Notes under the pieces: generated by a model
The model's input: the letters and a program-made list of their open reading frames with translations, nothing else
What the model was told of the DNA's origin: nothing
Databases searched by the model: none
Shown here: piece after piece, positions 1-64,000 of the stretch
Position numbering within the stretch: position 1 is the first letter of the stretch
Layout of the letters: every line of letters starts with the position of its first letter
Translations under genes and position numbers: made by a program
DNA from: an uncultured Planctomycetia bacterium
GTDB lineage: Bacteria > Omnitrophota > Gorgyraeia > 2-01-FULL-45-10
Direction of reading: 5' to 3'
Assembly: GCA_964450115.1 (NCBI GenBank)
Contig: CAYVCD010000001.1
Span: 8,410 to 72,409 of the forward strand
DNA: 64,000 bases

Positions 1-680
1 TTGAGCGCATGAATAGAGAGAGAGTTGTAAGGGTAGAGAGCAATGTATACAAGAGATCGCCCGGCAAAGTAATAGAAGATATTAAAGCAGGCTTAAAGAA
101 ACTCACATTACCGTCCGATACCATGGTCAATTTCGGCGGAGAAGCCGAGGAGCAGGGGAAGGCGTTCATGGACCTGACGCTTCTTTTGGTCCTGGGCATC
201 ATACTGGTCTACATGGTAATGGCGGCGCAGTTCGAGTCGCTGATAGATCCGTTAATAGTCATGTTCTCCGTGCCATTCACTTTCACCGGAGTATTGCTCG
301 GATTTTTGATCACCCGCACGACACTCAGCGTAACAACATTTCTAGGTATGGTAATGTTGATGGGCATAGTCGTGAATAACGCCATAGTACTGATAAGCTA
401 CATATCGATATTGCGCCAGAGGGGGTATTCCATGATCGAGGCCGTGACCTTGGGTGGAAAAGACAGATTAAGGCCCGTTCTCATGACGACTATCACGACC
501 CTGGCAGGACTTCTGCCCATGGCGCTTTCGCGTGGTGAAGGTTCGGAGACGTGGCAGCCCCTCGGAATAACGATGATAAGCGGGCTCACGCTATCCACTC
601 TTATAACTATGATATTTGTACCTACGCTGTATGCGGCGGTCGAGGGCCGTATGAAGAAGAAGGTAGAGGTTAAGCCATGA
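1..680 (+). CDS. RND (AcrB/HAE-type) efflux transporter permease, C-terminal fragment (5' truncated by window edge)
   Basis: Translation shows the typical AcrB C-terminal TM10-12 region (…AAQFESLIDPLIVMFSVPF…GIVVNNAIVLISYI…GLLPMAL…). The frame is open to the window start, so the M at 9 is internal. Confidence 0.8.
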   Translation, partial: ERMNRERVVRVESNVYKRSPGKVIEDIKAGLKKLTLPSDTMVNFGGEAEEQGKAFMDLTLLLVLGIILVYMVMAAQFESLIDPLIVMFSVPFTFTGVLLGFLITRTTLSVTTFLGMVMLMGIVVNNAIVLISYISILRQRGYSMIEAVTLGGKDRLRPVLMTTITTLAGLLPMALSRGEGSETWQPLGITMISGLTLSTLITMIFVPTLYAAVEGRMKKKVEVKP

Positions 681-967
681 AGATGGTCATGATATCGTAT
701 AACGAGGCAGTCGAGGTCGAGGTCATGGGATCTCTTACCGAATGCGCTCTAAAGAATTACACAAAGATAACGGATACATACGGCAGCGGTTTGACTTCGG
801 GCACGCACCTGGGCAACGATATATGGCCCGGAAAGAACTGCATACTTTATGTTGCATGCGAAGATAAAGAGGCGAAGCAATTGTTGGCCTGCATAAAAGA
901 ACTGCGCAAGACCATCGGCAAGGAAGGTTTGAAGGCATTCCTTTTGCCGCTCGAGGATATGACATAG
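677..967 (+). CDS. small PII-like (DUF3240-like) protein adjacent to an RND transporter
   Basis: 96 aa with a beta-alpha-beta-beta-alpha-beta pattern and a Gly-rich loop. ATGA overlap with the upstream RND gene. The family assignment is tentative. Confidence 0.35.
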   Translation: MKMVMISYNEAVEVEVMGSLTECALKNYTKITDTYGSGLTSGTHLGNDIWPGKNCILYVACEDKEAKQLLACIKELRKTIGKEGLKAFLLPLEDMT

Positions 968-970
968 CTG

Positions 971-1039
971 TGTCATACCCGCGAAAGCGGGTATCCATAC
1001 ATCAGCATTGTTTGGATTCCCGCTTGCGCGGGAATGACA
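971..1039. repeat. REP-like palindromic doublet (two inverted hairpins ATACCCGC-GAAA-GCGGGTAT and ATTCCCGC-TTGC-GCGGGAAT-gaca)
   Basis: Two 8-bp-stem hairpins in inverted orientation in the gap before greA. The same hairpin recurs at 2714 and 31961–32043. Translating through it gives the recurrent artefact peptide SRLRGND / PRKRES in the ORF track. Confidence 0.55.
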
Positions 1040-1065
1040 GTAATAATGAAAATGGAGGACTTTTG

Positions 1066-1545
1066 ATGAGCTTAGGAAATGTTTATCTGTCTCATGACGG
1101 TTACGAAAAATTAAGAAAAGAGCTTGAGCAATTAAAGACCACAAAACGCAGAGAGATATCAAAAGCTATCGGAGAGGCGCGCGCTCACGGGGACTTAAGC
1201 GAGAACGCCGAATATACATATGCCAAAGAGGCTCAGGGCATGAATGAGAAGAAGATATCAGAACTGGAAGAGAAGCTCTCGAGAGCGAAAATTATAGACG
1301 AGAGCGCGATGTCCAAGGATGAGATCCTGATAGGCGCGAAAGTGAAGCTTAAAGATATGGACTCCTCCGAAGAGCTGGAGTATTCTCTAGTCGCTGAGGA
1401 AGAGGCCGACTATTCCGCAGGCAAGATCTCCGTCACTTCGCCGGTCGGCGAGGCTCTTCTGGGTCACAAAGTGAGCGATACGGTCAAGATAAAGATACCT
1501 GCCGGCACATTAACGTATAAGGTGCTTAAAATAACTAGAGAATGA
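1066..1545 (+). CDS. greA: transcription elongation factor GreA
   Basis: 159 aa. N-terminal coiled-coil (…LRKELEQLKTTKRREISKAIGEARAHGDLSENAEY…) and C-terminal FKBP-like domain. GGAGGA RBS 7 nt upstream of ATG 1066. The upstream part of the longer ORF (from 970) is the REP element. Confidence 0.85.
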   Translation: MSLGNVYLSHDGYEKLRKELEQLKTTKRREISKAIGEARAHGDLSENAEYTYAKEAQGMNEKKISELEEKLSRAKIIDESAMSKDEILIGAKVKLKDMDSSEELEYSLVAEEEADYSAGKISVTSPVGEALLGHKVSDTVKIKIPAGTLTYKVLKITRE

Positions 1546-2693
1546 GCCGTCCCCTCTGTAAACATTTCGGAGTCTGCGGAGGATGTGATTCGCAGGACCT
1601 GCCTTACGAGAAACAATTAGAAGATAAAGAAGCCCGCCTGAGAGATATATTTTCCCAGTTCAATATCAAAGAGACAACGCGAATCATCCCTTCCCCGGAG
1701 ATCTACCACTACAGGAATAAGATGGAGTATGCTGTAGGCACGTGGGATGCCGTCAAAGTCGTCGGCTTAAGGGAGAAGAAGAGATTTTACCATGTGGTGG
1801 GCCTTGACGAGTGCAGGATATTCAGTAAAGACGTCTCTGATATATTTGGTATCTTTTCTAAATGGATCGCAGATAACAATATAGAACCGTATCATAACTC
1901 AAAAGGCACCGGACTTTTGAGGTACCTGGCGCTCAGGCATTCAAAACATTACGACGATATCATGGCTATAGTGGTCGCAAGATCGGACAAAATAGATAGA
2001 TCCTGCCTGGTAAGAGAATTGCGCAAATTCAAAAAGATAAGATCCATCTACTTATGCGTAAATGACGGGGTGTCCGATGTCTCGGTGGCGGGAGATCTAA
2101 AGCTTATAGATGGAGATGAGCGCATAAAAGAGAGGATCAACGGCATTGATTATTTTATAGGCCCTGAGTCCTTCTTCCAGACCAACTCCTACTGCTCGGG
2201 CTCTCTCTACGCGGCTATTAAAGAAGAGGCGAAAGGCATTGGAGGCAAGGCGCTCGATCTATGCTGCGGGCTGGGCGGCATAACGCTGCAGGTGGCGGAT
2301 ATATTCGCGTCATTGACCGGCGTGGATATATCGGCACGCAATATTGAAGACGCTCTCCTTAACGCAAGATCGAACAATATCGATAATGTGGATTTTATAT
2401 GCCAGGATGCAGAAAAATATATCCAGAATATCCATTCCTCAGGCGCCATCAAACAATTTTCCGCCATCATTCTTGATCCGCCGCGCGCCGGCCTTGGCAA
2501 GAAGACCAGAGTAGCCGTGCGCGACAGCCAGGTGAAGAATATCATATATGTGTCATGCAACCCAAAGAACCTGGCAGAAGACCTGAAGGTTCTTACAGAG
2601 GCTTACGACATAGAGAAGATGATCCCGGTCGACATGTTCCCTCATACGAAACATGCAGAGGTTATTGCTATTCTTAAATCGAATAAGGTATAA
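1542..2693 (+). CDS. class I SAM-dependent RNA (uracil-5)-methyltransferase, RumA/RlmD/TrmA family (no TRAM domain)
   Basis: N-terminal Fe-S Cys cluster CKHFGVCGGC. Motifs FFQTN, DLCCGLGG (SAM site), DPPRAGL and YVSCNP. ATGA overlap with greA. Confidence 0.8.
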   Translation: MSRPLCKHFGVCGGCDSQDLPYEKQLEDKEARLRDIFSQFNIKETTRIIPSPEIYHYRNKMEYAVGTWDAVKVVGLREKKRFYHVVGLDECRIFSKDVSDIFGIFSKWIADNNIEPYHNSKGTGLLRYLALRHSKHYDDIMAIVVARSDKIDRSCLVRELRKFKKIRSIYLCVNDGVSDVSVAGDLKLIDGDERIKERINGIDYFIGPESFFQTNSYCSGSLYAAIKEEAKGIGGKALDLCCGLGGITLQVADIFASLTGVDISARNIEDALLNARSNNIDNVDFICQDAEKYIQNIHSSGAIKQFSAIILDPPRAGLGKKTRVAVRDSQVKNIIYVSCNPKNLAEDLKVLTEAYDIEKMIPVDMFPHTKHAEVIAILKSNKV

Positions 2694-2713
2694 TTACATT
2701 GATATCTACTATT

Positions 2714-2741
2714 GTCATTCCCGCGTAAGCGGGAATCCATT
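2714..2741. repeat. REP-like palindromic element (tgtc-ATTCCCGC-GTAA-GCGGGAAT-cc)
   Basis: Same hairpin as at 1016–1039 but in the opposite orientation. Intergenic, immediately 5' of the protease start. Confidence 0.55.
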
Positions 2742-3515
2742 ATGCTAAAATATAAGATAATATCTATCTTCTTTGCGTCTTCCCTATGCGTCGTGTTGTT
2801 GGCGTATGCGGATACCGTATACTTAAAAAATGGCGGCAGCGTTTCCGGCGTTATAGAAAAAGAAGGCGATAATACGGTAGAGGTCAATACGGGTTTTGGC
2901 ACAGTCACTTTCAAGAAAGCCCAGATAAAGAATATCGAAAGGTCGAGCGCTGAAGAATCTCAGGAGATGGCCCAGGAGTGGGAAGAAGAGAGAGAGGAAT
3001 TGAAGTCCAAGGAGAAGGAGTTCGAAGAGGCGCGCGATAGTAGATTTAAGGGAGCCTACGAGAACTGGGTGGAGGAAGCGAAGGTGAAGAGAACCGAGGA
3101 AGGGCGCGTCACGAAGCAGATCGATATAAAGCATGAGCCCGGCGGCAAAGGCATAATAGTCGAGGTCTTGTTGAACAACAGCGTAAAGGTGAACCTGGTA
3201 TTGGATACTGGCGCGTCGATCATAGTCCTTTCGCGCAAAGCGGGCGAAAAGCTTGGTCTAGACCTTTCCGACACAAAGAAAGATGTTATGGAGATGCGTC
3301 TTGCCGATGGCAGCAAGGCTAAGGCCAGGGCGATGATCCTCGATAGCGTAAAGATAAAGGATGTCGAGGTAAAGGGCGTGATGGCGGCCATCCTGCTTGA
3401 CGAAGTTCCCACGATCGGTGTTACAGAAGGCCTTTTAGGGATGTCATTCTTAAATAAGTTCAACCTAAAGACGGACCTTAAGAATATGTCGATGAGCCTG
3501 GAAAGAATAGAATAA
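2742..3515 (+). CDS. secreted retropepsin-like (clan AA) aspartic protease
   Basis: Signal-peptide-like N-terminus (MLKYKIISIFFASSLCVVLLAYA). C-terminal domain carries a DTGAS active-site motif (VLDTGASIIVLS). ATG 2742 is chosen over TTG 2712 because 2712–2741 is the REP hairpin. Confidence 0.7.
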   Translation: MLKYKIISIFFASSLCVVLLAYADTVYLKNGGSVSGVIEKEGDNTVEVNTGFGTVTFKKAQIKNIERSSAEESQEMAQEWEEEREELKSKEKEFEEARDSRFKGAYENWVEEAKVKRTEEGRVTKQIDIKHEPGGKGIIVEVLLNNSVKVNLVLDTGASIIVLSRKAGEKLGLDLSDTKKDVMEMRLADGSKAKARAMILDSVKIKDVEVKGVMAAILLDEVPTIGVTEGLLGMSFLNKFNLKTDLKNMSMSLERIE

Positions 3516-3533
3516 TATATAAAGGAGCCCGAA

Positions 3534-3917
3534 ATGAAAGTCAGGATATATTATCATGATACTGATTGCGGCGGGGTGGTGTATTACGCAAATTATTTGA
3601 AATATCTGGAAGAGGCAAGGAGCGAATATTTTGAAGAGCGCGGCCTCATCATAAAGGATATGTTGAAGGATGGCATAGGTTTTGTGGTGGCGCGGCAGGA
3701 GATAGACTACAAGTCGCCTTCTTTTTACGGAGACACTCTGGAGGTGAAGACGCGCATCACGGATGCGACGTTGACGAGGGTCAATTTCGAATATGATATA
3801 GTTAAGGACTCCGGCGCTCTTGTGGCAAGCGCCAAGACGGTGATAGTATTTGTGGATAAGACACTCAAGCCAAAGAGAATACCGGAGGATATACTGAAGA
3901 AACTGGAGACGAAATGA
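3534..3917 (+). CDS. YbgC/FadM-family acyl-CoA thioesterase (hotdog fold)
   Basis: YHDTDCGGVVYYANYLKYLEEAR signature of 4HBT/YbgC thioesterases. AAGGAG RBS. Confidence 0.8.
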   Translation: MKVRIYYHDTDCGGVVYYANYLKYLEEARSEYFEERGLIIKDMLKDGIGFVVARQEIDYKSPSFYGDTLEVKTRITDATLTRVNFEYDIVKDSGALVASAKTVIVFVDKTLKPKRIPEDILKKLETK

Positions 3918-4846
3918 AGGTAGGCGATTGCGAAATAAAAATTATACATAGCGATATCACCGGTGTGGCCGTCGATGCTATCGTCAATGCCGCTAATAAT
4001 AAATTGCGGATGGGCGGCGGCGTTGCCGGCGCTATTAAAAAGGCAGGCGGTACCTCAATAGAGGAAGAGGCCGTTAAGAAGGGCCCTATCGAGATAGGCG
4101 GCGCGGTAGCGACCGGAGCGGGCTCACTCAAGGCGCGTTATGTCATTCACGCGGCGACTATGGGGCTGGATCATAAGACCGATGAGATAAAGATAAGGAA
4201 TTCATGCGCCAGCGCATTCAAGGTGGCGGACGAATTAAAGATCAAGTCGATCGCCTTTCCGGCTCTCGGATGCGGGGTCGGCGGTTTTCCTCTGAAGGCG
4301 AGCGCCAAGATAATGGCGCAGGAAGTCATGAAGCATCTACGAGAAAATAAAACATCTTTAAAAGAGATCGTATTCTGCATGCGCGAAAAAGAGGCCTATG
4401 AGATATTCGATAAGAATGTCGCCGGATATATCGATTACATGCTGACCAAGCAGGGCAGGGGCCCATTCGTGGCAGTCGACGCCATCATAGAGATCGACGG
4501 CGGCATAGTGATAATAGAGCGCTCCAACCCGCCGTTCGGATGGGCGCTGCCGGGCGGATTCGTGGATAACTACGAGAGCCTCGAGGATGCGGTGAAGCGC
4601 GAGATGAAAGAGGAGACTTCGCTCGAGCTGCTTGATCTCAAACAGTTCCACGCATATTCAAAACCGGGCCGAGACCCGCGCTTCCACACGATAGGCATAG
4701 TCTTCACGGCAAAAGGTAAGGGAACGCCCAAGGCAGGAGACGACGCGGCCAATCTAAAAGTCATCAAGCTAACCGACATAGACAATATCCCATTCGCCTT
4801 CGACCACAATCAAGTCCTCAAAGACTACCTCGCAAACAGGAAATAA
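3914..4846 (+). CDS. macro domain (ADP-ribose/O-acetyl-ADP-ribose binding) fused to a NUDIX hydrolase
   Basis: N-terminal macro domain (…VDAIVNAANNKLRMGGGVAGAIKKAGG…IHAATMG…). C-terminal Nudix box (GGFVDNYESLEDAVKREMKEETSLEL). Confidence 0.75.
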   Translation: MKVGDCEIKIIHSDITGVAVDAIVNAANNKLRMGGGVAGAIKKAGGTSIEEEAVKKGPIEIGGAVATGAGSLKARYVIHAATMGLDHKTDEIKIRNSCASAFKVADELKIKSIAFPALGCGVGGFPLKASAKIMAQEVMKHLRENKTSLKEIVFCMREKEAYEIFDKNVAGYIDYMLTKQGRGPFVAVDAIIEIDGGIVIIERSNPPFGWALPGGFVDNYESLEDAVKREMKEETSLELLDLKQFHAYSKPGRDPRFHTIGIVFTAKGKGTPKAGDDAANLKVIKLTDIDNIPFAFDHNQVLKDYLANRK

Positions 4847-4881
4847 TCACATCCTTAGAATTAATTTTTCACCTCAACCAT

Positions 4882-5079
4882 TAGGCGGGAACTTACGGTG
4901 CCCGCCTTCCGCTTGACGCAAATTGCATTAGGCATGCAATTTGCTATGTAAAAATTCTGACAAAAATTCAGCCCTAAGACTTATTCCAGCATCATTGGTC
5001 GTCTGAATTTTTTCTGTACCGCCATAAGGTGTCAGAATTTTTGACATTCGCTCCAGGCGGATCACCGTAAGTTCCGCCT
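4882..5079. repeat. ~200-bp nested-palindrome element (outer IR GGCGGGAACTTACGGTG / CACCGTAAGTTCCGCC)
   Basis: Outer 16–17-bp inverted repeats at 4882–4899 and 5063–5079. An inner perfect 11-bp-stem hairpin GCAAATTGCAT-taggc-ATGCAATTTGC. A 13-bp IR AAAAATTCTGACA / TGTCAGAATTTTT. A 7-bp IR AATTCAG / CTGAATT. Confidence 0.5.
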
Positions 5080-5107
5080 TCAGTATGAATGAAAAATTTC
5101 TAGTGCT

Positions 5108-5442
5108 GGCAGGCGAGACCTTGCGGGGTGGTTGCCGGAGCGGCGTTACAAATTTCACTTCGCTCTACGCGAGAAATCCCCGAGCTCCGTGGAATTTCCT
5201 ACTTGTAAGCGAGGGAAATTTTGATACCTTATGGCAATATAGAAAGGCCGGACAAACTGCTCAAGCTATGTATGGTTGGCAGGTTGGACGGCCATCAAAA
5301 TTTGTCCGAGCAAATTTACTTGCCTAATGTAAATTTCACTTCGCTCTCCATGAGGAATCCCCGAGCTTCGTGGAATTTCCTACTCGTAAGCGAGGGAAAT
5401 TTGCGTCCGCGCAGGCAATTACCCCGCAAGGTCACCGCCTGC
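5108..5442. repeat. 335-bp TIR-flanked structured repeat element, copy A (MITE-like or structured ncRNA)
   Basis: Near-identical copy at 9245–9578. Terminal inverted repeats GCAGGCGAGACCTTGCGGGGT … ACCCCGCAAGGTCACCGCCTGC. Contains two tandem ~72-bp imperfect-hairpin units (AAATTTCACTTCGCTC…GGAATTTCC…GCGAGGGAAATTT) separated by a ~110-bp foldable spacer. Confidence 0.7.
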
Positions 5443-5555
5443 TGGCTAATGTAAATTCAAATCAACTTAGGAAATTTCGAAGAGCTTGGTCTTTGAGGTT
5501 TCGCCGCTCTTTTTATTGGCTAAATCAATTATTTTGAACTATAATTGAAACCAAT

Positions 5556-7433
5556 ATGATATATGACCGTTTTCAGCAGGAGGCGATCGAGCACATAAAT
5601 AACGGTTATTCTGTTATCGTCTCCGCTCCCACCGGCGCCGGCAAGACGGCCATCGCCGAACATGTCATCAGTAAATGCCTGGATGAGAAGATAGGCGTGA
5701 TATACACGGCGCCGTTAAAAGCGCTCTCGAACCAGAAGTTCCGGGACTTCCAGGTGAACTTCAAGGACGACATAGGCATCCTTACCGGCGACGTCTCCCT
5801 TAACGCCAGCGCGCCCGTTCTTATAATGACCACCGAGATATTCCGCAATAAGATCCTAGATGACCCGGAGAGCCTCGCGCAGTATCAATGGATCATATTC
5901 GACGAGATACACTATATAGATAACCCCGAGCGCGGGACGGTCTGGGAAGAGTCCCTGATATTCCTGCCCAAGCACATGAAGATACTCGGCCTTTCAGCGA
6001 CGATACCTAATATAAAAGAGTTCGCCTCCTGGATAGAGTCCATCCATAAGAAAGAGGTCAAGGTCGTCATTGAAGAGACCAGACCCGTGCCGCTACACTT
6101 CTTCTACCAGTGCCATAACCAGGTGGTCGATAAGATAGAGCTCTTGAGGAAGATGCGCATGAGAAAGCCGAACATCCTCAGGACCATCATACACTACATA
6201 AGGCAGAAGAACGGCCTGCCCTGTATATACTTCGTATTCGGCAGACGGCGCGCCGAAGAACTTGCATTTGAACTCTTCAGTGAAAACTTCCTTACTAAGG
6301 AAGAGGAGATCAAGATAAGGGATATGTACGACTCTCTTTGCGAGCACTACGATCTCTTACACGAAAAGACGGCAAACTCCATGAGACAGCTGATAACCAG
6401 GGGCATAGCCTATCATCACGCCGGAATGCTCCCCACCCTCAAAGAGGTGGTGGAGAGGTTATTTACGAGCAGGCTCTTGAAGGTCATCTTCACCACGGAA
6501 ACATTCGCTCTCGGCATAAATATGCCGAGCCGCTCCGTAGTATTCGATGACTTGAGAAAGTTCTACGGCAGCTTCATCAGAAATCTGAAGACGCGCGATT
6601 TTTACCAGATGGCCGGACGGGCCGGAAGGCGCGGCATAGATACCGAGGGTTTTGTATACTGCCGTATAAATCCGAGACGGATCGAGTTTCCGGAAGTGCG
6701 TAGAATTATTTACGGAAAACCGGAAGAGGTAAAGAGCCAGTTCAATACATCATACGCCACTATCCTGAATCTTTATGAAGAGCATAAAGAGGACCTGTAC
6801 AAAATATATCCTTTCTCGCTGCATTATTATCAGAGTAAAATTCACCATCAGCGCGAAGCGCTGCGACTTATGGAGTCGAAGCTGAAGCTATTGAAAGAGC
6901 TCGGCCACATAGAGAACGGCATCCTCACGCCGAAGGGGATGTTCGCTAAAGCAGTTTATGGTTACGAGCTTTTGCTGGGAGAGTTCTTCCAGGAGAATAT
7001 TTTTGAACAGCTCGATGAGCTGGGCATAGGCATGCTGGCAGCCGGCGTAGTCTTTGAACCGAGGAAGAATCAGAGCGGAGTGGGGGTACCCAAAGAAGGC
7101 GTCCAGTTGGAAAAGATGTGTCGCGACATCCACGAGAATATAAGGCGTCAAGAGATAAAGTATAAGATCTATCCATTCTCCAAGGCACCCCATTTTCATA
7201 TGGCGAAAGCTATAAATATGTGGATGCGCGGTGAGAAGTTCGCTCAAGTCCTGCGTTTTACCGATACGGATGAGGGGGAGGTCGTGCGATATTTCCGCAT
7301 GTCTATACAGATACTGCGCGAAATGGCGGACTCCGAAGCCTCATCATATCTATTGAAGGACAGGATAAAAAATACCATACGCCTGATAAACCGCGATGTT
7401 GTAGATGCGGAGAAACAGCTTCGCGAGGGATAG
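5556..7433 (+). CDS. superfamily 2 DEAD/DEAH-box helicase (Ski2/HelY-like)
   Basis: Walker A APTGAGKT, DEIH box (FDEIHYI), SAT motif, helicase C motifs (HHAGMLP, QMAGRAGRRG). Confidence 0.8.
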   Translation: MIYDRFQQEAIEHINNGYSVIVSAPTGAGKTAIAEHVISKCLDEKIGVIYTAPLKALSNQKFRDFQVNFKDDIGILTGDVSLNASAPVLIMTTEIFRNKILDDPESLAQYQWIIFDEIHYIDNPERGTVWEESLIFLPKHMKILGLSATIPNIKEFASWIESIHKKEVKVVIEETRPVPLHFFYQCHNQVVDKIELLRKMRMRKPNILRTIIHYIRQKNGLPCIYFVFGRRRAEELAFELFSENFLTKEEEIKIRDMYDSLCEHYDLLHEKTANSMRQLITRGIAYHHAGMLPTLKEVVERLFTSRLLKVIFTTETFALGINMPSRSVVFDDLRKFYGSFIRNLKTRDFYQMAGRAGRRGIDTEGFVYCRINPRRIEFPEVRRIIYGKPEEVKSQFNTSYATILNLYEEHKEDLYKIYPFSLHYYQSKIHHQREALRLMESKLKLLKELGHIENGILTPKGMFAKAVYGYELLLGEFFQENIFEQLDELGIGMLAAGVVFEPRKNQSGVGVPKEGVQLEKMCRDIHENIRRQEIKYKIYPFSKAPHFHMAKAINMWMRGEKFAQVLRFTDTDEGEVVRYFRMSIQILREMADSEASSYLLKDRIKNTIRLINRDVVDAEKQLREG

Positions 7434-7445
7434 GATTATTATATA

Positions 7446-7474
7446 TTGAAGTTTTGTATTTTTTGGAGTAGAAT
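7446..7474 (+). promoter_or_regulatory. putative sigma70-type promoter (TTGAAG –17– TAGAAT) upstream of the OmpA/LysM gene
   Basis: Hexamers at 7446–7451 and 7469–7474, in the AT-rich gap before ATG 7514. Confidence 0.3.
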
Positions 7475-7513
7475 ATACCCGTTAATTAAAAACCGCAAAT
7501 TAGGAGAATCACC

Positions 7514-8455
7514 ATGAAAAGAGTCGTATCCCTCATATTAATGTCCCTCTTCGTAATCGTTTCGGTCGGCTATAGCTACGCTGCGGAGCTTGAAGGAAAA
7601 CATAAGGCCCAAATGGACGAGATGCAGAAGAAGTTCCATTGGTGGCCGACGGACGCCAAACCCAATCCCGTGAAAGATGAGCGCGGCGGATACTGGTGGT
7701 GGCCTAAAGATAAAGGCACGACAAGCGGACTATGGGGCAATAGAGGATATGTTTACGTATACAAGATAATTTATGACTACAAAGAGGGCCTGCCGGAGCC
7801 TAAGAAAGACGAGCTCAGGGCGTCGCTCCTGGTAAAGAAGATACATAAGAACGTAAAGGTATATTTTGATTTCGATAAGTCAGAGATCCGCGATGATGCC
7901 ATTTCCGTGCTTGAGCAAGGCGTGGCGCTGCTGAATAAGAATCCCGAAACAAACATATTGATTACAGGGAATTGTGATCAGCGCGGGAGCGAAAAATATA
8001 ATGAGAAACTGGGCTTACGGCGCGGAGAGAGCGTAAAGAAGTTCATGGTGGATAAGGGCATACCCGAAGATCGTATAAAGATCGTAAGCCGCGGCAAGCT
8101 CGATGCCATCGCATATGTTAAAGATCTTTTAGGGATGGCCAAGGACAGGAATGCGCAGTTTATGGTGGCCGAGGTAGAAGAGATCAATATCCCATATGCC
8201 GGCGATATACCTGAGGGCGCTACAGCAGTTGAGGAAGGCAAATATATAGAGGAGAAAGAGGTGATAGTCGAGTCCGAGCCTAAAGTCTCAACCAGGGAAT
8301 ATATCATCAAGCAGAACGACTCCCTCTGGAAGATAGCCCAGAGCCAGTTGGGCAGCGGACATCGCTGGAAATATCTGTACGAACTGAACAAAGACAGGAT
8401 AAAGAACCCGAAGAAACTAAAAGCAGGTACGACGATAATAATACCTGTAGAATAG
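7514..8455 (+). CDS. OmpA-family peptidoglycan-associated protein with C-terminal LysM domain
   Basis: Signal peptide. OmpA_C-like region (…ILITGNCDQRGSEKYNEKLGLRRGESV…). LysM (YIIKQNDSLWKIAQSQLGSGHRWKYLYELN…). Confidence 0.8.
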   Translation: MKRVVSLILMSLFVIVSVGYSYAAELEGKHKAQMDEMQKKFHWWPTDAKPNPVKDERGGYWWWPKDKGTTSGLWGNRGYVYVYKIIYDYKEGLPEPKKDELRASLLVKKIHKNVKVYFDFDKSEIRDDAISVLEQGVALLNKNPETNILITGNCDQRGSEKYNEKLGLRRGESVKKFMVDKGIPEDRIKIVSRGKLDAIAYVKDLLGMAKDRNAQFMVAEVEEINIPYAGDIPEGATAVEEGKYIEEKEVIVESEPKVSTREYIIKQNDSLWKIAQSQLGSGHRWKYLYELNKDRIKNPKKLKAGTTIIIPVE

Positions 8456-8460
8456 GTCAT

Positions 8461-8949
8461 ATGATAGAGGTAGATTCGGCAGCCATAAAGCTCTCGAGCC
8501 TTTTAAAAGAGAATCTTATAGAACTAGGGCTTGAGGGCAAAGATAAAACAGAGATAATAGACGAGTTAGTAGATATAATAATCAAGTCGGGCAAGTCAAA
8601 GAACAAGAAGGCTCTCGCGGCCGCTATAATGGGGCGCGAAAATCTGGGGTCTACGGCCATAGGCAACGGCGTCGCCGTGCCTCACGCCAAGATCGACGGT
8701 ATAAGACAGACGGTGCTGGCCTTCGGCAGGTCGGCCGTCGGGGTGGACTTCAACTCCCTGGACGGCGAAAAGACGCACCTCTTCTTCATGCTTATATCGC
8801 CGAAAGAGGATATAGGCTCCCATCTAAAGATACTCGCAAAGATATCGCACCTCATCAAAGACCGCTTCATGGTAGGCCTCTTCAAAAAAGCTCATAGCAA
8901 AAAAGAAGTCCTCTCAATGATCACCAATCTGGAAAAGTCCTCAAAGTAA
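8461..8949 (+). CDS. PTS EIIA type-2 domain protein (PtsN/EIIA-Ntr-like)
   Basis: …LGSTAIGNGVAVPHAKIDG… with the conserved His. 162 aa is typical of stand-alone EIIA-Ntr. Confidence 0.8.
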   Translation: MIEVDSAAIKLSSLLKENLIELGLEGKDKTEIIDELVDIIIKSGKSKNKKALAAAIMGRENLGSTAIGNGVAVPHAKIDGIRQTVLAFGRSAVGVDFNSLDGEKTHLFFMLISPKEDIGSHLKILAKISHLIKDRFMVGLFKKAHSKKEVLSMITNLEKSSK

Positions 8950-8996
8950 ACAGTTTTTAAGCTCAGGCAGGCATCGACCTCGCGGGGCCAACTCTC

Positions 8997-9231
8997 AAAA
9001 CCTAAGCCTTGTTATGTTCCGCACAAGGCCACCTAATAAGGTGGCAGGAAAAATGTTTCCCCTCACAGTAAAGCTTGAGGTCGGTCTTTTGCTCAGTCGA
9101 AAAACGGGGGCCTGCGGAACTCCCCCGCCAGAGGCGGGGTCAGACATCCTCGGCCCTTTTTAACCGTTTTTCTCCATCACAAAAGACCTAACATTTTTAT
9201 TGTGCGTCACATAACGAAGGCTTAGGTTTTA
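8997..9231. repeat. ~235-bp palindromic element (outer IR AAACCTAAGCCTTGTTATGT / ACATAACGAAGGCTTAGGTTTT) with internal hairpins
   Basis: Inverted repeats at 8997–9016 and 9210–9231. Internal hairpins CCTTGT…ACAAGG, GCCACC-TAATAA-GGTGGC, CGGGGG…CCCCCG and CCCCGCC-AGA-GGCGGGG. Same position as element 4882–5079 relative to the 335-bp repeat, but a different sequence. Confidence 0.45.
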
Positions 9232-9244
9232 CAGCACATAACCG

Positions 9245-9578
9245 GGCAGGCGAGACCTTGCGGGGTAGCAGCCGAAGCGGCGTTACAAATTTCACTTCGC
9301 TCTACGTGAGAAATCCCTGAGCTCCGTGGAATTTCCTACTTGTAAGCGAGGGAAATTTTGATACCTTATGGCAATATAGAAAGGCCGGACAAACTGCTCA
9401 AGCTATGTATGGTTGGCAGGTTGGACGGCCATCAAAATTTGTCCGAGCAAATTTACTTGCCTAATGTAAATTTCACTTCGCTCTCCATGAGGAATCCCCG
9501 AGCTTCGTGGAATTTCCTACTTGCAAGCGAGGGAAATTTGCGTCCGCTGAGGCGCTACCCCGCAAGGTCCACGCCTGC
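9245..9578. repeat. 335-bp TIR-flanked structured repeat element, copy B
   Basis: Near-identical to 5108–5442 (same TIRs, same two hairpin units). The ORF-track peptides from 5221 and 9358 are almost identical for this reason. Confidence 0.7.
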
Positions 9579-9646
9579 CTGTAGTAGAACGCCAGGTATT
9601 TCAGTGAAAGATTTGACTTGGATGAGAGTGTATGCTATACTTATTA

Positions 9647-9670
9647 TACTTTAAGTAATTACTATAACTA
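9647..9670 (+). promoter_or_regulatory. conserved operator-like motif TACTTTAAGTAATTACTATAACTA (10-bp perfect palindrome AGTAATTACT) upstream of merR-like gene 1
   Basis: 21 of the 24 nt are identical to 11644–11667, upstream of the paralogous regulator. Confidence 0.45.
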
Positions 9671-9677
9671 CTACTAT

Positions 9678-9899
9678 ATGGCCAAGATCTCCGCACAGGA
9701 CGTCGTAAAGAAGTTCGGCATCAAGTACCATACCCTCAATTTCTATACCACCATAGGCTTACTGCCCCTTTCGGGAAAGAACGGCAACCAGAGAATGTTC
9801 GATGAGGACGAGATCAGGTCGAGGCTGGCCCGGATCACACGCCTTTCGCAGGAAGGCTACCCCTTGAACCTGATACGCAAGAAACTGGTGGGCGTATGA
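9678..9899 (+). CDS. short MerR-family HTH protein (BldC-like, no effector domain), paralogue 1
   Basis: 73 aa. MAKISAQDVVKKFGIKYHTLNFYTTIGLLP… matches the MerR N-terminal HTH. ATGA overlap with the downstream secretin gene. Confidence 0.6.
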   Translation: MAKISAQDVVKKFGIKYHTLNFYTTIGLLPLSGKNGNQRMFDEDEIRSRLARITRLSQEGYPLNLIRKKLVGV

Positions 9900-11632
9900 C
9901 ATTCAAACGCTCTTATCCTATTGTAGTCTTCGCTATTCTTACTATGGCGATGGCCTTAACCTGTGCAGAGGGCGAGGAGGCGACAGCTCAAAATCCGACA
10001 CAGCCTGTCCAGGAAGCGACTACCGCGGTAAGGGGTGAGAACGCCATGATATCCCTGGACTTGAAGGGGATAGACATAATAGAGCTCTTAAGGATACTAT
10101 CTCTCAAGACCGGCCTGACCATAGTCCCGACCAAAGGCGTTTCCGGCAGGGTCAACGTGTATCTCAATAATCTCACTTTCGAAGACGCCTTCAACATAAT
10201 ACTCTTAAGCCAGGACTTAGCCGCAGACAAGAAAAGCGGCGTCATAAACGTCATGACATCCGCCGAATATGAGAAGATATACGGCAGGAGGTATGCCGAC
10301 AAGAGGAAAGTCAAGATCCTGACGCTCGCTTACGCCAAGCCCTCCGTAGTATTCAATGCTCTGGGACAGCTGAAGTCCGATATAGGAAAGATCATAGTAG
10401 ATGAAGCGACCGGAACAGTATTTTTGATCGATATCCCAGAAAAACTGAAACTGATGGAAGATACCGTAAAAGACCTTGATCAGCCTCTCGATACCGCGGT
10501 ATTTGAGTTGAAATACGCTAAACCTGCGGACATAAAGGCCCATCTCTCTACGGCCATCACAGCCGGACTTGGGGAAGTATTTGTCGATGAGAAGGCCGGG
10601 AAGGTAGTAGTATCGGATCTTCCGTACAAGATAGATAAGATACGTAAGATGATAAAGTCCTTCGATTCGGCGCCTCTACAGGTATTTATAGAGGCTGAGA
10701 TATTGGAAGTCCTGCTTGATGATAAATTTGAAAGAGGCATAGACTGGGATGCGATGATATCCGGGAAGGCATGGCAGAAGTGGCTAAGGGTAGGCACCAT
10801 AGATCTAAAAGGCTTTTTCCCATCCACTCTGACTATCCCTTCTCAAAAGATTACGGTCGGCACTCTGAAGGAAACAAATTACACCTCCATTATAAGATTC
10901 CTCCAGACATACGGCGATACGAGGACTCTCTCCCGTCCGCGTCTTGCGGTAGTGGATAACCAGGAGGCCAAGATATTGGTAGGGACGAGGCAGGCTTATG
11001 TGAGCCAGACCCTGAGCCAAGGGGGGACGAGCACTACCGTAACATCGGAAAGCATCCAGTTCGTGGACGTAGGCGTTAAATTAAACGTAGCCCCATCCAT
11101 ATCGAGTGACGGATTCATAGTGATGAAGATAAGGCCCGAGGTGAGCGCGGTCGAGACCACGATCACGACATATCTCGGAAGCACCATACCTATAATAAAG
11201 ACCTCTGAAGCCGAAAGCGTCGTTAAGGTCAAGGACGGCACCATGATAATTATAGCGGGTATGATCAAAGAGGAGAACCCGGATGATATCACAGGCTGGC
11301 CATACCTGTCTAAGTTAAAAGGCGCGGGATTTTTATTTGGCAAGAGAACCGTTCAAAAAAGGCGTACCGAGCTCGTGATATTCATTACACCTCATATTAT
11401 TTCGGGCGAAGCGCCTGTGGATGATCACACGATCGAAGACCTGATGCCGGCAGAGATCGTACCGTGGGACGCGAAGAAAGACATAATAGACGATAAGATA
11501 AGGGAAGATATAAATTTTAAGAAAGAACCCAAGGCCAAAAACTATGCTCCAAAAGGTCAGGCGGCTAATTCAGGTCCGGAGAGCGGCCGAGGAGCTGTTA
11601 TGGGGAAGTCGAAAGGGGTTAAGAGTTATTGA
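9896..11632 (+). CDS. secretin (GspD/PilQ family), paralogue 1
   Basis: Signal peptide and N-terminal secretin N domains. Conserved secretin C-domain (…SRPRLAVVDNQEAKILVG…IQFVDVGVKLNVAPSISSDGFIVMKIRPEVS…GWPYLSKL…TELVIFITPHII). Confidence 0.85.
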   Translation: MTFKRSYPIVVFAILTMAMALTCAEGEEATAQNPTQPVQEATTAVRGENAMISLDLKGIDIIELLRILSLKTGLTIVPTKGVSGRVNVYLNNLTFEDAFNIILLSQDLAADKKSGVINVMTSAEYEKIYGRRYADKRKVKILTLAYAKPSVVFNALGQLKSDIGKIIVDEATGTVFLIDIPEKLKLMEDTVKDLDQPLDTAVFELKYAKPADIKAHLSTAITAGLGEVFVDEKAGKVVVSDLPYKIDKIRKMIKSFDSAPLQVFIEAEILEVLLDDKFERGIDWDAMISGKAWQKWLRVGTIDLKGFFPSTLTIPSQKITVGTLKETNYTSIIRFLQTYGDTRTLSRPRLAVVDNQEAKILVGTRQAYVSQTLSQGGTSTTVTSESIQFVDVGVKLNVAPSISSDGFIVMKIRPEVSAVETTITTYLGSTIPIIKTSEAESVVKVKDGTMIIIAGMIKEENPDDITGWPYLSKLKGAGFLFGKRTVQKRRTELVIFITPHIISGEAPVDDHTIEDLMPAEIVPWDAKKDIIDDKIREDINFKKEPKAKNYAPKGQAANSGPESGRGAVMGKSKGVKSY

Positions 11633-11643
11633 TATAATTGCTG

Positions 11644-11667
11644 TACTTTAAGTAATTACTTTAACTA
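11644..11667 (+). promoter_or_regulatory. conserved operator-like motif TACTTTAAGTAATTACTTTAACTA upstream of merR-like gene 2
   Basis: Paralogous to 9647–9670. Followed by a hairpin CCCCGCA…TGCGGGG overlapping the RBS region. Confidence 0.45.
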
Positions 11668-11717
11668 CATAACCCCGCACCTTCTTAATGGAGATGCGGG
11701 GAGGAGAAGGTGCGGTC

Positions 11718-11939
11718 TTGAAGAAGATCTCGGCTCAGGACATAGTGAAGAAGTTCGGCATCAAGTACCACACCCTTAACTATTACACTACGATGGGGCT
11801 ATTGCCCCTTTCGGGTAAGAGCGGCAATAGGCGTATGTATGACGAGAACGAGATACGGACGAGGCTTGACGATATCATGCGCCTTTCGCAGGAAGGTTAC
11901 CCTTTGAACCTTATACGCAAGAAGCTGGTGGGGATATGA
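11718..11939 (+). CDS. short MerR-family HTH protein (BldC-like), paralogue 2
   Basis: TTG start with an AGGAGAAGG RBS gives a 73-aa protein colinear with paralogue 1 (MKKISAQDIVKKFGIKYHTLNYYTTMGLLP…). The longer ATG 11688 start would add an unmatched extension. Confidence 0.55.
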   Translation: MKKISAQDIVKKFGIKYHTLNYYTTMGLLPLSGKSGNRRMYDENEIRTRLDDIMRLSQEGYPLNLIRKKLVGI

Positions 11940-12772
11940 GCTATTTTAAGATATTAGGATTGGACAGGGAGCCTTTTTCCACGAGCCCCGACCCCGCCTT
12001 CTTCTATGAATCGCAGGAGCACCACGCCGCTCTCATGAGGCTCATGATAGAGATACGTTTGAAGAGGGGCTTAAGCCTTATACTCGGAGACGTGGGGACT
12101 GGGAAGACGACGCTTTCGCGCAAACTCTTCCAGATGCTGAAGGAACGCACCGACATAATATTCCATATGGTGATGGACCCTACCTATGATAGCGAGAAGT
12201 TGCTGCTCGAATCTCTTATTCGTACATTCGGCATAGATATGGGCCCGGGGCCCGATCGTTCGATATTGGATTATAAGGAAGAGATAAAGAAGTATCTGTA
12301 CAGAACGGCGGTTGAGGAGAATAAGATAGTGGTCCTCCTGGTGGACGAGGCGCAGAAGCTGAATGCGATGTCGCTGGAGATCTTAAGGGTAATGCTCAAT
12401 TATGAAACCAATGAATTTAAGCTCCTGCAGGTGGTCTTGCTGGGCCAGCTTGAGCTTTTACCGCGCCTAAGAGAGATAAATAATCTATGGGACAGAATAA
12501 GCTTGAAGTACATGTTGAACCCGCTGGATGAAGAAGAGACTAGACAGATGATAGATTTCAGATTAAAGGCGGCGGGCTATAATTCACGTGTGGAATTTTT
12601 CACCGATGAGGCGATAAAAGAGATATATCAATACACCCAGGGGTATCCGAGGCGCATATCTATGCTATGCCATAACGCGCTTAAGGCTCTAGTTATGGTG
12701 AATAAGCCTATAGTGGATGTGAATATAATCCGCGACATAATGAGTAAGGATATATGGCAAAAGACGACATGA
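11936..12772 (+). CDS. ExeA/GspA-like AAA ATPase (secretin-assembly ATPase)
   Basis: N-terminal LGLDREPF motif typical of ExeA. Walker A GDVGTGKT. Walker B VLLVDEAQ. ATGA overlap with the merR-like gene. Confidence 0.7.
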   Translation: MSYFKILGLDREPFSTSPDPAFFYESQEHHAALMRLMIEIRLKRGLSLILGDVGTGKTTLSRKLFQMLKERTDIIFHMVMDPTYDSEKLLLESLIRTFGIDMGPGPDRSILDYKEEIKKYLYRTAVEENKIVVLLVDEAQKLNAMSLEILRVMLNYETNEFKLLQVVLLGQLELLPRLREINNLWDRISLKYMLNPLDEEETRQMIDFRLKAAGYNSRVEFFTDEAIKEIYQYTQGYPRRISMLCHNALKALVMVNKPIVDVNIIRDIMSKDIWQKTT

Positions 12773-13380
12773 CGCCTGAAGAGAGGCTTTTGAAGATAAT
12801 CGAGAATCCGAACACCCCGAAGCGCCAGGAGTCTTTGGCCGCCAAAGTGAGATCGTTCGATCCCGGATCTATAAAGGAATGGTTCTCCGGCATTCGCATG
12901 GATAAGGACCTTCTTAAAAAGATAAACCTAAAGGCGATCAATAAGATAATAGCCGTAATATGCGCCCTCATTACCTTAATATGGATATTCGATTTTGGCA
13001 GGGGTGGCATAGCGCTGGCAAAGCGTTTTAAGAAGATCTCCTCCGGCGAATCTCTCGTTTCGTCGGATGAAGGTAAGTGGCCTAAAATAGACGTTACTAT
13101 AACAGATGCCACAATACAGGCAAGAAAACGGAATATATTTACATTTCTGCCTACAAAAGAAGAGGCAGCTTCTGCGGTAAGCGTGGGGCCGACATTGGGC
13201 AATTTTAAACTTGTCGGTATACTGTGGAGCGATAACCCGCAGGCGATGATAGAAAATTCGCAAGAGCAGAGAACATACTTCGTTTCAAACGGAGATAAGA
13301 TAGGCGAGCTGACTGTAAAAAAGATCCTAAGGGACAAGGTAATGCTTGGTAAAGATGATCAGGAGTGGGAGTTAAGATGA
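12754..13380 (+). CDS. single-pass membrane protein with C-terminal GspB/GspC/PilP-like HR domain
   Basis: One TM (IIAVICALITLIWIF). The C-terminus (FKLVGILWSDNPQAMIENSQEQRTYFVSNGDKIGELTVKKILRDKVML) matches the secretin-interacting HR/PilP pattern. Overlaps both neighbouring genes. Confidence 0.45.
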   Translation: MAKDDMTPEERLLKIIENPNTPKRQESLAAKVRSFDPGSIKEWFSGIRMDKDLLKKINLKAINKIIAVICALITLIWIFDFGRGGIALAKRFKKISSGESLVSSDEGKWPKIDVTITDATIQARKRNIFTFLPTKEEAASAVSVGPTLGNFKLVGILWSDNPQAMIENSQEQRTYFVSNGDKIGELTVKKILRDKVMLGKDDQEWELR

Positions 13381-15104
13381 GGCGAATATTATCGATATTG
13401 ATAATCGTCGTTTTCGTCTCCTCGTTCGTATATTGCGAGGAACCTACGCAAGAGTCCGAGTTGAAGGTTAGCGAAAAAGACTCCATGATATCCCTCGACC
13501 TAAAGGGTATAGATATAGTAGAACTCCTAAGAATACTCTCTCTCAAGACCGGCCTTACCATAGTCCCCACAAAGGGCGTATCTGGCAGGGTCAACATATA
13601 TCTCAACAATCTCTCATTTGAGGACGCCTTTAATATCATTCTCCTGAGCCAGGACCTTGCCGCGGACAGGAAGGGCAGTGTGATAAATGTCATGACATCC
13701 CCAGAATACGAAAAACTATACGGCAGGAAATATACCGACAAAAGAAGGGTCAGGCGCTTAAAGTTAAATTATGCTAAACCCTCTGTAGTATTCAACGCGC
13801 TCGGCCAGCTGAAATCCGATGTCGGCAAGATAATCGTGGATGAGGCGTCCGGGACGATAATACTTATCGATATCCCGGAGAAATTAAAGCTGCTGGAAGA
13901 AGCCGTGAAGAAGCTCGACCAGCCTCTCGATACGGAAACTTTCGAACTAAAATACGCCAAGCCCGCGGATATTAAGGCTCAGCTTTCATCGGCTATTACC
14001 CCGGGGCTCGGCGAGGTCTTTGTAGATGAAAAAACGGGCAAGGTCATAGTCTCGGATATGCCCGACAAGATAGCTAAGATCAGGCGCATGGTGAGAGCTT
14101 TCGACTCCGCGCCTTTACAGGTATTTATAGAGGCCGAGATAGTGGAGCTATTGCTTAATGATGAATTCCAACGCGGTATAGATTGGACCAAGGTCTTTGG
14201 AGAAGAGCAATGGATGAAGTGGTCCAAGCTTTTAGGCCTTTCTTTGGTAGGGGCATTTCCCGCGGTTCCTACTCTTGCGGCAGCTTTCCAGAAAGTCACT
14301 GTTGGAACGCTCGCTGCCAACAAATATACAGCCACATTAAAATTCCTCCAGACATACGGTAAGACGAGGACCCTCTCCCGTCCGCGTCTGGCGGTAGTGG
14401 ATAACCAGGAGGCTAAGATATTGGTAGGTAAGCGCGAAGCCTATGTGAGCCAGACTTTGAGCCAGGCGGGAACGGGTACCACCGTGACATCAGAGAGCAT
14501 ACAGTTCGTGGATGTCGGAGTGAAGCTTAATGTGGTGCCGTCCATCTCAAGCGACGGCTTCATAGTGATGAAGATAAAGCCCGAAGTCAGCTCGGTCGAG
14601 ACCACGATTGTTACATCCCTGGGGAGCCGTATACCTATAATCAAGACTTCGGAAGCCGAAAGTGTCGTTAAGGTCAAAGATGGCACTATGATAATGATAG
14701 CGGGCCTGATGAAAGAGGAGAATATCGACAGCATAACAGGCTGGCCATACTTGTCCAAAATGAAAGTGCTTGACGCTGCATTTGGGAACAGGACGACTAC
14801 AAAAAAGAATACAGAACTTATAATATTTATTACTCCTCGTATCATAACGGGCGAAGCGCCCGTAGAGGATAATGAGCTCGAAACGCTGATGCCGGCAAGC
14901 ATCATACCGAAGGATCTCAAGGAAGATATAATAGACGATAAGATAAAGAAAGATATAAATCTGAAGAAAAGAGAGAAAATGGGGACAGCGCCCCTTTTAG
15001 ACAAAAGCTATTTGAGTGCTAAAAAGGGCGCTGTCCCCATTTCTGAAAAGTCCGGCGTTAGCTTCGCCGACAAGATGAAAGGAATTAAAAAATATGAAAA
15101 ATAA
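13377..15104 (+). CDS. secretin (GspD/PilQ family), paralogue 2
   Basis: About 70% identical in translation to 9896–11632. ATG 13377 with an AGGAGT RBS gives a signal peptide MRRILSILIIVVFVSS. Confidence 0.85.
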   Translation: MRRILSILIIVVFVSSFVYCEEPTQESELKVSEKDSMISLDLKGIDIVELLRILSLKTGLTIVPTKGVSGRVNIYLNNLSFEDAFNIILLSQDLAADRKGSVINVMTSPEYEKLYGRKYTDKRRVRRLKLNYAKPSVVFNALGQLKSDVGKIIVDEASGTIILIDIPEKLKLLEEAVKKLDQPLDTETFELKYAKPADIKAQLSSAITPGLGEVFVDEKTGKVIVSDMPDKIAKIRRMVRAFDSAPLQVFIEAEIVELLLNDEFQRGIDWTKVFGEEQWMKWSKLLGLSLVGAFPAVPTLAAAFQKVTVGTLAANKYTATLKFLQTYGKTRTLSRPRLAVVDNQEAKILVGKREAYVSQTLSQAGTGTTVTSESIQFVDVGVKLNVVPSISSDGFIVMKIKPEVSSVETTIVTSLGSRIPIIKTSEAESVVKVKDGTMIMIAGLMKEENIDSITGWPYLSKMKVLDAAFGNRTTTKKNTELIIFITPRIITGEAPVEDNELETLMPASIIPKDLKEDIIDDKIKKDINLKKREKMGTAPLLDKSYLSAKKGAVPISEKSGVSFADKMKGIKKYEK

Positions 15105-15465
15105 TATGCTTATGGTATCGATCTTAGTCGTCTCTCTGTCGTTTGCGGGATGCGCAAGGGTGCTGCCGAAGCGGATAAGCGTACAGGAGTCGGCCGCGGA
15201 AAAGGGCGCGCTCTATGAAGAGCTGGGGACCGCTTATACGAAGGCCGGCCTCTATGATGAGGCTATAGAAGCCTATAAGAATTCCCTTGTATGTGATCCT
15301 AATAACGCGGATATACATTATTATCTGGGCCTGCTTTACCAGAAGTCGAATAAAGATGTGGAGAAGGCGGTATTCCATTTTAAGAGGTACCTGTACCTGA
15401 AGCCGGACGCCAAGAACAGAGAAGATGTAAGGTACCTGATCGAGATGGTGCTGAATAAAAGATAG
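15094..15465 (+). CDS. TPR-repeat lipoprotein (PilF/PilW/pilotin-like candidate)
   Basis: Lipobox LSFAGC. Two or three TPR motifs (AYTKAGLYDEAIEAYKNSL…IHYYLGLLYQK). Sits directly after a secretin gene. Confidence 0.55.
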   Translation: MKNNMLMVSILVVSLSFAGCARVLPKRISVQESAAEKGALYEELGTAYTKAGLYDEAIEAYKNSLVCDPNNADIHYYLGLLYQKSNKDVEKAVFHFKRYLYLKPDAKNREDVRYLIEMVLNKR

Positions 15466-15476
15466 AGGAGCCAAGA

Positions 15477-16061
15477 ATGGGCAAGAATAAACAGTCGGCG
15501 ATCAATTTACCTATCATCCTTTCAATAGTTTTGGCTGTGATCCTGTCGGTATCTTTATGGCAGAATCACAGGGCAAGGATATACGAGGCTATCCTCGAAA
15601 AGAACATATTCTTGCTGAATGAAAATCTTATGCAATATCAGAGGTCGGATAAAGAGATGGTCTTTGGCGCGGACAACGAAGCGGCATCATACCTTAAGTG
15701 GAAGTTCGTTCTTAAAGAACAGGTGGATCAGACCACCCAGATATTCAGCGACAAAGCGGCTGCGTTAAAGAATGCCGGCAAAGATAAGGTCCTCGCTTCG
15801 CTTTTATACTACAACGCTGGATTGGCCCAGACTGTCAATTCAGACTTCTCATCCGCAATAGCGGCTTTTGAAGAAGCAGTAAGACTCGATCCTAAAAATG
15901 GTTACGGCTATTACAATCTAGGCATGCTCTACTGGGCATACGGTAAGAATAAAGCCAAAGCGCTCCATTGTTATAAAAAATATATGGAGATATTTCCGAG
16001 AGGTATTTATTCTGGCGTAGTCAAGGCCAGGATCGATCAACTAGAGGAGCTTAAACGATGA
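15477..16061 (+). CDS. membrane-anchored TPR-repeat protein
   Basis: N-terminal TM (LPIILSIVLAVILSVSLW). C-terminal TPR (…YYNAGLAQ…AFEEAVRLDPKNGYGYYNLGMLYWAYG…). Confidence 0.5.
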   Translation: MGKNKQSAINLPIILSIVLAVILSVSLWQNHRARIYEAILEKNIFLLNENLMQYQRSDKEMVFGADNEAASYLKWKFVLKEQVDQTTQIFSDKAAALKNAGKDKVLASLLYYNAGLAQTVNSDFSSAIAAFEEAVRLDPKNGYGYYNLGMLYWAYGKNKAKALHCYKKYMEIFPRGIYSGVVKARIDQLEELKR

Positions 16062-16768
16062 AGAATAAAGCATATGTAATAGCCATAGCCGCGCTGGCGG
16101 CGATCTTAGCGCTGGCATCCATCTTTTTCATACTGCACGCGAATAAATTAAAGAGTCAGATCAGCCAGAATAAGAATGCTATCCGGAACATAGAATCTGA
16201 ACTCTCCCGCGCGCGTGAAGAGAAGGAGAACATAACAAAGGCCAATGAGAAGCTCCAGGCCGATAGCGTATCCTATCTTGCTATAAATTCTAAGCTTGGT
16301 GATGAAAAGGAAGAGCTTAAGACCAGGCTTGATAAAGTCCAGAAGACTATAGATACGAAAGAAGCAAACCTTCAGAGGGTTCAGCAGAGGTTGGATGAGA
16401 TAGAAAAAGCTGCGGCCGCAAATAAGAAGGCCGAGGATGAAAAGCTGGCAAAAGATAAGAAGGTGCTGGAAAAGAAAGTTTTAAAGACCGCCTCGGCTAT
16501 AAAGAAAGAGAGGGGCGTTTATCATTACAATCTTGGCGTAGCGTACGCGCAGGCAAAGTTCTACGGCGAAGCGATCGAAGAATATGAAAAATCTATCAAG
16601 TTTGCCCCCGAAAACGCCGATACCTATTATAACCTCGGCGTATTATATGAAACCGTAGAGGCTGATACCGAAAAGGCTATAGCTAATTACAGGAGATACC
16701 TTGAGCTTAATCCAGCGCCAGAAGATATTGATGAGATCCGAGAGCGGATAAAGAGATTGGGCGGCTAG
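16058..16768 (+). CDS. membrane-anchored coiled-coil / TPR protein
   Basis: N-terminal TM, long coiled-coil, C-terminal TPR (YHYNLGVAYAQAKFYGEAIEEYEKSIKFAPENADTYYNLGVLYE). Confidence 0.5.
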   Translation: MKNKAYVIAIAALAAILALASIFFILHANKLKSQISQNKNAIRNIESELSRAREEKENITKANEKLQADSVSYLAINSKLGDEKEELKTRLDKVQKTIDTKEANLQRVQQRLDEIEKAAAANKKAEDEKLAKDKKVLEKKVLKTASAIKKERGVYHYNLGVAYAQAKFYGEAIEEYEKSIKFAPENADTYYNLGVLYETVEADTEKAIANYRRYLELNPAPEDIDEIRERIKRLGG

Positions 16769-16777
16769 AGACTCTAA

Positions 16778-17065
16778 ATGCGAAATAATCTTTCGGTAGT
16801 GATCATCACCATTATAATTCTGCTGATGTCGGCCGGCATATATCTTTCTATAGATAGTTATGGTTTAAAGAGACGCATTGCGGAAAAGGAGAGAGAGTTC
16901 ATCGCCAGAATATCCGAGGAGCGCGATATATTAAAGAAGAGCTTGCAGGAGAGATACGGTGCGAGTATGGCATCTTACGAAGAGATGTATAAAATGATGG
17001 AAGCCCAGAAGAAAAAAGTTCGCGAAATAGAAGATAAGCTCCGAAAGACCGACGGCAATAGTTAG
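16778..17065 (+). CDS. small membrane-anchored coiled-coil protein
   Basis: N-terminal TM plus a coiled-coil. Shares a C-terminal motif (RYGASMASYEEMYKMMEAQKKKVREIEDKLRK) with the C-terminus of the 17374 protein. Confidence 0.4.
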   Translation: MRNNLSVVIITIIILLMSAGIYLSIDSYGLKRRIAEKEREFIARISEERDILKKSLQERYGASMASYEEMYKMMEAQKKKVREIEDKLRKTDGNS

Positions 17066-17092
17066 TCGATAAAAAAGTAAGATGCCGGCCTA

Positions 17093-17120
17093 TTGACTAT
17101 TTTTAAAGGCGTGATATACT
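17093..17120 (+). promoter_or_regulatory. putative sigma70 promoter (TTGACT –16– TATACT)
   Basis: Hexamers at 17093–17098 and 17115–17120. Would start a transcript near 17128. Confidence 0.4.
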
Positions 17121-17127
17121 TATAGTA

Positions 17128-17314
17128 GAAATAAATAGAAGTCGAAAATGGCAAACCTGGGGTGACCCAGGGACGCCCGCCTGCCCGCATGTTTTGAGGC
17201 AGTCGGGACTGTCCGCCAGCAGGCGGGCAGGCAAAGTCGTGCATCCTGATGTAAGGAAAGGCAGACTGCCGATGTGGGAGTAGAACCCAGGTCAGTTTGC
17301 CTGGGATTTTTTTT
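17128..17314 (+). ncRNA. candidate ~185-nt structured small RNA (promoter-to-terminator unit), family unknown; could instead be the hairpin-rich 5' region of the RAYT-like gene
   Basis: Hairpins CCTGGG-GTGA-CCCAGG, a 10-bp stem GCCCGCCTGC…GCAGGCGGGC, and a possible 5'/3' closing stem GGCAAACCTGGG / CCCAGGTCAGTTTGCC. Ends in an intrinsic terminator at 17286–17314. No ORF. Confidence 0.3.
17286..17314 (+). terminator. rho-independent terminator (CCCAGG-tcagtttg-CCTGGG + T8)
   Basis: 6-bp GC stem, 8-nt loop, then ATTTTTTTT. Confidence 0.55.
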
Positions 17315-17373
17315 CGGAATTTTTAAAAGTGCCACGCTGAATTATAGTTTTTGGTAAAAAAAGGAGAAATAAA

Positions 17374-18372
17374 ATGTCTAGAGTGCCACGCATATACATA
17401 GAAAATGCGGTATGTTACATCACCTCCAGAGGTGACCATGAAGGAGCTATATTTAAGGAGGATGGTGACTACAAGGCTTATATGGAGTTATTGAAAAAGA
17501 CAAAAGATCAGTTTAAATTTAAGCTCTTTGCGTTTTGTCTGCTTCCGAATCATGCGCATCTGCTCATTGAGCCTGATGAAGAGAGCACAATATCGCAGAC
17601 GATGCATGGGTTAAGCTCAAATTACACGAAGTATTTTAATGGCAAATATAAGAGTAGCGGACATCTTTTTCAGGAAAGATACAAGATGGCTCTCGTAGAA
17701 AAAGATCCCAATATCGCTAATATGACCGCATATATTAACCTGAATCCAAAAGCCGTGGGAGTCACCTCAGAACCAAAGAGTTATCAGTATTCAAGTTATC
17801 CGTCTTACCTATATTATGGCGGGAGTAAGGGAAGTTTAATTGGCATTCCGGTAATATCGATCGAGAAAGAAGTGCGGGAGGTGTCGACGCACCTTAACGG
17901 AAGAAGATACGAAGATTATGTTAATAGTATATCATCGGAAGTCCTGCAGAATATCGGTAAGGAATTATCCAAAAAACCTATCATAGGATCAGATGAATTC
18001 GTTACAAGAGTAAAGTCAAAGATAGAGAGCGAAAAGCTAAAAGCTGAAACAGAAAAAGCTGGGGCCGGCGCGGTGGCCAGGAACAGTAAGAGATTTATCA
18101 TTGTCTCCGGAATCGTTATCGCTGTATTGGGACTATTGACTTTTTACCTATATTCAAGAACCATTTCTTTTAAGAGCACTCTTAAGAACAGGGAAGTAGA
18201 GCTCAGGCTGGGAGCGGTAAAGGCCAGGGGAGAGATAAAGAAAGATTTGAATGAAAGGTACCATGCTGACATGGTCTCTTATGAAGCGATGACAAAGAGA
18301 CTTGAGATAGAGAAGAAGAGGGCGGTGGAGTTGGAAAATAAATTGAAAGCTGAAGGCGCCCCAAAGATCTGA
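17374..18372 (+). CDS. RAYT/IS200-like Y1 (HUH) transposase domain fused to a C-terminal membrane-anchored coiled-coil region
   Basis: N-terminal ~140 aa match COG1943/RAYT: YHxxxRG (CYITSRGDHEGAIF), HUH motif LPNHAHLLIEP, catalytic Tyr context AYINLNPKAVGV. C-terminal TM (FIIVSGIVIAVLGLLTFYLY) plus a coiled-coil. GGAG RBS. Confidence 0.6.
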   Translation: MSRVPRIYIENAVCYITSRGDHEGAIFKEDGDYKAYMELLKKTKDQFKFKLFAFCLLPNHAHLLIEPDEESTISQTMHGLSSNYTKYFNGKYKSSGHLFQERYKMALVEKDPNIANMTAYINLNPKAVGVTSEPKSYQYSSYPSYLYYGGSKGSLIGIPVISIEKEVREVSTHLNGRRYEDYVNSISSEVLQNIGKELSKKPIIGSDEFVTRVKSKIESEKLKAETEKAGAGAVARNSKRFIIVSGIVIAVLGLLTFYLYSRTISFKSTLKNREVELRLGAVKARGEIKKDLNERYHADMVSYEAMTKRLEIEKKRAVELENKLKAEGAPKI

Positions 18373-18382
18373 ACGAAAGAAG

Positions 18383-21300
18383 ATGATCTATATGAAAAGC
18401 TTAAAAGGTAATGCTATAGTATCGGGGTGTTTTAAACTCGCGTTTATCGCATTCCTTATGACAGGCCTATGGACCAGCACTACCGCGAGCAACCCGGATT
18501 ACTACGAGTGGACGCAGAACAACTGGAACAGCAGCGCCAATCCGGCAGCGCAGGGTTCCCACCCCGGTAGCCAGACCGGCTGGACCAATTATTTTAGTAA
18601 AGACACGCCCCTTGGCATAGATACTTCCAGCGGCAAGGTGAAGCTAGCAACACTACCGTATACAATTACGAATACGACGCCAACCGATTTTAATTCCACT
18701 GAATTTCAGAATATAGAAAAAGTGAGCGATGGAAATGGAGCGTTGAGGCTCTTACCTACTATTAATGACCCCTTTGCAAATAATGAACTTCGTAAATGGA
18801 GAGCGCTTCCGAGCACTCCTTATTTTAATGCCAATACCAGATTTACGCGTATGGGTGATTATATATACTCCATATTCGTCTCCGGAGACGGCAAGCAGTT
18901 TGGCCGTATAAAAGTAAGCGACATATCGGATCCTGCCATTCTTCCAAAATGGCAATTTTTGACTTCTCTGCCCGTTCCATTAGGCGCCGGCGCGGCGATA
19001 ACCAACGATGGCCAGTATATATTCGTCCTGCGCGGCGGTGGTTCCAACGCGGCTTATTTTTATCTGCCTCCGGAAGGAACTAACCCCGGAACTAATCCAT
19101 TCACCACGGCTGACAATCCAATAACTTTACCTGTGGCAGGAAGCGAGGATCCCGTTCTTGCATGGCCTAAATTCTCTAGTTTGTCTGAAGGTGCCCAGAA
19201 AGGATCGTCGGTGATTCATGTTGGTACGATAGCCGATCGTTTCGCAAAAGTGGCGGATAGAGGACAGTTGTATGCTGTGTCAGGTGGCAATAGAACGGGT
19301 TTTTTTTACTACGACACATTTAACAAGGAATGGAGAAGGTTCACTAATCCGTCAAGAGCGGCTGTGAATGTTGGAGCCACGCTTATCCATAGAGGCGGCG
19401 ATTCTGTTTATCTGGTATTTGGAGACGGCTATAATGGCCGTATAGATAGATTTAGCAGAAGTTCTGGGACATGGTCTAATGCCTCCAGTAATACGTTTTT
19501 TCCCAAAGATCCGAATTTAATTTCTTTTCCGACTCTATGGGAAGGCTCTGTCTGCTCGTATCCCGGCTCAGGAGATTACGTATATGCGGCATTCTGTTAT
19601 TATACCTATATGCAGCCCTATAGATCGGGCGCCAATCACACGCTCCGGGGATTTTTTAGGTTCGGGCCGCTATCCGACCCAAATCCTACCTGGCAAAGAC
19701 TTGATGATGCGCCTGCCTGGATAGAGACTACTGCTTCGATCATCTATGACCCCGGTGCAGGAACAGGCGCTGAAGGAAATAAGTTGCATCTCTTTTCCGG
19801 TAGGAATTATACCCGGCCCTGGGTATACAAAACAGATAATCCGGACCCCTCTCAAAACCATTGGGAAACAATGTCTATGCCCTTAACTTATACAACCAAC
19901 AGCTCGATGGTCTACGTAAAAGCGGATACTTATACGGGAAATAAGGATTATATGTATATGGTCGTCAGAAACACATGGTTTCTCCGCTACGATGTTGCAG
20001 CGAATAAGTGGGATCTACTGGCATATCTACCAGAGACTGCCGGAGATCATCCCGGTAATCGCCTTACCTACTTGAATGGATATATTTATTACCTGGCGGG
20101 AAATAACAGTGCTGATCCGCTAGATGGATATAAGAGCGGATTTTACAGATATAGGGTATCTCAGACGTTGAATGGAAGCGACTCATGGGATCCAAAAACC
20201 GTCCTTCCGCAATTCCCAAGAGTGGATTTAAATACGAGCGATGCCATATTTAATAATGTAAATGCAGGCTCGGGCATTATAGGCATATCGCAGGGCGGTA
20301 GGAATTTTATATACGGCATCAGAAGTTCATCAAGCAGCTATTTTTATGCGATGGAAATTGGTGCCGACAATGCTCCCGTAGGAGGCTGGATTACCATGCC
20401 CAGCACAAGGGATAAATATAACAATTTAACCACTTTTAATACAACAAATTTGGTATACCCGGGTTATCCGGAAGACGGCGGTCAGCATACCTACATATAT
20501 GCCATCACGTACTTCAATACCGTAAGTGTCAGAAGCGGTTATTGTATATATAAGTATGGACCTATCGAACACGACACTGATACGGATCCCTCTACCGCCG
20601 CGCAATGGACCGAACTTTCGGCTACCTATCCTCACGATGTTACCACCGGACATAACATGTCCATCGCGTATCCTGGCACAGGCCAATATCTATACACAAC
20701 TACCGGTACATCAGATACATCGCTTGGCAGGTATAACATGCCTACAGGTGAATGGACCAAGCTCGATACTGTAGTACCCGTTGCCTATGAATATTACAGC
20801 CATGCTGTCGGAGGCAATAACAGCGTATACTTAACGACATATTATTCACAAAATAGTTTTTACCGTTATGATGTGACTTCGGGAAGGTGGGATGATCTGC
20901 CGATGGATCAGGGCGGTTTCTATTTCGAGGCCGGCAATGCGGTCAAGGACTCAAATAACAATGTATATTTTGTGGGGGGTAGGTCAGGTGATAATATATC
21001 CTCACATCTCTGGATATACAGTACTTCGCTAAAGAAGTGGGTTGGGCTTATGCGGGCGCCATTTCATTTGTCCAGAGGGACTAAAGCCGAATATTTGAGT
21101 GGTAAGGACAACTCTATAAATTCAATCTATGTAACAGAGGGTAGGCAGTCGAATCGGTTCTGCAAGTATAATATCACAAATGACGCTTGGAGTTTTTGCA
21201 AGCCTATTAAAACGGCTGTTACTACCGGCAGCCAGATAACTACCGATGGTATAAGCAAGATATACTTTGTGGCCGGAGGTGATGCTATCGGTAAGACAGT

Positions 21301-24300
21301 ATGGATCTACAATGCGCTTCAGGATGATGGCCAGGCGGATCCCTGGGGTGAGTTTCGCGAAAGCCTTAAGTTGCCATTTGCCTCTACCGTCACCGCGGAC
21401 TTGATGGAATATGCTCAAGGTAATCTATATTTAGTGGCGCAAAACAGTAACACCTTCTATAAGTATCAAGTTGACGGTCAGTTGTCAGGGTGGGACTCAA
21501 CAAGCCTTAGGCCTGTAGGCGATTCCGGCTCAGGAAGCACCATAGTGCCGAGCGGCGGAATATGCCTTTATTATCCCGGCGCGGGATCAAAGCTATACTG
21601 TATACCAAGAGATGGATTTAGCGATTTTCTATCCTATGATATAGGTACCGACCTATGGAGCCCTTTAAAAGAGATGCCCTGGATACCATCTGCCGGAGTG
21701 TCGGCTATAATTGACGCCGGCGAAAGTTGGGTCTATACGTATAACTCAGCCTGGCGCGACATTCTGATACGGTATGATAAGACCGATAATATTTGGGACG
21801 CCATACCTTCCATGCCCGCTGCGCTAAAAGGGAACTCTGCGTTATGTGCATACAAAGGATATGTATATATTCTTAACGGAGGCGCCGGAGACGGTTCCTT
21901 TTCCCGCTATAATACAGAAGGAGAGGTATGGGAACAGCTTCAGTCACCCTATTCTGCAAACTCATCGTTCACATTTCCGAACCAGGGTATATTTGCGCTT
22001 CCGGTAGAAAATCCTTATGATGGAAAAGCGTATATATATTTTACAGAGGGGTATGGCCTCAGCCGGTTTTTCAGATATAGTATAAACGACAACACATGGC
22101 AGACAGTGACAGCTCCGCCCGGAGGAACGACTTGGAAATACGGCAACAGTATGACTCAGGTGGGAAATTACCTCTATATTGTTGATGGCAATGGTACGAA
22201 TTTTTGGAAGTATCGTCTTGATGACTTCTACGACATGTCGTTTTCTGTTCCTCTTCCCGAGTCCGTAGGCAGGGGCGCCAGCGTCGCCTATAGCAGCTAC
22301 GATGGCCGCGTCTATTTCTTCTCCGGCGCCAGATTCTCTTATTTTTATAAATGGCTGCCGGGCGCAACGGGATGGACCCCATTAGCGAGCTGCCCCGTGT
22401 CGGTCAATGACAGCCAATCTAACCTGCTTTATCCCGGATTTGGAAAGTACCTCTATTACATACAAGGCTCATCATATGGGTATAGCGACCCTTCATCCGT
22501 TTTCCTTAGGTATAGTATGGACCCGACGACACCGGCCTCGGACAGATGGACCGAGCTTACTCCCTCTTCTTTCGGCATATATGTGCCGGGCACATTGCTT
22601 TATGCGGGAGGTCAAAATTTTTATGTTGCAAAAGGATATGATAGCGTTTTCTTGAGCAAATATTCCGCATTCTGCTTCGGTGATTATGTTTCTAAGCCGA
22701 TAGAAGTGGGAAGGCATTGCAAATGGGGCACGATAAGCTGGGATAGCATAGGGAGCGGATCGGTGGGAGTGAGCGCAAGAACAGGTAGCAAACTGCTTAA
22801 CGCTAATCTTACCGATGCTCTTGACTGGGGGCAAGTCACGAGCGTTGGAAACGGACAGAATCTATCCGATCCTTCAAGGCCGTTATCAAGCATCAAAGAC
22901 ACAGATAAATATATACAATATCGGGTAGATTTTTCCACGGATGAAACTGGCGTTGGGGTGATAATGCCTCGACTGGATGAGATAAGGATAAATTGGGAGA
23001 AATATGCCTCAGAAAAGACCCTCGTCTCGTCGCCATACAACACAGGGTGGGATAAAAACAGATTAAGAAAATTGATGTGGAATAATGCGGGCGCTCTTAT
23101 GAATCCTACAGGCAGCGAAATACGTTTTCAACTGCGTACATCAGCAAATGGCAGTGCGTGGAGCGACTGGCTGGGACCGCTCGGTACAAGGATGTCAACC
23201 TACGCCTTAAGCGATGATAGCTTATACGTGCGCTCCGGAGACATAAAGCAGCTTAATGCATCCGATAGCTGCGCCTCTCTTTATTATGAATTGGAGAATT
23301 TCAACTTCTGGCAGGATGTCGCCATAAGCAATAATGGACCCAGCAGCATAGCGGCGGGTCAGGTAGCTCTGATAGACATAAACAGTTCCGCGACGCATTT
23401 TTGGAATAATGTAGCTTCATCTGGCCAGGATATTAGATTTTTTGACGGAACGAACAAGATGTCATATTTTCTGGCAAAGTTTGATAATCAAAGTGATATC
23501 GCGCAGATAGCCGTAAAACTAAATAGTGCCATAGCGCCAGGCGCTACCATGCATGTATATATGTTTTACGGAAACGCTAGGGCGTTCTCTGAAAGTAACG
23601 ATATAATCAGAAATCTTACTGCTATTAAAACCGATCCGAGCATAAGTAATATAGGATGGTGGGATTGCGACCAGAGGATGGTCGCCTCATCGGCCTATTA
23701 CACTCCTGACTCATCAGGCATGGGCACTCGACTATATATGAGAAAGAACATTGTGGTCAAGTCTGGTGAGGGTGTGTCCGGCGGTAATGCATTTTATATG
23801 GATGGCGCAAGCGGTTACATGACAACATATCGGGTATCGAGTTCTTTCAGCTATAAAGGGCTAGACAGGACATTCTCTCTATGGATAAAGCCGGAAGTGG
23901 ATCCCTCCGGATCGTGCTTACTATCCAGCTATCCCATCAATGGATACAATTACAGGATACAGTTAAATTCGGCCAGGGAGATGACTATCTATATTTCAAA
24001 TTCAACACCCGGCACGGCATTTAAAGACTTTTCAGTAAAAGCCAATGCAAAAATTCCGGCAGATAGTAGTTGGCATAATATAGTATGGGTCTTGAAAGGC
24101 AAAAATGGAGCAATAACAGGAGCTGTCAATAACGGTGCCGGCAAGGTTCGATATACCACTTCTTCCCCCCACAGCTTAACGCCTTTTACGCCTATTTCTG
24201 TATTCGCAATGGGCGAGCCAACTTATAATACGCTGCAAACAATAACAAGCGTTCCGGATGCAACGCATTTTGATACCGCTATTGACTATGTTGCCAATGC

Positions 24301-27300
24301 AGATGTAACCGGCACTTATTGCGCCGGGGGAACGACATCTCTCTATTTAGACGGCACCCTTGTCGGCGGGCCATTTACGCACTATATTACAGATTGGAGT
24401 TATGTCGACACTTCTTTCCCCAGTGGCACTAACTATATATTCGGTAGCTATACGGACTATGATAATTCTGACAGAAGCTGGCTCTACAAGGGGTATGTCG
24501 ATAATCTATCATTTTATAATTATGCCTTTGACGAAACGTTGGCAAAATGTATGTATGCCGGAGCAAATCGAAATCTGGCCACCGTATTTTCCGGCGGTTA
24601 TACAGACAATACGGGCGCGAATCTTAAGAATACCGGAAAATTTTATACTACCAATCCCACCATAGAGCCTATTTACGGCGTCTTCTATAATTACGGTGAT
24701 GGCGATACGCTGGCGTCGTTTGTGCAGGATCCCAGCGTAAATGCACTCGGCACGAGCATAAAGTACCAAGTTTCTCCGGACGGATATAACTGGTATTGGT
24801 GGGATAGTACAGCACCTGCCGGCGGAGCCTGGGTTATTGCTTCGGGAGGGACATCACAGGCAAACGTCTATACCGAGATAAATGCTAATCTCTCGACGTT
24901 CAGGAACATAAATCTTCCCACCGGAGTTTCTGCCGCATCGGGCGATTTTTACTGGCGCGCTTATCTTATGTCCACAGACGGCGGCACGAGCAATCCTCAG
25001 CTTAGGAATGTAACGATCAACGTTACGAATGGCGCCAGCTCCTACTATACCGATCCGGCGGGCTTAAAAAATATAAATATTGAGAACGAGAATTGCGTTG
25101 CGGACAGGTGGATACAGTACAAGGCTATTCTCTATTCGGATGGGGAAAATACCCCCACACTCAACGACGTTGTATTGAGGTACATCGAGCCGTATATTAC
25201 AATAGGATCGCCCTCTGGCGGTGAAACATGGGTAGCCGCCACTACAGAAAATATAACATGGACGTCCCATGGCCTCGAGGCTACAAAAGCGGCCCCTGCC
25301 ACTCACGGAGTTCAGCTTAAATATTCTATCGATAACGGGGTCAGCTGGGTAAGCCCCGCCATCACCAATGATGCTCCCAATAGTAATACTCTCCCATGGA
25401 ATATACCATTTGATCCGTCTCCGCAGGCTCGCGTCAGCATCGCTTCCAGCGATTACCCTGTAATAACCGCCACGTCTCCGGGCTCTTTCAGAATATTGGG
25501 TATTATACTTAATCTACCCAATGGCGGGGAGATATGGGAGAGAGGGTCTCTGCATTCTATTGAATACAGAACGTCAGGTTATGGGAGCCCAAGCACCAAA
25601 TTAAAATTACAACTATCAAATGACGGCGGGCTCAGCTATAACACTACCCTGGCGCAGGAACAGACCGACGCGCCGCCATGGCAGATCCCATGGAGAATCA
25701 ATCAGTCCGCATCAGACAACATTAAGCTTAGAATATACGATGCAAATCCTGTTTTCTGCACACCATCGATAAGGATAGTTGATGAAAGTAACAGCTTATT
25801 CAGCATAGTAGAACCTCCCAAAATAATAATAGACAGAGTGATGAAGGTTCCGGAGGAGGAAGTTATCGACGGAAAGATGATAGCAGGAAAAAGATATAGA
25901 ATAGAATGGCATACCACATCACAACACTTCGCCGAAAATTTTATACTCGAGTACTCCAAGGACAATTTTGCGACACCCGGCATTTCTATTGGCACGGCCG
26001 CATCCGGCGTGTCGGGCGGAGTATTTCCTGCTCCCGCATCGCAACTTCAGTGCAATTATGTATGGCTGGTAATTCCCTATGACATAGCGGATATCAAATT
26101 AAAGATAAGAGAAGATCCTGCTACTGTGCCGTCTCAGAGAGACACACCGGCCCCGCAAGAAGCGACAATAGCTTTGAGTATTATAGAGCCGTATTTTACT
26201 ATTGTAAGGCCCAATGCAGGCGAAATATTTGTCAGTGGTGACAAAGAAAAAATTACTTGGACCACGACTGGTAGTGTCACAGGGCCGTTTAAACTTGAAT
26301 ATTGCACAGATTATAACGAAGTCGATCCGGGCGCATCCAGCTGGATGACTATTGAGACAAATACTGCATATCCATACTTGCCCGGAAGCATACCGCCCGA
26401 TGTGCGTGAATATATATGGCCGGTACCTATTGTCACGCAGGACAAAGAAAATTGTCGCATCAGGATCACTGATATCAGTACTAATACGATAACTGATATG
26501 TCTGATGTCAGCTTTAAGATTATTTCGCATGAAAAGATAGCTATAACGACTCCTGATGGAGGCGAAGAATGGGTTATGGGAGTGCCTTACAATATAACAT
26601 GGGGTGCAAACGGCCAGAGCGTTCTTAGTAAACAGTCACCTGTCTATGTTTATCTGTATTATTCCACAGATGATGGGAAGACATACAATGAAATACCGGA
26701 GATCGGTCCACAGGTTGCATGGAAAGAGTCGTGCGAATGGACACCGGAATTACCCGTTTCTACTACGAAAGCTAAAATAAAAATAGAGGCTCTTGATTTG
26801 AATGCTCATCCGTATCTTGTGGATGCGTCTGAGGGAGTCTTCAGTATAAAAGATCCCAGCATAAGCCGCATATGGTTGGAGCATGACGGAACAGAGGTAG
26901 CGTCGGCTTATGCTACCGGTAATTACGATATAAGATGGGAGAGCTATGGCGCTGTAAGCAATAATATTAAGATTGAGTATAGGCTCAATGGCGCCGCATG
27001 GCAAACATTAACAGCATCTACGACAACACAGGAAGGCAGCGCCAGGCTAAAGCCGTGGGAGATCCCTAAGTCCGACGGAGCGCTGCTGGAATTTAAAATG
27101 ACAGATAATAACAGGGCGTCTGTTGTAAAAATATCGGACGTATTCAGCATAACAAAACCTGTTATTAACATAACTGCGCCTGCCGCTGATTTCCCATGGG
27201 TAGTAGGATTATCCGGTACGGTGAGCTGGACCACTCAAGGTGGGGATTTCCAGGCCATCAAAAGATTAAAAGTGCAGTGCATTGCCGATGCCACCCATAC

Positions 27301-30300
27301 TTACGATATAGGCGAGATCACTACGGGATTAGAAGCTAACGCAGGCAGCTTTGATTGGACGCTGCCGGCAAATGCGCCATTGTCGACCGCCGTGAATAAG
27401 GCAACTATAAAGATATTCGATCCGGATCCAAGCGGAAGCGGCGTTACCGCTACGCTGCAGTTCAATATAAAGGAGCCTTCGCTGATAGTAGATGTGCCTA
27501 CTCAAGCCGATTCATGGAGGATCGGAAGCCAGAATAAGACTATCTCCTGGCATCGCCTCGGCATGGTCACCTATCCTATACATATATACTGCAGGACGCA
27601 GGACGGCGCGGAACACCTCCTGGCGGACATAGGCGATACCAACGTATCTGCATCATGGAACTGGACGAGCGTGGATTTCCCGGGAATCATTCCCGGAACC
27701 TCTTACATTGTAATACGGGATTCGACCGTGCCGGTGCCGATCGTTACAAAATTTGATACGGAAAGAAACGGACTATTTACGATAGAAGCGCCGAGGATAA
27801 AGATACTGGGTCCCGGCGATCCTAAAAAAATAGATAATAGCACCGATAATCCTAATTACGGGCAACAGTGGACTACCACGGATAGCAGGGGCGTTGAATG
27901 GGAATGCGACGGCATGATGGACGGACCGCTATTTAAAGTCGAATGGTCCAGAAGCGTCGGGGAGACGGTGGCGGCAAGCGGTACCATAGCAGAAGGCATT
28001 AATTCCGAGTCGCGTCTTGCGCTTTGGAGTGATATCCCTCAGGAGGCGGTCGGTCCGAATGTGCGGTTAAAGATCACGAACACAGGCTCCGCCTATGGAA
28101 CGTTCGCTCAGTCCGCGCCGTTTACGGTATTTCCAGTGCCGGAATTTTTAACCCTTACAGCGCTTGATCCTGTTACGGACGCGTCTACTAATACGGTACG
28201 AATAGGAAATACCTATAAAGTGAAATGGACGCGTAATGTTGCCGCATTCAGCAATGCGCTGGAGCTATCATTTGCCCTTACCGGAAGCCCGGCAATGTCG
28301 GATTGGCGGCCCATAACAGAAACTCCTGTGGCAAGGGACCTGGAATATTATACGTGGACCATTCCTCATACGGATATGATGCCTTATGCGGGCGCAAAAC
28401 TCAGAATATATGATACCGCATCATGGAAAAGCTCTTCCGCGGCGCACACAGAAAAAATAGTATCAGTGGATATAGGTCGTCCGGTCTTTAATAATATCAA
28501 ACTGCTAAAGCCGGGTAGCGCGCAGGCCGTAAACTGCATTGCCCTGGCGGAGGTTGCGGATATCAGGTGGGGTTGGGATGGATATATCAGCGAAGACAAC
28601 AACTCCGTTTCGATAAAGCTGATAGAAGACCTTAATGACAACGGAAAGATAGATATTAACGAATACAGTGCGCAGATAGGGACCTCTTCCAACACAGGCA
28701 GTTATAACGGTTGGATAGTGCCGGTGAATGCGCCTGCAACAAATAAAGCCAGGATAGTGCTGCAGGACATCTTCGCAAATTACGGACTAGGGAATGAGGT
28801 TATTGATGCGTCCGAGAAGTTTACTATTATTAACCAGCCCGAGATAACGCTTGTCACTCCCAATGGCGGGCAGGACTATATTATAGGAACAGACAAGATA
28901 AGCTTTGAGTGGACTTCCAGGGGAATATCCGTAGATGAGGTCAAGATAGAGCTGTCTTCGGATGATTTTAACCCTGCTTCGACTCCATACTTGGTAACAG
29001 ATGCCGCTCATCCCGATGGCAAATTCCCCAATACGGGAGAATTGCGCGATTGGTTAATACAGCAGGATTCCGCCGCGGGCAGTCATGTAAAGGCCCGCAT
29101 AAGCATGGTCGGCAGAGAGTCTGAGATATTCGATGTTTCAAATAACTCTTTCCGTATAAGAAGCGGATTTATAGTAAAGACTCCGGCTTTGAATGAGAAA
29201 TGGGCAACTAATGAAATTAAAGATATTACATGGGACACAAAAGGCGCGATACAAAAAGTGAGCTTGTTCTATAGTATCGATAATGGGATGAATTTTAACC
29301 CTATTCCCGGGGCCAAGAACATAGATAATACCGGATCATTCTCATGGAGAGTGCCTAACGAGAGAACGGATATCAACGTTACAAAGGCCCAGATAATGGT
29401 CAAAGATGCCGGCGATACGGAAGGCATAATACAGAATAAGTCCGAACCTTTCGATATAATCTGGTACAAGATCAAGTTCTATATAATCGATAAGGACACC
29501 TACAGCCCCATAGGAAATCTGATAGTGAGGAGCAAGGATGATACCGCGCTGTACTATCCGGGATGGAACGTTCCCATTGATTTGGTGAGCGCGCAGGAAA
29601 ATGACTATCTTTCGTCTCCCATAAGCTATGAATTCCCCGCCGGTACATTTGTCGTTACCTGGTCTACGAGGCCGGATGCTTCCGGGAAATCGCCGTATTT
29701 CGACAGAGGCGTAGAGGTCAAATCGAATGTTGAAAATTCGAGAAAGGGCATCCTTGTTGAACTGGAAAGCGTCATCTCTGCTCAGATAGAATGGCACGTT
29801 ATTCTTACAAACTCCTATGTTGCCCAAAGCGATACGTTAAGCGCGACTGCCTGGATAGAGCGCCGGGGAAAATTGCAGGAGCCTATACCTATGGATACCT
29901 CAGAACCGCCGGACGGCATACCGGATACGCTTGATAAGAGTAATTTTAAGTCCTGCGAACTGAAGGTATACGACTATGATACCGATACCAACACGCCTCT
30001 CAAAGTCTTTACCGACGTTCTTCCGGACGATAAGGGATTGTATAAATTTGTCTGGAACCCTACGGGCCTCCAGGAGGGTAAGACATATTTTGTCAGGGCT
30101 ACTATAACATATGGCGTCAGCAGCACTCCTTACACATCGGGAGGCACTTTCGACATAAGCGTGACAAAGGCGCAGTCGCAGATGATAACAGAGCATGCCG
30201 AACAGAAGACGCTTTTGGAGACTATAACCGGGCAGGCTGCCGTTATACAGACGGCCGTTACGACTACCATCCCGCAAAAGATAGACGAAGCAACAAGCAT

Positions 30301-31135
30301 AATAGGATCAAAAATAGATACATCCACAAACGCGATAAAAACAGAGACGAGCGCGATAAAAGCTGAGACAGCCAAAATTTTAACGGCGACTGAAAGCACT
30401 ATTCCGACGCAGATCAGGGAGACGGTGGAGCCATCTCTAAGATCAGAGATCCTTAACAGGGAGAGCACGATGCGGCTCGGCAGTAAGCTTATGGTACGGT
30501 ATCGTACTTACCCGGGCCTCGAACCGGTTATTACTGTTTACGATCCGCGTAATAAGCTAAAGATCTCCCAATCCCCGATGAAAGAGGTTGCCGGTTCGTC
30601 GGGTATATATGAGCATGAGGTATTTCTTGCAAACGGGTGGACCGTGGGCGATTATACGATCGTTTGTTCAGAGTCCAGTAAGGGGACGATGGATGCATTG
30701 ATCATATCCGCGATAAGGACCGATCTTGAGGATATATCGGGGCAGGTATCCAGCATACTTGGCACGACCACGAGCCTAGCCAACCTTAAAGATGTCGCCG
30801 ATACGTTGAACAGCCAGTTCAGCATCATCGAATCGGCGCTTGGCAAGATAAGCACCGACCTCGTGAATAAGGTCAAAGAGGTTGCCTCAAGCGCCACCGA
30901 TATAGAATCCGTATATGGACAGCTCGTCAAGATAGGCAAGGAGCTGAAGACTCTCGGAGCCAGTCAGGATGTGAACCTGAGTAAGCTGCTAGAGGTCTCT
31001 AAAGAGAAGAGCCAGGATATGAAGTACCTGAAGAATAAGACGCAGCAGCTGAAGGCCGCTATGGAATTGAATAACAAGATGGTCGAGAACATGGCTCACA
31101 AGCCTGTAACCCAGACATGGTTCGAATATAAATAA
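18383..31135 (+). CDS. giant (4250 aa) secreted/surface protein: signal peptide, more than 20 Kelch-like beta-propeller blades, LamG/ConA-like domain, at least 10 tandem Ig-like ~100-aa repeats, Thr/Ser-rich coiled-coil C-terminal region
   Basis: Uninterrupted 12.75-kb ORF. N-terminal hydrophobic signal. Recurrent blade motifs (YIFVLRGG, YVYILNGG, IYFVAGGD, LYIVDGN…). LamG-like segment (FSLWIKPEVDPSGSCLL…WHNIVWVLKG). Repeats with an ITWT..G signature. C-terminal AIKTETSAIKAETAKIL heptads. Confidence 0.8.
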   Translation: MIYMKSLKGNAIVSGCFKLAFIAFLMTGLWTSTTASNPDYYEWTQNNWNSSANPAAQGSHPGSQTGWTNYFSKDTPLGIDTSSGKVKLATLPYTITNTTPTDFNSTEFQNIEKVSDGNGALRLLPTINDPFANNELRKWRALPSTPYFNANTRFTRMGDYIYSIFVSGDGKQFGRIKVSDISDPAILPKWQFLTSLPVPLGAGAAITNDGQYIFVLRGGGSNAAYFYLPPEGTNPGTNPFTTADNPITLPVAGSEDPVLAWPKFSSLSEGAQKGSSVIHVGTIADRFAKVADRGQLYAVSGGNRTGFFYYDTFNKEWRRFTNPSRAAVNVGATLIHRGGDSVYLVFGDGYNGRIDRFSRSSGTWSNASSNTFFPKDPNLISFPTLWEGSVCSYPGSGDYVYAAFCYYTYMQPYRSGANHTLRGFFRFGPLSDPNPTWQRLDDAPAWIETTASIIYDPGAGTGAEGNKLHLFSGRNYTRPWVYKTDNPDPSQNHWETMSMPLTYTTNSSMVYVKADTYTGNKDYMYMVVRNTWFLRYDVAANKWDLLAYLPETAGDHPGNRLTYLNGYIYYLAGNNSADPLDGYKSGFYRYRVSQTLNGSDSWDPKTVLPQFPRVDLNTSDAIFNNVNAGSGIIGISQGGRNFIYGIRSSSSSYFYAMEIGADNAPVGGWITMPSTRDKYNNLTTFNTTNLVYPGYPEDGGQHTYIYAITYFNTVSVRSGYCIYKYGPIEHDTDTDPSTAAQWTELSATYPHDVTTGHNMSIAYPGTGQYLYTTTGTSDTSLGRYNMPTGEWTKLDTVVPVAYEYYSHAVGGNNSVYLTTYYSQNSFYRYDVTSGRWDDLPMDQGGFYFEAGNAVKDSNNNVYFVGGRSGDNISSHLWIYSTSLKKWVGLMRAPFHLSRGTKAEYLSGKDNSINSIYVTEGRQSNRFCKYNITNDAWSFCKPIKTAVTTGSQITTDGISKIYFVAGGDAIGKTVWIYNALQDDGQADPWGEFRESLKLPFASTVTADLMEYAQGNLYLVAQNSNTFYKYQVDGQLSGWDSTSLRPVGDSGSGSTIVPSGGICLYYPGAGSKLYCIPRDGFSDFLSYDIGTDLWSPLKEMPWIPSAGVSAIIDAGESWVYTYNSAWRDILIRYDKTDNIWDAIPSMPAALKGNSALCAYKGYVYILNGGAGDGSFSRYNTEGEVWEQLQSPYSANSSFTFPNQGIFALPVENPYDGKAYIYFTEGYGLSRFFRYSINDNTWQTVTAPPGGTTWKYGNSMTQVGNYLYIVDGNGTNFWKYRLDDFYDMSFSVPLPESVGRGASVAYSSYDGRVYFFSGARFSYFYKWLPGATGWTPLASCPVSVNDSQSNLLYPGFGKYLYYIQGSSYGYSDPSSVFLRYSMDPTTPASDRWTELTPSSFGIYVPGTLLYAGGQNFYVAKGYDSVFLSKYSAFCFGDYVSKPIEVGRHCKWGTISWDSIGSGSVGVSARTGSKLLNANLTDALDWGQVTSVGNGQNLSDPSRPLSSIKDTDKYIQYRVDFSTDETGVGVIMPRLDEIRINWEKYASEKTLVSSPYNTGWDKNRLRKLMWNNAGALMNPTGSEIRFQLRTSANGSAWSDWLGPLGTRMSTYALSDDSLYVRSGDIKQLNASDSCASLYYELENFNFWQDVAISNNGPSSIAAGQVALIDINSSATHFWNNVASSGQDIRFFDGTNKMSYFLAKFDNQSDIAQIAVKLNSAIAPGATMHVYMFYGNARAFSESNDIIRNLTAIKTDPSISNIGWWDCDQRMVASSAYYTPDSSGMGTRLYMRKNIVVKSGEGVSGGNAFYMDGASGYMTTYRVSSSFSYKGLDRTFSLWIKPEVDPSGSCLLSSYPINGYNYRIQLNSAREMTIYISNSTPGTAFKDFSVKANAKIPADSSWHNIVWVLKGKNGAITGAVNNGAGKVRYTTSSPHSLTPFTPISVFAMGEPTYNTLQTITSVPDATHFDTAIDYVANADVTGTYCAGGTTSLYLDGTLVGGPFTHYITDWSYVDTSFPSGTNYIFGSYTDYDNSDRSWLYKGYVDNLSFYNYAFDETLAKCMYAGANRNLATVFSGGYTDNTGANLKNTGKFYTTNPTIEPIYGVFYNYGDGDTLASFVQDPSVNALGTSIKYQVSPDGYNWYWWDSTAPAGGAWVIASGGTSQANVYTEINANLSTFRNINLPTGVSAASGDFYWRAYLMSTDGGTSNPQLRNVTINVTNGASSYYTDPAGLKNINIENENCVADRWIQYKAILYSDGENTPTLNDVVLRYIEPYITIGSPSGGETWVAATTENITWTSHGLEATKAAPATHGVQLKYSIDNGVSWVSPAITNDAPNSNTLPWNIPFDPSPQARVSIASSDYPVITATSPGSFRILGIILNLPNGGEIWERGSLHSIEYRTSGYGSPSTKLKLQLSNDGGLSYNTTLAQEQTDAPPWQIPWRINQSASDNIKLRIYDANPVFCTPSIRIVDESNSLFSIVEPPKIIIDRVMKVPEEEVIDGKMIAGKRYRIEWHTTSQHFAENFILEYSKDNFATPGISIGTAASGVSGGVFPAPASQLQCNYVWLVIPYDIADIKLKIREDPATVPSQRDTPAPQEATIALSIIEPYFTIVRPNAGEIFVSGDKEKITWTTTGSVTGPFKLEYCTDYNEVDPGASSWMTIETNTAYPYLPGSIPPDVREYIWPVPIVTQDKENCRIRITDISTNTITDMSDVSFKIISHEKIAITTPDGGEEWVMGVPYNITWGANGQSVLSKQSPVYVYLYYSTDDGKTYNEIPEIGPQVAWKESCEWTPELPVSTTKAKIKIEALDLNAHPYLVDASEGVFSIKDPSISRIWLEHDGTEVASAYATGNYDIRWESYGAVSNNIKIEYRLNGAAWQTLTASTTTQEGSARLKPWEIPKSDGALLEFKMTDNNRASVVKISDVFSITKPVINITAPAADFPWVVGLSGTVSWTTQGGDFQAIKRLKVQCIADATHTYDIGEITTGLEANAGSFDWTLPANAPLSTAVNKATIKIFDPDPSGSGVTATLQFNIKEPSLIVDVPTQADSWRIGSQNKTISWHRLGMVTYPIHIYCRTQDGAEHLLADIGDTNVSASWNWTSVDFPGIIPGTSYIVIRDSTVPVPIVTKFDTERNGLFTIEAPRIKILGPGDPKKIDNSTDNPNYGQQWTTTDSRGVEWECDGMMDGPLFKVEWSRSVGETVAASGTIAEGINSESRLALWSDIPQEAVGPNVRLKITNTGSAYGTFAQSAPFTVFPVPEFLTLTALDPVTDASTNTVRIGNTYKVKWTRNVAAFSNALELSFALTGSPAMSDWRPITETPVARDLEYYTWTIPHTDMMPYAGAKLRIYDTASWKSSSAAHTEKIVSVDIGRPVFNNIKLLKPGSAQAVNCIALAEVADIRWGWDGYISEDNNSVSIKLIEDLNDNGKIDINEYSAQIGTSSNTGSYNGWIVPVNAPATNKARIVLQDIFANYGLGNEVIDASEKFTIINQPEITLVTPNGGQDYIIGTDKISFEWTSRGISVDEVKIELSSDDFNPASTPYLVTDAAHPDGKFPNTGELRDWLIQQDSAAGSHVKARISMVGRESEIFDVSNNSFRIRSGFIVKTPALNEKWATNEIKDITWDTKGAIQKVSLFYSIDNGMNFNPIPGAKNIDNTGSFSWRVPNERTDINVTKAQIMVKDAGDTEGIIQNKSEPFDIIWYKIKFYIIDKDTYSPIGNLIVRSKDDTALYYPGWNVPIDLVSAQENDYLSSPISYEFPAGTFVVTWSTRPDASGKSPYFDRGVEVKSNVENSRKGILVELESVISAQIEWHVILTNSYVAQSDTLSATAWIERRGKLQEPIPMDTSEPPDGIPDTLDKSNFKSCELKVYDYDTDTNTPLKVFTDVLPDDKGLYKFVWNPTGLQEGKTYFVRATITYGVSSTPYTSGGTFDISVTKAQSQMITEHAEQKTLLETITGQAAVIQTAVTTTIPQKIDEATSIIGSKIDTSTNAIKTETSAIKAETAKILTATESTIPTQIRETVEPSLRSEILNRESTMRLGSKLMVRYRTYPGLEPVITVYDPRNKLKISQSPMKEVAGSSGIYEHEVFLANGWTVGDYTIVCSESSKGTMDALIISAIRTDLEDISGQVSSILGTTTSLANLKDVADTLNSQFSIIESALGKISTDLVNKVKEVASSATDIESVYGQLVKIGKELKTLGASQDVNLSKLLEVSKEKSQDMKYLKNKTQQLKAAMELNNKMVENMAHKPVTQTWFEYK

Positions 31136-31154
31136 TTTTTGGAAAGGGAGTGAT

Positions 31155-31949
31155 ATGAGGAAGATATTCTGTCTCGCTATTTTTATGATAGCATTATCGA
31201 TCTTTGTTTCCAATTCCTATGCCGGAATAGTCCTGAAAGTCCTTGCCGCAAATCCATCTAAAACGGAAAAACAATCGGTCATTGTGAAAGCGTACTTGCC
31301 TAAAGAGGTGAAGCCCGAAGATGTTGTGGATAAGGGTGACCTCGAGATAGCGTATGACAATCAGCAGGGTTCTTACTATGTATATGGAGAATATAGCCTC
31401 GACCCGGGCCAGAGCATAGACCGAGATGTGGAGATGCACGATATATGGCAGGTGCCCGCCACAGAGATGGAGTCGATAAGGGCCGAAGCCGAAAAGACCT
31501 CAAAGTTACTGGAGAATACCGATTTCCGGGATAGGATGAGTTTCCTGAAGCAGAGTATAGACGCCAAATTGAAAGAGATAGAGGGTAGGCAGAGTATTCC
31601 GGCGGTGAACCCTGAGCGCCATATATCTAACTACCGCGATAACGTGAAGCTGTTAGAATCGGTGAAATCCGATCTTGTAGTATTAAGGAGCCTGCTGGCC
31701 CAGGCAAAAGGATTGCCGGCGACCGCGGTATGGCGCCTCATATTGATAATAATCAGTTTTCTCGGGGTTATCGGCGCGGGCTCATATATCATATGGCAGA
31801 GGCAGATGAAGCTGGTGGAGATACCGGCGGCAAAAGCCTTAAAGAAGGAAGAAGACGATAAGCAGGATGCTAGCAAAAAGGTCGAGTCCAAAGATGATGA
31901 TCTCGAAGCGGCGGAAAACATAGAGAAGCTGCTGCGAGGGGATAAATAG
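31155..31949 (+). CDS. signal-peptide protein with a coiled-coil, a C-terminal TM anchor and an acidic tail
   Basis: SP MRKIFCLAIFMIALSIFVSNSYA. TM AVWRLILIIISFLGVIGAGSYIIW. GGGAG RBS. Function unknown. Confidence 0.5.
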   Translation: MRKIFCLAIFMIALSIFVSNSYAGIVLKVLAANPSKTEKQSVIVKAYLPKEVKPEDVVDKGDLEIAYDNQQGSYYVYGEYSLDPGQSIDRDVEMHDIWQVPATEMESIRAEAEKTSKLLENTDFRDRMSFLKQSIDAKLKEIEGRQSIPAVNPERHISNYRDNVKLLESVKSDLVVLRSLLAQAKGLPATAVWRLILIIISFLGVIGAGSYIIWQRQMKLVEIPAAKALKKEEDDKQDASKKVESKDDDLEAAENIEKLLRGDK

Positions 31950-31960
31950 TGAGACGATCT

Positions 31961-32043
31961 CTCATTCCCGAATGTTTTTATCGGGAATCCAAACAAGATA
32001 AAATTCTTGTTATAGATTCCCGCTTTCGCGGGAATGACATATT
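31961..32043. repeat. REP-like palindromic doublet (ATTCCCGA-atgttttta-TCGGGAAT and ATTCCCGC-TTTC-GCGGGAAT-gaca, inverted)
   Basis: Same hairpin family as 971–1039 and 2714–2741. Lies in the gap and overlaps the GTG-31949 N-terminal extension of the next ORF. Confidence 0.55.
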
Positions 32044-32056
32044 CGATCTTTTTTTT

Positions 32057-32851
32057 ATGTTGAAATGCCGCGCAATCGCCATTGTCCTCGCAATGACGAT
32101 TTTTATTTTATACTCATCTACGGCCGCTAACGCCGCTACGCTCGAAGAGTCTTTTTGGGATTCCAAACAGAGCACCCATTTTACCGTATATTACAAGAGC
32201 ACAGAATCGAATGACTATGTGAACGAGGTTCTGCGGTACGCTGAAAAGTACTATGACAATATCACCGAGGAGCTCGGTTTCAGGCGATTTGACTTCTGGA
32301 CATGGGAGAAGGCCTGCAAGATATACCTGTATGCTACGGCAAAGGAGTATTATGACTCTACCGGCCAGCCCGAGTGGTCAGGAGCGACCGCTTACTTAAA
32401 AGAGCGCACCATAAGGACATTCATCCGCAGGGAGATGTTTCTGGATACTATATTGCCGCATGAGATGGCGCACCTCATATTCAGGGAGTTCGTGGGATAT
32501 AAAGTGCCGCTGCCTCTATGGCTGGACGAAGGCGTCTCCTCACTTATGGAGAATAATAAGAGGAAGGAGTATCTCTTTCTGGCGAAGTCGCTCGCGAAGT
32601 CTCAGATATTCATACCGCTTCCCAAGCTCACAAGGATAGTCAGGGAAGGGCTGGTGATGCCCGGAGTATTCTATGCCGAATCGGCCAGCGTTATAGAGTT
32701 CCTATTACAGAAATACGGCAGGGAAAAATTTGTTGATTATTGCAGAAGGTTAAGGGATAATAAGAACTGGGAGTTGTCTCTCAAAGAAGCGTATAAGTTC
32801 AAGGATCTTTCCGAGATGAATGATAAGTGGCTGGAGTTCCTTTTACAATAA
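32057..32851 (+). CDS. secreted HExxH metallopeptidase-like protein (peptidase MA-like domain)
   Basis: Start ATG 32057 gives a signal peptide MLKCRAIAIVLAMTIFILYSSTAANA. Zinc motif LPHEMAHLIF…WLDEG (HExxH plus a downstream Glu). Confidence 0.55.
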   Translation: MLKCRAIAIVLAMTIFILYSSTAANAATLEESFWDSKQSTHFTVYYKSTESNDYVNEVLRYAEKYYDNITEELGFRRFDFWTWEKACKIYLYATAKEYYDSTGQPEWSGATAYLKERTIRTFIRREMFLDTILPHEMAHLIFREFVGYKVPLPLWLDEGVSSLMENNKRKEYLFLAKSLAKSQIFIPLPKLTRIVREGLVMPGVFYAESASVIEFLLQKYGREKFVDYCRRLRDNKNWELSLKEAYKFKDLSEMNDKWLEFLLQ

Positions 32852-33091
32852 ATGAAAGTATATATAAATACCGTTTTTGAGGAAGTCTACTCCGGAGATG
32901 CGAAAGAGGTGGTTCTCCCCGGCGACGAGGGAGAGCTGTCTTTAATGAATTTTCACCAACCTATCGTCTGCCGCCTCGCAAAAGGTACAGTCAGGATAAT
33001 CTTACCCCAAGGCGTCAAATCGATCCCCATAACAGACGGAATAGCGCACATGGAAGGCGATACGTTAAAGATAATGGCGGAGGTGGCTTAA
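32852..33091 (+). CDS. atpC: F-type ATPase epsilon subunit, truncated (beta-sandwich domain only, 79 aa)
   Basis: MKVYINTVFEEVYSGDAKEVVLPGDEGELSLMNFHQPIVCRLAKG… matches the epsilon N-terminal domain. No C-terminal helical hairpin. Confidence 0.65.
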   Translation: MKVYINTVFEEVYSGDAKEVVLPGDEGELSLMNFHQPIVCRLAKGTVRIILPQGVKSIPITDGIAHMEGDTLKIMAEVA

Positions 33092-33093
33092 GA

Positions 33094-33306
33094 ATGCTGC
33101 GTAACCTTACTATCATAATAATAATGTTCCTGAGTACATTCGGGCCCGCTGTGGTCATCGCTCTCGTCGGCTCTTCGGCTGTAAAGGCGGTGGGCAGGAA
33201 CCCCTCAGCTTCCGCCAGGATACTGTCCGCTATGATAATAGCGTTCATATTCGCGGAGGCGATAGCGGTGCTGGCGATCCTCATGGTATTTAATATATTC
33301 AAGTAA
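33094..33306 (+). CDS. atpE: F-type ATPase subunit c
   Basis: 70-aa two-helix proteolipid with the ion-binding carboxylate in IIAFIFAEAIAVLAIL. Confidence 0.8.
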   Translation: MLRNLTIIIIMFLSTFGPAVVIALVGSSAVKAVGRNPSASARILSAMIIAFIFAEAIAVLAILMVFNIFK

Positions 33307-33328
33307 CGTAAAGAAGGGGCCTTATATT

Positions 33329-34054
33329 ATGCTGTCCCAGCTTATTGCACTGCAGGTCATCACCTTTATAGCGTTGGCGCTCCTATTAAAGATGTTATTC
33401 TCCCGCCATCTTGACTCCGCCCTGAAGAGACTGAAGAAGCTCCAGAATGAGACCCTCATGCGCGAAAACCAGCTTAAAGAGGAGCTCGATAAGGCCAAGA
33501 GCGATCGTCAGGCCGAGATCGATAAGGGGAAGGCGGAGGGCAAGGCTCTGGTTGAGCAGGCAAAGAAGGAGATAGAGGCCATGAGAGGCGGCGCTGAAGA
33601 GGACGCGAAGCGCCAGGAGAAGAAGGTCTTCGCCCGTGGCCAGGAAGAGCTTGAAAAATTAAAAGTAAAACTTACGCAAGGCGTAGAGGCCGAGGCCATG
33701 CAGATCTCGATGGATCTGATAGAGCGTACCTTTACCGAAAAGGGCAAGGACCAGATGCAGAGGCAGTTCATAGATGAGCTTATAGAAGATGTCGAGAAGC
33801 TCGAAAAGAGCAAGTTCTCCGTGAAGACGAATAAAGCCAAAGTCCTGACCAGCCTTCCTCTTACGGAAAAAGAGAAGGAGCGGCTTAAGAAGACGCTATC
33901 CGCGAAAATGGGTTCTGAAGTGACGATCGCGGAAGAGAAGAAGAAGGACCTTATAATGGGGCTTATCATACAGTTGGGTGCCCTGGAGATAGACGGAAGT
34001 TTAAGCAATAAGCTACGCAAGGCCTTATCGATGATAAAAAAAGACAGGGCATAA
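33329..34054 (+). CDS. F-type ATPase b subunit fused to a delta (OSCP)-like C-terminal domain
   Basis: N-terminal TM, long charged coiled-coil (b-like), C-terminus …DLIMGLIIQLGALEIDGSLSNKLRKALSMI like the delta C-terminus. Confidence 0.55.
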   Translation: MLSQLIALQVITFIALALLLKMLFSRHLDSALKRLKKLQNETLMRENQLKEELDKAKSDRQAEIDKGKAEGKALVEQAKKEIEAMRGGAEEDAKRQEKKVFARGQEELEKLKVKLTQGVEAEAMQISMDLIERTFTEKGKDQMQRQFIDELIEDVEKLEKSKFSVKTNKAKVLTSLPLTEKEKERLKKTLSAKMGSEVTIAEEKKKDLIMGLIIQLGALEIDGSLSNKLRKALSMIKKDRA

Positions 34055-35530
34055 TGGTATCCAAAACGAATATAGCCAGCCTCGATATACGCGAAGTGGG
34101 CGTGGTTAAGGAGCTGAAGCAGGGCATCGTAAAGGTCTCCGGGCTACCCTCCTGCATATTCGGGCAGCTTGTCGAGTTCAGCCGCGGCTCTAAAGGCATG
34201 GTGATGGGCTTTAACCTCGAAGAGGTGCTTATCATAGTGCTCGGTGACGACAGTCTCATAAATATGGGCGATACCGTAACGAGCCGCTCGGAACTATTGA
34301 GCGTGCCGGTAGGAGATAATTTTGCGGGCAGAGTTGTTGACTGCCTTGCCAGGCCCATCGACGGCAGGCCCGCCATAACAGCGACCGATCATTATCCGGT
34401 ATTCCGTGAGGCGCTTGGCGTCATGGAGAGAGAGCCGATAACCGTGCCGCTTCATACCGGGACGAAGATACTAGATCTTGTTATACCTATCGGCAAGGGG
34501 CAGAGAGAGCTCATCATAGGCGACCGTCAGACCGGCAAGACGAGTATAGCTATCGATGCCATACTCAGCCAAAAGGGCAGGAATGTCGTATGTGTCTACT
34601 GTTACATAGGCGGAAGTTATTCCGCTCTTAAGAAGACGATGAATCTCCTGAACGAGAAAGGCGCGCTATCTTACACTATAATAGTATGCGCTACCGCCTC
34701 GAGCACTCCGGCCGAGCAGTATCTGGTGCCTTATACCGCGGCAAGCCTCGGCGAATATTTCATGTTCAACGGAAAAGATTCTCTTGTAGTATTCGATGAC
34801 CTTACAAAACATGCATGGGCATACAGGCAGATATCGCTTCTTATGGAGCGGCCGCCCGGCAGAGAGGCGTATCCCGGTGACATATTCTATGTGCACTCAC
34901 AGCTGATGGAACGCGCCGGCAGGCTGCGCGCAGGACTTGGAGCAGGCACTATGACATTTTTGCCGATAGTGAATACTCTGCAGGGTGATATAACCGGATA
35001 TATACAATCGAACCTCGTCTCTATGACCGATGGACAGGTCTATTTGAGCTCGAACCTATTCTTTGAAGGCTTCAAACCAGCCATAGATCTCGGGCTATCC
35101 GTTTCGCGTATCGGCAGTAAGGTCCAGTCCGGCGCAATGCGATTTGCAAGTTCGGGCCTGAGGCTGCAGTACGCGCAGTACCGCGAATTGCAAAGGCTGA
35201 CCCGGCTGAGAACGAAGCTCTCCAAGGAAGCCATGAGCGATATAAAACGCGGCGAGACTTTAAGAGAGCTTTTGATACAGGAGAACGGAAGACCGTTAAG
35301 CCTGGCCGAGGAGATAGTGCTATTCTACGCGTTCAAGAAGAAGGTGCTCGAGATATTGAAGCCGGAGCTCTTGAAGACATTTAAGAAAGAGTTCTTCTCT
35401 TTTATTTGCAATACTAATCCGACGCTAGTAGATAAGATAGAGAAGGCAGAGGAGCTGACCGATGAGATCAGGGTCTCGCTCGATAAAGCGCTGATAAACT
35501 TTTTCCAGGACAGCAAAGAGGCCAGCAAGA

Positions 35531-35547
<17 letters not shown>
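34054..35547 (+). CDS. atpA: F-type ATPase alpha subunit
   Basis: P-loop GDRQTGKTSIAIDAIL. …AYRQISLLMERPPGREAYPGDIFYVHSQLMERA…. Confidence 0.9.
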
Positions 35548-39443
<3,896 letters not shown>

Positions 39444-39500
39444 CAGAACTGAAAGATTAGTAGGGCAGGTTTAAACCTGCCCTACCGATGTGAATAACTT

Positions 39501-40727
39501 ATGCCAAACTATTACTATAAAGCGAAGCACGGCCTCGAAGAGACCCTTGAAGGTTCGATAGAGGCGGCAAATCAGGACGAGGCTCTGCAGAAACTGATAG
39601 CGAAAGGGCTCTTTCCGATCACTATAAAAGAGTCCTCTCTGAGCGCGAAGAAAGCAGCAAAAAAATTCCGTATGAAGATAGGCCCGGACAAGATAAAGTC
39701 AGGCGAGCTATTAACATTCATAAGGAAACTCGCCACTCTTACCAGGGCTAAGGTGGAGCTGCTATCGAGCCTCAAGATACTTTACGAACAGACTGAGAAC
39801 GAACGCTTTAAGGCGATCGTATTGGATCTTTACAATGCTACGAAGGAAGGGAAGCCTTTTTCGGAGAGCCTGGCCCGCTATCCCGACGTCTTCTCGTTCA
39901 TACTGGTGAATATAGTGAGGGCTGGAGAGGCGAGCGGACATCTCGATGCGAGCCTCGACCAGATAGCCGAGTTCATGCAGCGCGAGGAGGGCCTGAAGAA
40001 CAAGATCCTGGTAGCGCTGGCGTATCCCGGCCTTCTACTTATGGTGGGGGTCGTGAGCATATTCGTATTGATAAATTTCGTCATTCCAAAGCTTAAGCCT
40101 ATATTCGATTCACTCGGAGCTAAAGAGCTGCCGCTCATAACTAAAATAATATTGAATATAAGCGTCATTTCGCAAAAGAGCTGGTGGATATTTGCTATAG
40201 CGTTCGCAATTTTGGCGGTGATCATATATCAGCAGAAGGGTCTGCCGTATTTTAAAACAATGGCCGGAAAATTAAAGTCAAGCCTGCCCATAGTAAAGAA
40301 CCTTTCCGTGAACCAGGAACTGGCACATTTCTCGAGGAGCCTTGCGCTCCTTTTGACTAGCGGTGTGCCGGCATTGAGGAGCCTGGAGATCGTGACGCCC
40401 AGCATAGAGAATAAGGCTCTTAAGGAAGGGCTTAAGAAGGTCTGCCAGCAGGTTGCCGCTGGAAAGACCATCTCGAAGAGTATGGAAGAGTCGACGGGAC
40501 TGCCCACCTTCTTCACAAAGATGGTCGCCGTCGGTGAGGAGTCCGGCAGACTGTCCGAGGTCCTGACGGAACTGTCGAGGTCTTATACTCAGCAGATAGA
40601 ATCCGATATAGTTTTAGTCTCCTCGCTTATAGAGCCCGTTCTGATACTTACTCTAGGACTCGTGCTGGGCACGATTGTTCTATCGATACTTCTGCCAACA
40701 TTCCAGGTAACACAGATGGTGCGTTGA
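39501..40727 (+). CDS. gspF: type II secretion system platform protein GspF/PilC family
   Basis: 408 aa, two T2SSF repeats, three TM segments. Confidence 0.85.
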   Translation: MPNYYYKAKHGLEETLEGSIEAANQDEALQKLIAKGLFPITIKESSLSAKKAAKKFRMKIGPDKIKSGELLTFIRKLATLTRAKVELLSSLKILYEQTENERFKAIVLDLYNATKEGKPFSESLARYPDVFSFILVNIVRAGEASGHLDASLDQIAEFMQREEGLKNKILVALAYPGLLLMVGVVSIFVLINFVIPKLKPIFDSLGAKELPLITKIILNISVISQKSWWIFAIAFAILAVIIYQQKGLPYFKTMAGKLKSSLPIVKNLSVNQELAHFSRSLALLLTSGVPALRSLEIVTPSIENKALKEGLKKVCQQVAAGKTISKSMEESTGLPTFFTKMVAVGEESGRLSEVLTELSRSYTQQIESDIVLVSSLIEPVLILTLGLVLGTIVLSILLPTFQVTQMVR

Positions 40728-42160
40728 TCATGGCCTCCCCTGTAGGACTGGAGATCGGCGACAGGTACCTGAAGATGGCGGCATCGAAGCCATCGAAAGA
40801 ATCTCCGGGATCATTTCAACTCTTAGCCAAACCGATCCAGGGTCTTAAGGACGAGGATATATCGAAAGCAATAAAGGAGATCATCGAGAAGGCTGCCATT
40901 AAGACGGGCACAATAGTGATCTCGCTTCCCAGAAACCTCGTTACTATGCGCAATCTGCATCTGCCAAGCCGCGATCCGGAAGAGATATCCCAGATGATAG
41001 ACCTGCATATCAGCAGGATCGTCCCCTATAAAAAGGATGAGATAGCGTTCGACCATCTCTCTTTGCGTACGGACTCTCTCGGATATACGGCCGAAGTTCT
41101 CGCTATAGTGCATAAGGACGTCCTAAAGCGCTATCAGAGAATAGTGGAGAACGCAGGCCTTGATATCGACGGCATATTCTTGAGCACTTACGGCATATGG
41201 CAATGGACGGTCGATAAGTTCAAGAGCGAGATAAACAACCAGGACCTCTATCTTCTTCTCGATATCGATTCCACATACACGGACTTCATCATATTTAATA
41301 AAGATAATATACTCTTCAGTCGCACCCTGGCATTCGAATTAAAAGATGTTGTACCCAACTCTGAGACTAACAAACTGATGGGTGAAATAAAGCAGTCGCT
41401 CCTCATATTCCATAAGAATGAATCAATAAATAAGAAACCGTCGGCTATCTTTGTTTCGGGCTCATATGACGATAATATTATGAACGCCATCAAGAGGGAG
41501 TTCACCATTCCGGTGAATATGGTACCCGATCCGGCTACGCAGGCCTCCAGGATCAAAGATACGGTCCTTCCTAAAGATACCTCGATGACTGCGGTCACGG
41601 AGTTCATCGCTGATGATAAAGGTCAGAGGCTTTCATTCGCCTTGCCGGAGATGCTGATAAGAAGATCACTGAAGGAGAAGACGAGAGAACTCACAATACT
41701 CGGGACGACATTGATATATCTCTTTGCCGCGATAATGGCGTTCTTCTGGGGCAGGCAGTATAATCAGCAGTCCTATCTCAAGCGTATCGTGAACCGCAAT
41801 ACTCTGATAGAGCGCGACGTCGGGAGCCTGCTCGGCCAATATAAAAGGATGGCTTTTGTAAAAGATTTTCTATATAAGAGATCAGTGCCCATGCTCTTAA
41901 TGAATGAGCTCGGAAAGATGACGCCGCCCGAAATAGTACTGAACTATATATCTATAGAGAATAATGAAGCCGTGATCATAAGGGGACAGGGCCTTAAGTT
42001 ATCGGATGTATTTAAGTTCGTAACAACATTAGAGAATTCGAAATATTTCCAGGACGTATCAACCAAATCCACGCGCACAAAGAAAGTCAAGGAGAGGGAT
42101 ATCACGGATTTTGAGATAAATTTCGCGATCTCGCTGGGGAAAAATGATAAAAATAAATAA
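40724..42160 (+). CDS. GspL-like assembly protein (PilM-type actin-like cytoplasmic domain + TM + PilN-like periplasmic domain)
   Basis: PilM-like N-terminal ~330 aa, TM LTILGTTLIYLFAAIMAFFWG, periplasmic C-terminal domain. ATGA overlap with gspF. Confidence 0.6.
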   Translation: MIMASPVGLEIGDRYLKMAASKPSKESPGSFQLLAKPIQGLKDEDISKAIKEIIEKAAIKTGTIVISLPRNLVTMRNLHLPSRDPEEISQMIDLHISRIVPYKKDEIAFDHLSLRTDSLGYTAEVLAIVHKDVLKRYQRIVENAGLDIDGIFLSTYGIWQWTVDKFKSEINNQDLYLLLDIDSTYTDFIIFNKDNILFSRTLAFELKDVVPNSETNKLMGEIKQSLLIFHKNESINKKPSAIFVSGSYDDNIMNAIKREFTIPVNMVPDPATQASRIKDTVLPKDTSMTAVTEFIADDKGQRLSFALPEMLIRRSLKEKTRELTILGTTLIYLFAAIMAFFWGRQYNQQSYLKRIVNRNTLIERDVGSLLGQYKRMAFVKDFLYKRSVPMLLMNELGKMTPPEIVLNYISIENNEAVIIRGQGLKLSDVFKFVTTLENSKYFQDVSTKSTRTKKVKERDITDFEINFAISLGKNDKNK

Positions 42161-42683
42161 GAGAGAGAAGATCCTGGCGTATGCCATCGGCGGGCTGATA
42201 GCCATATTTTTGATAGAGCATTTTCTCTTCTCCGGCATACGCGGAAAATCGAAGGGCGTATCGCAACAGATAAGGATAGAGGAGTCACGCCTGCAGGCCG
42301 GTCTCGATATTCAGAAGCGCAAAGATAAGATAACCGCAGAGTATAAGGAGCTGAAGCCATACCTGGAAAAATCGGAAGGTATCTCCGACAGGGAGATATT
42401 CGCAAAGTTCCTTAAGGAAGCGGAGAGGGTGGCTCAGGAGGCGGGGGTCTCCATAGTGAGCTTAAGTCCCCAGAATGAGACGCTTGATGAGCCTGAAGAC
42501 GTAAAATATAATGCCGATCTGCGCGCTGAGGGTAGCCTCGCCCAGGTGCTTGGCCTTATGGATAAGATACAGAAGAGCACCCTTCTCATAAAGCTTGATA
42601 AGATGAGCTTGTCTTCCAAGGACGAGCAGGCAGGAACAATGAAGATAGAGGCCGTATTAAGCCTTGTCGTACCCAAACCTTAA
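42144..42683 (+). CDS. GspM/PilO-like bitopic inner-membrane protein
   Basis: N-terminal TM (ILAYAIGGLIAIFLIEHFLF) and a periplasmic coiled-coil / ferredoxin-like domain. Sits in the gspL–gspM position. Confidence 0.45.
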   Translation: MIKINKREKILAYAIGGLIAIFLIEHFLFSGIRGKSKGVSQQIRIEESRLQAGLDIQKRKDKITAEYKELKPYLEKSEGISDREIFAKFLKEAERVAQEAGVSIVSLSPQNETLDEPEDVKYNADLRAEGSLAQVLGLMDKIQKSTLLIKLDKMSLSSKDEQAGTMKIEAVLSLVVPKP

Positions 42684-42690
42684 GACCGAT

Positions 42691-43092
42691 TTGTATAAAA
42701 GATCCGCGTTTTCCATGATCGAGCTGATGGTGGCAGTTTCCGTGCTATCGATAGGAGTTATTTTGATAGCTCGATCATTCCTTTCCGCCTCAGGTGCCTT
42801 ATCAAGCTGTGAAAGCAGGATAGTGGCATTAAACTTTCTTGAAAGTAAGATGGCCGAAGTCGAAGAGAAGGCGCTGAACGGCGACGATGATCTAGCCGGC
42901 CCCGGCGAATCGGTGTCGATAAACGGAAGGAAGGCCGATTTTAGTTCCAGCTCACAGGAGATTAAGATAGGCAAAGACGAGGATAAGCTGTTTATCAATG
43001 AGGTAATGCTGAAAGTAAGCTGGCGTGAAGCCAATAGGCCTTATGACGAAGAACTGGGGACGTATGTTGAGATCGGGAAGAATGAAAAGTAA
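42691..43092 (+). CDS. minor pseudopilin (prepilin-type N-terminal methylation domain), GspI/H-like
   Basis: TTG start gives leader MYKRSA|FSMIELMVAVSVLSIG with F+1 and E+5. ATG within FSMIEL would remove the leader. Confidence 0.55.
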   Translation: MYKRSAFSMIELMVAVSVLSIGVILIARSFLSASGALSSCESRIVALNFLESKMAEVEEKALNGDDDLAGPGESVSINGRKADFSSSSQEIKIGKDEDKLFINEVMLKVSWREANRPYDEELGTYVEIGKNEK

Positions 43093-43645
43093 ACGCTCTA
43101 AAAAGGCCTTCACGCTGGTGGAAGTGATCCTCGCCATAACTATATTTTCATTCATAGCCGTCGGCATATCCACTAGCTTCTTCTCCGGGATAAAACTTTG
43201 GGGCCGCGCCATAAGCACAGATTCCTGGCGTAATGACATATTGCTCGGCTTTGAATCGATAGCCGCTGCTTTAAGACAGACGGTCGACATACCTGATATA
43301 GGATATTCCGGGGACGAAAAATCCATATCGTTTCTTACCATCTCCGGAAATAATATTATAAGGGAATCGTACTCTTTTGACGCACAGAAGAAAGCCCTCA
43401 CAAAAAGCAAGACTAAATTGAAGGATATATCGGAGAACGACAAAGGCGGACAAGCGGCCGGCATACCCTTTCTCTCTTTAGATGAATTTTCGATACGGTA
43501 CCTTTACAGGGACCATTTGAAAAATACCTCCCAGTGGAGGGACGAATGGAAGAAGGAAGACGGCATATTTGCCGCCGTACAGTTTACAGCCAAAACACAC
43601 AATGAAGAATTCAACAAGACGGTATTCATACCTATCGCCGAATAG
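43082..43645 (+). CDS. minor pseudopilin (prepilin-type N-terminus), GspJ-like
   Basis: Leader MKSKRSKKA|FTLVEVILAITIFSF with F+1 and E+5. Confidence 0.6.
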   Translation: MKSKRSKKAFTLVEVILAITIFSFIAVGISTSFFSGIKLWGRAISTDSWRNDILLGFESIAAALRQTVDIPDIGYSGDEKSISFLTISGNNIIRESYSFDAQKKALTKSKTKLKDISENDKGGQAAGIPFLSLDEFSIRYLYRDHLKNTSQWRDEWKKEDGIFAAVQFTAKTHNEEFNKTVFIPIAE

Positions 43646-44459
43646 AGGGAGCATCCTCATAGTCACTATGTGGGTGCTGATATGTTTCTCTATTCTTAGC
43701 ATCGGATTATACAGGGTCGTCTCTTCGCGCATAAAGGTCACCCAGGTGATGACTAACAGGATCACAGGGCAGTACCTGGCCAAGGCGGCGTGCGCCTATT
43801 TTAAGGCGATAAAAAAAAGTGACGCGACGCCATCTGACACATTGGCCGAACTTAACACGGCCCAGGAGCGGGAAATGGGCAACGGAAAATTTAAATATAT
43901 CCTTAGGGACGAGAAGAGCAAAATAAATATGAATAGAGCATCCATAGAGATGATCTCCCGCCTCCCGGACTTCAGCAAAGATACGGCAACTGATATAGTT
44001 GTATCAAAGTTAAAACCGTTTAAGGCCATAGAGCAGCTGTTGCTTATTGACGGCGTGAATGAGGCTATGCTCGATAAATGCAGGGGCCTCATAACCGTAT
44101 ATGGCGACGGGAGCGTAAATATCAATACAGCATCTGCTGAGGCTTTTAAAGTGCTCGGGCTTGATGAAGGCCTTGTGGATATCATAATCGCCTTTCGAAG
44201 AGGATCCGATGGCAAAGAAGGCACTGCCGATGACGTGGCTTTTGATAATAAGTCCGGGATCATAGAGTACCTGCGCTCCAAGACCTCTTTATATGAGGAG
44301 CAGGAGGCGAAATTGCTTCAGTTGACGAGCCAGGATATGCTTTCCACGAGCTCGGACACTTTTACGCTGGATATAGAAACAACAGTTCTCGAAAAGCCCG
44401 CGATGCGGTATAATATTGTAATGGAGAAGGATAAGATCAAGCGCTGGACCGAGATATAG
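43602..44459 (+). CDS. GspK-like minor pseudopilin
   Basis: Hydrophobic N-terminus RGSILIVTMWVLICFSILSIGL and …VNINTASAEAFKVLGLDEGL… as in GspK. The start is uncertain; 43569 is the alternative. Confidence 0.55.
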   Translation: MKNSTRRYSYLSPNRGSILIVTMWVLICFSILSIGLYRVVSSRIKVTQVMTNRITGQYLAKAACAYFKAIKKSDATPSDTLAELNTAQEREMGNGKFKYILRDEKSKINMNRASIEMISRLPDFSKDTATDIVVSKLKPFKAIEQLLLIDGVNEAMLDKCRGLITVYGDGSVNINTASAEAFKVLGLDEGLVDIIIAFRRGSDGKEGTADDVAFDNKSGIIEYLRSKTSLYEEQEAKLLQLTSQDMLSTSSDTFTLDIETTVLEKPAMRYNIVMEKDKIKRWTEI

Positions 44460-44483
44460 AAAAAAAGAGAAAGGGCTAATGCC

Positions 44484-44906
44484 ATGATCAAAAGAATAAT
44501 TCACAGAAAAGGTTTCACTCTCATAGAGCTGATGCTTGTGGTTATCATCATAGGCATACTCGTCGCCATGATAGTGCCCAGGATGGCTGGCAGGTCTGAG
44601 CAGGCGCGCGTAGCCGTCTCCCAGGCCGACGTAGACCTGAATATAGCCACGGCGCTTAAACTTTATGAGCTCGACAACGGATCATTTCCCACGACCGATG
44701 AGGGGCTAAACGCATTATTGTCTGCTCCATCTACGGCAAAGCGCTGGAAAGGCCCGTATCTCGATAAGGCTCCGGTAGATCCATGGAGTAACCCGTATAA
44801 ATACAGATCGCCCGGCACTCACCGTACTGATTATGATCTCTACTCTCTCGGCAAGGACGGCACCGAAAGCTCCGATGACGTCACCAACTGGCAACAACAG
44901 CAGTAA
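44484..44906 (+). CDS. gspG: type II secretion major pseudopilin GspG
   Basis: HRKG|FTLIELMLVVIIIGILVAMIVP. LKLYELDNGSFPTTDEGLNALL. KGPYLDKAPVDPWSNPYKYRSPG…DLYSLGKDG. Near-colinear with PulG/GspG. Confidence 0.85.
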   Translation: MIKRIIHRKGFTLIELMLVVIIIGILVAMIVPRMAGRSEQARVAVSQADVDLNIATALKLYELDNGSFPTTDEGLNALLSAPSTAKRWKGPYLDKAPVDPWSNPYKYRSPGTHRTDYDLYSLGKDGTESSDDVTNWQQQQ

Positions 44907-44927
44907 TAAATAGGAGATCATATATCC

Positions 44928-46286
44928 ATGCATGACACAAAAGTAAATCTATCCGAAAAAGATATTCCGCAGAGCTGGTATAATGTCGCGGCGGATCTGC
45001 CATTTGAGCTGCCGCCGCCCATAAATCCTGGGACCGGAAAGCCCCTGGCAAAGGACGACCTGCGCGCCATATTTCCTTTGGCCCTGATAGAGCAGGAGAT
45101 GAGCCGTAAGCGATGGATAGATATACCGAACGAAGTAAGGGACATATTGAAGATATGGCGGCCGACGCCACTAAAGAGGGCGCTACGTCTGGAGAAAGCG
45201 TTAAAGACCAAGTCGAGAATATACTATAAAGACGAGTCCGTTTCTCCGACGGGAAGCCACAAGACTAACACCGCCATAGCCCAAGCCTACTATAATAAGA
45301 AAGAGGGCATAAAACGGATCACCACCGAGACCGGAGCCGGGCAGTGGGGATGCGCATTAAGCTATGCATGCAATGTATTCAATTTAGGATGCCGAGTCTA
45401 TATGGTCAAGGTGAGCTTTCACCAGAAGCCTTTAAGAAAATCACTTATGCATATATGGGGCTCAGAAGTCATAGCGTCACCTTCCGAATTTACAGAAAGC
45501 GGCAGGCAGATGTTGAAGCAGGATCCGCATTGCCAGGGCTCACTCGGCATGGCGATATCGGAGGCTGTCGAAGAGGCCGCGAAGAACAAAGAGGCCAATT
45601 ACGCTTTGGGCAGCGTGCTCAACCATGTTCTCCTGCACCAGACAGTTATAGGGCTGGAGACGAAGAAGCAGCTGAAGATAATGGGCGAGAAGAGGCCCGA
45701 TTATCTGATCGCCTGCGTTGGCGGAGGAAGTAATTTCGGGGGCTTCGCGTTCCCGTTCGTTAAAGACAGGATAAAGGATAGCAGGATAAAGATAGTGGCG
45801 GTCGAGCCATCCGCATGCCCAAGCCTAACGAAGGGCGTATATGCCTACGATCACGGTGATACCGCTTCGCTTACGCCTCTATTAAAGATGTTTACGCTTG
45901 GCCACACATTCATGCCGCCCGGTATCCATGCCGGCGGTCTACGTTATCACGGCTGTTCTCCGCTTGTAAGCGCCATAGCGGCGAAGGGCTTGATCGAATC
46001 TAAATCCTACCATCAGCTCGAGGTATTTAAAGCCGCTGTGCTATTCGCGAAGACAGAAGGCATGGTGCCGGCACCTGAGACCGCGCATGCCATTAAATGC
46101 GCTATCGATATGGCCACAAAGGACAAGAAGGAGAAGTGCGTCGTCTTCAATTTTAGCGGTCACGGCTTTCTCGATCTATCGGCATATGACAGGTTCTATA
46201 GCGGAGAGCTCAAGAACTATGCCTATCCAGCTCACCAGATAAAGAAGGCCTTAAAGAGCCTTCCCAAAGTCTTCTCACCTAAGTAA
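44928..46286 (+). CDS. TrpB2-type tryptophan synthase beta-like PLP enzyme (stand-alone)
   Basis: 452 aa with the TrpB2 N-terminal extension. PLP lysine context …[17 protein letters not shown]… GGGSNFGG loop. No trpA nearby. Confidence 0.7.
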
Positions 46287-46362
46287 AAGTGGTTAATCCC
46301 AGTCACCATTAGCATGGAATTTTGCAAAAATGTTAAGGAATAAAATAGATAGCTATTGAGTG

Positions 46363-46390
46363 TTGACATCAGGCTGTTTTAATGTATAAT
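46363..46390 (+). promoter_or_regulatory. strong sigma70-type promoter (TTGACA –16– TATAAT)
   Basis: Consensus hexamers at 46363–46368 and 46385–46390, 42 nt upstream of GTG 46432. ATAGGAG RBS. Confidence 0.5.
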
Positions 46391-46431
46391 CTATATACAT
46401 TTAAGAAAACAGAAAGATAGGAGAAACTCAA

Positions 46432-49400
46432 GTGAATTCAGACGTGAGCACTTGTGTTGCGACAAACACATCTATTATTAAGAATAAGCCATTTAGGGTA
46501 ATGGTCATCGCCATTACTTTGATGGCTTTTTTTGTCAATATATTTGCCTACGAACTGGCTTCCGCAGCGCCTGTCATAACAGCTCAGGCATTTAAGAGCC
46601 TAAGTCCCGATACATTCTCCTTGCCCAAAGACCTTGGCGATATAAAGGATTCCTGGGCCCCCTCAAAACAGAGTCTAAAGAATACCATTATCCACATCCA
46701 GGATGCCCATTGTAATTACGCCGCTCAAGCCAAGATAGCCCAGATCGTTGGGTATCTGAATTCAAGCTATGGCATCGATACGATCAATCTTGAAGGCGGA
46801 GCGGGGGATTACGACCTTTCCGCGTTTTCGGCTATTCAAGAGAAGGATAAGCGCGACAAGGCTGCCGACCATTTCGTTAAAGAAGGCCTAGTCAACGGCT
46901 CGGAGCTATTTGCGATAAATAACCCGGATAAAGTAAAGCTGTGGGGCATAGAGGACACTAAACTTTATGTTGAGAACCTATCAGTCTACAGGAACTCCCT
47001 CAAGAATAAGGACCGGATCGATAAGGTTCTTAAGTCTATCAGTTATATGTTGACCAACCTCAAAATGCATATCTACTCAAAAGAGCTTCTTGAGTTTGAT
47101 ACAAAATACGTCCAATACAAGGCGGGCTCTCTCGACTTCAAAGAGTATCTGATATATATAATAGGTAAGGCAAAAGAGAAAGCGGTGGGCTTGGACCAGT
47201 TCAAAGATATATCGCTCTTGAAACAGACCTTCGTTGAGGAGAAGAATATTGACTTCAAGAAGGCGAACGTTCAAAGAGATCAGCTTATAGACAAACTGCA
47301 GAAAGAGCTCTCTAAAGATGAGGTAAGCGAGCTGGTCTCTAGGGCTCTTGAATTCAGGTCCGATAAGCTATCGGAAGGAGATTTTTATAAGTATCTTGCT
47401 AAAAAGTCAAAGACGGTAGAAATAGACCTGGGTGCCTTCCCGGAGCTAAAAAAATATATCGCATACACCGCAACATATGCCGCCATAGATAAAGTAAGGA
47501 TAATGGAAGAGGTAGAGAATCTTGAGAATAGATTAAAGGAAATCTTGTGTGGCAGCGAGAAGGAGAGGGACCTGATACTTCTATCCAAGAACCTTATCCT
47601 CACAAAGAACATATTCAATATCTCAATTACGCCGGACGATCATAAGTACTATAAAAAGAATGTGGATGAATTCAGTACCGATAAATATGTTACTTTTATA
47701 AAGAGAGAAGCTTTGCTATATAAGATCACCACAAAGCTTGACGAAAATATAAGCTCTCTCGATGATGACCGCGAGGAGATGGCCAGTTTCTATGAATGTT
47801 CGTTCAAACGCGATGCCGCATTTATCAAGAACATAAAATGCAACAAGGCGGCTATAGTTGTAACCGGAGGGTTCCATACTGAAAATCTAAAGGCCCTATT
47901 TAAAAAGAATAATATTGCCTATGTTTCCATTATGCCTAATTTCAAAAACCGCAACGGTTACGAATCGCCGTACTACAAGCTGTTATCAGGCGAAAATAGC
48001 CTTGATGTAAAAGACGCGCTGCCATCGGTCATAAATAAAACATTAGCAATTGCATCACCGCAAAATAGAGCTATTACTGATGAGATTGCCGCAGCAGGCC
48101 TATCAGCCGGTATATCCGAAAGAATACCCGAAGAAAAAATCGCGCCTAAGAATATGATGAAGATCGCTTTCTGGAAGACTTTATTGGCTGTGGCGCTTGG
48201 CTGGAGCGCAGCGTATCTGGCCGGCCAGGTGGTCGTTATGGATCTCCAAATTAAGGCGGTGATTTCAGGGGTAGCAACCGGATTTTTAACCTGGGTCTTT
48301 CATTCGCACCATAGGTCAAACCGCAATGACCGAAAAGTTATAGGGCTCTCGGTAGGCGCGGCTGTTGTTGCGGAAACCCTGACAGCCGGGTTGATTTACG
48401 TCTCATTGTTATCTCTGTATATATTACGGATTGCGCACGTTGCGATCAACAAGGCGATATATAATTATGTCCAGGAGATACAGCGTGGAAGGAACGTCTC
48501 CTGCGGCACGATATGCGAGGCGGGACACCAGGAGCTGCTTGATGTCCAATTAAGATTGTATTATCAGGGATTGATCAATGGCGTGGCCGGAAAAGATTCT
48601 GTCAGCGAAGATATATTAAGCGAGAAGGCGGCGCTGAACGCGCTGAAACTTTCCGACAAACTGATAGACTACGGAACTTCAAAAGAACAATTGGAGGAGA
48701 TCGTAGAGTATATACACAAAAAAAGCGGCATACCCGATGACGTATCTATTTTATTCGCGATCCCTCCCGATGGAAACAATCTCTGGTATATCGATAACCC
48801 GGACAGGCCCGGAGAAAGGCTCTACGCCGGTGGCCACTTCAATCAAAAAGCAACACGTATTCATATTTCCTTGCCATTAATATTATCTCAAGAATACCCG
48901 CAAGAGGCTGCCTATGCCATAGCCATGCACGAATATCAGCACATACAGGTAATAAGAGACGAGCTCCGGGAAGAAATTAGCCACGATCCGGCGGAAGATG
49001 AAGGAATGAGGATCGTAACTGCCGCCGCCATAAAGGAGCTGGGGTATGGTGGATTAATAACTATGGGCCTTGATGAATTGTTCATAAATAATATGATTCG
49101 CTCGGGCTCGTTTAATAGAGAGATGGCTTACATATCGATGCAAGGCGCCCTGACGTCATTATTTTCAGACTATGATAAAGCGGGAGAATTTGTGGATATA
49201 ATGAAAGAATTTGAGAGGCTGGGGATATTTGATCCTTCAAATGAAGTCGACCTTGAGAATATGGCCGCAGCCGCTATAGGCTTATTAAAAACCGGCATAA
49301 TGGCGGTCTACATCCGCGGAGGCAAAACGTATTATCTGGTTCGGGTAAAAACGGATGAGTATGCGGCGAATTTCGATCTCGACAGGCAAGTAGGAAGGTG

Positions 49401-50799
49401 GGGCGGAAAACCTGTGTTTTTGAATGAGAGTGCAGGTGGCGAGGGAGATGGCCTGAGAGAACTCACCGGAGTCGATGAGGATGAGGGCGATGACAGGGCA
49501 GTCCCCGTAGAAATAACCGGCAGCGGGCAGATCAGGACAATACGTAACCCTGCGAATGGAGATATTATACCTATTGATGAAAGGCGGGTAATGCTTTTAT
49601 CGGATGATGGAGAAATGGATTACAGAATAGAGATAAATGAAAGAGACCGTATATTTGCGCTTAACAACCCAAAAAACAGGTACGTGATCGCCAAGGTTGC
49701 CGGAAGGCCTGGGGATCCTCTGTATCTACATTCCGTAACGGAAAACGGTATTACGGAAGAGGTATCTTATCAGCCTTATAACGGTAGGTTCTTATTTTGG
49801 GTATGTGAAATTTCACCGGGGACCTACAAGGTCCTTCCATACAAGCAGGTCTCAGAAGATGTAACCGCGCCTAAGCCCATATTGGCGTGGGTAACTTATA
49901 AAGACGGCGTGGTGGGCGATGTGACGAGGATAGACCGCCAGCCGCCGGACGGAGGCAGGGATTATACGCAGTGGGTCGCTGAATTCAGGGATGCAACAGA
50001 ACCGATAACAGCGCAGTCTCTTGTGCTGCGCACCGAGGGCAGCGGCACGCGCGATCTCGATATCGCCAATATCAGAAGAGCCATGCAAGAAGTCGGCGAG
50101 AAGAGGACCGATATTCTGGATGTTCTAAAAGAATTTAACCGGTTGATTGATATGAAAAAGAATGGGGAGCTATTAGGGGCGCTTTTGAAGTTCCTGACCG
50201 CGGTGAGGGCGCCACAGGAGCCGAGGGTATTCTTCATACCGCGCGATGAAAGTAATAAGGCTATATATGACGGCACAAAGAGCGATATAAAATATGCACT
50301 CGAGAAAGAAGGATTTAAGAATATAGGGATCGTCTTTTACGATGGCACACAAAAAGACCTCGACAATGCTTATGGCAGACAGCTTGCTAATTATAAGTCC
50401 GTGTTAAATATGCCCGGAGCGCTCGCGCTGGCGTATGTCGATTCCGGTATGGTTGATGAAGCCACATTTAATAAGCACAACGAAGATAACGCGTCCTACA
50501 AATGGATGCGTGAAAATATTCCCCAAGGTGTTTCAGCTAATGAACTATTCATGCATGTAGCATTCGGTCTGCCGGTCCTTGACTTCGCGAAAAATTCTAC
50601 AGACGCAGACCATAAACAGAAGCTTCTCGATATAATAGAGAGGATGGTAGACAGCGACTCCGTAAATATTGATCTGCTGAAATCGGATCCGAATAGCATA
50701 TTCACTTTCGCATTTATATTGGTACTACAGAAGCTCGATATAGATAAAGATATGCGCGAAAGAGAGCTTTCGCTCAAAGAGATATTGACTGCCGCATAA
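46432..50799 (+). CDS. large (1455 aa) membrane protein of unknown family; N-terminal ~500-aa domain paralogous to 51046 product; internal HExxH
   Basis: N-terminal TM. Conserved motifs IIHIQDAHCNYAAQ and VVTGGFHTENL shared with the paralogue. Cluster of TM helices around aa 580–670. HEYQH motif. Confidence 0.6.
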   Translation: MNSDVSTCVATNTSIIKNKPFRVMVIAITLMAFFVNIFAYELASAAPVITAQAFKSLSPDTFSLPKDLGDIKDSWAPSKQSLKNTIIHIQDAHCNYAAQAKIAQIVGYLNSSYGIDTINLEGGAGDYDLSAFSAIQEKDKRDKAADHFVKEGLVNGSELFAINNPDKVKLWGIEDTKLYVENLSVYRNSLKNKDRIDKVLKSISYMLTNLKMHIYSKELLEFDTKYVQYKAGSLDFKEYLIYIIGKAKEKAVGLDQFKDISLLKQTFVEEKNIDFKKANVQRDQLIDKLQKELSKDEVSELVSRALEFRSDKLSEGDFYKYLAKKSKTVEIDLGAFPELKKYIAYTATYAAIDKVRIMEEVENLENRLKEILCGSEKERDLILLSKNLILTKNIFNISITPDDHKYYKKNVDEFSTDKYVTFIKREALLYKITTKLDENISSLDDDREEMASFYECSFKRDAAFIKNIKCNKAAIVVTGGFHTENLKALFKKNNIAYVSIMPNFKNRNGYESPYYKLLSGENSLDVKDALPSVINKTLAIASPQNRAITDEIAAAGLSAGISERIPEEKIAPKNMMKIAFWKTLLAVALGWSAAYLAGQVVVMDLQIKAVISGVATGFLTWVFHSHHRSNRNDRKVIGLSVGAAVVAETLTAGLIYVSLLSLYILRIAHVAINKAIYNYVQEIQRGRNVSCGTICEAGHQELLDVQLRLYYQGLINGVAGKDSVSEDILSEKAALNALKLSDKLIDYGTSKEQLEEIVEYIHKKSGIPDDVSILFAIPPDGNNLWYIDNPDRPGERLYAGGHFNQKATRIHISLPLILSQEYPQEAAYAIAMHEYQHIQVIRDELREEISHDPAEDEGMRIVTAAAIKELGYGGLITMGLDELFINNMIRSGSFNREMAYISMQGALTSLFSDYDKAGEFVDIMKEFERLGIFDPSNEVDLENMAAAAIGLLKTGIMAVYIRGGKTYYLVRVKTDEYAANFDLDRQVGRWGGKPVFLNESAGGEGDGLRELTGVDEDEGDDRAVPVEITGSGQIRTIRNPANGDIIPIDERRVMLLSDDGEMDYRIEINERDRIFALNNPKNRYVIAKVAGRPGDPLYLHSVTENGITEEVSYQPYNGRFLFWVCEISPGTYKVLPYKQVSEDVTAPKPILAWVTYKDGVVGDVTRIDRQPPDGGRDYTQWVAEFRDATEPITAQSLVLRTEGSGTRDLDIANIRRAMQEVGEKRTDILDVLKEFNRLIDMKKNGELLGALLKFLTAVRAPQEPRVFFIPRDESNKAIYDGTKSDIKYALEKEGFKNIGIVFYDGTQKDLDNAYGRQLANYKSVLNMPGALALAYVDSGMVDEATFNKHNEDNASYKWMRENIPQGVSANELFMHVAFGLPVLDFAKNSTDADHKQKLLDIIERMVDSDSVNIDLLKSDPNSIFTFAFILVLQKLDIDKDMRERELSLKEILTAA

Positions 50800-50855
50800 G
50801 ATTTGACCGGATCGTCGGAACGCCCTTTAAGGGTCTCACGTCCCCTTAAATAAGA

Positions 50856-50876
50856 GCCGGCGGTCCGGTTTTTTAA
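50856..50876 (+). terminator. possible intrinsic terminator (GCCGG-cggt-CCGG + T6)
   Basis: Short GC stem followed by a T-tract, 57 nt after the 50799 stop. Confidence 0.3.
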
Positions 50877-51045
50877 TAAAATTATCCATATTTAGGCTCA
50901 ATTGTTAGCATATAAAAAAGCAAGCTTCCCTATGAGCTAATCCTATGGTATACTATATAGTGAAGAGAAAGGTGTTTTTTTTCGGGCCACTTTGTAAGAA
51001 ATTTTAAAAAGTGGTGTAATTCAACCAGATAGAAGGATGTGTTAG

Positions 51046-53889
51046 ATGTTTGACGCTAGATCTAATACGCCAAGATCCGGTTTTGTAAGGCCTACAAAGG
51101 TAAAAGAAGGCTTCTTTACCTTGAGGCCTTTTTTTATTGTTTCGCTGGCTCTACTCTTTTCATTCAATGCATTAGGAGGTGACTTGTTAGTTGGTGAACT
51201 TTGGGCTGCCAGGGAGTCTTCGGGGCTTACTAGCGTCGGCCTTGACAGCACGGGCAGCCCATCACCTCTTAAAATCTTGAGCGCGGCCAACTTCACCCTG
51301 CCTCAGGAGCTTGGATACATTCAGGAATCTACCGAAGTCCCGAACTCCGGCAGGACCGTAATACATATCCAGGATGCCCATTGTAATTATGCCGCTCAGA
51401 AGTCAATTGCGGAAATATTGAACTATCTTACTACCGAATATGGCATCAATACCGTTAACTGCGAAGGCGCTGCCGAAGGTTATGACCTATCTCCGTTTAC
51501 CGATATACCCGAAAAAGAGGTGAGAGAGAAGACTGCCGACTTTTTCGTGAAGGAAGGAGTCGTGAGCGCGGCTGAATATTACGCTGTGAATAATCCCAAG
51601 AAGGTGAGCCTGTGGGGAGTGGAAGATCCGAATCTCTATCTGAAGAATCTGAAAGTATACAGGGACTCACTGGCACACAAAGATGAGGTAGATCTGTACA
51701 TCAAGTCTGTAAGATATATCCTCGACAACCTTAAGCGGCACATATATTCGGATGAATTGCAGGAGTTCGACAGGCAGTACACCGGATACAAAGAAGGCAA
51801 AATACCTTTTAAAGAGTATATGCTCTATCTTACCGCCGCGGCACGCAAGAGGATGATCGATATAAAATCTTTTCCCAACATATACCTCTTAAGCCAGACG
51901 CTCTCCGAAGAGGATAAGATAAATTTTAAGCACGCCAACAACGAGAAGGATGAGGTCGTCGATAAACTTAAGAAGTCCCTGTCGAGGAACGAAATGGAAG
52001 AGCTTATGACGATGGTCGCCAAGCTAAAGACTGAACGGATCTCTCAGGCCGATTTTTACGCCTATCTTGCAAAGAAGGCAAGATCGGTAAAGCTGGAGCT
52101 GAAAGATTATCCGGAACTTCATAATTACATCATATACATCTCAATATACGGAGCCATAGACAGGACAAAGATCACAAAAGAGATGGATGAACTAGAGAAC
52201 AAGATAAGCGAATCTCTGTACGAGAACGATACGCAGAGAGAGCTCGGTATATTATCCAAGAATCTCACGCTCACTAAGAATATATTCAACATATCTCTGA
52301 CCAGGGATGATTTTACGTACTATATGGAACATAGGTCCACATTCGCAGTGGCGAATTATGTCAAATTTATCGACGCCAACGCGCCTCTTTACAAAATAAG
52401 CGCTATTCTTAGTAAGAATATCGACAGGTTAGACCAATATCGGGATAATATGGACCAATTCTACGAGACTTCGCTCGAAAGGGATAAAGCGTTCATAAAG
52501 AATATTAAATTCACGGATCACGACAGGCCGAACTCTATAATAATCACTGGAGGTTTCCATACGGAGAACCTGCGCGAGCTTTTCAAGAATGAGAATGTAT
52601 CCTATATCTCGATAATGCCCAAGTTCAAGAATGAGAAAGATTATGTAAGCCCGTATATGAAGCGCCTAGCCGGCCAAAGGACGGCGATCGAGAACGTGAT
52701 CGATACGGCCATACCGGCTATCCTGAACCTGCAGGTCGCCGAGATATTGGCAGCGAGGCTTGCCGATTCGTTTTACGGTAAAATAACGGTAGAGTTCTTT
52801 AAACGCATATTGGTGCCGATGGTTGCCGCTCTCATAAGAGGCCAGAGTTTCATACTGCGAGTGGGTAGGGGCATTCGGGTCAAAGGCTCTGACAGGGACG
52901 ATCAGGAAAAATTCGTCATCTTCCCCAGGGGGCCGGGTCCGGATATCTTAGGAGACCCTGTAGTCAAGGCATCGCTAGAACCGAACCAGCAAGCGAACGC
53001 GGTCCTCACGAGGACAGCCTCAGGTGAGCTTGAATTTGGACCGGTCACCGGACAGCCTCAGGAAAAGGTTACCGAAACTATGCCTGAAGAAGAAGCAGTC
53101 GTGGAAGCACCGGCTGTGCCGGTAGGCGTGACACCTGCGTTGACGGACGAAGAGAGATTTGCGCAGGATGTTATACGGCCTCTTTCAGGCGACGTAAGAA
53201 AAGGAGTTTTGAACATCTATCTTATTAAGACCACGCCTCAGACAATAGCGGGCATGGCAGCCTCGGCCAGTGGAGCCAGGAACGTATTTGAGAAGAAGCT
53301 CGGACTAGACACGGTCATACTGTACTATACGGATGCTAAGGGGCAGAGGGCTCAGTTAAAGCGGCTGACTCAACTATTTTCGCAGAGGGAAAACAAGGAA
53401 AGATATCCCATGGCATTTGCAAATTGTATGGATACACAGGAGCTCAAGGCGGTGCGGGCCTTTATCAGCAGGAATCGTTCACTTAAAGATATGATAGCCA
53501 TAGGCAGGGACTTCGGCAAAGGAAGGAATCGAATCCCCGAACAGGTCAAGGTCATGTTCGTTGGCAGCACTATAATGAACGATAGAAGGTTGAGTAAGAC
53601 TTTTAATATGAGCGCCGCATCTCTATTCGAGAGCAGGAAGAATATGTTACAGGCTTTCGAAAAGTACGGCATTATCAGCATCAGCGATATAAACAAGGTC
53701 CTGTCAGCTAAAGGGAAGATGATAGAGATTTCCACCATAGATAGTCTCACAGTAGAACATGCTGACTTACTGGCAGATATAATGGATAATATCTGGAAGG
53801 GTGCCTTGTTATTGAATTGCTCGAAAGTAGACTGGAAGACATTCGATGAGTGGAAGAAGTCCCAGGAACAACTCCTGCGATCCGTCTAA
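51046..53889 (+). CDS. large (947 aa) membrane/secreted protein, paralogue of the 46432 product over the N-terminal ~500 aa
   Basis: Shares VIHIQDAHCNYAAQ…NIFNISLT…IIITGGFHTENL with the 46432 product. Hydrophobic N-terminus. Confidence 0.6.
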   Translation: MFDARSNTPRSGFVRPTKVKEGFFTLRPFFIVSLALLFSFNALGGDLLVGELWAARESSGLTSVGLDSTGSPSPLKILSAANFTLPQELGYIQESTEVPNSGRTVIHIQDAHCNYAAQKSIAEILNYLTTEYGINTVNCEGAAEGYDLSPFTDIPEKEVREKTADFFVKEGVVSAAEYYAVNNPKKVSLWGVEDPNLYLKNLKVYRDSLAHKDEVDLYIKSVRYILDNLKRHIYSDELQEFDRQYTGYKEGKIPFKEYMLYLTAAARKRMIDIKSFPNIYLLSQTLSEEDKINFKHANNEKDEVVDKLKKSLSRNEMEELMTMVAKLKTERISQADFYAYLAKKARSVKLELKDYPELHNYIIYISIYGAIDRTKITKEMDELENKISESLYENDTQRELGILSKNLTLTKNIFNISLTRDDFTYYMEHRSTFAVANYVKFIDANAPLYKISAILSKNIDRLDQYRDNMDQFYETSLERDKAFIKNIKFTDHDRPNSIIITGGFHTENLRELFKNENVSYISIMPKFKNEKDYVSPYMKRLAGQRTAIENVIDTAIPAILNLQVAEILAARLADSFYGKITVEFFKRILVPMVAALIRGQSFILRVGRGIRVKGSDRDDQEKFVIFPRGPGPDILGDPVVKASLEPNQQANAVLTRTASGELEFGPVTGQPQEKVTETMPEEEAVVEAPAVPVGVTPALTDEERFAQDVIRPLSGDVRKGVLNIYLIKTTPQTIAGMAASASGARNVFEKKLGLDTVILYYTDAKGQRAQLKRLTQLFSQRENKERYPMAFANCMDTQELKAVRAFISRNRSLKDMIAIGRDFGKGRNRIPEQVKVMFVGSTIMNDRRLSKTFNMSAASLFESRKNMLQAFEKYGIISISDINKVLSAKGKMIEISTIDSLTVEHADLLADIMDNIWKGALLLNCSKVDWKTFDEWKKSQEQLLRSV

Positions 53890-53965
53890 TCCGTAATAAC
53901 CAAATCCCGTATTTTTTTCTTGACAAATGATACCATTATGGTATCATTATCGCACGAGGCTTAAG

Positions 53966-54370
53966 ATGAAACTGATATCGAGAAACACCGATTATGCAGT
54001 AAGAGCGGTCTGTTACATAGCGCGACAGGATAAAAGGATGGTATCCGTCGCAGAACTGGTGAAGGCTTTAGGGATCCCCAGGCCATTCTTGAGGAAGATA
54101 CTGCAGGTCTTGAATAAAAAAAGGATCCTCATCTCCAATAAAGGCTCCGGAGGCGGATTTAAGCTGGCTCGCAAGGAAGAGAAGATATTTTTATCGGAAC
54201 TTATGGAGGCGTTCCAGGGGCCTTTTAAATTAAATGAATGCACGTTCAAAAAAGAGTTATGCCCTAATAGAAAATTCTGCTGGCTTAAGAACAAGATAGA
54301 TATCATAGAAGATAAAGTGCTGTCAGAGTTAAGTACTGTTTCAATAGATTCCATACTGAAAGGAAAATAG
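53966..54370 (+). CDS. Rrf2-family transcriptional regulator (IscR/NsrR-like, 3-Cys Fe-S ligand cluster)
   Basis: MKLISRNTDYAVRAVCYIA… wHTH. CTFKKELCPNRKFC cysteine cluster. ATG 53966 is preferred over the upstream extension. Confidence 0.8.
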   Translation: MKLISRNTDYAVRAVCYIARQDKRMVSVAELVKALGIPRPFLRKILQVLNKKRILISNKGSGGGFKLARKEEKIFLSELMEAFQGPFKLNECTFKKELCPNRKFCWLKNKIDIIEDKVLSELSTVSIDSILKGK

Positions 54371-54373
54371 CCT

Positions 54374-55255
54374 ATGGCTAAGAGAAAGATAATAAAGATA
54401 GATGAAGATAAGTGCAACGGCTGCAAGCTGTGTATTCCGAATTGTCCTGAAGGAGCTCTGCAGGTAATAGACGGTAAGGCGCGGCTGATCAGTGATCTAT
54501 TCTGTGATGGCCTTGGCGCATGTATAGGCCATTGCCCTCAAGGCGCTATCAATATAGAGGAAAGAGAAGCCGAAAAGTACGATGAGAAGAAGGTTATGGT
54601 TAATATAGTGAAGCATGGCAAGAATACCATAATCGCGCATATAAAACACTTAAGGGAGCACAACGAGTTTGGTTATCTCAAAGAGGCCATGGACTATCTT
54701 GTTACCAAAGGTATAAAGATAAGGCCAGGTGATCTCACAGATACAGTTGCTTCGGGCCCATGCGGTTGTCCGGGTTCAAAGGTCAGCCAACAAAAAAATG
54801 CCGGTCTTGCTCCCGAAAAGCGCCTGCCCGACTGCACGCTAACTCCATCGAGGCAGGCGGGCCTGACCCCTTCGAAGACCCCTTCACGGCTTACAACATG
54901 GCCGGTGCAGTTAAAGCTGGTGCCGGCCTTCGCGCCGTTCCTAAATGGCGCGGATCTCCTGATAGCGGCGGACTGTGTGCCATTCGCGTATGCCGACTTC
55001 CACGAGGACCTCTTAAAAGGAAAGATACTGCTCGTAGGGTGTCCGAAGCTGGATGACATCGCGTATCATAAGGAGAAGATAACTCAAATCATAATGAATA
55101 ATGATATTAAGTCCATAACACACGCTCATATGGAGGTGCCGTGTTGTTTTGGTTTTCTATCTATAATAAAGGACGCGATCGCGCAATCAGGGAAGAAGAT
55201 CCCTTTCAGCGATGTTACTATCAGCATAACCGGAGAAAGAATAAAGGAGGTTTAA
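54374..55255 (+). CDS. 4Fe-4S dicluster ferredoxin-domain protein with a Cys-rich C-terminal domain (putative electron-transfer partner of Hcp)
   Basis: Two CxxCxxCxxxCP motifs (CNGCKLCIPNCP, CDGLGACIGHCP). Additional Cys pairs (CGCPG, CC). Immediately 5' of hcp. Confidence 0.65.
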   Translation: MAKRKIIKIDEDKCNGCKLCIPNCPEGALQVIDGKARLISDLFCDGLGACIGHCPQGAINIEEREAEKYDEKKVMVNIVKHGKNTIIAHIKHLREHNEFGYLKEAMDYLVTKGIKIRPGDLTDTVASGPCGCPGSKVSQQKNAGLAPEKRLPDCTLTPSRQAGLTPSKTPSRLTTWPVQLKLVPAFAPFLNGADLLIAADCVPFAYADFHEDLLKGKILLVGCPKLDDIAYHKEKITQIIMNNDIKSITHAHMEVPCCFGFLSIIKDAIAQSGKKIPFSDVTISITGERIKEV

Positions 55256-55257
55256 AT

Positions 55258-56547
55258 ATGTTCTGTTATCAATGCGAACAGGCGGCAGGTGGTACGGGAT
55301 GCACGAAAGTCGGGGTTTGCGGTAAGAATGAGGATATACAGAGTCTTCAGGATACGCTTTTATACGGATTAAAAGGGATAGCCGCCTATGCATATCATGC
55401 CAGAGAGCTTGGCGCCCGCAATGAAGATGTCGACGCGTTTATGCACGAAGCGCTATTCAAAACAGTGACGAATGTGAGCTTTGACCTTAATCAGCATATT
55501 GCGATGGTGCTGAAGTGCGGCCAGATGAACCTTAAAGTAATGGAGCTTCTCGATAAAGCGCATACTGATAAATTTGGCAAGCCAACTCCTGTCGAGGTCG
55601 ATACCGGTACGAGAGCAGGCCCCGGCATACTTGTTACGGGCCACGATCTTCTTATGCTCCATAGGCTTCTTGAACAGACAGAGGGGTTCGGCGTAAATAT
55701 ATATACCCACGGTGAGATGCTCCCTGCGCATGGTTATCCGGGGTTAAGAAAATTCAAGCACCTTGCCGGTAACTATGGCGGCGCGTGGCAGGACCAGAAG
55801 AAGGAGTTTGCGGCCTTTTCGGGCCCAATATTGGTGAACACGAACTGCGTAATAATACCCCCGCCAAATTCATATCTTGATCGGCTATTTACCGTCGGCC
55901 TGCCCGGAGTGCCGGGCGCCAAGCATATAGAAGGCCATGATTTTGCAGAAGTGATAAAGATGGCAAAGAAGCTTCCCGCCCTTCCGGCGGCTTCGGGCAA
56001 GAAGATATTGACGGGATTTCACTATACCGCCATACTCGGGCTTGCCGAAAAAATAGTGGGTCTGGTAAAATCCGGTAAGATCAAGAGGTTCTTCCTGATC
56101 GGAGGATGCGACGGAGCGAAGCCAGGGAGGAATTATTACACCGAATTTGCCGAGAGCGTCCCCAAGGACTGCGTGATACTCACCGTAGCCTGCGGCAAAT
56201 ACCGTTTCAATAAGCTCGATTTCGGTAATATCGATGGAGTACCGAGGCTCATAGATCTGGGACAGTGTAATGACGCTTATTCAGGAGTCCAGGTGGCCCT
56301 GGCGCTCGCCAAGGTCTTCAATTGCGGCGTAAACGATCTGCCGCTTTCGTTCGTCCTTTCGTGGTTTGAGCAGAAAGCGGTGGCGATCCTCTTAACCCTG
56401 TTATCTCTGGGGATCAAAGGCATCAGGATAGGCCCTACACCTCCGGCCTTCATAACGCCGAATGTATTTAAGGTATTGCAGGAGAATTTTGACCTTAAAT
56501 TGATCAAGACTCCGGAAGAGGACTTGAAGGAGATACTGAAGAAGTAA
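55258..56547 (+). CDS. hcp: hybrid cluster protein (hydroxylamine reductase), short class
   Basis: Begins MFCYQCEQAAGGTGCTKVGVCGK, the Hcp N-terminal Cys motif. 430 aa. The longer ORF from 55141 is an upstream extension into the previous gene. Confidence 0.85.
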   Translation: MFCYQCEQAAGGTGCTKVGVCGKNEDIQSLQDTLLYGLKGIAAYAYHARELGARNEDVDAFMHEALFKTVTNVSFDLNQHIAMVLKCGQMNLKVMELLDKAHTDKFGKPTPVEVDTGTRAGPGILVTGHDLLMLHRLLEQTEGFGVNIYTHGEMLPAHGYPGLRKFKHLAGNYGGAWQDQKKEFAAFSGPILVNTNCVIIPPPNSYLDRLFTVGLPGVPGAKHIEGHDFAEVIKMAKKLPALPAASGKKILTGFHYTAILGLAEKIVGLVKSGKIKRFFLIGGCDGAKPGRNYYTEFAESVPKDCVILTVACGKYRFNKLDFGNIDGVPRLIDLGQCNDAYSGVQVALALAKVFNCGVNDLPLSFVLSWFEQKAVAILLTLLSLGIKGIRIGPTPPAFITPNVFKVLQENFDLKLIKTPEEDLKEILKK

Positions 56548-56609
56548 TATTCTTTATTAAAAATTAGTTATATGTTAGAATAGAAAACCCAAAAGAAGGA
56601 GATCTTAAA

Positions 56610-56831
56610 ATGAAGGAGAAGATAGAGGCTGCGTTAAAGAAGATACGTCCGATGCTTCAGGCGGATGGCGGAGATATAGAGCTTGTAGATGTCTCCAAAG
56701 ACGGCGTCGTAAAAGTCAAACTTACCGGAGCGTGCGGATGCTGCCCGATGAGCCAGATAACATTAAAGAATGCCGTAGAGCAGAAGCTGAAGAAGGAAGT
56801 ACCCGGGATAAAATCAGTTATATCTGCGTAA
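56610..56831 (+). CDS. NifU-like (Nfu) Fe-S cluster assembly domain protein
   Basis: 73 aa. …[17 protein letters not shown]…GACGCCPMS… (CxxC). Confidence 0.75.
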
Positions 56832-56856
56832 CAAAGGCTTAAGAGGAGGATTTGGT

Positions 56857-57015
56857 ATGGATAAATATAAGTGCCTGATATGCGGTTATATTTATGATCC
56901 CGCTTTGGGCGATCCGGATAGAGGGGTTAATCCCGGGACAGCTTTTGAAGCTTTACCGAAGGATTGGGTATGTCCCGAGTGCGGCGCTCCGAAGAGCGAG
57001 TTTGAAAAAATATAA
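56857..57015 (+). CDS. rub: rubredoxin
   Basis: Not in the ORF track (52 aa). Hand translation: [52 protein letters not shown], with CxxCG…CPxCG motifs. RBS AAGAGGAGG. Confidence 0.85.
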
Positions 57016-57026
57016 ATAGGAGGTGC

Positions 57027-57215
57027 GTGGTGAAGGCAAGAGTAGATGCGGATGCATGCATAGGATGCGGACTTTGTGAAGGCACTTGTCCGGAAGTCTT
57101 CAAGATGGATGGCGATAAAGCGGTTATCATAGGCTCCGTAGTTCCCAAGGGTGCGGAAGATACCTGCAAAAAAGCGACCGAAGAATGCCCGGTCACGGCG
57201 ATAATATTAAGCTAA
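57027..57215 (+). CDS. small [4Fe-4S] ferredoxin
   Basis: CIGCGLCEGTCP … CP motif. 62 aa. GTG start; 57030 is also possible. AGGAGG RBS. Confidence 0.75.
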   Translation: MVKARVDADACIGCGLCEGTCPEVFKMDGDKAVIIGSVVPKGAEDTCKKATEECPVTAIILS

Positions 57216-57242
57216 ATATCGGCTGCAACATAAGAAGAGATA

Positions 57243-57758
57243 ATGGACCCGAACGTACTGCATAATATAAGCTACGGCATGTTTATAGTGTCGTCGAATA
57301 AAGATAAGGCCTTGAACGGCCAGATAGCCAATACGGTATTTCAGATAACGAGTGCTCCCGTTACGATAGCCATCAGTATAAATAATAAGAATATGACGCA
57401 TGAATTCATAAAGGCGAGCGGCGTATTCGGCATATCGATATTGAGCGAGGAAGCGACTCTTCCATTTATAGGGAAGTTCGGTTTTAAATCGGGAAGGAAC
57501 GAAGATAAGTTCAAGGACGTAGGTTTCAAGATCCTGCCATCAGGGTGCCCCATAGTGACCGATTATTCTATAGCGTATATAGAGGCAAAGGTCATAAACT
57601 GTTTCGACTGCCTGACGCATACGCTCTTTTTGGGCGAGATGACCGATTCTGCCATGTTAAAAGAGGGCAGGCCCATGACTTATGATCATTACCACCAGGT
57701 GAAGCGCGGGTTCACACCGCCATCGGCGCCCACATTCATAAAAGGAGAGAAGAGGTAG
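57243..57758 (+). CDS. flavin reductase-like FMN-binding domain protein
   Basis: …YGMFIVSS…ANTVFQITSAPVTIAISI… matches the flavin_reduct fold. Adjacent to the flavodiiron protein. Confidence 0.65.
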   Translation: MDPNVLHNISYGMFIVSSNKDKALNGQIANTVFQITSAPVTIAISINNKNMTHEFIKASGVFGISILSEEATLPFIGKFGFKSGRNEDKFKDVGFKILPSGCPIVTDYSIAYIEAKVINCFDCLTHTLFLGEMTDSAMLKEGRPMTYDHYHQVKRGFTPPSAPTFIKGEKR

Positions 57759-57762
57759 ATAT

Positions 57763-58947
57763 ATGAAGCCGGTTGAGATCAAAAAAGGTATCTACTGGGT
57801 CGGCGCGGTCGATTGGAACGCGAGATCTTTTCATGGGCACACATATACCACGCAGAGAGGCACTACCTATAATGCATACCTTATAGTAGACGAAAAGATA
57901 GCATTAGTCGATACGGTATATGGTCCATTTGCCAACGAGATGATAGAGAAGATCAGCGACATAATCCCTCTCGAAAAGATAGACTATGTAATAGCGAACC
58001 ATGTAGAGACGGATCATTCGGGCGCCCTGCCCGAGCTGATGAAGCTTTGCCCTAAAGCAAAGGTAGTCGGGACTGCCAAGTGCAAAGAGGGCTTATACAA
58101 GCACTACTATGGCAACTGGGATTTTCAGATAGTCAAGACGGGCGACTCGATAAAATTGGGCAAGAGGACCCTTTCGTTCGTAGAGGCGCCGATGATCCAC
58201 TGGCCCGACAGCATGTTCACATATTGCCCTGAAGAGAAGCTGCTCCTTCCGAACGACGCGTTCGGACAACATTATGCCACGAGCGAGAGATTCGATGATG
58301 AAGTCGACCAATCCGTTCTCATGGATGAGGCGACTAAATATTACGCCAACATTTTATGGCCGCTCGGTTCTATGATATTGAGAAAGCTGGAAGAGGTGAT
58401 GAAGATGGGGATCCCCATCGATATGATCGCCCCCAGCCACGGCATAATATGGCGCAAAGATCCGATGAAGATAGTGAACGCTTATCTCTCGTGGGCTAAG
58501 AATGAGCACGCGAAGAAGGTCGTCATCATATATGAAACTATGTGGGGAGCTACCGCCAGGATGGCAAGGGCTATTGCCCAGGGTATAGCAGATTCCGGGG
58601 TGAGCGTAAAGCTGTTCGATATAAATCAATCGGACAAGACCGAGGTCATAAGTCAGATGCTTTCCGCCAGGGGCTACCTTATAGGTTCATCGACCCATGA
58701 TAACTGCATGCTCCCGAGCATAGCCGGATTTCTGGAGCTCCTGAAAGGGTTTAAGCCGAAGGGTAGAAGTGCAGCGGCCTTCGGATCCTACGGCTGGGCG
58801 GGCGGGGCGGTAAATTCCATAGAGGAGATCCTTAAAGTTGCAGGCCTTGGCATAGCGCTGGCGCCGATCTCATTCAAATACGTTCCCGATGCTAATGAGA
58901 TGAAGAAATGTTATGATTACGGGAAAGAGTTCGTATCTAAACTGTAA
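57763..58947 (+). CDS. flavodiiron protein (FprA / rubredoxin:oxygen oxidoreductase-type)
   Basis: Metallo-beta-lactamase-like diiron domain (HVETDHSGALPE) plus a C-terminal flavodoxin domain. 394 aa. Confidence 0.9.
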   Translation: MKPVEIKKGIYWVGAVDWNARSFHGHTYTTQRGTTYNAYLIVDEKIALVDTVYGPFANEMIEKISDIIPLEKIDYVIANHVETDHSGALPELMKLCPKAKVVGTAKCKEGLYKHYYGNWDFQIVKTGDSIKLGKRTLSFVEAPMIHWPDSMFTYCPEEKLLLPNDAFGQHYATSERFDDEVDQSVLMDEATKYYANILWPLGSMILRKLEEVMKMGIPIDMIAPSHGIIWRKDPMKIVNAYLSWAKNEHAKKVVIIYETMWGATARMARAIAQGIADSGVSVKLFDINQSDKTEVISQMLSARGYLIGSSTHDNCMLPSIAGFLELLKGFKPKGRSAAAFGSYGWAGGAVNSIEEILKVAGLGIALAPISFKYVPDANEMKKCYDYGKEFVSKL

Positions 58948-58967
58948 CAAAACAAAGGAGGAGTAAA

Positions 58968-59444
58968 ATGGGCAAAGAAGGTACAAAGGTAGCAGCGGTA
59001 GACGTGAAGGAGTTGATAAAGGACCTTAATAGAGCTTATGCCGATGAATGGCTCGCTCACTATTCTTACCTCTATATGGCAAGGACATGTACGGGCATGA
59101 TGTATGAGGACATGGCCGAATTTTTAGAAGAGACCGCCAAGGATGAAGCGGAGCATGCCGGAGAGCTGGCCGACAGGATACAGGAGCTCGGCGGACTGCC
59201 GCTGGCGAACTTCTCGGATCTCGAGAAACAGTGTAATGCCCCTTATCCGAAGCCGCCTAAGAGCACATCGGACTACAAGGGCATGATAAAGGTCGTCATG
59301 GATGCCGAGGCCGGAGCTATCGATGTATACAATAAGATAGCAGAGAAGACAAAAGGCAAGGACCATGTGACGTATCAGCTTGTATGCCACATACTCGGAG
59401 AAGAGGTCGGACACGAAGAGAAGTTCGAGGATCTGCTCGGATAA
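58968..59444 (+). CDS. ferritin-like diiron-carboxylate protein (bacterioferritin/Dps-like)
   Basis: …YADEWLAHYSYLYMA…EFLEETAKDEAEHAGELADRI… (ExxH motifs). Confidence 0.6.
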   Translation: MGKEGTKVAAVDVKELIKDLNRAYADEWLAHYSYLYMARTCTGMMYEDMAEFLEETAKDEAEHAGELADRIQELGGLPLANFSDLEKQCNAPYPKPPKSTSDYKGMIKVVMDAEAGAIDVYNKIAEKTKGKDHVTYQLVCHILGEEVGHEEKFEDLLG

Positions 59445-59458
59445 TAGAGGAGGTTTTT

Positions 59459-59854
59459 ATGGCTGAATTAAAGGATACGCTCCAGTCGGCCGACTGGAAG
59501 AAGGAGAAGCATGTGCCCGCGATCGATTCGCCAGACAAGTGTAAAAAAGGTGAATTGGTAAATGCAACATTCACGGTGGGTAAAGAGATAGCTCATCCCA
59601 ATACGACGGAGCACCATATCAGGTGGATATCGGTATTCTTTCTGCCGGACGGGGAAAAGTTCCCCGTCCAGATAGCGAGGTCGGAATTCGACGCTCACGG
59701 CGAATCTGCGGGTGGACCGAATATGAGCACCGTCTACACTCATCCGGAGGCGACGGTGAGCTTTAAGACTGATAAGCCTGGGACGATACTGGCATCCAGT
59801 TACTGCAATATACACGGATTGTGGCAGAGCTCAAAAAGACTGGAGATAGCATGA
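59459..59854 (+). CDS. superoxide reductase (neelaredoxin / 1Fe-SOR class)
   Basis: WKKEKHVPAID (EKHVP signature). …HHIRWISVFF… C-terminal …CNIHGLW. ATG 59459 with GGAGG RBS. The ORF from 59384 is a 5' extension. Confidence 0.8.
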   Translation: MAELKDTLQSADWKKEKHVPAIDSPDKCKKGELVNATFTVGKEIAHPNTTEHHIRWISVFFLPDGEKFPVQIARSEFDAHGESAGGPNMSTVYTHPEATVSFKTDKPGTILASSYCNIHGLWQSSKRLEIA

Positions 59855-60087
59855 CGAAAAAGATAAAGGTATATTCCACACCCACATGCCCTTTCTGCAT
59901 AAGAGCGAAGCAGTTCTTGAAAGAGAGCGCGGTGAGCTTTGAGGATATCGATGTCTCAGTGAACCAGGAGGCTGCCCAGGAGATGATAAAGAAGTCAGGG
60001 CAGATGGGTGTACCGGTGATCGATATCGAGGGCGAGCTGATAGTCGGCTTCGACAAAGATAAGATAAAGAGATCGTTGGGACTGTAA
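59851..60087 (+). CDS. glutaredoxin-like protein (CPFC active site)
   Basis: MTKKIKVYSTPTCPFCIRAKQFL…GQMGVPVIDIEGELIVGFD. ATGA overlap with the SOR gene. Confidence 0.7.
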   Translation: MTKKIKVYSTPTCPFCIRAKQFLKESAVSFEDIDVSVNQEAAQEMIKKSGQMGVPVIDIEGELIVGFDKDKIKRSLGL

Positions 60088-60098
60088 ACTAAAAAAAC

Positions 60099-61001
60099 AT
60101 GTACGACCTCATCATCATCGGTGCCGGTCCGGCAGGGATCACGGCGACAGTCTACGCCGCCAGAAAGAAGATGGATTTTCTCGTCATCTCAGGCGATATC
60201 GGCGGCCAGGCGGCGTGGAGCGGAGACATAGAGAACTACACCGGGTACCAGTTCATTACGGGCCCGGAGCTCGCCTCGAAGTTTGAAGAGCATATGCGTA
60301 AATACGGCGTGGCGATGAGGGAGGGCGAGAGCGTCCTGGATATTAAAAAGGTGGATGACAAGGTCGTAGTAAAGACCGATAAGGGTCAGTATGAATCCAA
60401 GACCGTTATCATCGCTTCAGGAAAAAGATCCAGAGAGCTTTCGGTCCCCGGTGAGAAAGAGTTCAAGAATAAAGGTCTGACATACTGCGCCACCTGCGAC
60501 GGGCCTCTCTTTTCGGGCAAGGATGTCGCCGTAATAGGCGGCGGCAACTCCGCTCTCGACGCAGTGCTCCAACTGATGAAGATAGCCCACCGCATCTACC
60601 TTATCAATATAGTATCCCACCTGACGGGCGACCCGGTCATGATAGAGAAGGTGCATGAAAGCGATATAGTTACCGTCATGAACAACGCAAGGGTTCTCGA
60701 GATCATGGGCGACGGGATGGTAAGCGGCATTAAAGTAAGATGCGACGGTGAAGAGAAGGCTCTCCCCGTCGGGGGTATATTCGTCGAGATAGGCCTCATA
60801 CCGAACTCTCATTTTGCGCCTGATATTGAAAAGAACGCTCTCGGAGAGATAAAAGTGGATTGTCATAACCGCACCAATGTTCCCGGTATATTCGCCGCGG
60901 GAGATGTCACGGATGTCCCCGAAAAGCAGATAATAATAGCCGCAGGCGAAGGTTCCAAAGCAAGCCTGGCGGCATTCAAATATTTGAATCAACGTAGATG
61001 A
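60099..61001 (+). CDS. trxB: thioredoxin-disulfide reductase
   Basis: FAD site IIIGAGPAG. Redox-active CATCDG. NADPH site VIGGGNSALD. 300 aa. Confidence 0.8.
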   Translation: MYDLIIIGAGPAGITATVYAARKKMDFLVISGDIGGQAAWSGDIENYTGYQFITGPELASKFEEHMRKYGVAMREGESVLDIKKVDDKVVVKTDKGQYESKTVIIASGKRSRELSVPGEKEFKNKGLTYCATCDGPLFSGKDVAVIGGGNSALDAVLQLMKIAHRIYLINIVSHLTGDPVMIEKVHESDIVTVMNNARVLEIMGDGMVSGIKVRCDGEEKALPVGGIFVEIGLIPNSHFAPDIEKNALGEIKVDCHNRTNVPGIFAAGDVTDVPEKQIIIAAGEGSKASLAAFKYLNQRR

Positions 61002-61034
61002 GTTTTTAAGCCTTAAGCTGTAAGCTATAAGATT

Positions 61035-61655
61035 ATGCAAAATCATAGAGAGCTCCTGAAAGAATACAAAGCAAAAAAAAGCCCAATAAGAGAGAGGCTG
61101 CGAGAATTTAAAAAGGTGGGCTGTGGCAGCGACAAAGATATATTCACTGAGCTATGCTTCTGCATATTGACGCCCCAATCGAATGCCCGTCAATGTGATA
61201 AGGCCATTCGTGAGCTTAAGAAGAAAGGGTTGCTTTTTAAGGCTCCTGCTGGCGCGATAAGACCCGTCTTAAAGGGCAGGTCGAGATTTCATAATAAGAA
61301 GGCCGAATATCTGGTGAACGCGCGCCGGTCTTTTGACAGGAGCATCCTCTCATCCGGAAAGATCCTCGATGTTCGTAAAAAGATAGTGGAGAATATAAAG
61401 GGTATCGGATATAAAGAGGCCAGCCACTTTTTAAGGAATATCGGTCTTGGCAAGGATATCGCGATACTCGACAGGCATATACTTAGGAATTTGAAGAGAT
61501 ACGGCGCGATAAAGAGAGTGCCGGCATCCATCTCCGTGAAGTCTTACCTCGATATAGAGGAGAGGGCGCGCATTTTCGCCAGATCTATTGGCCTGGGGCT
61601 CGAGGAGCTGGACCTCTTATTCTGGTCACGGGAGACCGGTGAGATATTCAAGTGA
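61035..61655 (+). CDS. N-glycosylase/DNA lyase of the archaeal-type Ogg (8-oxoguanine glycosylase) HhH family
   Basis: …CFCILTPQSNARQCDKA… HhH-GPD-like IKGIGYKEASHFLRNIG…DRHI. Confidence 0.55.
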   Translation: MQNHRELLKEYKAKKSPIRERLREFKKVGCGSDKDIFTELCFCILTPQSNARQCDKAIRELKKKGLLFKAPAGAIRPVLKGRSRFHNKKAEYLVNARRSFDRSILSSGKILDVRKKIVENIKGIGYKEASHFLRNIGLGKDIAILDRHILRNLKRYGAIKRVPASISVKSYLDIEERARIFARSIGLGLEELDLLFWSRETGEIFK

Positions 61656-61673
61656 TGTTTGAATAGAATATTC

Positions 61674-61703
61674 TTGACAGGAAATCCGATAAGGGATTAT
61701 AAT
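61674..61703 (+). promoter_or_regulatory. putative sigma70 promoter (TTGACA –17– TTATAAT)
   Basis: Hexamers at 61674–61679 and 61698–61703, upstream of the lipoprotein gene. AAGGAGGAG RBS. Confidence 0.4.
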
Positions 61704-61742
61704 TCGGAATTGGTAATTACAAACGAAAAAAAGGAGGAGTAG

Positions 61743-62207
61743 ATGAAGAGAAGCACGATGTTGGTTTTTGCAGTTGCTTTAACGGTAATGTCGCTTGCCG
61801 TGGTCGGCTGTAAAGGTAAAGTCGACAAGGAAGCCGAGATGGCCAGGCTTGAGACGACCGAAGCGATGACCCCAGTAGAGGATGTTGTAGTTACGCAGTC
61901 GCCGGTGACAGAATCTTCGTCAACACAAGCCATAAGCCAGGAGACTATCCCTCCGACAGCGGCGGTCCCCCCGGTGGTCGATACTATGACGGCGTCGGGA
62001 CTTGATAAGCTATCCAAGAACAAAGATATACAGACAGCTCTTAAGGCCGCCAACTTTTATACCGGCACTATCGACGGCAAGATAGGCCCGAAAACGAAGA
62101 GAGCAATAGTGGAGTTCCAGAAAGCAAAAGGCTTGAAGCCGGACGGAAGGGTCGGCCCGAAGACCTGGGCGGAGCTCGAAAAATACTTAACTACTCAGCA
62201 GCAGTAG
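61743..62207 (+). CDS. lipoprotein with C-terminal peptidoglycan-binding domain (PG_binding_1)
   Basis: Lipobox LAVVGC. C-terminus ALKAANFYTGTIDGKIGPKTKRAIVEFQKAKGLKPDGRVGPKTWAEL. Confidence 0.65.
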   Translation: MKRSTMLVFAVALTVMSLAVVGCKGKVDKEAEMARLETTEAMTPVEDVVVTQSPVTESSSTQAISQETIPPTAAVPPVVDTMTASGLDKLSKNKDIQTALKAANFYTGTIDGKIGPKTKRAIVEFQKAKGLKPDGRVGPKTWAELEKYLTTQQQ

Positions 62208-62256
62208 AACCCTTCGACAAAAGCTCAGGGTTCTATCCCGAGCTAAGTCGAGGGAT
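62207..62256 (+). terminator. tandem hairpins after the lipoprotein gene (AGAACCCT…AGGGTTCT; ATCCC…GGGAT), terminator-like but without a clear U-tract
   Basis: 8-bp and 5-bp stems immediately 3' of the stop. Confidence 0.25.
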
Positions 62257-62277
62257 AGCAAGGGGGAGTATATCTTT

Positions 62278-62637
62278 ATGAAATTATTGAAGTTAACATC
62301 ACTCGTCGTTCTTATAGCGGTCCTTTCGCTTTCGCTCACAGGATGCGGTGTCTCCAAGAATAAGTACGAGGCGCTTCTTAACGAGAAGATGGCGCTTGAG
62401 GAGAAGGTGAATCTGCTGATCAGGTCTAGAGACGCCTTAAGAAGCGAATACGAGAGCCTCTTAAAAGATAAGATGGACCTGGCATCAAAGGTAGAGACCC
62501 TAACCAATGAGAAGAGCGCGCTTAAGGGTGAATATGACAAGATCCTTGATGAGAAGGTCACCTTGAAGGCAGCCTATGATAAGGTATCTCAGGCCCAAGA
62601 GATCAAAGCGGCGCCGGCCAAGGTTGTAAAAAAATAG
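62278..62637 (+). CDS. coiled-coil lipoprotein
   Basis: Lipobox LSLTGC followed by heptad-repeat sequence. Confidence 0.5.
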   Translation: MKLLKLTSLVVLIAVLSLSLTGCGVSKNKYEALLNEKMALEEKVNLLIRSRDALRSEYESLLKDKMDLASKVETLTNEKSALKGEYDKILDEKVTLKAAYDKVSQAQEIKAAPAKVVKK

Positions 62638-62707
62638 ATACGCATAACGTTGACATTACTATTGTGTTTATGTTAACATCTATTAGTAACGCTCAAGGAG
62701 GTGTGGA

Positions 62708-63172
62708 ATGAAGAGATATTTTGTTTGCATATTGGTTATCCTTGCAGTAATGGTTCTGCCGGCCATGTCGGCATTTTCTCAAGGCCCCGAGGCTCCCGGC
62801 AAAGACGACACAGCTCCGGCTCCCGCAGCGCAAGTAGTAGCGGTTCAAGCCCCTCCGGCTGCCCCTGCCGAACCGGCTGCTAAAACAAGCGAACTTTCCA
62901 TTTATGGTGAAGTTCAGGCAGTAAACGCACCCGCTTCCTCTATTTCGGTACAGTATTACGACTACGACAACGACGAAGAGAAGACGCTGGAAGTATCGCT
63001 CGATAAAGATTCTCGGCTGGAAAACGTAAAAGCGATCGGCGAAGTGAAGAAGGGCGATTGGGTGGATGTTACTTACACCGTGACCGGCGGCAAGAATATG
63101 GCTAAGATGGTTAGCGTTGAGGTCGAAGAGCCAGCCGCGGAAGAGAATGCTCCGGTAGAAACTGCTGAATAG
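62708..63172 (+). CDS. secreted Ala/Pro-rich protein of unknown function
   Basis: Signal peptide MKRYFVCILVILAVMVLPAMSAFS. AP-rich linker. C-terminal ~90-aa domain. Possible TTGACA–18–TAACAT promoter at 62650–62679. GGAGG RBS. Confidence 0.5.
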   Translation: MKRYFVCILVILAVMVLPAMSAFSQGPEAPGKDDTAPAPAAQVVAVQAPPAAPAEPAAKTSELSIYGEVQAVNAPASSISVQYYDYDNDEEKTLEVSLDKDSRLENVKAIGEVKKGDWVDVTYTVTGGKNMAKMVSVEVEEPAAEENAPVETAE

Positions 63173-63192
63173 CAGCAACATAAGGAGTCCGC

Positions 63193-63999
63193 TTGCGTAC
63201 AAAAGAGATGAGGCGATTTAATTTTCCTCAAGGCTACGGCGATCAAAAGATCGTCATATTGGTGCGCGATCCGTGGTGGATATTTGCCTACTGGGAGATA
63301 CGCCCGGAAAGAGAAAAAGAGATAATAGGCAAGATAAAGTCGGACGGCGATTTGCCGGTCAAGACGATCCTGCGTGTATACGACGTAACTGATATAAATT
63401 TCAACGGAAAGAACGCCCACTCCTATTTCGACATAGAATTAAAAGGCCTCGCCAGCACCTGGTATATCAACGTAGGCTCTCCGGATAAATCCTGGATAGT
63501 AGATATAGGCATAGTCACTAAAAAAGGTTCCTTCTATCTCCTCGCCAGATCCAATACTATAAAGACCCCCAGATACGGTATGTCCGATAAGCTGGATACC
63601 GAATGGATGATGCCTGAAGACGACTACTGGAAGATGTTCGGTCTCTCCGGAGGGTTCGGTGTGGGCAAGGGTTCTTTGGAAGTGAGAGAGATGGTGAAGA
63701 AGAGGCTCGAGGAGCAGATCACCTCCGCTCAAATATCGAGCGGCGCCTCGTTTTACAGAAAGTTGCAGGAGAGGTCGTTCTGGTTGGTCGTCAATACGGA
63801 GCTGATAGTATACGGGGCGACCGAGCCCGACGCTAAACTTACCGTGCAGGGCAAGGAGATAAAGTTACAGCCGGACGGAACGTTCACATTAAGGTTCGCT
63901 TTGCCGGACGGAAAGCAGGTCATACCGGTCGAAGCTACCTCCTCGGATGGTATTGACCGCCGTAAGATCACGCCTATAGTTACGAGAAAGACGGAATAG
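63193..63999 (+). CDS. DUF4912-like protein
   Basis: …KIVILVRDPWWIFAYWEIRPE… resembles the DUF4912 N-terminal signature. TTG start with AAGGAG RBS 5 nt upstream. Confidence 0.4.
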   Translation: MRTKEMRRFNFPQGYGDQKIVILVRDPWWIFAYWEIRPEREKEIIGKIKSDGDLPVKTILRVYDVTDINFNGKNAHSYFDIELKGLASTWYINVGSPDKSWIVDIGIVTKKGSFYLLARSNTIKTPRYGMSDKLDTEWMMPEDDYWKMFGLSGGFGVGKGSLEVREMVKKRLEEQITSAQISSGASFYRKLQERSFWLVVNTELIVYGATEPDAKLTVQGKEIKLQPDGTFTLRFALPDGKQVIPVEATSSDGIDRRKITPIVTRKTE

Positions 64000-64000
64000 C

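Follow-up and report, generated by a model that had tools for sequence, protein, structure and literature searches.

The REP/REPIN-RAYT systems, represented by E. coli TnpA-REP (PDB 4er8) and by the REPINs of Pseudomonas, combine hairpin doublets with a single-copy gene for a Y1-fold protein that carries the HUH motif and a Tyr residue, and whose neighbours are kept. REP association is restricted to RAYT groups 2 and 3; groups 1, 4 and 5, which are domesticated, housekeeping-like single-copy Y1 genes, have no REP association and no abundant flanking repeats (Bertels et al. 2017, PMC5581495). Another class of repeat, NTS/dRS3 of Neisseria and the Ssn-related motif (SRM), has been defined together with its association with Ssn (PMC11893778). 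In other bacteria, repeats of this SRM/NTS class flank small single-domain GIY-YIG nucleases (Ssn), which cleave them in single-stranded form; Omnitrophota are not mentioned in the main text of that study.

Here we describe a 64-kb stretch of DNA from an Omnitrophota genome, analysed as a whole and referred to as the window. A REP-like repeat and a gene of the kind labelled 'RayT transposase' are present in this one window, and an earlier note had taken them together. Our comparison resolves a tempting mis-annotation, as the two probably form no system.

Hairpin repeats in the window

Five copies of a hairpin, TGTCATTCCCGCG-NAA-GCGGGAATCCA, were found in three intergenic gaps of the window, and two of these gaps contain inverted doublets. 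With its flanks, the unit reads TGTCAT..ATCCA. The perfect core, ATTCCCGC-N4-GCGGGAAT, is located at 1016-1035, 2717-2736 and 32016-32035, and a core variant with two mismatches at 975-994; 0.01 copies would be expected by chance. The doublet at 971-1039 consists of a forward variant at 971..998 (+ strand), ATACCCGC-GAAA-GCGGGTAT, which is the copy with two mismatches to the core and an exact match to the SRM motif, and an inverted copy at 1012..1039 (- strand), within which 1013-1038 is the 26-nt NTS core GTCATTCCCGCGMAVGCGGGAATCYR with no mismatch. A forward singlet at 2713..2740 (+ strand), an exact SRM match with one mismatch to the NTS core, lies in the gap between a tRNA U5-methyltransferase-like gene and an aspartyl protease gene. 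The left half of the doublet at 31961-32039 is a degenerate forward copy at 31961..31991 (+ strand), where reading of the letters, regular expressions and folding identified the variant ATTCCCGA-N9-TCGGGAAT at 31964-31989 (within 31961-31992). Its right half is an inverted copy at 32012..32039 (- strand), an exact SRM match in which 32013-32038 equals the NTS core with no mismatch.

Both doublets have the same layout, a forward copy followed by a spacer of 13-20 nt and an inverted copy. In folding calculations the doublet at 971-1039 forms a single 69-nt hairpin (-27.8 kcal/mol, z = -9), and with DNA parameters the single-strand stabilities correspond to z values of -5.3 for the singlet and -9.0 and -6.7 for the doublets. 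Five copies in 64 kb is locally far above chance, and a further 15 kb of flank contained none. The earlier note had described a scattered intergenic hairpin, often in inverted doublets and resembling REP/BIME elements. This description holds, the inverted pairs and their folding being those of REP/REPIN-like doublets. The copies that it had placed are real, but one of them, given as 32026-32043, was displaced by 10 nt from its true position at 32016-32035.

Judged by their sequence, the hairpins belong to the NTS/SRM class, whose repeats are ~28 nt long, GTCATTCCCGCG-NAA-GCGGGAATC. A regular expression for the degenerate SRM motif matched the window three times, as opposed to 0.26 matches expected in shuffled sequences. 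The 26-nt NTS core was present in two exact copies and one copy with a single mismatch, with none in the shuffles, and the full 28-nt NTS including the end bases had no exact match in the window. When compared with Neisseria NTS/dRS3 and SRM with SsnA (PMC11893778), two window copies match GTCATTCCCGCG-MAV-GCGGGAATCYR exactly and three fit the SRM consensus, and the copies are likewise intergenic and at times in inverted pairs. Metagenomes of diverse environments contained the identical 26-mer in at least 120 stretches. Among 80 metagenome loci with the identical hairpin, four have a GIY-YIG gene of ~96 aa beside or between the hairpins. At one of them (L056) the gene has hairpin copies on its flanks, an arrangement like that of SsnA. 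The GIY-YIG proteins of these loci are 70-88% identical across phyla, and Omnitrophota names are absent among their top matches. The window differs from the described systems in its Omnitrophota host and in having no ssnA-like (cd10448-type) GIY-YIG gene within the 64 kb and about 15 kb of extra flank. Four of 80 loci is the frequency expected if there is one such gene per genome, and on this weak ground a partner nuclease may be presumed in the genome of the window. The repeat probably goes with Ssn-type nucleases, and its 26-mer is identical in an Omnitrophota genome and many metagenomes.

We also considered the possibility that the hairpins are merely mRNA 3'-end, terminator or stabiliser structures, or protein-binding sites, served by no dedicated nuclease or transposase. 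Every copy lies in a gap separating co-directional genes, likely an operon boundary, and the loops of the forward copies are of the GNRA type (GAAA, GCAA and GTAA), as would suit such a role. However, no T-run immediately follows any of the stems, and the 26-nt identity to a cross-phylum repeat class and the recurrent adjacency of GIY-YIG genes elsewhere would be left unexplained. We therefore regard this as an unlikely account of the repeats. A terminator or stabiliser role could nevertheless coexist with the link to Ssn.

The Y1 gene and its neighbours

The gene at 17374..18372 (+ strand) encodes a protein of 332 aa in which Pfam, NCBIfam, homologue and fold comparisons distinguish a RAYT-like Y1 domain, a conserved middle domain, a TM helix and a coiled coil. 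The protein matches Pfam Y1_Tnp (1.2e-14), and the best fold match of its Y1 domain in Foldseek is E. coli TnpA-REP (4er8_A, E 1.6e-8, TM 0.71 on target). The score against NCBIfam REP_Tyr_transpos (NF047646) is 62.4 bits, below the cut-off of 80. The HAH motif (His60/His62) and Tyr120 of the YINLNP sequence are both present and intact in the alignment. The RAYT-like Y1 domain with HUH proposed in the earlier note is thus confirmed, catalytic Tyr included. A single long helix extends over residues 207-327 and has a hydrophobic stretch at about 241-262. The predicted topology would leave the Y1 and middle domains in the cytoplasm and the coiled coil of ~70 aa in the periplasm.

Homologues of this protein are full-length, with 3237 cluster representatives at E<=1e-30, and almost all named matches are from Omnitrophota. 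Public records label them 'transposase' or 'RayT'. A pattern-based scan of species representatives revealed one locus of this type per genome, and the family is probably single-copy. Orthologues also retain the TM helix and the coiled coil. Of 120 homologues compared, 93 (78%) retain both HUH and Tyr, and the remaining 27 (22%) have lost one or both by many different substitutions; residues S74, Y84, G96, L98, R102, G205 and F209 are invariant. HUH-less orthologues (L001, L003 and L005) have kept the giant gene described below as their partner. The intact residues in the window protein and in most homologues suggest that catalysis may still be relevant. To our knowledge, a RAYT-like domain heading a single-pass membrane protein in which the catalytic residues are dispensable is an architecture that appears undescribed.

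Only 10 nt separate the Y1 gene from the gene downstream, 18383..31135 (+ strand), which encodes a giant protein of 4250 aa with Kelch beta-propellers and DUF2341 (Pfam). This partner is conserved: nearly all loci with enough sequence have a giant Kelch/DUF2341 gene (>1,700–4,500 aa) within 0-3 kb on the downstream side, and the neighbour is retained by orthologues that share 35-75% identity. Upstream, 16778..17065 (+ strand) encodes a TM and coiled-coil protein of 95 aa that is paralogous to the Y1 protein's C-terminal module (BLASTP E 2e-11, 35% identity over 85 aa; HMM E 2.5e-18), in agreement with the earlier claim that the catalytic domain is fused to a TM and coiled-coil module shared with this neighbour. 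Counterparts of the 95-aa gene were found at L001, L007, L008, L173 and L174. A further copy of the module, with its TM and coiled coil, forms the N-terminus of a TPR protein of 236 aa (16058..16768, + strand; Pfam TPR; hmmsearch with the C-terminal-module HMM, E 3e-8), so that the module is common to three adjacent proteins. Further upstream is a PilQ/GspD/MshL-like secretin gene (13365..15104, + strand; Pfam Secretin 2.4e-43, with NCBIfam matches). The same arrangement is seen at L001 and L174 and is conserved in a subset of relatives only; L003, L005 and others have no secretin neighbourhood and retain the giant gene. The word 'domesticated' in the earlier note was well chosen. As far as can be read from the sequences, this is the gene of a domesticated, transposase-derived membrane protein and not a mobile-element gene.

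The Y1 domain might instead belong to an active, membrane-anchored HUH nuclease, similar to a relaxase, that processes single-stranded DNA on its way out of or into the cell through a secretin- or pilus-like machine. The retention of HUH and Tyr in 93 of 120 homologues would agree with this, as would the secretin, ExeA-like AAA and TPR genes that adjoin the gene in the window and at L001, L173 and L174. However, synteny is kept in the 22% of homologues whose motifs are gone, the giant gene persists where the secretin neighbourhood does not, and other DNA-transfer genes were not seen. We consider an active nuclease of this kind improbable.

Relationship between the hairpins and the Y1 gene

The earlier note implied a REP-RAYT partnership. 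In such a partnership the gene at 17374 would encode a RAYT that recognises and mobilises the ATTCCCGC hairpins and has acquired a membrane anchor. Several features are those of such a system: the best fold match is a REP-bound RAYT, HUH and Tyr are intact within a RAYT-like YINLNP context, the doublets are inverted as in REPINs, and the gene is, like RAYTs, probably single-copy. On the other hand, the gene has no hairpin beside it, and the closest ones, at 2717 and 31964, lie about 14 kb away on each side. Instead of REP copies, its flanks contain the riboswitch leader on one side and the giant gene on the other. About 600 kb of sequence around the orthologues contained a single hairpin copy, and none of the 80 loci with the identical hairpin has a Y1 ORF, whereas GIY-YIG genes adjoin the repeat in four. 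The score below the NCBIfam RAYT cut-off, the tolerance of the family for loss of catalytic residues, and the restriction of REP association to RAYT groups 2 and 3 (PMC5581495) also speak against a partnership, which we find very hard to maintain.

These results point to two independent elements, and we consider it probable that the hairpins represent the NTS/SRM class and that the gene at 17374 is a domesticated gene, unconnected with them, of a family with almost only Omnitrophota among its named members. Although its Y1 fold, catalytic residues, probable single copy and kept neighbours resemble those of REP/REPIN-RAYT genes, the gene has no flanking repeats, its product has an extra middle domain, TM helix and coiled coil, it resides in a riboswitch-led operon with a giant gene, and about a fifth of its relatives are without catalytic residues. 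RAYT groups 1, 4 and 5 resemble it in being domesticated, single-copy and free of abundant flanking repeats. Compared by description, they differ in that no membrane anchor, riboswitch control or fixed giant-gene partner is reported for them (PMC5581495). An active or recent IS200/IS605-type insertion sequence that landed upstream of the giant gene by chance, as the public labels and the Y1_Tnp match might suggest, is refuted by the synteny of orthologues at 35-75% identity and is scarcely conceivable, with one locus per genome, a conserved TM helix and coiled coil, no repeated ends, and no space for a right end in the 10-nt gap.

The 'transposase' beside these giant genes is a conserved host gene, which bears on claims that giant-gene loci of Omnitrophota are rich in mobile elements (preprint 10.64898/2026.06.07.730766). 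Its architecture could reveal a role for domesticated Y1 transposases that do not move REPs.

The leader of the operon

A sigma-70-like promoter is predicted at 17093..17120 (+ strand; TTGACT, a 16-nt spacer and TG-TATACT; 10/12 in a consensus scan), and an equivalent box is conserved at L173, L174 and L001. Rfam, leader alignment, covariation and CM searches identified a c-di-GMP-I (GEMM-I) aptamer at 17138..17275 (+ strand), which contains a 56-nt hairpin insertion at 17175-17230. With Rfam c-di-GMP-I-GGC the window aptamer scored 31 bits (E 2.3e-5), below gathering (best clan member 59), because the insertion splits it. Ten orthologous leaders pass the Rfam gathering threshold for c-di-GMP-I. 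Alignment of the window leader with 11 orthologous leaders revealed a canonical aptamer plus the insertion, which is missing from the closest relatives. Compensatory changes were observed in 13 of 18 pairs, and GCAAAC and the GCAAA junction are invariant in all 12 aligned leaders, the window included. A purpose-built CM (R1) detected the riboswitch in 33 of the 39 sources searched, always on the gene strand; it gives the window aptamer, a member of its training set, 71 bits. The insertion could have inactivated the window copy.

An intrinsic terminator with a 7-bp stem and T8, at 17286..17314 (+ strand), would be the expression platform, and the same stem and T-run arrangement follows the aptamer in every aligned leader. 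The hairpins at 17155–17170 and 17286–17305, noticed earlier as differing from the repeat, can now be assigned to the GNRA-capped aptamer stem and to this terminator, respectively. Beyond the terminator lies a conserved leader motif, AAGTGCCACGC, at 17327..17337 (+ strand), with the family consensus AAAGTGCCA(G/C)GCAC. The motif had 69 matches in 537 kb, 32 of them on the + strand and <=400 nt upstream of the gene, and only two matches in the window.

Described c-di-GMP-I riboswitches (Rfam RF01051, clan CL00126; variants RF03167 and RF03168) share with the window leader the GGCAAAC...GNRA...GGGACGCAAAG core, the second stem and the terminator platform, and the family shows covariation in both stems and orthologous leaders above gathering. 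The window copy is unlike them in its insertion, which sits where the first stem meets the junction, and in the genes downstream. We found no report in the literature of a Y1-derived membrane protein and a giant protein as a c-di-GMP-I target. The riboswitch ahead of the giant Kelch/DUF2341 operon provides a testable regulatory handle in an uncultivated phylum.

A proposed role for the Y1 protein

In bitopic regulators such as ToxR, TcpP and CadC, a domain that binds nucleic acid in the cytoplasm is connected by one TM helix to a periplasmic domain, and an adjacent gene encodes a small membrane partner. The domain layout of the Y1 protein and the adjacent small membrane protein are similar, in functional analogy only: the proteins are related neither in sequence nor in fold, and DNA binding and regulation by the Y1 protein are putative. 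We propose, as the mechanism that we consider the likeliest, that transcription of the operon would start at its own promoter and pass through the riboswitch and terminator, with c-di-GMP governing read-through into the Y1 and giant genes. Having lost the need for DNA cleavage, the Y1 protein would be tethered to the membrane and serve as an adaptor or a nucleic-acid-binding subunit, its coiled coil joining envelope proteins that handle or regulate the giant protein, and it may bind the conserved leader motif AAAGTGCCAGGCAC much like a membrane-bound regulator of the ToxR type. This specific mechanism is tentative, and we rate it as possible and not as probable.

In its full form the proposal is that a Y1 domain of RAYT origin was exapted to serve, in the cytoplasm, as the sequence-specific nucleic-acid-binding head of a bitopic protein. 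The periplasmic coiled-coil bundle that this protein would form with its two paralogous neighbours would link an envelope machine to the operon of the giant protein, with the whole operon under the c-di-GMP riboswitch; binding of AAAGTGCCAGGCAC as DNA or RNA would lead to regulation or to membrane tethering of the transcript. We put this forward as speculation that falls well short of being probable. If true, the exapted head would constitute a new functional class of HUH/Y1 domains, and giant surface proteins in Omnitrophota would have a dedicated control system.

About 10 kb upstream, the same genome carries GGDEF and HD-GYP genes. At the other end, a 264-aa ORF at 31155..31949 (+ strand), which matched no Pfam or other family, may by its position be the last gene of the operon.

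Intergenic hairpins of the NTS/SRM class

The earlier note had described a hairpin that occurs as scattered intergenic copies and inverted doublets, and this description was borne out. The perfect core hairpin ATTCCCGC-N4-GCGGGAAT is present at 1016-1035, 2717-2736 and 32016-32035, the last of which had been placed 10 nt off, at 32026-32043. A variant with two mismatches lies at 975-994, and a looser one with a loop of 9 nt at 31964-31989. Only 0.01 core matches are expected in shuffled window sequence. Including its flanks, the full unit is TGTCATTCCCGCG-NAA-GCGGGAATCCA. Each of the two doublets consists of a forward copy and, 13-20 nt further on, an inverted one, and the doublet at 971-1039 folds into a single 69-nt hairpin (-27.8 kcal/mol, z = -9). 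The repeats at 971-1039, 2713-2740 and 31961-32039 occupy, respectively, the gaps between a P-II-like gene and greA, between a tRNA-methyltransferase-like gene and an aspartyl protease gene, and between a 264-aa ORF and a peptidase gene. The + strand carries every gene of the window.

A full-text search with the hairpin core sequence led to a 2025 study of Ssn nucleases (PMC11893778). There, the Neisseria Transformation Sequence (NTS) is given as CGTCATTCCCGCGMAVGCGGGAATCYRG and includes the older dRS3 repeat, while a degenerate 'Ssn-related motif' (SRM) represents equivalent hairpins across many phyla. Single-domain GIY-YIG proteins of ~94 aa are flanked by NTS/SRM hairpins and cut them as ssDNA (PMC11893778). 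The SRM expression gave three exact copies in the window, compared to 0.26 in shuffles. The 26-nt NTS core was found with 0 mismatches at 1013-1038 and 32013-32038 (minus strand), and with one mismatch at 2714-2739. The exact 26-mer GTCATTCCCGCGNAAGCGGGAATCCA occurred in at least 120 metagenome stretches from soil, sludge, marine and sediment samples.

We examined 80 metagenome loci with the exact 26-mer, comprising 470 kb and 109 core hairpins. In four of the 80, an ORF of ~96 aa matching Pfam GIY-YIG (1e-15) was located directly beside the identical hairpins (L056, L071, L072 and L117), and in L056 (1043-1453) the ORF sits between hairpin copies. At E<=1e-10, this hairpin-adjacent family comprises at least 7989 members. 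The ~95-aa proteins (P0265-P0384) from Proteobacteria, Planctomycetota and Chloroflexota are 70-88% identical, which is unusually high for hosts so distant. The similarity across phyla suggests horizontal spread or a strong co-constraint with the hairpin. Concerning the window itself, tblastn with GIY-YIG queries and a motif regular expression found no GIY-YIG gene, a result taken as a lead only; jackhmmer searches starting from the real GIY-YIG ORFs agreed. Likewise, a further ~15 kb of flanking sequence of this genome contained neither a GIY-YIG nuclease gene nor a further hairpin copy. As the window and flank are without the nuclease gene, the class assignment rests on sequence identity and on the association observed elsewhere. 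By these measures the hairpins match the NTS/SRM class, with a putative nuclease partner in this genome, and add a further case to a known class.

A link between the hairpins and the RAYT-like Y1 gene at 17374 had also been proposed, and was not supported. Only one hairpin, in L027, was found in ~600 kb of loci harbouring Y1 orthologues, and a Y1-domain HMM gave no match at E<=1 to the ORFs of the 80 hairpin loci. Hairpins and Y1 gene thus show no association.

A conserved RAYT-like protein paired with a giant protein

The ORF at 17374-18372 encodes a protein of 332 aa, with Pfam Y1_Tnp covering residues 26-122 (1.2e-14). The HUH motif and Tyr that had been claimed for it are present as His60-Ala-His62 and Tyr120. 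The AlphaFold model (pLDDT 85) consists of a beta-alpha Y1 domain, a helical middle domain and a single helix (207-327). A PDB sequence search with the family profile returned nothing, and the NCBIfam RAYT model scored 62 bits against a cut-off of 80; the relation came from the fold search. The top PDB match in Foldseek was the REP-bound E. coli RAYT 4er8 (E 1.6e-8, TM 0.71 on target), followed by IS200, ISDra2 and IS608 TnpA, which justifies the term 'RAYT-like' as far as the fold is concerned.

A protein search identified 370 full-length relatives of ~320-340 aa, and among the 120 matches listed, all named relatives were from Omnitrophota. An exhaustive profile search gave 3237 cluster representatives at E<=1e-30, and species-representative genomes, when scanned, yielded 46 loci, one per genome, mostly in Omnitrophota MAGs and including one complete chromosome. 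Among 120 homologues, HxH was intact in 96, Tyr in 112 and both in 93, while the remaining 27 lacked HxH or Tyr with varied substitutions (QIN, SVT, YVN, FVH and others). S74, Y84, G96, L98, R102, G205 and F209 were invariant. The many losses of HUH or Tyr, set against invariant residues elsewhere, indicate that catalysis is under weaker constraint than other parts of the protein.

Ten nucleotides after the Y1 gene begins a giant ORF (18383-31135) of 4250 aa, with Kelch propellers and DUF2341. The pairing was found in every checked orthologous locus with called genes (36-75% protein identity), and the orthologues without HUH (L001, L003 and L005) are no exception. Across the wider set of loci, a giant ORF is present 0-3 kb downstream in nearly all those with enough sequence; these ORFs span >1700 to >3300 aa, usually running off the locus, and in some cases 1-3 small signal-peptide ORFs intervene. 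The upstream secretin, ExeA-like and TPR genes are kept in some loci only, namely the window, L001, L173 and L174. These results show that the Y1 gene is a conserved orthologue with a RAYT-like fold, with one locus per scanned genome and paired with the giant gene. We also noted that the 3' tail of the secretin ORF contains a 24-nt inverted repeat (AAATGGGGACAGCGCCCCTTTTAG; 14977-15000 / 15019-15042, 96% complementary, 18-nt spacer), with no copy in any of the 181 fetched loci.

A TM/coiled-coil module common to neighbouring proteins

The catalytic domain had been described as fused to a TM helix and coiled coil also found in the small protein encoded at 16778, and the two modules indeed align with 35% identity over 85 aa (E 2e-11). 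A homologue search with this 95-aa protein retrieved only itself, and paralogues were obtained with a local HMM instead. The HMM of the C-terminal module recognized Y1 proteins, the ~95-aa proteins just upstream, and the N-termini of 236-aa TM/coiled-coil/TPR proteins. The module is thus common to the Y1 protein and its neighbours, forming an adjacent trio in the window (TPR protein, 16058-16768; 95-aa protein, 16778-17065; Y1 protein, 17374-18372) that was seen again in L001, L008, L173 and L174. This suggests that the trio constitutes a hetero-oligomeric envelope complex. The Y1 domain would be inside and the coiled coil outside, with the three coiled-coil paralogues presumably associating with each other.

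Like the RAYTs (PMC5581495), the Y1 gene represents a domesticated Y1 transposase. The membrane anchor and coiled coil, riboswitch control and a fixed giant-protein partner appear to be undescribed. A 2026 preprint on Omnitrophota (10.64898/2026.06.07.730766) mentions transposases flanking giant genes, but only as mobile DNA, and our literature search found no paper linking c-di-GMP riboswitches with Omnitrophota.

A c-di-GMP-I-type riboswitch in the Y1 leader

The gap upstream of 17374 is 308 nt long and contains two hairpins (17155-17170 and 17286-17305) that the earlier note had rightly set apart from the repeat; they correspond to the aptamer stem and the terminator of a leader. Rfam at the gathering threshold gave no match in the window, and at an E-value threshold a weak c-di-GMP-I-GGC match was obtained (17141-17214, 31 bits). 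Orthologous leaders in L003 and nine more loci score above gathering. The riboswitch in the window was recognized through the E-value-threshold match together with comparison to these leaders. In an alignment of 12 leaders, the window displays the canonical GGCAAAC-stem-GNRA-stem-GGGAC/GCAAAG-stem core, and RNAalifold indicated compensatory changes in 13 of 18 pairs. A covariance model built from this alignment detected the aptamer in 33 of 39 sources, on the gene strand every time and usually upstream of the Y1 gene at a distance of 150-260 nt. In three loci it lies downstream of the Y1 gene, directly before the next gene(s) and the giant ORF (L018 4790-4882, L021 13544-13629 and L036 11354-11440), so that its constant partner is the module and, strictly speaking, not the Y1 gene.

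The window aptamer is split between GGGAC and GCAAAG by a self-folding insertion of 56 nt (17175-17230), which is not present in the closest relatives, L173-L175, and may no longer bind its ligand. The insertion is not a copy of a window repeat, as the window has no second copy. Clade members L032-L035 and L039 have insertions at other places in the aptamer.

A promoter (TTGACT-16-TATACT) is found at 17093-17120, and a stem with a T-run terminator follows the aptamer in every leader (17286-17305 and T8 in the window). We rejected a model of switching by pairing between the terminator arms and the GNRA-capped stem of the aptamer, as the complementarity in the window is not kept in L003 and others. 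The L001 orthologue has lost HUH (QIN) and, in its leader (9884-10004), also the aptamer; still present ahead of the Y1 gene are the promoter, the GTGCCACGC motif and a short hairpin that resembles a terminator and has a T-run.

These results show that the Y1 operon carries a riboswitch of the c-di-GMP-I type, together with a terminator. The same genome encodes, ~10 kb upstream of the window (L176 537-3832), a response-regulator-GGDEF protein and a response-regulator-GAF-GGDEF-HD-GYP protein, so that genes for making and degrading c-di-GMP lie close to the riboswitch operon. We infer that the ligand in this lineage is c-di-GMP. Among the gathering-level matches, the Rfam variant models c-di-GMP-I-GGC and -UAU account for two (L008 and L029) and one (L003), respectively. 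An A replaces the G just before GCAAAC in L003 9840-9918, L025 2494-2570 and L034 4491-4590. We take this position to be G20 of the Vibrio Vc2 aptamer, where a change from G to A shifts GEMM-I towards 3'3'-cGAMP. The ligand may differ between lineages.

A conserved motif in the leader

The motif AAAGTGCCA(G/C)GCAC is conserved between the terminator and the RBS (17327-17337 in the window), and is also present in the leaders of L001-L037 and L173-L175, as a single copy or as a pair, the two members of which are often exactly 32 nt apart. One form of it is AAAGTGCCAGGCACTTT, and the window carries a half-site; in some cases the motif is perfectly palindromic (AAAGTGCC-W-GGCACTTT). We counted 69 matches in 537 kb, and 32 of these are within 400 nt upstream of a Y1 gene on the gene strand. 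The Y1 domain may be non-catalytic, serving as an adaptor or binding nucleic acid, possibly at this motif.

We considered a sigma-54 promoter and rejected it, as the GG-to-GC spacing is 2 nt short of the consensus and TGGCAC is not kept on the + strand. An apparent further copy at codons 3-6 of the Y1 coding sequence (GAGTGCCACGC, 17381-17391) probably only encodes the conserved R-V-P-R, since other orthologues use different codons. In L003 and L018 the motif abuts a TTGACA box, and in L018 and L021 it accompanies the riboswitch leader and not the Y1 gene. In L020 (9960-10000), five tandem ATGACAA repeats directly precede the start codon of the orthologue.

Follow-up and report, generated by a model that had tools for sequence, protein, structure and literature searches.

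A previously undescribed repeat family with REP-like ends and a conserved branched fold in one group of uncultured Omnitrophota

The 64,000-nucleotide stretch of Omnitrophota DNA analysed here (hereafter the window) contains two near-identical, hairpin-rich repeats, which raise the question of whether they are MITE-like mobile elements or copies of a structured non-coding RNA, the two possibilities offered by the initial annotation. Copy A spans positions 5106–5444 and copy B positions 9243–9581, both on the plus strand. The two differ at 17 of 340 aligned columns, with 97% identity across the first 300 nt and identical interiors, and their folding is far beyond chance (z −10 to −15). The earlier description of two nearly identical copies of approximately 335 bp bounded by 21-bp terminal inverted repeats was therefore confirmed; the terminal repeats (I2 and I9) are at least 21 nt long and, when G-U pairs are counted, reach a few bases past 5108–5442 and 9245–9578. 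The P2 part of the closing stem differs between the copies by compensatory changes (AGCAGCC/GGCGCU in copy B versus GGUUGCC/GGCAAUU in copy A). The flanks of the two copies are unrelated, and similarity ends abruptly at both element ends.

The length of 335 bp is not that of the basic unit, as had been assumed. Copy A consists of a 207-nt family core and two nested 66-nt hairpin insertions, and copy B has the same architecture. In copy A, the first insertion (5156–5221, plus strand; nhmmer E 4e-24) comprises 60 nt plus a duplicated AAATTT and interrupts the 5′ strand of P4 (5149–5155 and 5222–5226), and the second (5337–5402, plus strand) follows an AAATTT at the P6/P3 junction and likewise duplicates it. 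The corresponding 66-nt hairpins of copy B lie at 9293–9358 and 9474–9539 (plus strand), giving four internal hairpins of ∼66–72 nt in the window versus 0.3–0.5 expected. Thus, the two internal hairpins initially noticed are real but not tandem, being separate insertions that occupy different core positions, 115 nt from each other. Once both are removed, the length matches that of the other members exactly; site 1 is uninterrupted in L023, L011, and other loci, L015 and L003 carry an insertion at site 2 only, and L004 carries one at site 1 only. AAATTT-duplicating hairpin insertions were found at three different positions in the family, and both strands of the 66-nt hairpin fold equally well, showing no strand preference. 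Nested invasion by this hairpin thus converted a core of ∼205 nt into copies of ∼335 nt. L003 also contains a separate insertion of ∼170 nt with a 9–10-bp duplication and its own inverted repeats. Hairpin indels of 41 and 56 nt were also observed between near-identical strains; like the 66-nt AAATTT insertions, they record with unusual clarity the insertion, mobile or templated, of very small sequences.

Both copies have repeat elements as close neighbours. The palindrome next to copy A (4882–5079), which had been regarded as unrelated, belongs to the same family as a diverged copy in minus-strand orientation (4878–5085), for which the covariance model scores 130.5 bits (E 3e-36) compared with 20.8 bits on the plus strand. 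It lies head-to-head with copy A, with about 20 nt between the two 5′ ends, and carries REP-like AGGCGG-N13-CCGCCU hairpins at both ends (4883–4907 and 5055–5079; two pattern matches versus 0.03 expected) and a P5 variant common to L027 1900–2111. The palindrome preceding copy B (8997–9231, strand not assigned) is indeed a different element, unrelated to the 205-nt family, but it is not an isolated one: it belongs to a second, recurrent structured repeat family (family C), which also adjoins 205-nt members in L012, L015, and L018. Its mean column identity to the L012 and L018 elements is 86%, with compensatory hairpin changes, and its folding z-score is about −11 on both strands, the minus strand being more stable. 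A 41-nt hairpin indel distinguishes the family C element of the window from that of the strain twin L001. Directly after the PTS-IIA stop codon, at 8966–8990 on the plus strand, lies an isolated stretch similar to the REP-like 5′ end (GGCAGGCAUCGACCUCGCGGGGCC), matching CCTTGCGGGGT with two mismatches. REP-like ends also occur as solo tandem arrays in L026 (9583–9725; period 65, 2.2 copies, 100% match) and in L010.

In total, covariance-model and locus searches identified 38 members of the ∼205-nt core on 27 contigs, all in Omnitrophota-type contexts and all intergenic. The multi-copy family that had been predicted was thus established, and an origin of just two copies by segmental duplication including the flanks is ruled out by these 38 members and their unrelated flanks. 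The family is previously undescribed and is restricted to one group of uncultured Omnitrophota; it was seen only in the clade with helicase identity of at least 92% and not in relatives at 82% or less, where it was absent around both the helicase and the Y1 loci. Local density is high, with three members in the 64-kb window and three in 12.5 kb of L039, as counted on contigs. The members have discrete ends and unrelated flanks, form clusters with other repeat families but not with specific genes, and recurrently form head-to-head pairs with about 1–40 nt between their 5′ ends. The 3′ end is often separated by 9–43 nt from the stop codon of a convergent gene or lies immediately 5′ of the promoter of the next gene; both orientations relative to neighbouring genes were found, with no bias. 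Contigs often break inside members (L002, L005, L013, L018, and L023), as is expected of repeats.

At the NUDIX/helicase site, the window contains the inverted member and copy A with its insertions, L039 contains a head-to-head pair without insertions (the copy A ortholog, at L039 127–335, shows in-place compensatory changes), L026 contains an element of another family (family D) together with a single plain core and arrayed end units, and L027 and L038 are empty with no replacement. This presence/absence variation occurs among relatives with 92–93% helicase identity. Other pairs have been kept at orthologous sites across about 13% nucleotide divergence (L006/L010 and L011/L022). Comparison with the strain twin L001, otherwise identical over 3.5 kb, revealed 10 further, clustered differences in the copy B interior, which points to recent gene conversion of one window copy by the other. 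As judged from these sequence comparisons, close relatives differ by gains and losses of copies, and gene conversion homogenizes the copies. Such turnover bears on the idea that the repeats are non-mobile cis-acting signals, for example transcript-processing or insulating hairpins, or nucleoid-protein or topological sites, selected at particular intergenic positions. The strictly intergenic location, the proximity of 3′ ends to convergent stop codons or to the promoter of the next gene, and the retention of orthologous pairs are compatible with this idea, and the near-perfect closing stem would suit double-strand-specific RNases. However, the same site is empty without replacement in close relatives, the members occur in both orientations and cluster with repeat families rather than with genes, and a clade-restricted expansion is ill-suited to a fixed signal, so that this explanation is considered improbable.

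At its two ends, every element carries a REP-like palindrome of ∼27 nt, the two copies being inverted relative to each other, CAGGCGG-ACCUUGCGGGGUA-CCGCCUG: the 5′ end reads CAGGCGG-N13-CCGCCUG and the 3′ end its inverse. The two ends can fold locally or jointly as P1 plus P2, and the joint fold forms a closing stem of ∼30 bp, P1–P3 (in copy A, 5′ strands at 5108–5146 and 3′ strands at 5403–5442). This stem encloses a three-way junction formed with one long arm and hairpin P6, the loop of which reads AUGCCYAAU (copy A P6, 5310–5336; loop UUGCCUAAU at 5320–5328). The long arm consists, in order, of P4, a 20-nt conserved internal loop (ACCUUAUGGCAAUAUAGAAA, 5227–5246 in copy A), and an exchangeable P5 module (roughly 5247–5296 in copy A); whole hairpin modules, such as P5 variants, have been swapped between members. 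The conserved internal loop (UUAUGGCA) could form a pseudoknot of seven pairs and one bulge with UGCCUAA in the P6 loop, but the few variants, in L014, L009, and L025, do not covary, and no such pairing is claimed.

The check for covariation revealed very strong structural covariation on one strand. Double changes were found in 30 of the 58 pairs in the MAFFT alignment and compensatory changes in 45 of the 58 in the model-fitted alignment, in which 96.8% of the cells are paired compared with 31–51% in slid controls, a value reached by none of 500 shuffles. Covariation extends to all helices, including the long-range P1–P3. G-U pairs outnumber A-C appositions (32 versus 9 cells), and in 23 of 28 members the sense strand has the more stable fold, the mean difference being 6.7 kcal/mol, with no G+T composition bias. 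Conservation was assessed in an unbiased subset, nine members not chosen by the search pattern: unpaired internal positions are more conserved than paired ones (0.88 versus 0.79), and both loops, AUGCCUAAU and UUAUGGCG, are nearly invariant. P2 is the most variable part, and the terminal repeats are the least conserved, covarying rather than staying fixed. Taken at the level of the alignments, these data demonstrate selection on one particular strand to keep its fold, and stronger conservation of loops than of stems is what characterizes a functional RNA or a single strand bound by protein.

These features lend themselves to the main alternative interpretation, possible though less likely, in which the repeats are a multi-copy family of non-coding RNA genes, multiplied within the lineage and encoding a three-way-junction RNA of ∼205 nt whose loops bind protein or nucleic acid; the REP-like ends would be the closing stem of the RNA and the 66-nt hairpins tolerated expansion segments. 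The greater conservation of loops than of stems in the pattern-independent subset, the covariation in every helix including P1–P3, the preference for G-U over A-C together with the greater stability of the sense strand in 23 of 28 members, and the in-place compensatory changes in the L039 ortholog all agree with such an RNA, and the head-to-head layout is the geometry of divergent transcription units. A −10-like box was present in about half of the left flanks, in several members 2–7 nt before GGCAGG (e.g. TATAAT in L027), which is suggestive but not significant. Against this interpretation, no consistent promoter was detected at the element ends, the head-to-head spacers measure only about 1–40 nt, no terminator follows the 3′ end, and there is no orientation bias relative to genes. 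Moreover, the elements vary in presence among relatives at 92–93% helicase identity and are absent around the helicase and Y1 loci of those at 82% or less, their end units form solo tandem arrays, and their hairpin modules are swapped between members. No Rfam 15 family matched the window or 20 loci at the gathering score, and a permissive search (E up to 10) returned only chance-level matches (snoR113, mir-4738, and PVT1). A guide-RNA (omega-RNA-like) role was dropped because there is neither an adjacent nuclease gene nor a conserved flanking motif.

The mobile-element side of the initial proposal fared similarly, with part of it upheld: the family is multi-copy and non-coding, with discrete ends and presence/absence variation, but its termini are REP-like palindromes, unlike simple inverted repeats of the transposase type, and no target-site duplication flanks the core. 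Six-frame translations had no match among 5.8 billion proteins, and public gene calls on the twin contig placed no gene in the repeat region, leaving the small ORFs inside the repeat unsupported. Among about 25 members inspected, no consistent direct repeat flanks the core (only an occasional TG or TGTC), and the left flanks are heterogeneous, with no fixed target motif. It is unlikely that the repeat represents a classical cut-and-paste MITE, a derivative of a DDE-type insertion sequence that would recognize the terminal repeats and mobilize the element. Terminal inverted repeats of at least 21 nt, small size, lack of an ORF, multiple copies, and filled versus empty sites are what such an element would display, and the nested elements (the 60-nt hairpin with its 6-bp AAATTT duplication and the ∼170-nt insertion of L003) fit the type. 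In the core itself, however, target duplications are missing at the approximately 25 sites inspected, and the terminal repeats are the least conserved, covarying part while the interior is conserved. In addition, about 400 kb of related loci contained no insertion sequence sharing these termini, BLAST searches of plasmid and phage records gave no match, and the viral contigs scanned contained no family member (five loop-pattern matches are not members).

Both halves of the initial proposal are therefore partly supported, and the truth probably lies between them. The best explanation, given about an even chance of being correct, is that the repeat is a new family of REPIN/ERIC-like, non-autonomous structured elements. 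The element would behave like non-autonomous elements of the REPIN, ERIC, or Correia type, with an enzyme acting in trans copying or moving it as a folded single strand. Because no target duplication was seen and the ends are REP-like, the most plausible candidate for this enzyme would be an HUH/Y1 (RAYT-like) transposase. Read-through from neighbouring genes would produce a long double-stranded RNA stem, which may affect mRNA processing or stability. Several observations speak against the REPIN-like reading: conservation of the interior equals or exceeds that of the ends, with nearly invariant loops; pairs have persisted at orthologous sites across about 13% nucleotide divergence; the L039 ortholog of copy A has changed in place by compensatory substitutions; and neither an autonomous partner with matching ends nor a target duplication or conserved target motif was found. 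The only candidate enzyme examined, the RAYT-like ORF at 17374–18372 of the window, contains a Y1_Tnp domain (E 1e-14) and scores 62 bits against the NCBIfam model REP_Tyr_transpos, below the cut-off of 80. As the gene order around this ORF is conserved and no REPs of the family adjoin it, it was not accepted as the cognate transposase, and any link is speculative; in relatives carrying the RAYT-like gene, no family copy was found near it. An autonomous element between distant divergent copies was also sought and rejected, since the genes located there encode QueA and a peptidase.

A more far-reaching version can be advanced only tentatively and is rated rather unlikely. The core would be a functional RNA or protein-bound single strand with REP-like ends that copies itself, i.e. 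a bacterial analogue of SINEs, with a selected three-way-junction core, an exchangeable P5, obligate head-to-head pairing, and an AAATTT-targeting 60-nt hairpin as a hyper-parasite; the same intergenic islands would house families C and D as sister replicators. For repeats of the REP, ERIC, and Correia type it is still debated whether they replicate selfishly as single strands, serve as host RNAs, or do both, and the combination of a covariance model, covarying pairs, and strain-level turnover makes the present family a tractable case. In the Omnitrophota, which are uncultured, non-coding DNA is still essentially unexplored; no description of this family was found in the literature on Omnitrophota RNA or repeats. 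These repeats break metagenome assemblies of the clade, so that binning and the calling of small ORFs should include a step that masks or models them.

Among known systems, palindrome-associated transposable elements (PATEs) are non-autonomous IS200/IS605 derivatives, some with guide-RNA scaffolds, and IS200/IS605 ends bear similar hairpins in direct orientation, with insertion next to a fixed 4–5-nt motif. The Omnitrophota element resembles PATEs in its structured ends, the lack of target duplication, the strand-specific fold, and a probable single-strand intermediate, but its ends are inverted, its left flanks lack a fixed motif, and no tnpA or tnpB lies nearby. Correia elements (NEMIS) of Neisseria, which have 26-bp terminal repeats and duplicate a TA target, form long hairpins when transcribed and can be cut by RNase III. 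The BOX elements of Streptococcus pneumoniae are modular, with exchangeable or repeated internal modules, and are not known to have a closing REP pair. The present family is likewise a small, non-coding, hairpin-forming repeat, as in Correia elements, with a modular interior, as in BOX, but it shows no TA duplication and has no homology to either. ERIC (IRU) sequences of enterobacteria are imperfect palindromes of ∼127 bp located in transcribed intergenic regions, longer variants of which arise by insertions of ∼70 bp at specific internal sites. Similarly, the Omnitrophota element is an intergenic imperfect palindrome conserved across species, and its size variants result from insertions of ∼66–70 nt at defined internal positions; it has no sequence similarity to ERIC, however, and is longer and branched, with REP-like ends and head-to-head pairs, and belongs to a different phylum.

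REPINs adopt alternative hairpin and clover folds, occur in ordered clusters, and commonly show compensatory changes; the classic GI REPIN measures 71 bp start-to-start between two conserved 16-mers, with a spacer less conserved than the REPs (PMC3116915). By contrast, the Omnitrophota spacer is about 150 nt long, forms a three-way junction, and is no less conserved than the REP ends, and, unlike in REP–RAYT systems, the RAYT-like gene is not flanked by REPs of the family and scores below the family cut-off. The likeness to REPINs is nevertheless extensive: the unit is bounded by two inverted REP-like palindromes, can fold locally (clover) or as a long hairpin, and shows end-to-end compensatory changes; it is extragenic, without visible target duplication, and occurs in solo REP arrays and ordered clusters; copies persist at orthologous sites; and the genome carries a Y1/RAYT-like gene.

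Copies A (5106-5444) and B (9243-9581), the two repeats of the window, are derived forms, each with two mini-hairpin insertions, of a structured ~205-nt repeat that has paired REP-like ends and forms a family restricted to one clade. This family is a real feature and, as far as can be told, previously undescribed. The initial annotation had described the two copies as nearly identical, and they indeed share 97% identity over the first 300 nt, differing at 17 of 340 aligned columns. Their flanks are unrelated and the similarity ends sharply on both sides; a segmental duplication including flanking sequence was not seen. The terminal inverted repeats were also recovered independently (as I2 and I9). 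Single-strand folding of both copies gave z values of -10 to -15 relative to shuffled sequence; the plus strand folds more stably, with a margin of 10-14 kcal/mol over the minus strand. All 17 differences map to the hairpin insertions or the closing stem; in the stem they are compensatory, copy A having GGUUGCC/GGCAAUU where copy B has AGCAGCC/GGCGCU, and the outermost pairs, unlike in sequence between the copies, retain their pairing via G-U.

The unit of 335 nt proposed initially was not retained. A first scan, with an internal-hairpin pattern against one genome per species, identified two relatives, both mosaics: contig L004 has the ends of the window copies and a single hairpin, and L003 has different ends and the hairpin at the other of the two positions. 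A second pattern, taken from the shared 5' segment, retrieved 21 metagenome contigs, on most of which the element is plain, 191-208 nt long and free of internal hairpins. When both 66-nt hairpins were excised from the window copies (AAATTT and the hairpin, up to the second AAATTT), 207 nt remained. Because this equals the length of the plain members, the 335-nt repeat consists of a ~205-nt core and two nested insertions. In total, 38 members were counted on 27 contigs, several of which terminate within a member, as is expected of repeats.

The fold of the core was derived from a MAFFT alignment of 16 cores, for which RNAalifold predicted a consensus of 58 pairs with compensatory double changes in 30. 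The closing helices P1 and P2 are followed by a 3x3 GAA/GGA internal loop, P3 and a three-way junction, one arm of which comprises P4, a 20-nt one-sided loop (ACAUUAUGGCRAUAYAGAAA) and P5, the other branch being the hairpin P6 with the loop AUGCCYAAU. P5 exists in at least three unrelated versions, each common to several members. A covariance model (R1) was built from this alignment, and its 28 best matches were aligned to it. In the R1 alignment, which is fitted to its own model and with which the independent MAFFT result is concordant, pairing holds in 96.8% of cells, compared with 31-51% after sliding the partners by 1-3 columns; double changes occur at 45 of the 58 pairs, and the observed values were reached by none of 500 shuffles.

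Each 66-nt insertion occupies an AAATTT site and duplicates it. Site 1, which interrupts the 5' strand of P4, is filled at 5156-5221 (copy A) and 9293-9358 (copy B), and site 2, at the P6/P3 junction, at 5337-5402 and 9474-9539, respectively. Site 1 alone is occupied in L004 and site 2 alone in L015 and L003, and a variant of the hairpin is inserted within P5 in L011 (3501-3574). Across 262 kb of related sequence and the species-level genome scan, the 66-nt hairpin is confined to family members. The P6 loop of the L003 member contains a nested element of ~170 nt (~1240-1410) with a direct duplication of 9-10 nt, (G)ATGCCCAAT, and its own inverted repeats, TGTCCAAATT/AATTTGGACA, which looks like a separate MITE-type insertion.

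The palindromes preceding the two copies had both been regarded as unrelated to them. This does not hold for the one before copy A (4878-5085): R1 assigns its minus strand 130.5 bits (E 3e-36) and its plus strand 20.8 bits, which makes it an inverted, diverged member of the ~205-nt family. Its 5' end and that of copy A point towards each other, ~20 nt apart. Similar head-to-head pairs with spacers of ~1-94 nt were found in L005, L006, L010, L011, L022, L023 and L039, and pairs with an intervening gene in L008 and L013; no close pair in any other arrangement was present among the pairs found. The palindrome before copy B (8997-9231) does differ from the ~205-nt family, as stated, but it is recurrent and represents a second multibranched family of ~235 nt, family C, which also precedes ~205-nt members in L012 (~505-745), L018 (~2770-3010) and L015 (~900-1200) and is inverted in L024. 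Family C shows 86% mean column identity and compensatory changes in its hairpins. A 41-nt hairpin indel inside it distinguishes the window from L001, a near-identical strain twin, and L015 carries a bigger insertion at the same internal position. A third family, family D, takes the position upstream of members in L007, L009 and L026 (9040-9390) and also occurs in L025 and L019; it has a long closing stem, UUUUUCGGGUCCUGCUGCUGGCUUUGAC...GCCUUCAGCCAGCAUCACCCGAAAAAC, and variable interiors, and is often the immediate upstream neighbour of the ~205-nt element. No Rfam match was obtained for any of the three families.

The nearest named homologues of the flanking helicase are in Omnitrophota MAGs, and L003 is itself an Omnitrophota MAG. 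The NUDIX/helicase site of copy A varies among relatives. The window carries the inverted member and copy A with its insertions, whereas L039 (helicase identity, 92%) has an insertion-free head-to-head pair, L026 (93%) has a family D element, one plain core and a perfect tandem array (65 nt x 2.2 copies) built of 3'-end units, and the site is empty in L027 (92%; stop codons 2 nt apart) and L038 (78%). A small DUF167 gene (PF02594), intact between NUDIX and helicase in L026, L027, L028 and L039, has been deleted in the window strain, leaving a 3'-end remnant at 5474-5508. Since copy A and the L039 copy have the same unusual P2 sequence, the two are orthologs; the L039 copy shows compensatory changes in P1 (CUUAGGGGG/CCCCCUAAG), P3 (GCGAAG/GUUCGC) and P6 (AAACUUAC/GUAAGUUU). 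A total of ~125 kb, from relatives whose helicase is ≤82% identical and from three contigs with the surroundings of the Y1 gene described below, contained no member. L001 and the window show zero differences over 3.5 kb of genes, yet within a 115-nt stretch of its interior copy B of L001 has a cluster of 10 extra differences. In the window, by contrast, copies A and B have identical interiors, pointing to a recent gene conversion of copy B in the window.

Several other features lie near members. In two contigs, rRNA genes are only a few kb away from members: L008 (23S with a group I intron and 5S; 1-840) and L011 (16S 5' end; 1-85); and the L004 member adjoins a cobalamin riboswitch (1-227). 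Downstream of members in L007 and L024, sodium-dependent transporter and RlmN genes share a near-identical promoter/start region (TTGAAAA-N17-TATAAT-GAARGCCT-ATGGCGAAGAT), which may be a mobile promoter cassette or reflect convergence on a consensus.

Watson-Crick covariation cannot tell whether the structure acts at the RNA or the DNA level. The modelled strand is favoured by G-U in 32 cells versus A-C in 9 (18 versus 9 pairs) and by its folding energy: 23 of 28 members fold more stably as the sense strand, by a mean of 6.7 kcal/mol at G+T near 0.50, although members are related and do not represent 28 independent trials; both strand tests fit RNA and a specific single DNA strand equally well. 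Among nine members outside the search-pattern selection, conservation is higher at unpaired internal positions (0.88) than at paired ones (0.79) and both loops are almost invariant, as is usual for structured molecules that have a function. On these grounds a multi-copy functional RNA is the serious rival, though we consider it less likely. Against an independent RNA gene, there is no consistent promoter or terminator at the element ends, the head-to-head spacers are too short for two divergent promoters, and no orientation bias is seen relative to neighbouring genes. The best explanation, to which we give about even credence, is a non-autonomous element that would be copied as a folded single strand; this and a functional RNA are mutually compatible.

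Each end of the element is a palindrome of ~27-32 nt (CAGGCGG-N13-CCGCCUG), with its inverse at the opposite end, which can fold locally or pair with the opposite end to form P1 and P2. Solo end units form tandem arrays in L026 and L010, and a solo 5'-like end fragment is present in the window (8966-8990). At 17374-18372 (plus strand) of the window lies a gene for a 332-aa protein whose N-terminal part is an IS200-like, RAYT-like Y1 transposase domain (Pfam E 1e-14), followed by a C-terminal transmembrane and coiled-coil region. Its best NCBIfam match is 'REP-associated tyrosine transposase' (62 bits; cut-off, 80). The gene lies between TPR genes and that of a giant 4250-aa surface protein (18383-31135), an arrangement kept in Omnitrophota relatives at 60-75% identity, and is not flanked by REPs of the ~205-nt family. 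Judged from sequence, the product looks like a domesticated Y1 enzyme, and its link to the family is a lead, not a finding. Upstream, a conserved small-RNA-like gene (17150-17312, plus strand) has a promoter (TTGACT...TATACT) and a stem and U-run terminator, is kept in L030, L031 and L032, and matches no Rfam family; in the window strain only, it contains a 56-nt GC-rich palindromic insertion (17176-17231) whose arms have CCGCCTG/CAGGCGG in common with the REP-like ends of the ~205-nt family. In L026, a 220-aa Y1_Tnp protein (16474-17136, minus strand) has ATTCCGATCC(C/G)GGATCGGAAT palindromes on both sides and so resembles a textbook RAYT accompanied by its own REPs, of a type unlike that of the ~205-nt family. 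Duplicated gene pairs (a small MerR-family regulator and a secretin) occupy 9620-15000 of the window, where the palindromic promoter regions are also duplicated (repeat families D2-D6, 74-80% identical).

REPINs are inverted REP doublets with a spacer that form hairpins in single-stranded DNA or mRNA, show frequent compensatory changes, occur in ordered clusters and have two alternative folds (PMC3116915). The ends of the ~205-nt element, paired inverted palindromes with alternative folds, have this architecture. In REPINs, however, the spacer is less conserved than the REP ends, whereas here the interior is at least as conserved as the ends, and no RAYT flanked by REPs of this family was found. 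Nor does the core show the target duplication of a MITE, one of the two readings suggested initially. Because of these three discrepancies, the family was rated as belonging to no named family, its closest known systems being REPINs, ERIC and Correia-type elements.

Follow-up and report, generated by a model that had tools for sequence, protein, structure and literature searches.

In this work we asked why the genes of a secretion or pilus machine, of a giant surface protein and of an F-type ATPase lie together in a contig from Omnitrophota. Pfam and NCBIfam profile scans and the ORF listing established a pilus/secretion supercluster at 9618-46286 (+ strand) of the 64-kb window, which is the whole stretch of DNA that was analysed, and found essentially every element that a first-pass annotation had named there. 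That annotation missed two merR genes, a Y1_Tnp-like gene and the genes that we call x16778 and x31155. Its description of about 37 kb of same-strand genes is correct but unremarkable, since the + strand carries all coding of the window and the orientation is not peculiar to this span; its limits also hold, except that the last gene encodes an unrelated PALP-fold enzyme, which is not conserved with the cluster in relatives. The comparison with relatives that had been proposed was informative: gene order is kept in dozens of related genomes, the closest loci being those of Omnitrophota MAGs, and the modules are a conserved unit, more than chance neighbours. We conclude that the span is a conserved Omnitrophota cluster in which a secretion/pilus machine is joined by a very large adhesin-like surface protein and by an unusual F-type ATPase.

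The span appears to consist of two transcription units, as read from consensus promoter and terminator scans only. The best terminator-like site on the + strand within 8400-19000 is a hairpin with a T-run in a 309-nt gap, which is likely the end of the outer-membrane-module transcript and suggests two units rather than one. Promoter-like sites were found by such scans at 17093-17120 and at 9613-9641, the latter overlapping the TTG start of merR1. The first unit would be the outer-membrane module, with MerR-like regulators, an ExeA-like ATPase and its GspB/C-like partner, secretins (duplicated here) and TPR proteins:

9618-9899, + strand: merR1, a small MerR_1-type HTH protein (PF13411, E 2.6e-10), whose true start is probably an internal ATG near 9678
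9896-11632, + strand: secretin 1, a recent paralogue (Secretin and Secretin_N domains)
11688-11939, + strand: merR2, a small MerR_1-type HTH protein (Pfam scan) and conserved partner of exeA
11936-12772, + strand: ExeA/GspA/MshM-like AAA ATPase (AAA_22, E 3.4e-19; TIGR03015 185 bits, under cutoff)
12754-13380, + strand: GspB/GspC-like partner of ExeA with one TM segment (T2SSC/GspC matches only weak, E 0.004 and 0.0009)
13365-15104, + strand: secretin 2, the conserved orthologue (Pfam scan)
15094-16768, + strand: three TPR proteins in the MshN/pilotin position (TPR Pfam matches)
16778-17065, + strand: x16778, a TM and coiled-coil protein, paralogue of the tail of the Y1_Tnp-like protein (35% identity, E 2e-11, BLASTP)
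17286-17315, + strand: terminator-like hairpin (17286-17305) and T-run (consensus scan only)

The two secretins are 71% identical, and the best match of the relatives' secretins was always secretin 2; secretin 1 scored under the cutoffs of the GspD, PilQ and MshL models. The merR-exeA pair is kept in a close relative, L010, and in at least 15 metagenome loci, the ExeA-like proteins of relatives are 60-76% identical to ours, and the place of the GspB/GspC-like gene between exeA and the secretin gene is likewise conserved. TPR genes also follow the secretin gene in L010, L089, L095, L108, L123 and L130. Judging by a lipobox-like FAGC read by eye, TPR1 is possibly a lipoprotein, and TPR2 and TPR3 read as TM-anchored. 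The order merR-exeA-gspB-secretin-TPR-Y1_Tnp-giant, with the Y1_Tnp-like gene directly before the giant one, was found on the metagenome contigs L089, L096, L108, L123 and L130, with variations in L090 and L095. In L010, gspE comes immediately after the secretin and TPR genes, and both the giant gene and the ATPase are absent.

The second unit would be an operon of ~29 kb, starting with a Y1_Tnp-like membrane protein, a 460-kDa exported adhesin-like protein, x31155 and an MA-clan peptidase, continuing with an F-type rotary ATPase without an a-subunit gene and then with a T2SS-like inner-membrane assembly machine made of MshEN-GspE, GspF, a GspL-like protein, a protein in the GspM/PilO position, GspI/K-like minor pseudopilins and GspG. 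The adhesin part is the following:

17374-18372, + strand: protein with a Y1_Tnp (HUH)-like domain, TM and coiled coil (PF01797, E 1.2e-14)
18383-31135, + strand: giant surface protein of 4250 aa, putatively exported (Pfam matches, sequence)
31155-31949, + strand: x31155, 264 aa, with signal peptide, beta-sandwich, 3-helix bundle, TM anchor and charged tail (AF2 model, pLDDT 81)
31949-32851, + strand: exported MA-clan HExxH metallopeptidase (Peptidase_MA_2, E 8.5e-16)

The beta-propeller and Ig-like repeats that had been read in the giant protein were borne out by domain annotation. At the N-terminus is one hydrophobic segment, which by eye and without a predictor was taken for a signal peptide; it is followed by Kelch-like propeller blades (residues ~100-1500), a DUF2341/LamG-like region and Kre9_KNH-type Ig-like repeats (~2220-3700), the Kelch_4/Kelch_6, DUF2341 and Reelin-B matches being at or above cutoff. 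The C-terminus is coiled-coil-prone, has NKPVTQTWFEYK as its final residues and is conserved and co-linear among relatives; the N-terminus is variable, and its first 800 aa gave zero database matches. A DGR cassette lies beside homologous genes in L082. The x31155 family has 221 members and no Pfam domain, and its named sources are Omnitrophota/PVC only. In ten loci (L038, L046, L047, L053, L055, L057, L058, L060, L065 and L070) the giant protein is fused in frame to x31155, from which we infer that x31155 is its membrane anchor. The peptidase gene adjoins x31155 in relatives too, and the block of giant C-terminus, x31155 and peptidase is conserved upstream of the atp genes; in four loci (L033, L037, L040 and L042) the peptidase gene sits between gspF and gspG.

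Is the ATPase that follows a complete F1Fo enzyme, as the label of an F1Fo-like operon might suggest? Its genes are these:

32852-33091, + strand: F1 epsilon of 79 aa, N-terminal beta-sandwich only (TIGR01216 51 bits against a cutoff of 67, covering profile 2-81 of 130)
33094-33306, + strand: Fo c subunit with the conserved carboxylate (TIGR01260 26 bits, under cutoff)
33329-34054, + strand: b subunit with its TM anchor, fused to the C-terminal part of delta/OSCP (Pfam scan; ATP-synt_B at residues 6-134, OSCP profile 86-167 at residues 149-231, delta N-domain absent)
34054-35547, + strand: F1 alpha (atpA equivalog cutoffs passed, 571 against 554 and 542 against 484 bits)
35531-36385, + strand: divergent F1 gamma (PF00231, E 4.8e-37; TIGR01146 86 bits against a cutoff of 194)
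36382-37776, + strand: F1 beta (atpD equivalog cutoff passed, 568 against 463 bits)

No ORF for an a subunit was found within 10 kb of gspE in 80 loci, nor in the 64-kb window, nor in ~7 kb of contig past its 3' end. Since the cluster encodes no a subunit, the ATPase is not a complete F1Fo. A conserved c-ring carboxylate is normally a sign that ions are moved against an a subunit, and the FAE motif with the c-ring Glu was present in every c-subunit match recovered from relatives; an a subunit may be encoded elsewhere in the genome. Beta carries the P-loop GGAGLGKS and GVGERIREG, the catalytic motifs being conserved, and alpha lacks the delta-binding stretch of 13-20 residues at its N-terminus, its residues 8-14 being aligned with residues 21-30 of most solved alphas. 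Both proteins are closer to canonical F1 than the Mycoplasma F1-like ATPases are; beta scored 407-487 bits against solved canonical F1 betas and 359 bits against the G1-ATPase beta. Membership in the Mycoplasma type 2/3 family is not supported, with alpha and beta far under its cutoffs (score/cutoff 430/600, 322/520, 438/850 and 394/570) and over those of canonical atpA/atpD.

The conserved core of the locus is the junction of this ATPase with gspE. In 50 of the 64 loci with enough flank, and in six further partial cases, atpD lies directly upstream of gspE; the gaps in relatives are mostly 5-100 nt, and in the window the atpD stop overlaps the gspE start by 4 nt. In 14 loci gspE and gspF are separated by the epsilon gene. 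The GspE proteins of the related loci are 54-76% identical to ours, so these are not redundant assemblies of one population, and the ATP-linked GspEs form several clades, with gene arrangements that follow the GspE tree. The notion that the secretion genes bracket the giant gene and the ATPase is only partly general: the junction is conserved, but the secretin module lies upstream, downstream or on the opposite strand, depending on the clade. The assembly machine itself and the gene after it are as follows:

37773-39443, + strand: GspE/PilB/MshE-type assembly ATPase with an N-terminal c-di-GMP-binding MshEN motif (T2SSE, E 1.5e-129; NF053729 62.5 bits against a cutoff of 38)
39501-40727, + strand: GspF/PilC platform protein (T2SSF, two copies)
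40724-42160, + strand: GspL-like PilM-PilN fusion (PilM_2 and PilN)
42144-42683, + strand: x42144, 179 aa, single TM, in the GspM/PilO position (no family match)
42664-43092, + strand: GspI-like minor pseudopilin (N_methyl motif; GspI 23.8 bits, under cutoff)
43025-43645, + strand: prepilin-type minor pilin (N_methyl motif)
43569-44459, + strand: GspK-like HHH protein, a minor pseudopilin (GspK 46.6 bits, under cutoff)
44484-44906, + strand: GspG, the major pseudopilin, with prepilin motif G|FTLIE (TIGR01710 147.6 bits against a cutoff of 88.85)
44928-46286, + strand: PALP-fold enzyme (PLP enzyme), unrelated to the cluster

GspG is thus canonical, as had been proposed. The protein x42144 is conserved in relatives and would, by its position, fill the GspM/PilO role. 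At least 25 related loci have a REC-GGDEF gene directly upstream of the atp genes, and the 64-kb window itself has none. Neither a prepilin peptidase nor PilT was found among the scanned ORFs of the window.

The machine resembles classical T2SS (Gsp) and MSHA systems in its GspG over the equivalog cutoff, GspI-/GspK-like pseudopilins, GspL-like PilM-N fusion, GspE, GspF, secretin and ExeA(GspA)/GspB-like pair, and MSHA also in the MshE-type c-di-GMP motif, MshM-like ATPase and MshN-like TPR proteins. It differs in that every component but GspG is under its equivalog cutoff, no clear GspC or GspH is present, and the system is interrupted by the adhesin module and the F-type ATPase, neither of which, to our knowledge, is contained in any classical T2SS or MSHA operon. 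There is also an analogy with LapA/LapG/LapD, where giant tethered adhesins have dedicated export and c-di-GMP-controlled release. In both cases a huge repeat-rich adhesin is encoded with an export machine, a dedicated protease and c-di-GMP signalling, and the x31155 fusion suggests envelope retention here as well. However, export is by a T1SS in Lap and T2SS-like here, our protease is of the MA clan, our tether would be at the inner membrane, and in the absence of sequence homology this is an analogy only.

The combination had been thought undescribed, but two studies precede us. Seymour et al. 2023 (Nat Microbiol, PMC10066038) reported 'symbiotic' F-type ATPase/type-4a pilus loci across Omnitrophota, using co-location within 10 kb and an alpha-subunit tree, and named Ca. 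Makaraimicrobium; West-Roberts et al. 2023 (bioRxiv 10.1101/2023.11.21.568195) found conserved T2SS-like loci beside Omnitrophota giant genes. Our locus is of the same phylum and type as those of Seymour et al., Ca. Makaraimicrobium included, with F-type alpha/beta immediately beside type-4-filament assembly genes, although their 'type 2/3' label for the ATPase is unsupported by our HMM scores. On searching the text of their paper we found nothing about the missing a subunit, the reduced epsilon, delta and alpha N-terminus, the interleaving of epsilon and peptidase genes with gsp genes, the giant-x31155-peptidase triad, the giant::x31155 fusion, the REC-GGDEF/MshEN pairing or the Y1_Tnp-like neighbour. 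They used the Mycoplasma type 2/3 F1-like ATPases (MIB-MIP-associated, and the G1-ATPase of the M. mobile gliding motor) as a functional analogy; these share with ours an F1-derived alpha/beta without a complete Fo near surface or motility machinery, whereas our cluster retains c, b/delta, gamma and epsilon. In the Omnitrophota giant-gene loci, for which prey-adhesion roles have been proposed (10.1101/2023.11.21.568195; 10.64898/2026.06.07.730766), a large surface-protein gene is likewise flanked by gspD/E/F-type and pilin-like genes. Those giants exceed 30,000 aa and have many TM helices and usually SecA-DEAD domains, whereas ours has 4250 aa, one N-terminal hydrophobic segment, Kelch/Ig-like repeats and no SecA-DEAD; the loci of West-Roberts et al. 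also have rcpC and rotamase genes, and an ATPase is not mentioned.

Could the 12.75-kb ORF, or the juxtaposition of the genes, come from chimeric assembly or annotation? Repeat-rich giant genes are easily misassembled. However, two independent assemblies of Ca. Makaraimicrobium thalassicum carry a homologous uninterrupted ORF of 4116/4131 aa with the same domain mix, which shows that our giant ORF is genuine. In addition, the population of our contig is represented in an independent Logan assembly (L086), whose sequence matches ours at 100% identity across residues 2048-4250 and further into x31155 and the peptidase. The atpG-atpD-gspE junction was independently seen in L001. An artefact, which the first-pass annotation had named as a case that would refute it, is thus barely conceivable. 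It is also most improbable that independent T2SS, adhesin and ATP synthase modules came to lie side by side by chance in a compact single-strand genome. Adjacency and overlaps are indeed usual in this co-directional, tightly packed window, and the T2SS-like genes of L010 are contiguous without the giant gene or ATPase, but the synteny data contradict chance: the ATPase-gspE junction persists at such low GspE identity, the giant-x31155-peptidase and secretin-TPR-Y1_Tnp-giant blocks are each conserved, and gene fusion and gene intercalation tie the modules together.

Is it possible that the atp genes encode simply the cell's only F-type H+-ATPase, with atpB elsewhere, which hydrolyses ATP for pmf in fermentative/acetogenic cells and is cotranscribed with the T2SS-like machine for the latter's pmf need or by operon inertia? 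T2SS secretion has been reported to be pmf-dependent, working rotary ATPases with b-delta fusions or with short epsilons are known, and the equivalog scores of alpha and beta, the intact catalytic motifs, the invariant c-ring Glu and the TM anchor of b all fit such an enzyme. A 2026 preprint (10.64898/2026.06.07.730766) found alpha/beta in 125 of 176 complete genomes and a recognisable gamma in only 30, so that the divergent enzyme may be the sole F-type ATPase of many genomes. On the other hand, none of the 80 clusters has an a subunit in or near it, in the complete genome CP070797.1 the cluster breaks off within alpha, and two MAGs have two ATP-gspE loci each (L037 and L038; L023 and L039), which could reflect mixed bins. 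In some loci the epsilon or the peptidase gene lies among the gsp genes, and alpha falls in a clade apart from the 'respiratory' Omnitrophota alphas, with multiple losses and transfers (PMC10066038). A published KO list shows K02111 and K02112 but no K02108 for genome 221, though divergence could hide it. We consider a housekeeping role unlikely, if worth keeping in mind.

The reading which we favour, with modest confidence, is that the span is an instance of the Omnitrophota 'symbiotic F-type ATPase / type-4 filament' locus and that its F-type enzyme would be an accessory ATP-hydrolysing rotary ATPase dedicated to the apparatus, as opposed to a housekeeping ATP synthase. Loci of this kind are known, but mechanistically unexplained; ours is a new example with extra detail, the core pairing of F-type ATPase and pilus having been reported in 2023. 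We infer an export route, a tether, c-di-GMP gating and what the ATPase would energise. The giant protein would be exported by Sec and then held at the cytoplasmic membrane via x31155, and c-di-GMP, made in many relatives perhaps by the REC-GGDEF cyclase of the cluster, would gate the pseudopilus machine through the MshEN domain. The MA peptidase may process or release the adhesin. The organism belongs to the Omnitrophota, whose cells here are tiny and probably predatory, which agrees with the earlier suggestion of a small-celled, host-dependent cell, as Omnitrophota putatively are (nearest loci; PMC10066038). In such a bacterium the machine would push or present the elongated adhesin through the secretin and so permit attachment to a host or prey cell.

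The gene map of the flagged span, built from domain scans and ORF inspection, reads as follows.

9618-9899, + strand: merR1
9896-11632, + strand: secretin 1
11688-11939, + strand: merR2
11936-12772, + strand: ExeA-like AAA ATPase
12754-13380, + strand: single-TM GspB/C-like protein
13365-15104, + strand: secretin 2
15094-16768, + strand: three TPR proteins
16778-17065, + strand: x16778, TM and coiled coil
17374-18372, + strand: Y1_Tnp-like domain with TM and coiled coil
18383-31135, + strand: giant protein, 4250 aa, 12.75-kb ORF
31155-31949, + strand: x31155
31949-32851, + strand: Peptidase_MA_2
32852-33091, + strand: epsilon
33094-33306, + strand: c
33329-34054, + strand: b/delta fusion
34054-35547, + strand: alpha
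35531-36385, + strand: gamma
36382-37776, + strand: beta (atpD), overlapping gspE by 4 nt
37773-39443, + strand: GspE with MshEN domain
39501-40727, + strand: GspF
40724-42160, + strand: PilM-PilN fusion (GspL-like)
42144-42683, + strand: x42144, 179-aa single-TM protein in the GspM/PilO position
42664-43092, + strand: GspI-like minor pilin
43025-43645, + strand: second prepilin-type protein
43569-44459, + strand: GspK-like HHH protein
44484-44906, + strand: GspG

The final gene of the span encodes a PALP-fold enzyme (44928-46286) and is conserved with the cluster in no relative. All ORFs treated as genes in the window (1-64000) share one strand, the + strand codes the entire 64 kb, and GC and AT skew are positive throughout. 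The co-directionality of the span is therefore a property of the whole contig; the first-pass annotation, which had described a same-strand supercluster, was right about the orientation of the genes, but this feature is not peculiar to them. A consensus scan placed the best + strand terminator-like hairpin at 17286-17305, within the sole sizeable gap, and extended -10 promoter-like sites 5′ of merR1, merR2 and the Y1_Tnp gene. Judged by consensus matches only, two units are likely: 9.6-17.1 kb would be an outer-membrane module and 17.4-46.3 kb an operon of about 29 kb. A perfect sigma-70 consensus (TTGACA-16-TATAAT) lies at 46363-46390, 3′ of the PALP gene. A tRNA scan found no tRNA genes in the 64-kb window, and no Rfam family reached its gathering threshold there, so no c-di-GMP riboswitch was found. 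Behind the promoter at 46363-46390 are genes for two large proteins of 1455 and 947 aa (46432-50799 and 51046-53889), in which hydrophobic segments occur both N-terminally and internally; Pfam gave no significant match for them, and they are not conserved beside gspG in relatives. The region 53927-61655 is an oxidative-stress/redox island with genes for an Rrf2 regulator, a 4Fe-4S protein, a hybrid-cluster protein (prismane), a flavin reductase, a flavodiiron protein, ferritin/rubrerythrin, a thioredoxin-reductase-like protein and an Ogg glycosylase; gene calls in the independent assembly L132 add NifU, rubredoxin, desulfoferrodoxin and glutaredoxin to it.

Could these modules be neighbours by chance? 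A GspE protein scan with one genome per species gave 80 loci whose GspE is 54-76% identical, mostly titled as Omnitrophota MAGs, some of them mislabelled ‘Planctomycetales’, and all window proteins were mapped onto them. One block recurs widely: the giant C-terminus, x31155, the MA peptidase, epsilon, c, b/delta, alpha, gamma, beta, gspE, gspF, the gspL-like gene, x42144, pilins and gspG. Loci that lack atp genes, L010 excepted, group in the neighbour-joining GspE tree as one separate clade with the order gspE-F-G...exeA-secretin, which looks like a paralogous system. The exception, L010 (GspE 70% identical), has secretin-TPR and then gspE directly, with neither giant gene nor ATPase. The ATP-linked loci fall into four arrangement types which track the GspE tree: type A is window-like; type B carries the exeA-secretin-TPR module 3′ of the pilins; in type C (14 loci, ORFs intact and tightly packed) epsilon has shifted between gspE and gspF; and in type D (4 loci) the MA peptidase stands between gspF and gspG. 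The interleaving of epsilon and peptidase genes among gsp genes is difficult to explain by chance adjacency, which we reject on this ground and on that of the conserved linkage. The gene cluster noticed in the first-pass annotation is thus confirmed by synteny in relatives, with atpD directly 5′ of gspE in 50 of the 64 loci that have more than 1.6 kb of upstream flank, plus six partial cases, the gaps being mostly 5-100 nt.

The upstream half was checked by a metagenome scan with secretin 2. The order merR, exeA, gspB-like, secretin, TPRs, Y1_Tnp-like and a very long ORF was found in five related contigs (L089, L096, L108, L123 and L130), where the long ORF runs off the contig (at least 2080-2510 aa), and variant forms of it in L090 and L095. 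The placement of the secretin module varies, being downstream in type B and on the opposite strand in L038. Two MAGs, JADHWH01 (L037 and L038) and CAYOMI01 (L023 and L039), each have two ATPase-gspE loci of differing arrangement types, which are either true paralogous systems or the product of mixed bins.

The two secretins of the window are 71% identical, and by their sequences the pair is a recent duplication which carried a merR copy along; the best match of relatives’ secretins is always secretin 2. Tandem secretin duplications, seen as two matches about 1.5 kb apart, are common in related loci (L100, L102, L104-L107, L109, L117 and L126), the window’s variant (9896-15104) being a merR-secretin copy 5′ of merR-exeA-gspB-secretin. 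A Y1_Tnp (IS200-like HUH) protein is encoded directly 5′ of the giant gene in seven related loci (L089, L090, L095, L096, L108, L123 and L130). It has a C-terminal TM helix and a conserved coiled coil (ERYRADMVS..AM.KRLEIEK), and the HUH motif is kept in most homologues and lost in L130 (PNQINLL). This conserved position and the TM/coiled-coil extension led us to reject a stray IS200 element. The small protein x16778 is a paralogue of the TM/coiled-coil tail only. Shorter Y1_Tnp genes occupy other positions within related clusters (loci noted for Y1_Tnp include L037, L082 and L078).

The giant protein has a single N-terminal hydrophobic segment, taken by eye as a signal peptide, then aromatic- and Gly-rich Kelch-like blades with internal repeats (residues ~100-1500), a DUF2341/LamG-like region, Kre9_KNH-type Ig-like repeats (~2220-3700) and a coiled-coil-prone C-terminus. 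An AF2 model of the C-terminal 551 aa has a mean pLDDT of 50, with a secondary-structure pattern of beta-sandwiches alternating with long helices. The ORF is real, because a homologue of 4116/4131 aa with an equal domain mix is present in two assemblies of Ca. Makaraimicrobium thalassicum and an independent assembly of the window’s own population is 100% identical from giant residue 2048 onward; an assembly artefact in the ORF or its juxtaposition is rejected on the same grounds. The M. thalassicum protein aligns to window residues 919-1742 and 2256-4249, and its gene is followed by x31155, epsilon, c, b/delta, alpha, gamma, beta and MshEN-GspE. The N-terminal 800 aa gave no database match at E≤1e-8 and the C-terminal 801 aa only six matches. 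With homologues located via synteny, the C-terminal 700-1200 aa, ending in NKPVTQTW[FY]E[YF]K, proved to be conserved in types A, C and D; a variable distal end and a conserved proximal end are the pattern expected of an adhesin. The giant ORF of L038 and of nine type-C loci continues in frame into the x31155 domain, a Rosetta-stone fusion which argues that x31155, a family whose named sources are Omnitrophota/PVC only, is the membrane anchor of the giant. The MA peptidase (HEMAH and a downstream Glu) is its constant neighbour. At another locus of the same type, L082 (JGI 3300027921, Ga0260547_10000219), a DGR cassette at 1994-5237 (a 475-aa target of FGE-sulfatase fold, bAvd and RVT_1) lies directly 5′ of split large surface-protein genes (1536 and 530 aa), and the region has Y1_Tnp and REC-GGDEF genes as well. 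The cassette hints that binding proteins beside the apparatus undergo programmed diversification.

To which family does the filament machine belong? Its GspG scores 147.6 bits on TIGR01710 (cutoff 88.85) and has a G|FTLIE prepilin motif, so that a GspG-type major pseudopilin is shared with type II secretion systems, and the PilM-PilN fusion has GspL architecture. Other components are less decisive: the GspI- and GspK-like minor pilins match below cutoff, the assembly ATPase scores about equally on the PilB (591, cutoff 675) and GspE (577, cutoff 630) models, GspF reaches 325 of 424 bits, the GspC match is weak, and the secretins are about equal on GspD (209-214, cutoff 351), PilQ (197-208, cutoff 284) and MshL TIGR02519 (177-181, cutoff 250). 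A GspK-type minor pseudopilin fits the HHH_3 protein better than ComEA, which we rejected. Neither GspH nor the prepilin peptidase GspO was found in the window, and gspE is the sole T2SSE/PilT-family match among the window ORFs scanned, so no PilT was seen there. Type IVa pili have separate PilM/N/O/P, a PilA-type pilin, PilT and PilB/PilQ equivalogs, whereas the window has a PilM-PilN fusion, a GspG-type pilin and PilB/PilQ scores below cutoff. With MSHA-type pili the window shares the MshE-type MshEN c-di-GMP motif on GspE (PF05157 E 3.1e-17; NF053729 62.5 bits, cutoff 38) but not the MshL secretin equivalog. Within the type-4-filament superfamily, a T2SS-like machine with MSHA-like features is the description that fits these profile matches best. 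In at least 25 loci, including L043, L046, L021, L022, L024, L035, L082 and L083, a REC-GGDEF cyclase of about 290 aa is encoded directly 5′ of the atp genes (epsilon or c), often opening the atp block; neither the window nor most of its closest relatives have it. Its pairing with the MshEN motif suggests that c-di-GMP may gate the machine.

More questions are raised by the F-type ATPase, whose genes run epsilon-c-b/delta-alpha-gamma-beta. Alpha and beta both clear the atpA/atpD equivalog cutoffs of NCBIfam; they are closer to solved canonical F1 structures (alpha 367-473 bits, beta 407-487 bits) than to the M. mobile G1-ATPase beta (359 bits). As in the canonical F1Fo ATP synthase (KEGG M00157), there is an alpha3beta3 core with P-loop, catalytic Glu and Arg finger, a c subunit with a conserved carboxylate and a gamma central stalk. 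Conservation in the window and most relatives extends to the beta P-loop, the G[AVI]GER.REG motif and the alpha Arg finger, and every c-subunit match recovered has the c-ring carboxylate (FAE motif); with these motifs the ATPase looks active. It differs from the canonical enzyme in its stalks, which there include a full-length delta (OSCP) and a two-domain epsilon. Here epsilon is 79 aa long and has the N-terminal domain only (profile positions 2-81 of 130), and of delta only the C-terminal half remains, as a fusion to b (OSCP profile positions 86-167). The 13-20 residues at the alpha N-terminus to which the delta N-domain would normally bind are missing; this domain and its binding site were lost together. 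Gamma is divergent (PF00231 E 4.8e-37, below the TIGR01146 cutoff), as is c. As for the canonical a subunit (atpB), with ion channel and stator Arg, no polytopic a-like ORF was found in the cluster or elsewhere in the 64-kb window, nor up to 10 kb from gspE in any of the 80 relatives, and the ~7 kb past the window’s 3′ end in L132 (64.7 kb) have neither atpB nor a prepilin peptidase, only GH57, ExbBD and TrkA genes. The alternative F1-like families do not accommodate the enzyme. It falls well below the cutoffs of all four Mycoplasma type 2/3 models (glide_MMOB1660/1670, 430/600 and 322/520 bits; MSC_0619/0618, 438/850 and 394/570) and of the N-ATPase alt_F1F0 alpha, beta, gamma and b models (526/750, 492/752, 50/282 and 42/225), and we reject both memberships; the N-ATPase order atpDCQRBEFAG also differs from that of the window cluster, which is without atpQ, atpR and atpB.

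The first-pass annotation held that such a unit had not been described, and this is wrong for the core. Seymour et al. (2023, PMC10066038) found ‘symbiotic’ F-type ATPase clusters less than 10 kb from T4aP clusters, as the filament system was called using TXSScan, on 57 of 66 contigs and in every Omnitrophota class, including V. archaeovorus LiM. The window shares with these loci the Omnitrophota host, judged by its nearest loci, and alpha/beta genes within 10 kb of type-4 pilus genes, here with atpD overlapping gspE. Alphas of the published loci fall in a ‘symbiotic’ clade apart from ‘respiratory’ alphas; by HMM score the window’s alpha stands above the canonical atpA cutoffs. Omnitrophota giant genes flanked by T2SS-like or pilus genes were reported by West-Roberts et al. 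(2023, 10.1101/2023.11.21.568195) and in a 2026 preprint (10.64898/2026.06.07.730766). The ‘giant genes’ of West-Roberts et al. encode more than 30,000 aa (or are ORFs over 20 kb) with many TM helices and a divergent SecA-DEAD domain, whereas the window’s 12.75-kb gene encodes 4250 aa with one N-terminal hydrophobic segment and no SecA/DEAD match. The gene-cluster observation stood and the interpretation was supported in part; the locus belongs to a known, experimentally uncharacterised kind. Text searches of these papers found no mention of the absent a subunit, the reduced stalk subunits, the gene interleaving, a 4-kaa Kelch/Ig adhesin with x31155 anchor and peptidase, the giant::x31155 fusion, the GGDEF/MshEN pairing or the Y1_Tnp-like neighbour.

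In the best-supported reading, a c-di-GMP-gated T2SS-like machine would present or extrude the Sec-exported, membrane-tethered giant adhesin through the secretin, accompanied by a dedicated peptidase; an accessory F-type rotary ATPase would belong to the apparatus. The chief alternative would make the ATPase the cell’s H+-pumping enzyme, with atpB elsewhere, co-transcribed since the machine needs pmf. The conserved c-ring carboxylate favours this. The case for a dedicated enzyme is made by the lack of an a gene in or near the cluster, a broken cluster, the possible duplications and the interleaving. The broken cluster is that of the complete genome CP070797.1 (L083, 13882-14660), where x31155, peptidase, REC-GGDEF, epsilon, c and b/delta are followed by an alpha gene ending at residue 259 of 497 and then by a 2118-aa TPR/methyltransferase gene. 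We argue that the ATPase is accessory because of this break, because of the two ATP-gspE loci per MAG (mixed bins possible), because one genome in the KO list of the Seymour et al. (PMC10066038) supplement has alpha/beta KOs without K02108, and because, according to the 2026 preprint (10.64898/2026.06.07.730766), most complete Omnitrophota genomes are without recognisable gamma. Supplementary file 6 of Seymour et al. (PMC10066038) lists V-type I and K (K02123/K02124) for genomes 58 and 221 and not V1 A/B (K02117/K02118); that a V-type I-like stator might serve an F-type enzyme without a is speculation. Is it possible that the a-less F1-gamma-epsilon-c-ring-b/delta assembly is an ATP-driven mechanical rotor, not an ion pump, attached to the T2SS-like platform, made up of GspF, the GspL-like fusion and the protein in the GspM position, or to the x31155 cytoplasmic tail, and driving extension, rotation or retraction of the pseudopilus with its tethered 460-kDa adhesin? 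We consider this improbable. If true, it would be the second independent recruitment of a rotary F-ATPase as a surface-organelle motor, the other being that of Mycoplasma gliding, with a type-4-filament machine as partner for the first time, and a new way to power a bacterial surface machine.

Omnitrophota are widespread, ultra-small, uncultured and thought to be predators or parasites; among candidates for their attachment organelle, this locus is the best. An F-type ATPase built into a secretion/pilus operon still lacks a mechanistic explanation; the a-less cluster, the joint delta-N/alpha-N loss, the interleaving, the giant-anchor fusion and the combination of GGDEF with MshEN turn a published observation into testable hypotheses. 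Is the ATPase a dedicated motor or local pmf generator, or is it a housekeeping enzyme, and is the adhesin tethered and then released? The significance of the locus would rise sharply if the ATPase proved to be an a-less mechanical motor.

Follow-up and report, generated by a model that had tools for sequence, protein, structure and literature searches.

The Omnitrophota, ultra-small bacteria that have not been cultivated, probably live as predators or parasites. A secretion/pilus locus next to giant genes figures centrally in present thinking on how they attack hosts. To our knowledge, nothing is known about the control of this locus. Classical MerR proteins activate transcription from palindromic sites that lie within the promoter spacer. 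Their binding is symmetric, and BldC of Streptomyces, a monomer, assembles as head-to-tail multimers on direct repeats, AATTXXXX(C) (PMC5859096). In the neighborhood of Omnitrophota giant genes, gspD-like secretin(s), GspE/F-like genes, pilins, and a very long ORF have been described (10.1101/2023.11.21.568195; PMC10066038). The text of West-Roberts et al. 2023 (10.1101/2023.11.21.568195) makes no mention of MerR, a regulator, or a riboswitch; Seymour et al. 2023 (PMC10066038) do not mention MerR, and an operator, secretin duplication, and riboswitch likewise go unmentioned in both. The regulator and operator reported here appear to be undescribed so far.

Two modules and the palindrome they share

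The window, that is, the whole 64-kb stretch of DNA analyzed, contains the following features.

9613..9641, + strand: predicted promoter P1; -35 TTGACT (9613-9618), 17-nt spacer, extended -10 TGcTATACT (9633-9641)
9646..9671, no strand: putative operator O1; imperfect palindrome enclosing the 24-nt motif 9647-9670, perfect core AGTAATTACT at 9654-9663
9678..9899, + strand: HTH1; 73 aa, MerR-type winged-HTH, domain-only; Pfam MerR_1 1.5e-10
9896..11632, + strand: secretin 1; 578 aa, N0/STN-like part, two Secretin_N domains, and secretin domain
11609..11638, + strand: predicted promoter P2; weak -35 TCGAAA, extended -10 TGaTATAAT (11630-11638)
11643..11668, no strand: putative operator O2; second palindrome copy, 24-nt motif 11644-11667, core 11651-11660
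11672..11715, + strand: GC-rich leader hairpin(s) between O2 and HTH2; CCCCGCA/TGCGGGG and GCACCTTCT/AGAAGGTGC
11718..11939, + strand: HTH2; 73-aa paralogue of HTH1, TTG start; Pfam MerR_1 1.1e-10
11936..12772, + strand: ExeA/GspA/MshM-like AAA+ ATPase; 278 aa; Pfam AAA_22 3.4e-19
12754..13380, + strand: GspC-like protein; 208 aa, HR-type domain at C-terminus
13365..15104, + strand: secretin 2; 579 aa, paralogue of secretin 1
15094-15465, 15477-16061, and 16058-16768, + strand: three TPR proteins of the downstream operon; Pfam TPR matches, synteny across loci
16778-17065, + strand: 95-aa protein, last member of the downstream operon (operon part 15094..17065); synteny across loci

The two 73-aa HTH genes and two secretins of about 578 aa named in the original prediction are present (578 and 579 aa; MerR_1 and Secretin Pfam matches), and the modules are duplicated as proposed, the HTH pair being 82% and the secretin pair 71% identical. 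An HTH gene was also said to precede each secretin. HTH1 does so directly, its stop overlapping the secretin 1 start (ATGA), but two genes lie between HTH2 and secretin 2, as had been noted at the time, and the HTH2 stop overlaps the exeA-like start (ATGA). The description as a regulator-secretin module fits the derived copy 1, whereas copy 2 and the ancestral unit hold further genes. The TGA stop of secretin 1 (11630-11632) falls within the P2 extended -10.

The HTH protein is, as claimed, a MerR DNA-binding domain and nothing else. Pfam PF13411 (MerR_1) matches with 41.5 bits against a cut-off of 21.6, and the AlphaFold model (pLDDT 90.8) superposes on the DNA-binding domains of MtaN/SoxR/NmlR with TM 0.77-0.80 and rmsd 1.5-1.8 Å; in this model the fourth helix (H63-71) is the last, the chain ending at residue 73. 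The family has at least 469 clusters, the source-named ones all from Omnitrophota, and its 120 best members are all 71-107 aa. Identities of 0.84, 0.89, and 0.62 at the three codon positions of the HTH genes indicate purifying selection. Within the suggested MerR/BldC likeness, the sequence is nearer to classical MerR/SoxR domains than to BldC (profile search: MerR 4ua1 1.7e-5, SoxR 0.0025; BldC 6ama/6amk marginal, E 0.57-0.58), and the site is an inverted repeat, whereas those of BldC are direct repeats. NCBIfam gave weak similarity to HspR (E 4e-4), with no membership threshold reached.

Both secretins match PF00263 (152 and 148 bits; 1e-44, 2e-43) and PF03958 twice, with a weak STN/N0 match. 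They score below the NCBIfam cut-offs for GspD (209/214 versus 351), PilQ (197/208 versus 284), and MshL (181/177 versus 250), and no equivalog cut-off for GspD, PilQ, MshL, GspE, or PilB is reached. The earlier suggestion that the two channels take different substrates, a pilus and the giant protein, is conjectural. Of the extra genes predicted for copy 2, the exeA-like ATPase stands, while the supposed GspB/PilP is a GspC-like protein with an HR domain. The likeness of the ATPase gene to ExeA/MshM is confined to the ATPase part: Pfam finds AAA_22-type matches alone within the 278 aa and no peptidoglycan-binding domain, and the best NCBIfam match, TIGR03015, has 185 bits, under the 324.5 cut-off. 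T2SSC (PF11356) matches 11 of 13 orthologues of the GspC-like protein (best 2.2e-6); the window's 208-aa protein itself has 17.5 bits, under the 27-bit cut-off, and its profile matches include the GspC HR structures 3oss_C (0.0037) and 7oio_A (0.013).

The motifs before the two regulators, TACTTTAAGTAATTACTATAACTA at 9647-9670 and TACTTTAAGTAATTACTTTAACTA at 11644-11667, are identical at 23/24 positions, in agreement with the near-identity first reported. Allowing up to three mismatches, the 24-mer has just these two matches in the window, with 0 expected (100 shuffles). By itself, the bare 10-mer AGTAATTACT does not reach significance with one mismatch allowed (2 matches versus 2.0 expected); significance resides in the 24-mer plus its position. 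The perfect palindrome described earlier exists as this 10-bp core, but the whole element is an imperfect palindrome of about 24-26 bp with the consensus GTAsTTwTAGTAAyTACTAwAAsTA. Its two strands score almost equally with a PWM (O1, 33.2 on + and 33.7 on -; O2, 33.9 and 30.8), showing that it is palindromic, and the distant orthologues L020, L064, L108, and L117 have perfect 22-24-bp palindromes. This symmetry fits symmetric protein binding.

Since the modules are paralogous, some upstream similarity is expected, and a recent tandem duplication could have left the motif behind as neutral sequence without function. Four-fold degenerate sites, however, are near saturation (HTH 12/25 and secretin 37/79 identical, 47-48%), and alignment of the two upstream regions, proposed earlier as a check, leaves the non-coding flanks unalignable at about 30% identity or less (upstream 10/33, downstream 1/7) against 23/24 for the motif, so the motif is under selection. 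It also persists in genomes whose HTH proteins are just 43-65% identical. We regard the neutral reading as extremely unlikely, and indeed as refuted by the conservation of the motif across genomes, its HTH specificity, and the 23/24 identity against saturated synonymous sites. The sequence comparisons support a selected, operator-like palindrome linked to the regulator genes.

Distribution across Omnitrophota

In 22 other Omnitrophota genomes plus the window, the palindrome core was found upstream of 27 of 29 HTH orthologue or paralogue genes, at a distance of 17-161 nt. One of the two exceptions is a distant orthologue (L022) that keeps the outer arms, GTAGTTAT-N10-ATAACT, around a different inner palindrome. 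The original prediction was open to refutation by occurrence of the motif at many unrelated sites. This is not so in the roughly 290 kb of sequence from partial Omnitrophota genomes, where a PWM scan yielded no further site above shuffle level bar one, a chance-level match inside a coding region; more regulon sites may exist outside the sequence covered. In the reverse direction, a 23-nt degenerate pattern scanned over metagenomes gave 120 sites. Thirty-seven adjoin a homologue of the HTH gene, and ExeA/GspC-like/secretin synteny holds at every one of them; 82 others lie on unrelated AT-rich contigs without a homologue of any locus protein (36 of them inside long ORFs, e.g., uvrB in 18 loci), and 1 is at a contig end. 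On these distributions, the motif travels with the HTH gene and not with the secretins.

A class of HTH paralogues in another Omnitrophota clade, termed B, has its own palindrome and heads a c-di-GMP-riboswitch/Y1-transposase-like operon. We also observed a conserved c-di-GMP-I riboswitch upstream of Y1-transposase-like and giant genes; in one clade, an HTH paralogue with its own palindrome lies directly upstream of the c-di-GMP-I riboswitch.

Another factor could bind the motif (a global regulator, a sigma-associated or a nucleoid protein), or the motif could be an intrinsic promoter-proximal element, with the HTH link reflecting first-gene position. That the HTH protein binds the site is what we infer, the protein has no obvious dimerization surface, and comparison of recognition-helix residues with operator bases revealed no clean covariation, all of which leave room for such a factor. 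We nevertheless consider it unlikely: the element also accompanies paralogue B at the head of a different operon, follows the HTH gene in the rearranged copy 1, and is missing from all other promoters in the roughly 290 kb. The way its distance from the -10 varies speaks against the intrinsic-element alternative.

The exeA-like gene is syntenic in 20 loci. In the close relative L001, the HTH2 protein is 100% identical and its TTG start is kept; a secretin 1 orthologue occurs in L002, where HTH and secretin are directly coupled too, and also in L039 and L131. Throughout Omnitrophota, the secretin operon is ancestrally headed by the HTH and operator cassette. The ancestral unit consists of the HTH, ExeA-like ATPase, GspC-like protein, secretin(s), and TPR proteins, which corrects the earlier picture of gene content. 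The window's clade duplicated this operon, including promoter and operator, and then lost the exeA-like and gspC-like genes from copy 1; secretins were duplicated independently at least three times.

Promoter geometry and proposed control

Within 8900-15600, P1 is the best sigma-70-like site (10/12 matches plus TG), and O1 and O2 lie directly 3′ of the two best predicted promoter-like sites of the region. Both motifs begin 5 nt 3′ of an extended -10, before each HTH gene, with the palindrome center 17.5 nt past the -10 end in O1 and O2 alike. The layout TTGACw-N16/17-TGcTATAyw recurs before HTH orthologues. Given these predicted promoters, the element sits 3′ of the -10, within the initial transcribed region.

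Selection on an operator-like palindrome that accompanies regulator genes makes autoregulation the best reading of the motif: we think it reasonably likely that the 24-26-bp palindrome is an autoregulatory operator bound by the adjacent sensor-less MerR-domain protein, probably for repression. The 73-aa protein would bind with one protomer per half-site. Taking the predicted sigma-70-type extended -10 promoter as reference, the operator in the window would run from about -2 to about +22, so occupancy should block initiation or promoter escape. Repression would amount to negative autoregulation of the HTH gene together with the translationally coupled genes, namely secretin 1 in copy 1 and the ExeA-like ATPase, GspC-like protein, secretin 2, and TPR proteins in copy 2. 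As no terminator separates the modules, O2 may also be a roadblock to P1 read-through. The purpose could be a homeostatic limiting of secretin-operon expression. Counting against binding is that the HTH protein is without the coiled-coil by which classical MerR dimers bind palindromes, and that BldC, the one domain-only relative characterized, is monomeric and recognizes direct repeats. The distance from the -10 to the operator center, moreover, varies by clade (17.5, 26.5, and 35.5 nt from predicted promoters), placing the site deep in the leader in some lineages, where repression would need roadblock action.

The HTH protein might also bind as a MerR-style activator within a weak overlapping promoter (e.g., TTGCTG-N18-TAACTA in copy 2), giving positive autoregulation after the manner of classical MerR proteins. 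In most loci, a fairly steady 30-45 nt separates the palindrome center from the start codon, and HTH1 is without a Shine-Dalgarno sequence, so that a short or leaderless transcript is conceivable. Yet the hexamers beside the palindrome are poor (by eye, 3/6 or fewer), a strong, conserved TTGACA-N16/17-TGnTATAyT promoter lies upstream in most clades, and the protein has no coiled-coil lever for untwisting DNA, which makes activation distinctly unlikely.

Lying 3′ of the predicted -10, the motif would be transcribed and could work at the RNA level, controlling translation or stability from the mRNA leader either as a hairpin or as a site for an RNA-binding protein; a 7-9-bp A/U hairpin is possible in some orthologues (L009, L010). 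The copy 1 leader, however, is essentially unstructured (MFE -0.5 kcal/mol, z +1.3), and z ranges from +0.15 to -1.0 in other leaders. Among 27 sequences, 79% of cells pair versus 77% in shuffles, and 9 to 16 of the sequences leave pairs 10-29, 13-26, and 14-25 unpaired. With sequence conservation exceeding pairing conservation and no Rfam match, we judge an RNA role very unlikely. The leader hairpin(s) at 11672..11715 overlap the HTH2 Shine-Dalgarno region (RNA fold -27.3 kcal/mol, z -3.6) and are not conserved, since the segment is missing from L001.

Repressive autoregulation offers a cheap, concrete test case, with a protein of 73 aa, a DNA site of 26 bp, and a defined promoter geometry shared across the phylum. 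If a domain-only MerR protein does bind an inverted repeat, the DNA-binding repertoire of the MerR fold would be extended. A bolder proposal, which we hold to be doubtful, is that HTH and palindrome form an Omnitrophota-specific master switch. Coiled-coil-free binding to an inverted repeat would then be a third MerR-fold mode after classical MerR and BldC; with the conserved, neighboring c-di-GMP-I riboswitch, the switch would coordinate the secretin/T2SS-like apparatus and the Y1-transposase-like/giant-protein operon, and the duplicated secretins would be separately tunable channels.

Comparison with known systems

Like the 73-aa HTH protein, BldC (68 aa) is a MerR-type winged HTH alone, without coiled-coil or effector domain, and is a transcription regulator, as we propose here. 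The site differs, being an inverted repeat of about 24-26 bp rather than tandem direct repeats, and no BldC-type 9-bp direct AATTNNNNC periodicity was found in the conserved site. Classical MerR proteins (MerR, SoxR, CueR, MtaN/BmrR) share the fold and a palindromic operator of about two helical turns. The HTH protein, in contrast, has neither the alpha-5 coiled-coil dimerizer nor a sensor domain, and its putative operator is 3′ of the predicted -10, not inside a 19-20-bp spacer, predicted spacers here being 16-18 nt; repression is therefore likelier than distortion-based activation. HspR/HAIR, GlnR/TnrA, and CvkR also use MerR-type domains to repress via palindromes at or near promoters, but HspR, GlnR/TnrA, and CvkR keep C-terminal dimerization or regulatory regions.

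The T2SS-like/T4aP locus beside Omnitrophota giant genes is the same genomic system as the one analyzed here. As in T2SS GspA/ExeA-GspB and GspC-GspD and in MSHA MshL-MshM-MshN, genes for an ExeA/MshM-like AAA+ ATPase, a GspC-like protein with an HR domain, a secretin, and TPR proteins stand side by side, and the assembly ATPase of the window's system carries an MshEN domain. Unlike ExeA, the ExeA/MshM-like ATPase here is without the peptidoglycan-binding part and, unlike in T2SS and MSHA, an HTH gene heads the operon.

Duplicated regulator and secretin modules

All open reading frames of the predicted layout were found: two 73-aa HTH genes, two secretin genes of ~578 aa and an ExeA-like ATPase gene. 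Identity between the paralogues is 71% for the secretins and 82% for the HTH proteins. In rough neighbour-joining trees, secretin 1 with that of the related locus L002 is sister to secretin 2 with that of L001. We recovered only these two HTH copies by tblastn, with no remnant of a third in the window. HTH1 and HTH2 each overlap the next gene at their 3′ end through an ATGA.

Genes of the two modules
9678-9899: HTH1, MerR-type regulator, 73 aa, Pfam MerR_1
9896-11632: secretin 1, 578 aa, Pfam Secretin and Secretin_N
11718-11939: HTH2, 73 aa, TTG start, Pfam MerR_1
11936-12772: AAA_22 ATPase, ExeA-like
12754-13380: GspC-like protein, 208 aa
13365-15104: secretin 2, 579 aa, Pfam Secretin and Secretin_N

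The 208-aa gene had been labeled gspB/pilP-like; since 11 of its 13 orthologues match T2SSC and the family profile matches the GspC HR domain (3oss_C), we call it GspC-like instead. Assignment of the secretins to GspD, PilQ or MshL was rejected, as every NCBIfam score fell below cut-off. That the two channels serve different substrates is speculation.

Homologues of the 73-aa protein from named sources all belong to Omnitrophota/Omnitrophica, and a profile search with the family returned at least 469 clusters, the best 120 of which are all 71-107 aa. The AlphaFold model is of high confidence (pLDDT 90.8) and matches the folds of the MtaN, SoxR, NmlR and BmrR DNA-binding domains with a TM of ~0.8. 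Its last element is the fourth helix, which implies an HTH protein with neither coiled-coil nor sensor domain. Of the description "MerR/BldC-like HTH-only," the domain-only MerR fold holds by AlphaFold and Pfam, but the sequence profile lies nearer MerR/SoxR (1.7e-5, 0.0025) than BldC (0.57).

HTH orthologues are encoded in 22 Omnitrophota genome loci with a conserved gene order: HTH, ExeA-like ATPase, 208-aa protein, one or two secretins, TPR protein(s), a small protein and a Y1_Tnp/RAYT-like 330-aa gene. The HTH gene is joined directly to a secretin gene only in the window's clade (L002 and metagenome contigs L039 and L131), and L001 and L070 have the same secretin, HTH, exeA order as the window. 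The simplest history is that the whole operon was duplicated with its promoter and operator, after which the exeA-like and gspC-like genes were lost from the upstream copy. At least two other Omnitrophota lineages each underwent a tandem secretin duplication of their own, the pairs of L005/L008 and of L014 having separate origins in the trees. Together with tandem HTH genes in some distant lineages, this suggests that selection has repeatedly favoured paired secretins and paired regulators.

Tandem genes in related loci
Secretin genes: L005 8830-12266; L008 5713-9281; L014 8710-12489
HTH gene pairs, distant lineages: L032 480-929; L108 2327-1879

A palindrome upstream of the HTH genes

A near-identical 24-nt motif had been predicted upstream of both regulators (9647-9670 and 11644-11667), and alignment of the two upstream regions bore this out: the copies match at 23/24 positions, compared with 10/33 in the upstream flank and 1/7 in the downstream flank. 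At four-fold degenerate positions, the paralogues agree in 12/25 (HTH) and 37/79 (secretin) cases. No further copy with up to 3 mismatches was found in the 64-kb window (0 expected). Judged by these comparisons, the 24-nt motif is evidently under selection and not a leftover of the duplication. The perfect 10-mer palindrome of the original prediction is present as the core, but by itself it is not significant, and the element is a larger, imperfect palindrome.

This imperfect palindrome, with core AGTArYTACT, lies upstream of 27 of 29 HTH genes in the Omnitrophota loci, a tally that takes in the independent paralogue class B (a second HTH type with its own palindrome) of L009, L013, L016-L018 and L020. 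The 27 aligned instances give the consensus cAGTAsTTwTAGTAAyTACTAwAAsTa, well conserved from -7 to +16 around the 10-mer. Several orthologues (L009, L010, L020, L064, L108, L117) carry perfect palindromes of 18-24 bp, and in the distant orthologue L022 the outer arms (GTAGTTAT-N10-ATAACT) are retained, with another inner palindrome between them. A matrix (PWM) built from the aligned sites scores similarly on either strand. We sought a clean covariation rule between the recognition-helix residue (H/Q/Y) and operator bases and found none.

The ~290 kb of Omnitrophota DNA scanned with the matrix, which take in the T2SS/T4P and 4250-aa genes of the window, contained no other site above chance; a candidate at L010:12416 was dismissed for its chance-level score inside a coding region. 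In the reverse test, a 23-nt degenerate pattern matched at least 120 sites in the metagenome collection. Of those listed, 37 have an HTH homologue at a distance of 25-106 nt, with ExeA/GspC-like/secretin synteny in each sufficiently long contig, and one lies at a contig end. The other 82 among the matches listed fall on low-GC contigs (median 35%) without a homologue of any locus protein, 36 of them within long ORFs, a uvrB segment being sampled 18 times. We rejected these as regulon members because the contigs are AT-rich and unrelated and many sites are coding, consistent with chance or unrelated matches. The pattern thus also occurs elsewhere in nature; in Omnitrophota DNA, however, it is linked to the HTH gene.

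We also considered an RNA element as the main explanation and rejected it: there is no Rfam match at the motif, pairing is no better than in shuffles, and folds are unremarkable. Over the 27 sequences, 79% of cells in the hairpin pair, where column shuffles give 77%, and several pairs fail to form in 9 to 16 sequences. For the copy 1 leader the MFE is -0.5 kcal/mol (z +1.3); z-scores of the other leaders are likewise unremarkable. As the hairpin is unsupported and sequence is kept more than pairing, the palindrome points to protein-DNA recognition. Separately, the Shine-Dalgarno region of HTH2 falls within a stable GC-rich leader hairpin (11672-11715; -27 kcal/mol, z -3.6). The hairpin arises from an indel of ~27 nt with respect to L001, where the HTH2 protein is 100% identical. 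GC hairpins 3′ of the second palindrome (O2) were rejected as an attenuator, the segment being absent in this close relative.

Neighbouring elements

Other elements of the window
5108-5442 and 9245-9578: ~335-nt non-coding element, two copies, 95.5% identical
17093-17313, + strand: c-di-GMP-I-type riboswitch (promoter 17093-17120, aptamer ~17141-17271, terminator hairpin + T8 17285-17313)
33329-44459: F-type ATP synthase set (b/delta fusion, alpha, gamma, beta) and pilus-type genes

The ~335-nt element looks MITE-like, with perfect 16-nt terminal inverted repeats (GACCTTGCGGGGTAGC, 9254-9269/9554-9569) and an internal 72-nt direct repeat (9287-9358/9468-9539). One copy takes up much of the 728-nt gap before HTH1, ending ~32 nt short of the -35, and a partial relative lies near the L039 HTH gene.

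The riboswitch precedes a Y1_Tnp-like gene (17374-18372) and the 4250-aa gene (18383-31135). It scores 31 bits against the RF03167 gathering score of 59 because a ~52-nt GC-rich hairpin is inserted in the aptamer; its syntenic counterparts in 17 related loci pass Rfam gathering (53-65 bits). The 'IS200/RAYT-like' Y1_Tnp gene (Pfam 1.2e-14; NCBIfam REP_Tyr_transpos below cut-off) follows the secretin operon in conserved synteny across Omnitrophota (L009-L020, L034, L056, L060, L074, L100, L104, L106, L110, L132), and the long C-terminal extension of its protein is homologous to the preceding small protein (16778-17065). A domesticated, non-mobile gene seems more likely than a transposase. In the clade other than the window's, the Y1_Tnp-like gene is succeeded by a ~140-aa secreted protein instead of a giant gene. 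Where HTH paralogue B occurs, its clade shows palindrome, HTH-B, riboswitch and Y1_Tnp-like gene in this order.

The ATP synthase set lies directly upstream of an MshEN-domain T2SSE/PilB-like ATPase, T2SSF, a PilM-PilN fusion and pseudopilins, and is probably the 'symbiotic' ATPase and T4aP cluster of Seymour et al. (PMC10066038).

Promoter geometry and proposed autoregulation

Each motif copy sits 5 nt 3′ of one of the region's two best sigma-70-like sites, the predicted promoters P1 and P2, and the TGA stop of secretin 1 forms part of the second extended -10.

Extended -10 elements
9633-9641: TGcTATACT
11630-11638: TGaTATAAT

The upstream promoter, TTGACw-N16/17-TGcTATAyw, is itself conserved. 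From the end of the -10 to the palindrome center is 17.5 nt in the window's clade (9641-9659, 11638-11656), 26.5 nt in the L010-L020 clade and 35.5 nt in the L003/L005 clade, distances that differ by exactly 9 bp. In the window, the palindrome spans roughly -2 to +22 of the predicted promoter, the classic position for repression. The ATGA overlaps imply that the regulator is co-expressed with the genes under its proposed control, and binding of the HTH protein to the palindrome would repress its own operon. As no terminator-like site was found on the + strand between modules 1 and 2, O2 could also block read-through from P1.

Taken together, the analysis confirms the finding, with more support than could be known when it was first predicted. 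Of the possible mechanisms, we consider negative autoregulation by the HTH protein the likeliest and reasonably probable; the binding partner, the sign of regulation and its physiological purpose are inferred. The whole locus corresponds to the 'T2SS-like locus' near Omnitrophota giant genes and to the T4aP described before (10.1101/2023.11.21.568195; PMC10066038); those papers mention no MerR-type regulator, operator or riboswitch there. Searches on MerR and secretin regulation or on Velamenicoccus expression yielded nothing useful. BldC shares the domain-only architecture of the 73-aa HTH, but its targets are direct repeats, AATTXXXX(C), which it occupies head-to-tail as a multimer built from monomers (PMC5859096), whereas the palindrome of the HTH genes is an inverted repeat. 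Palindromes are also the sites of classical MerR proteins, which bind them through a coiled-coil dimer, inside an over-long promoter spacer; both features are absent here. The autoregulated small transcription factor and its putative operator would be phylum-specific and new, a familiar class of system with an unusual pairing of architecture and site.
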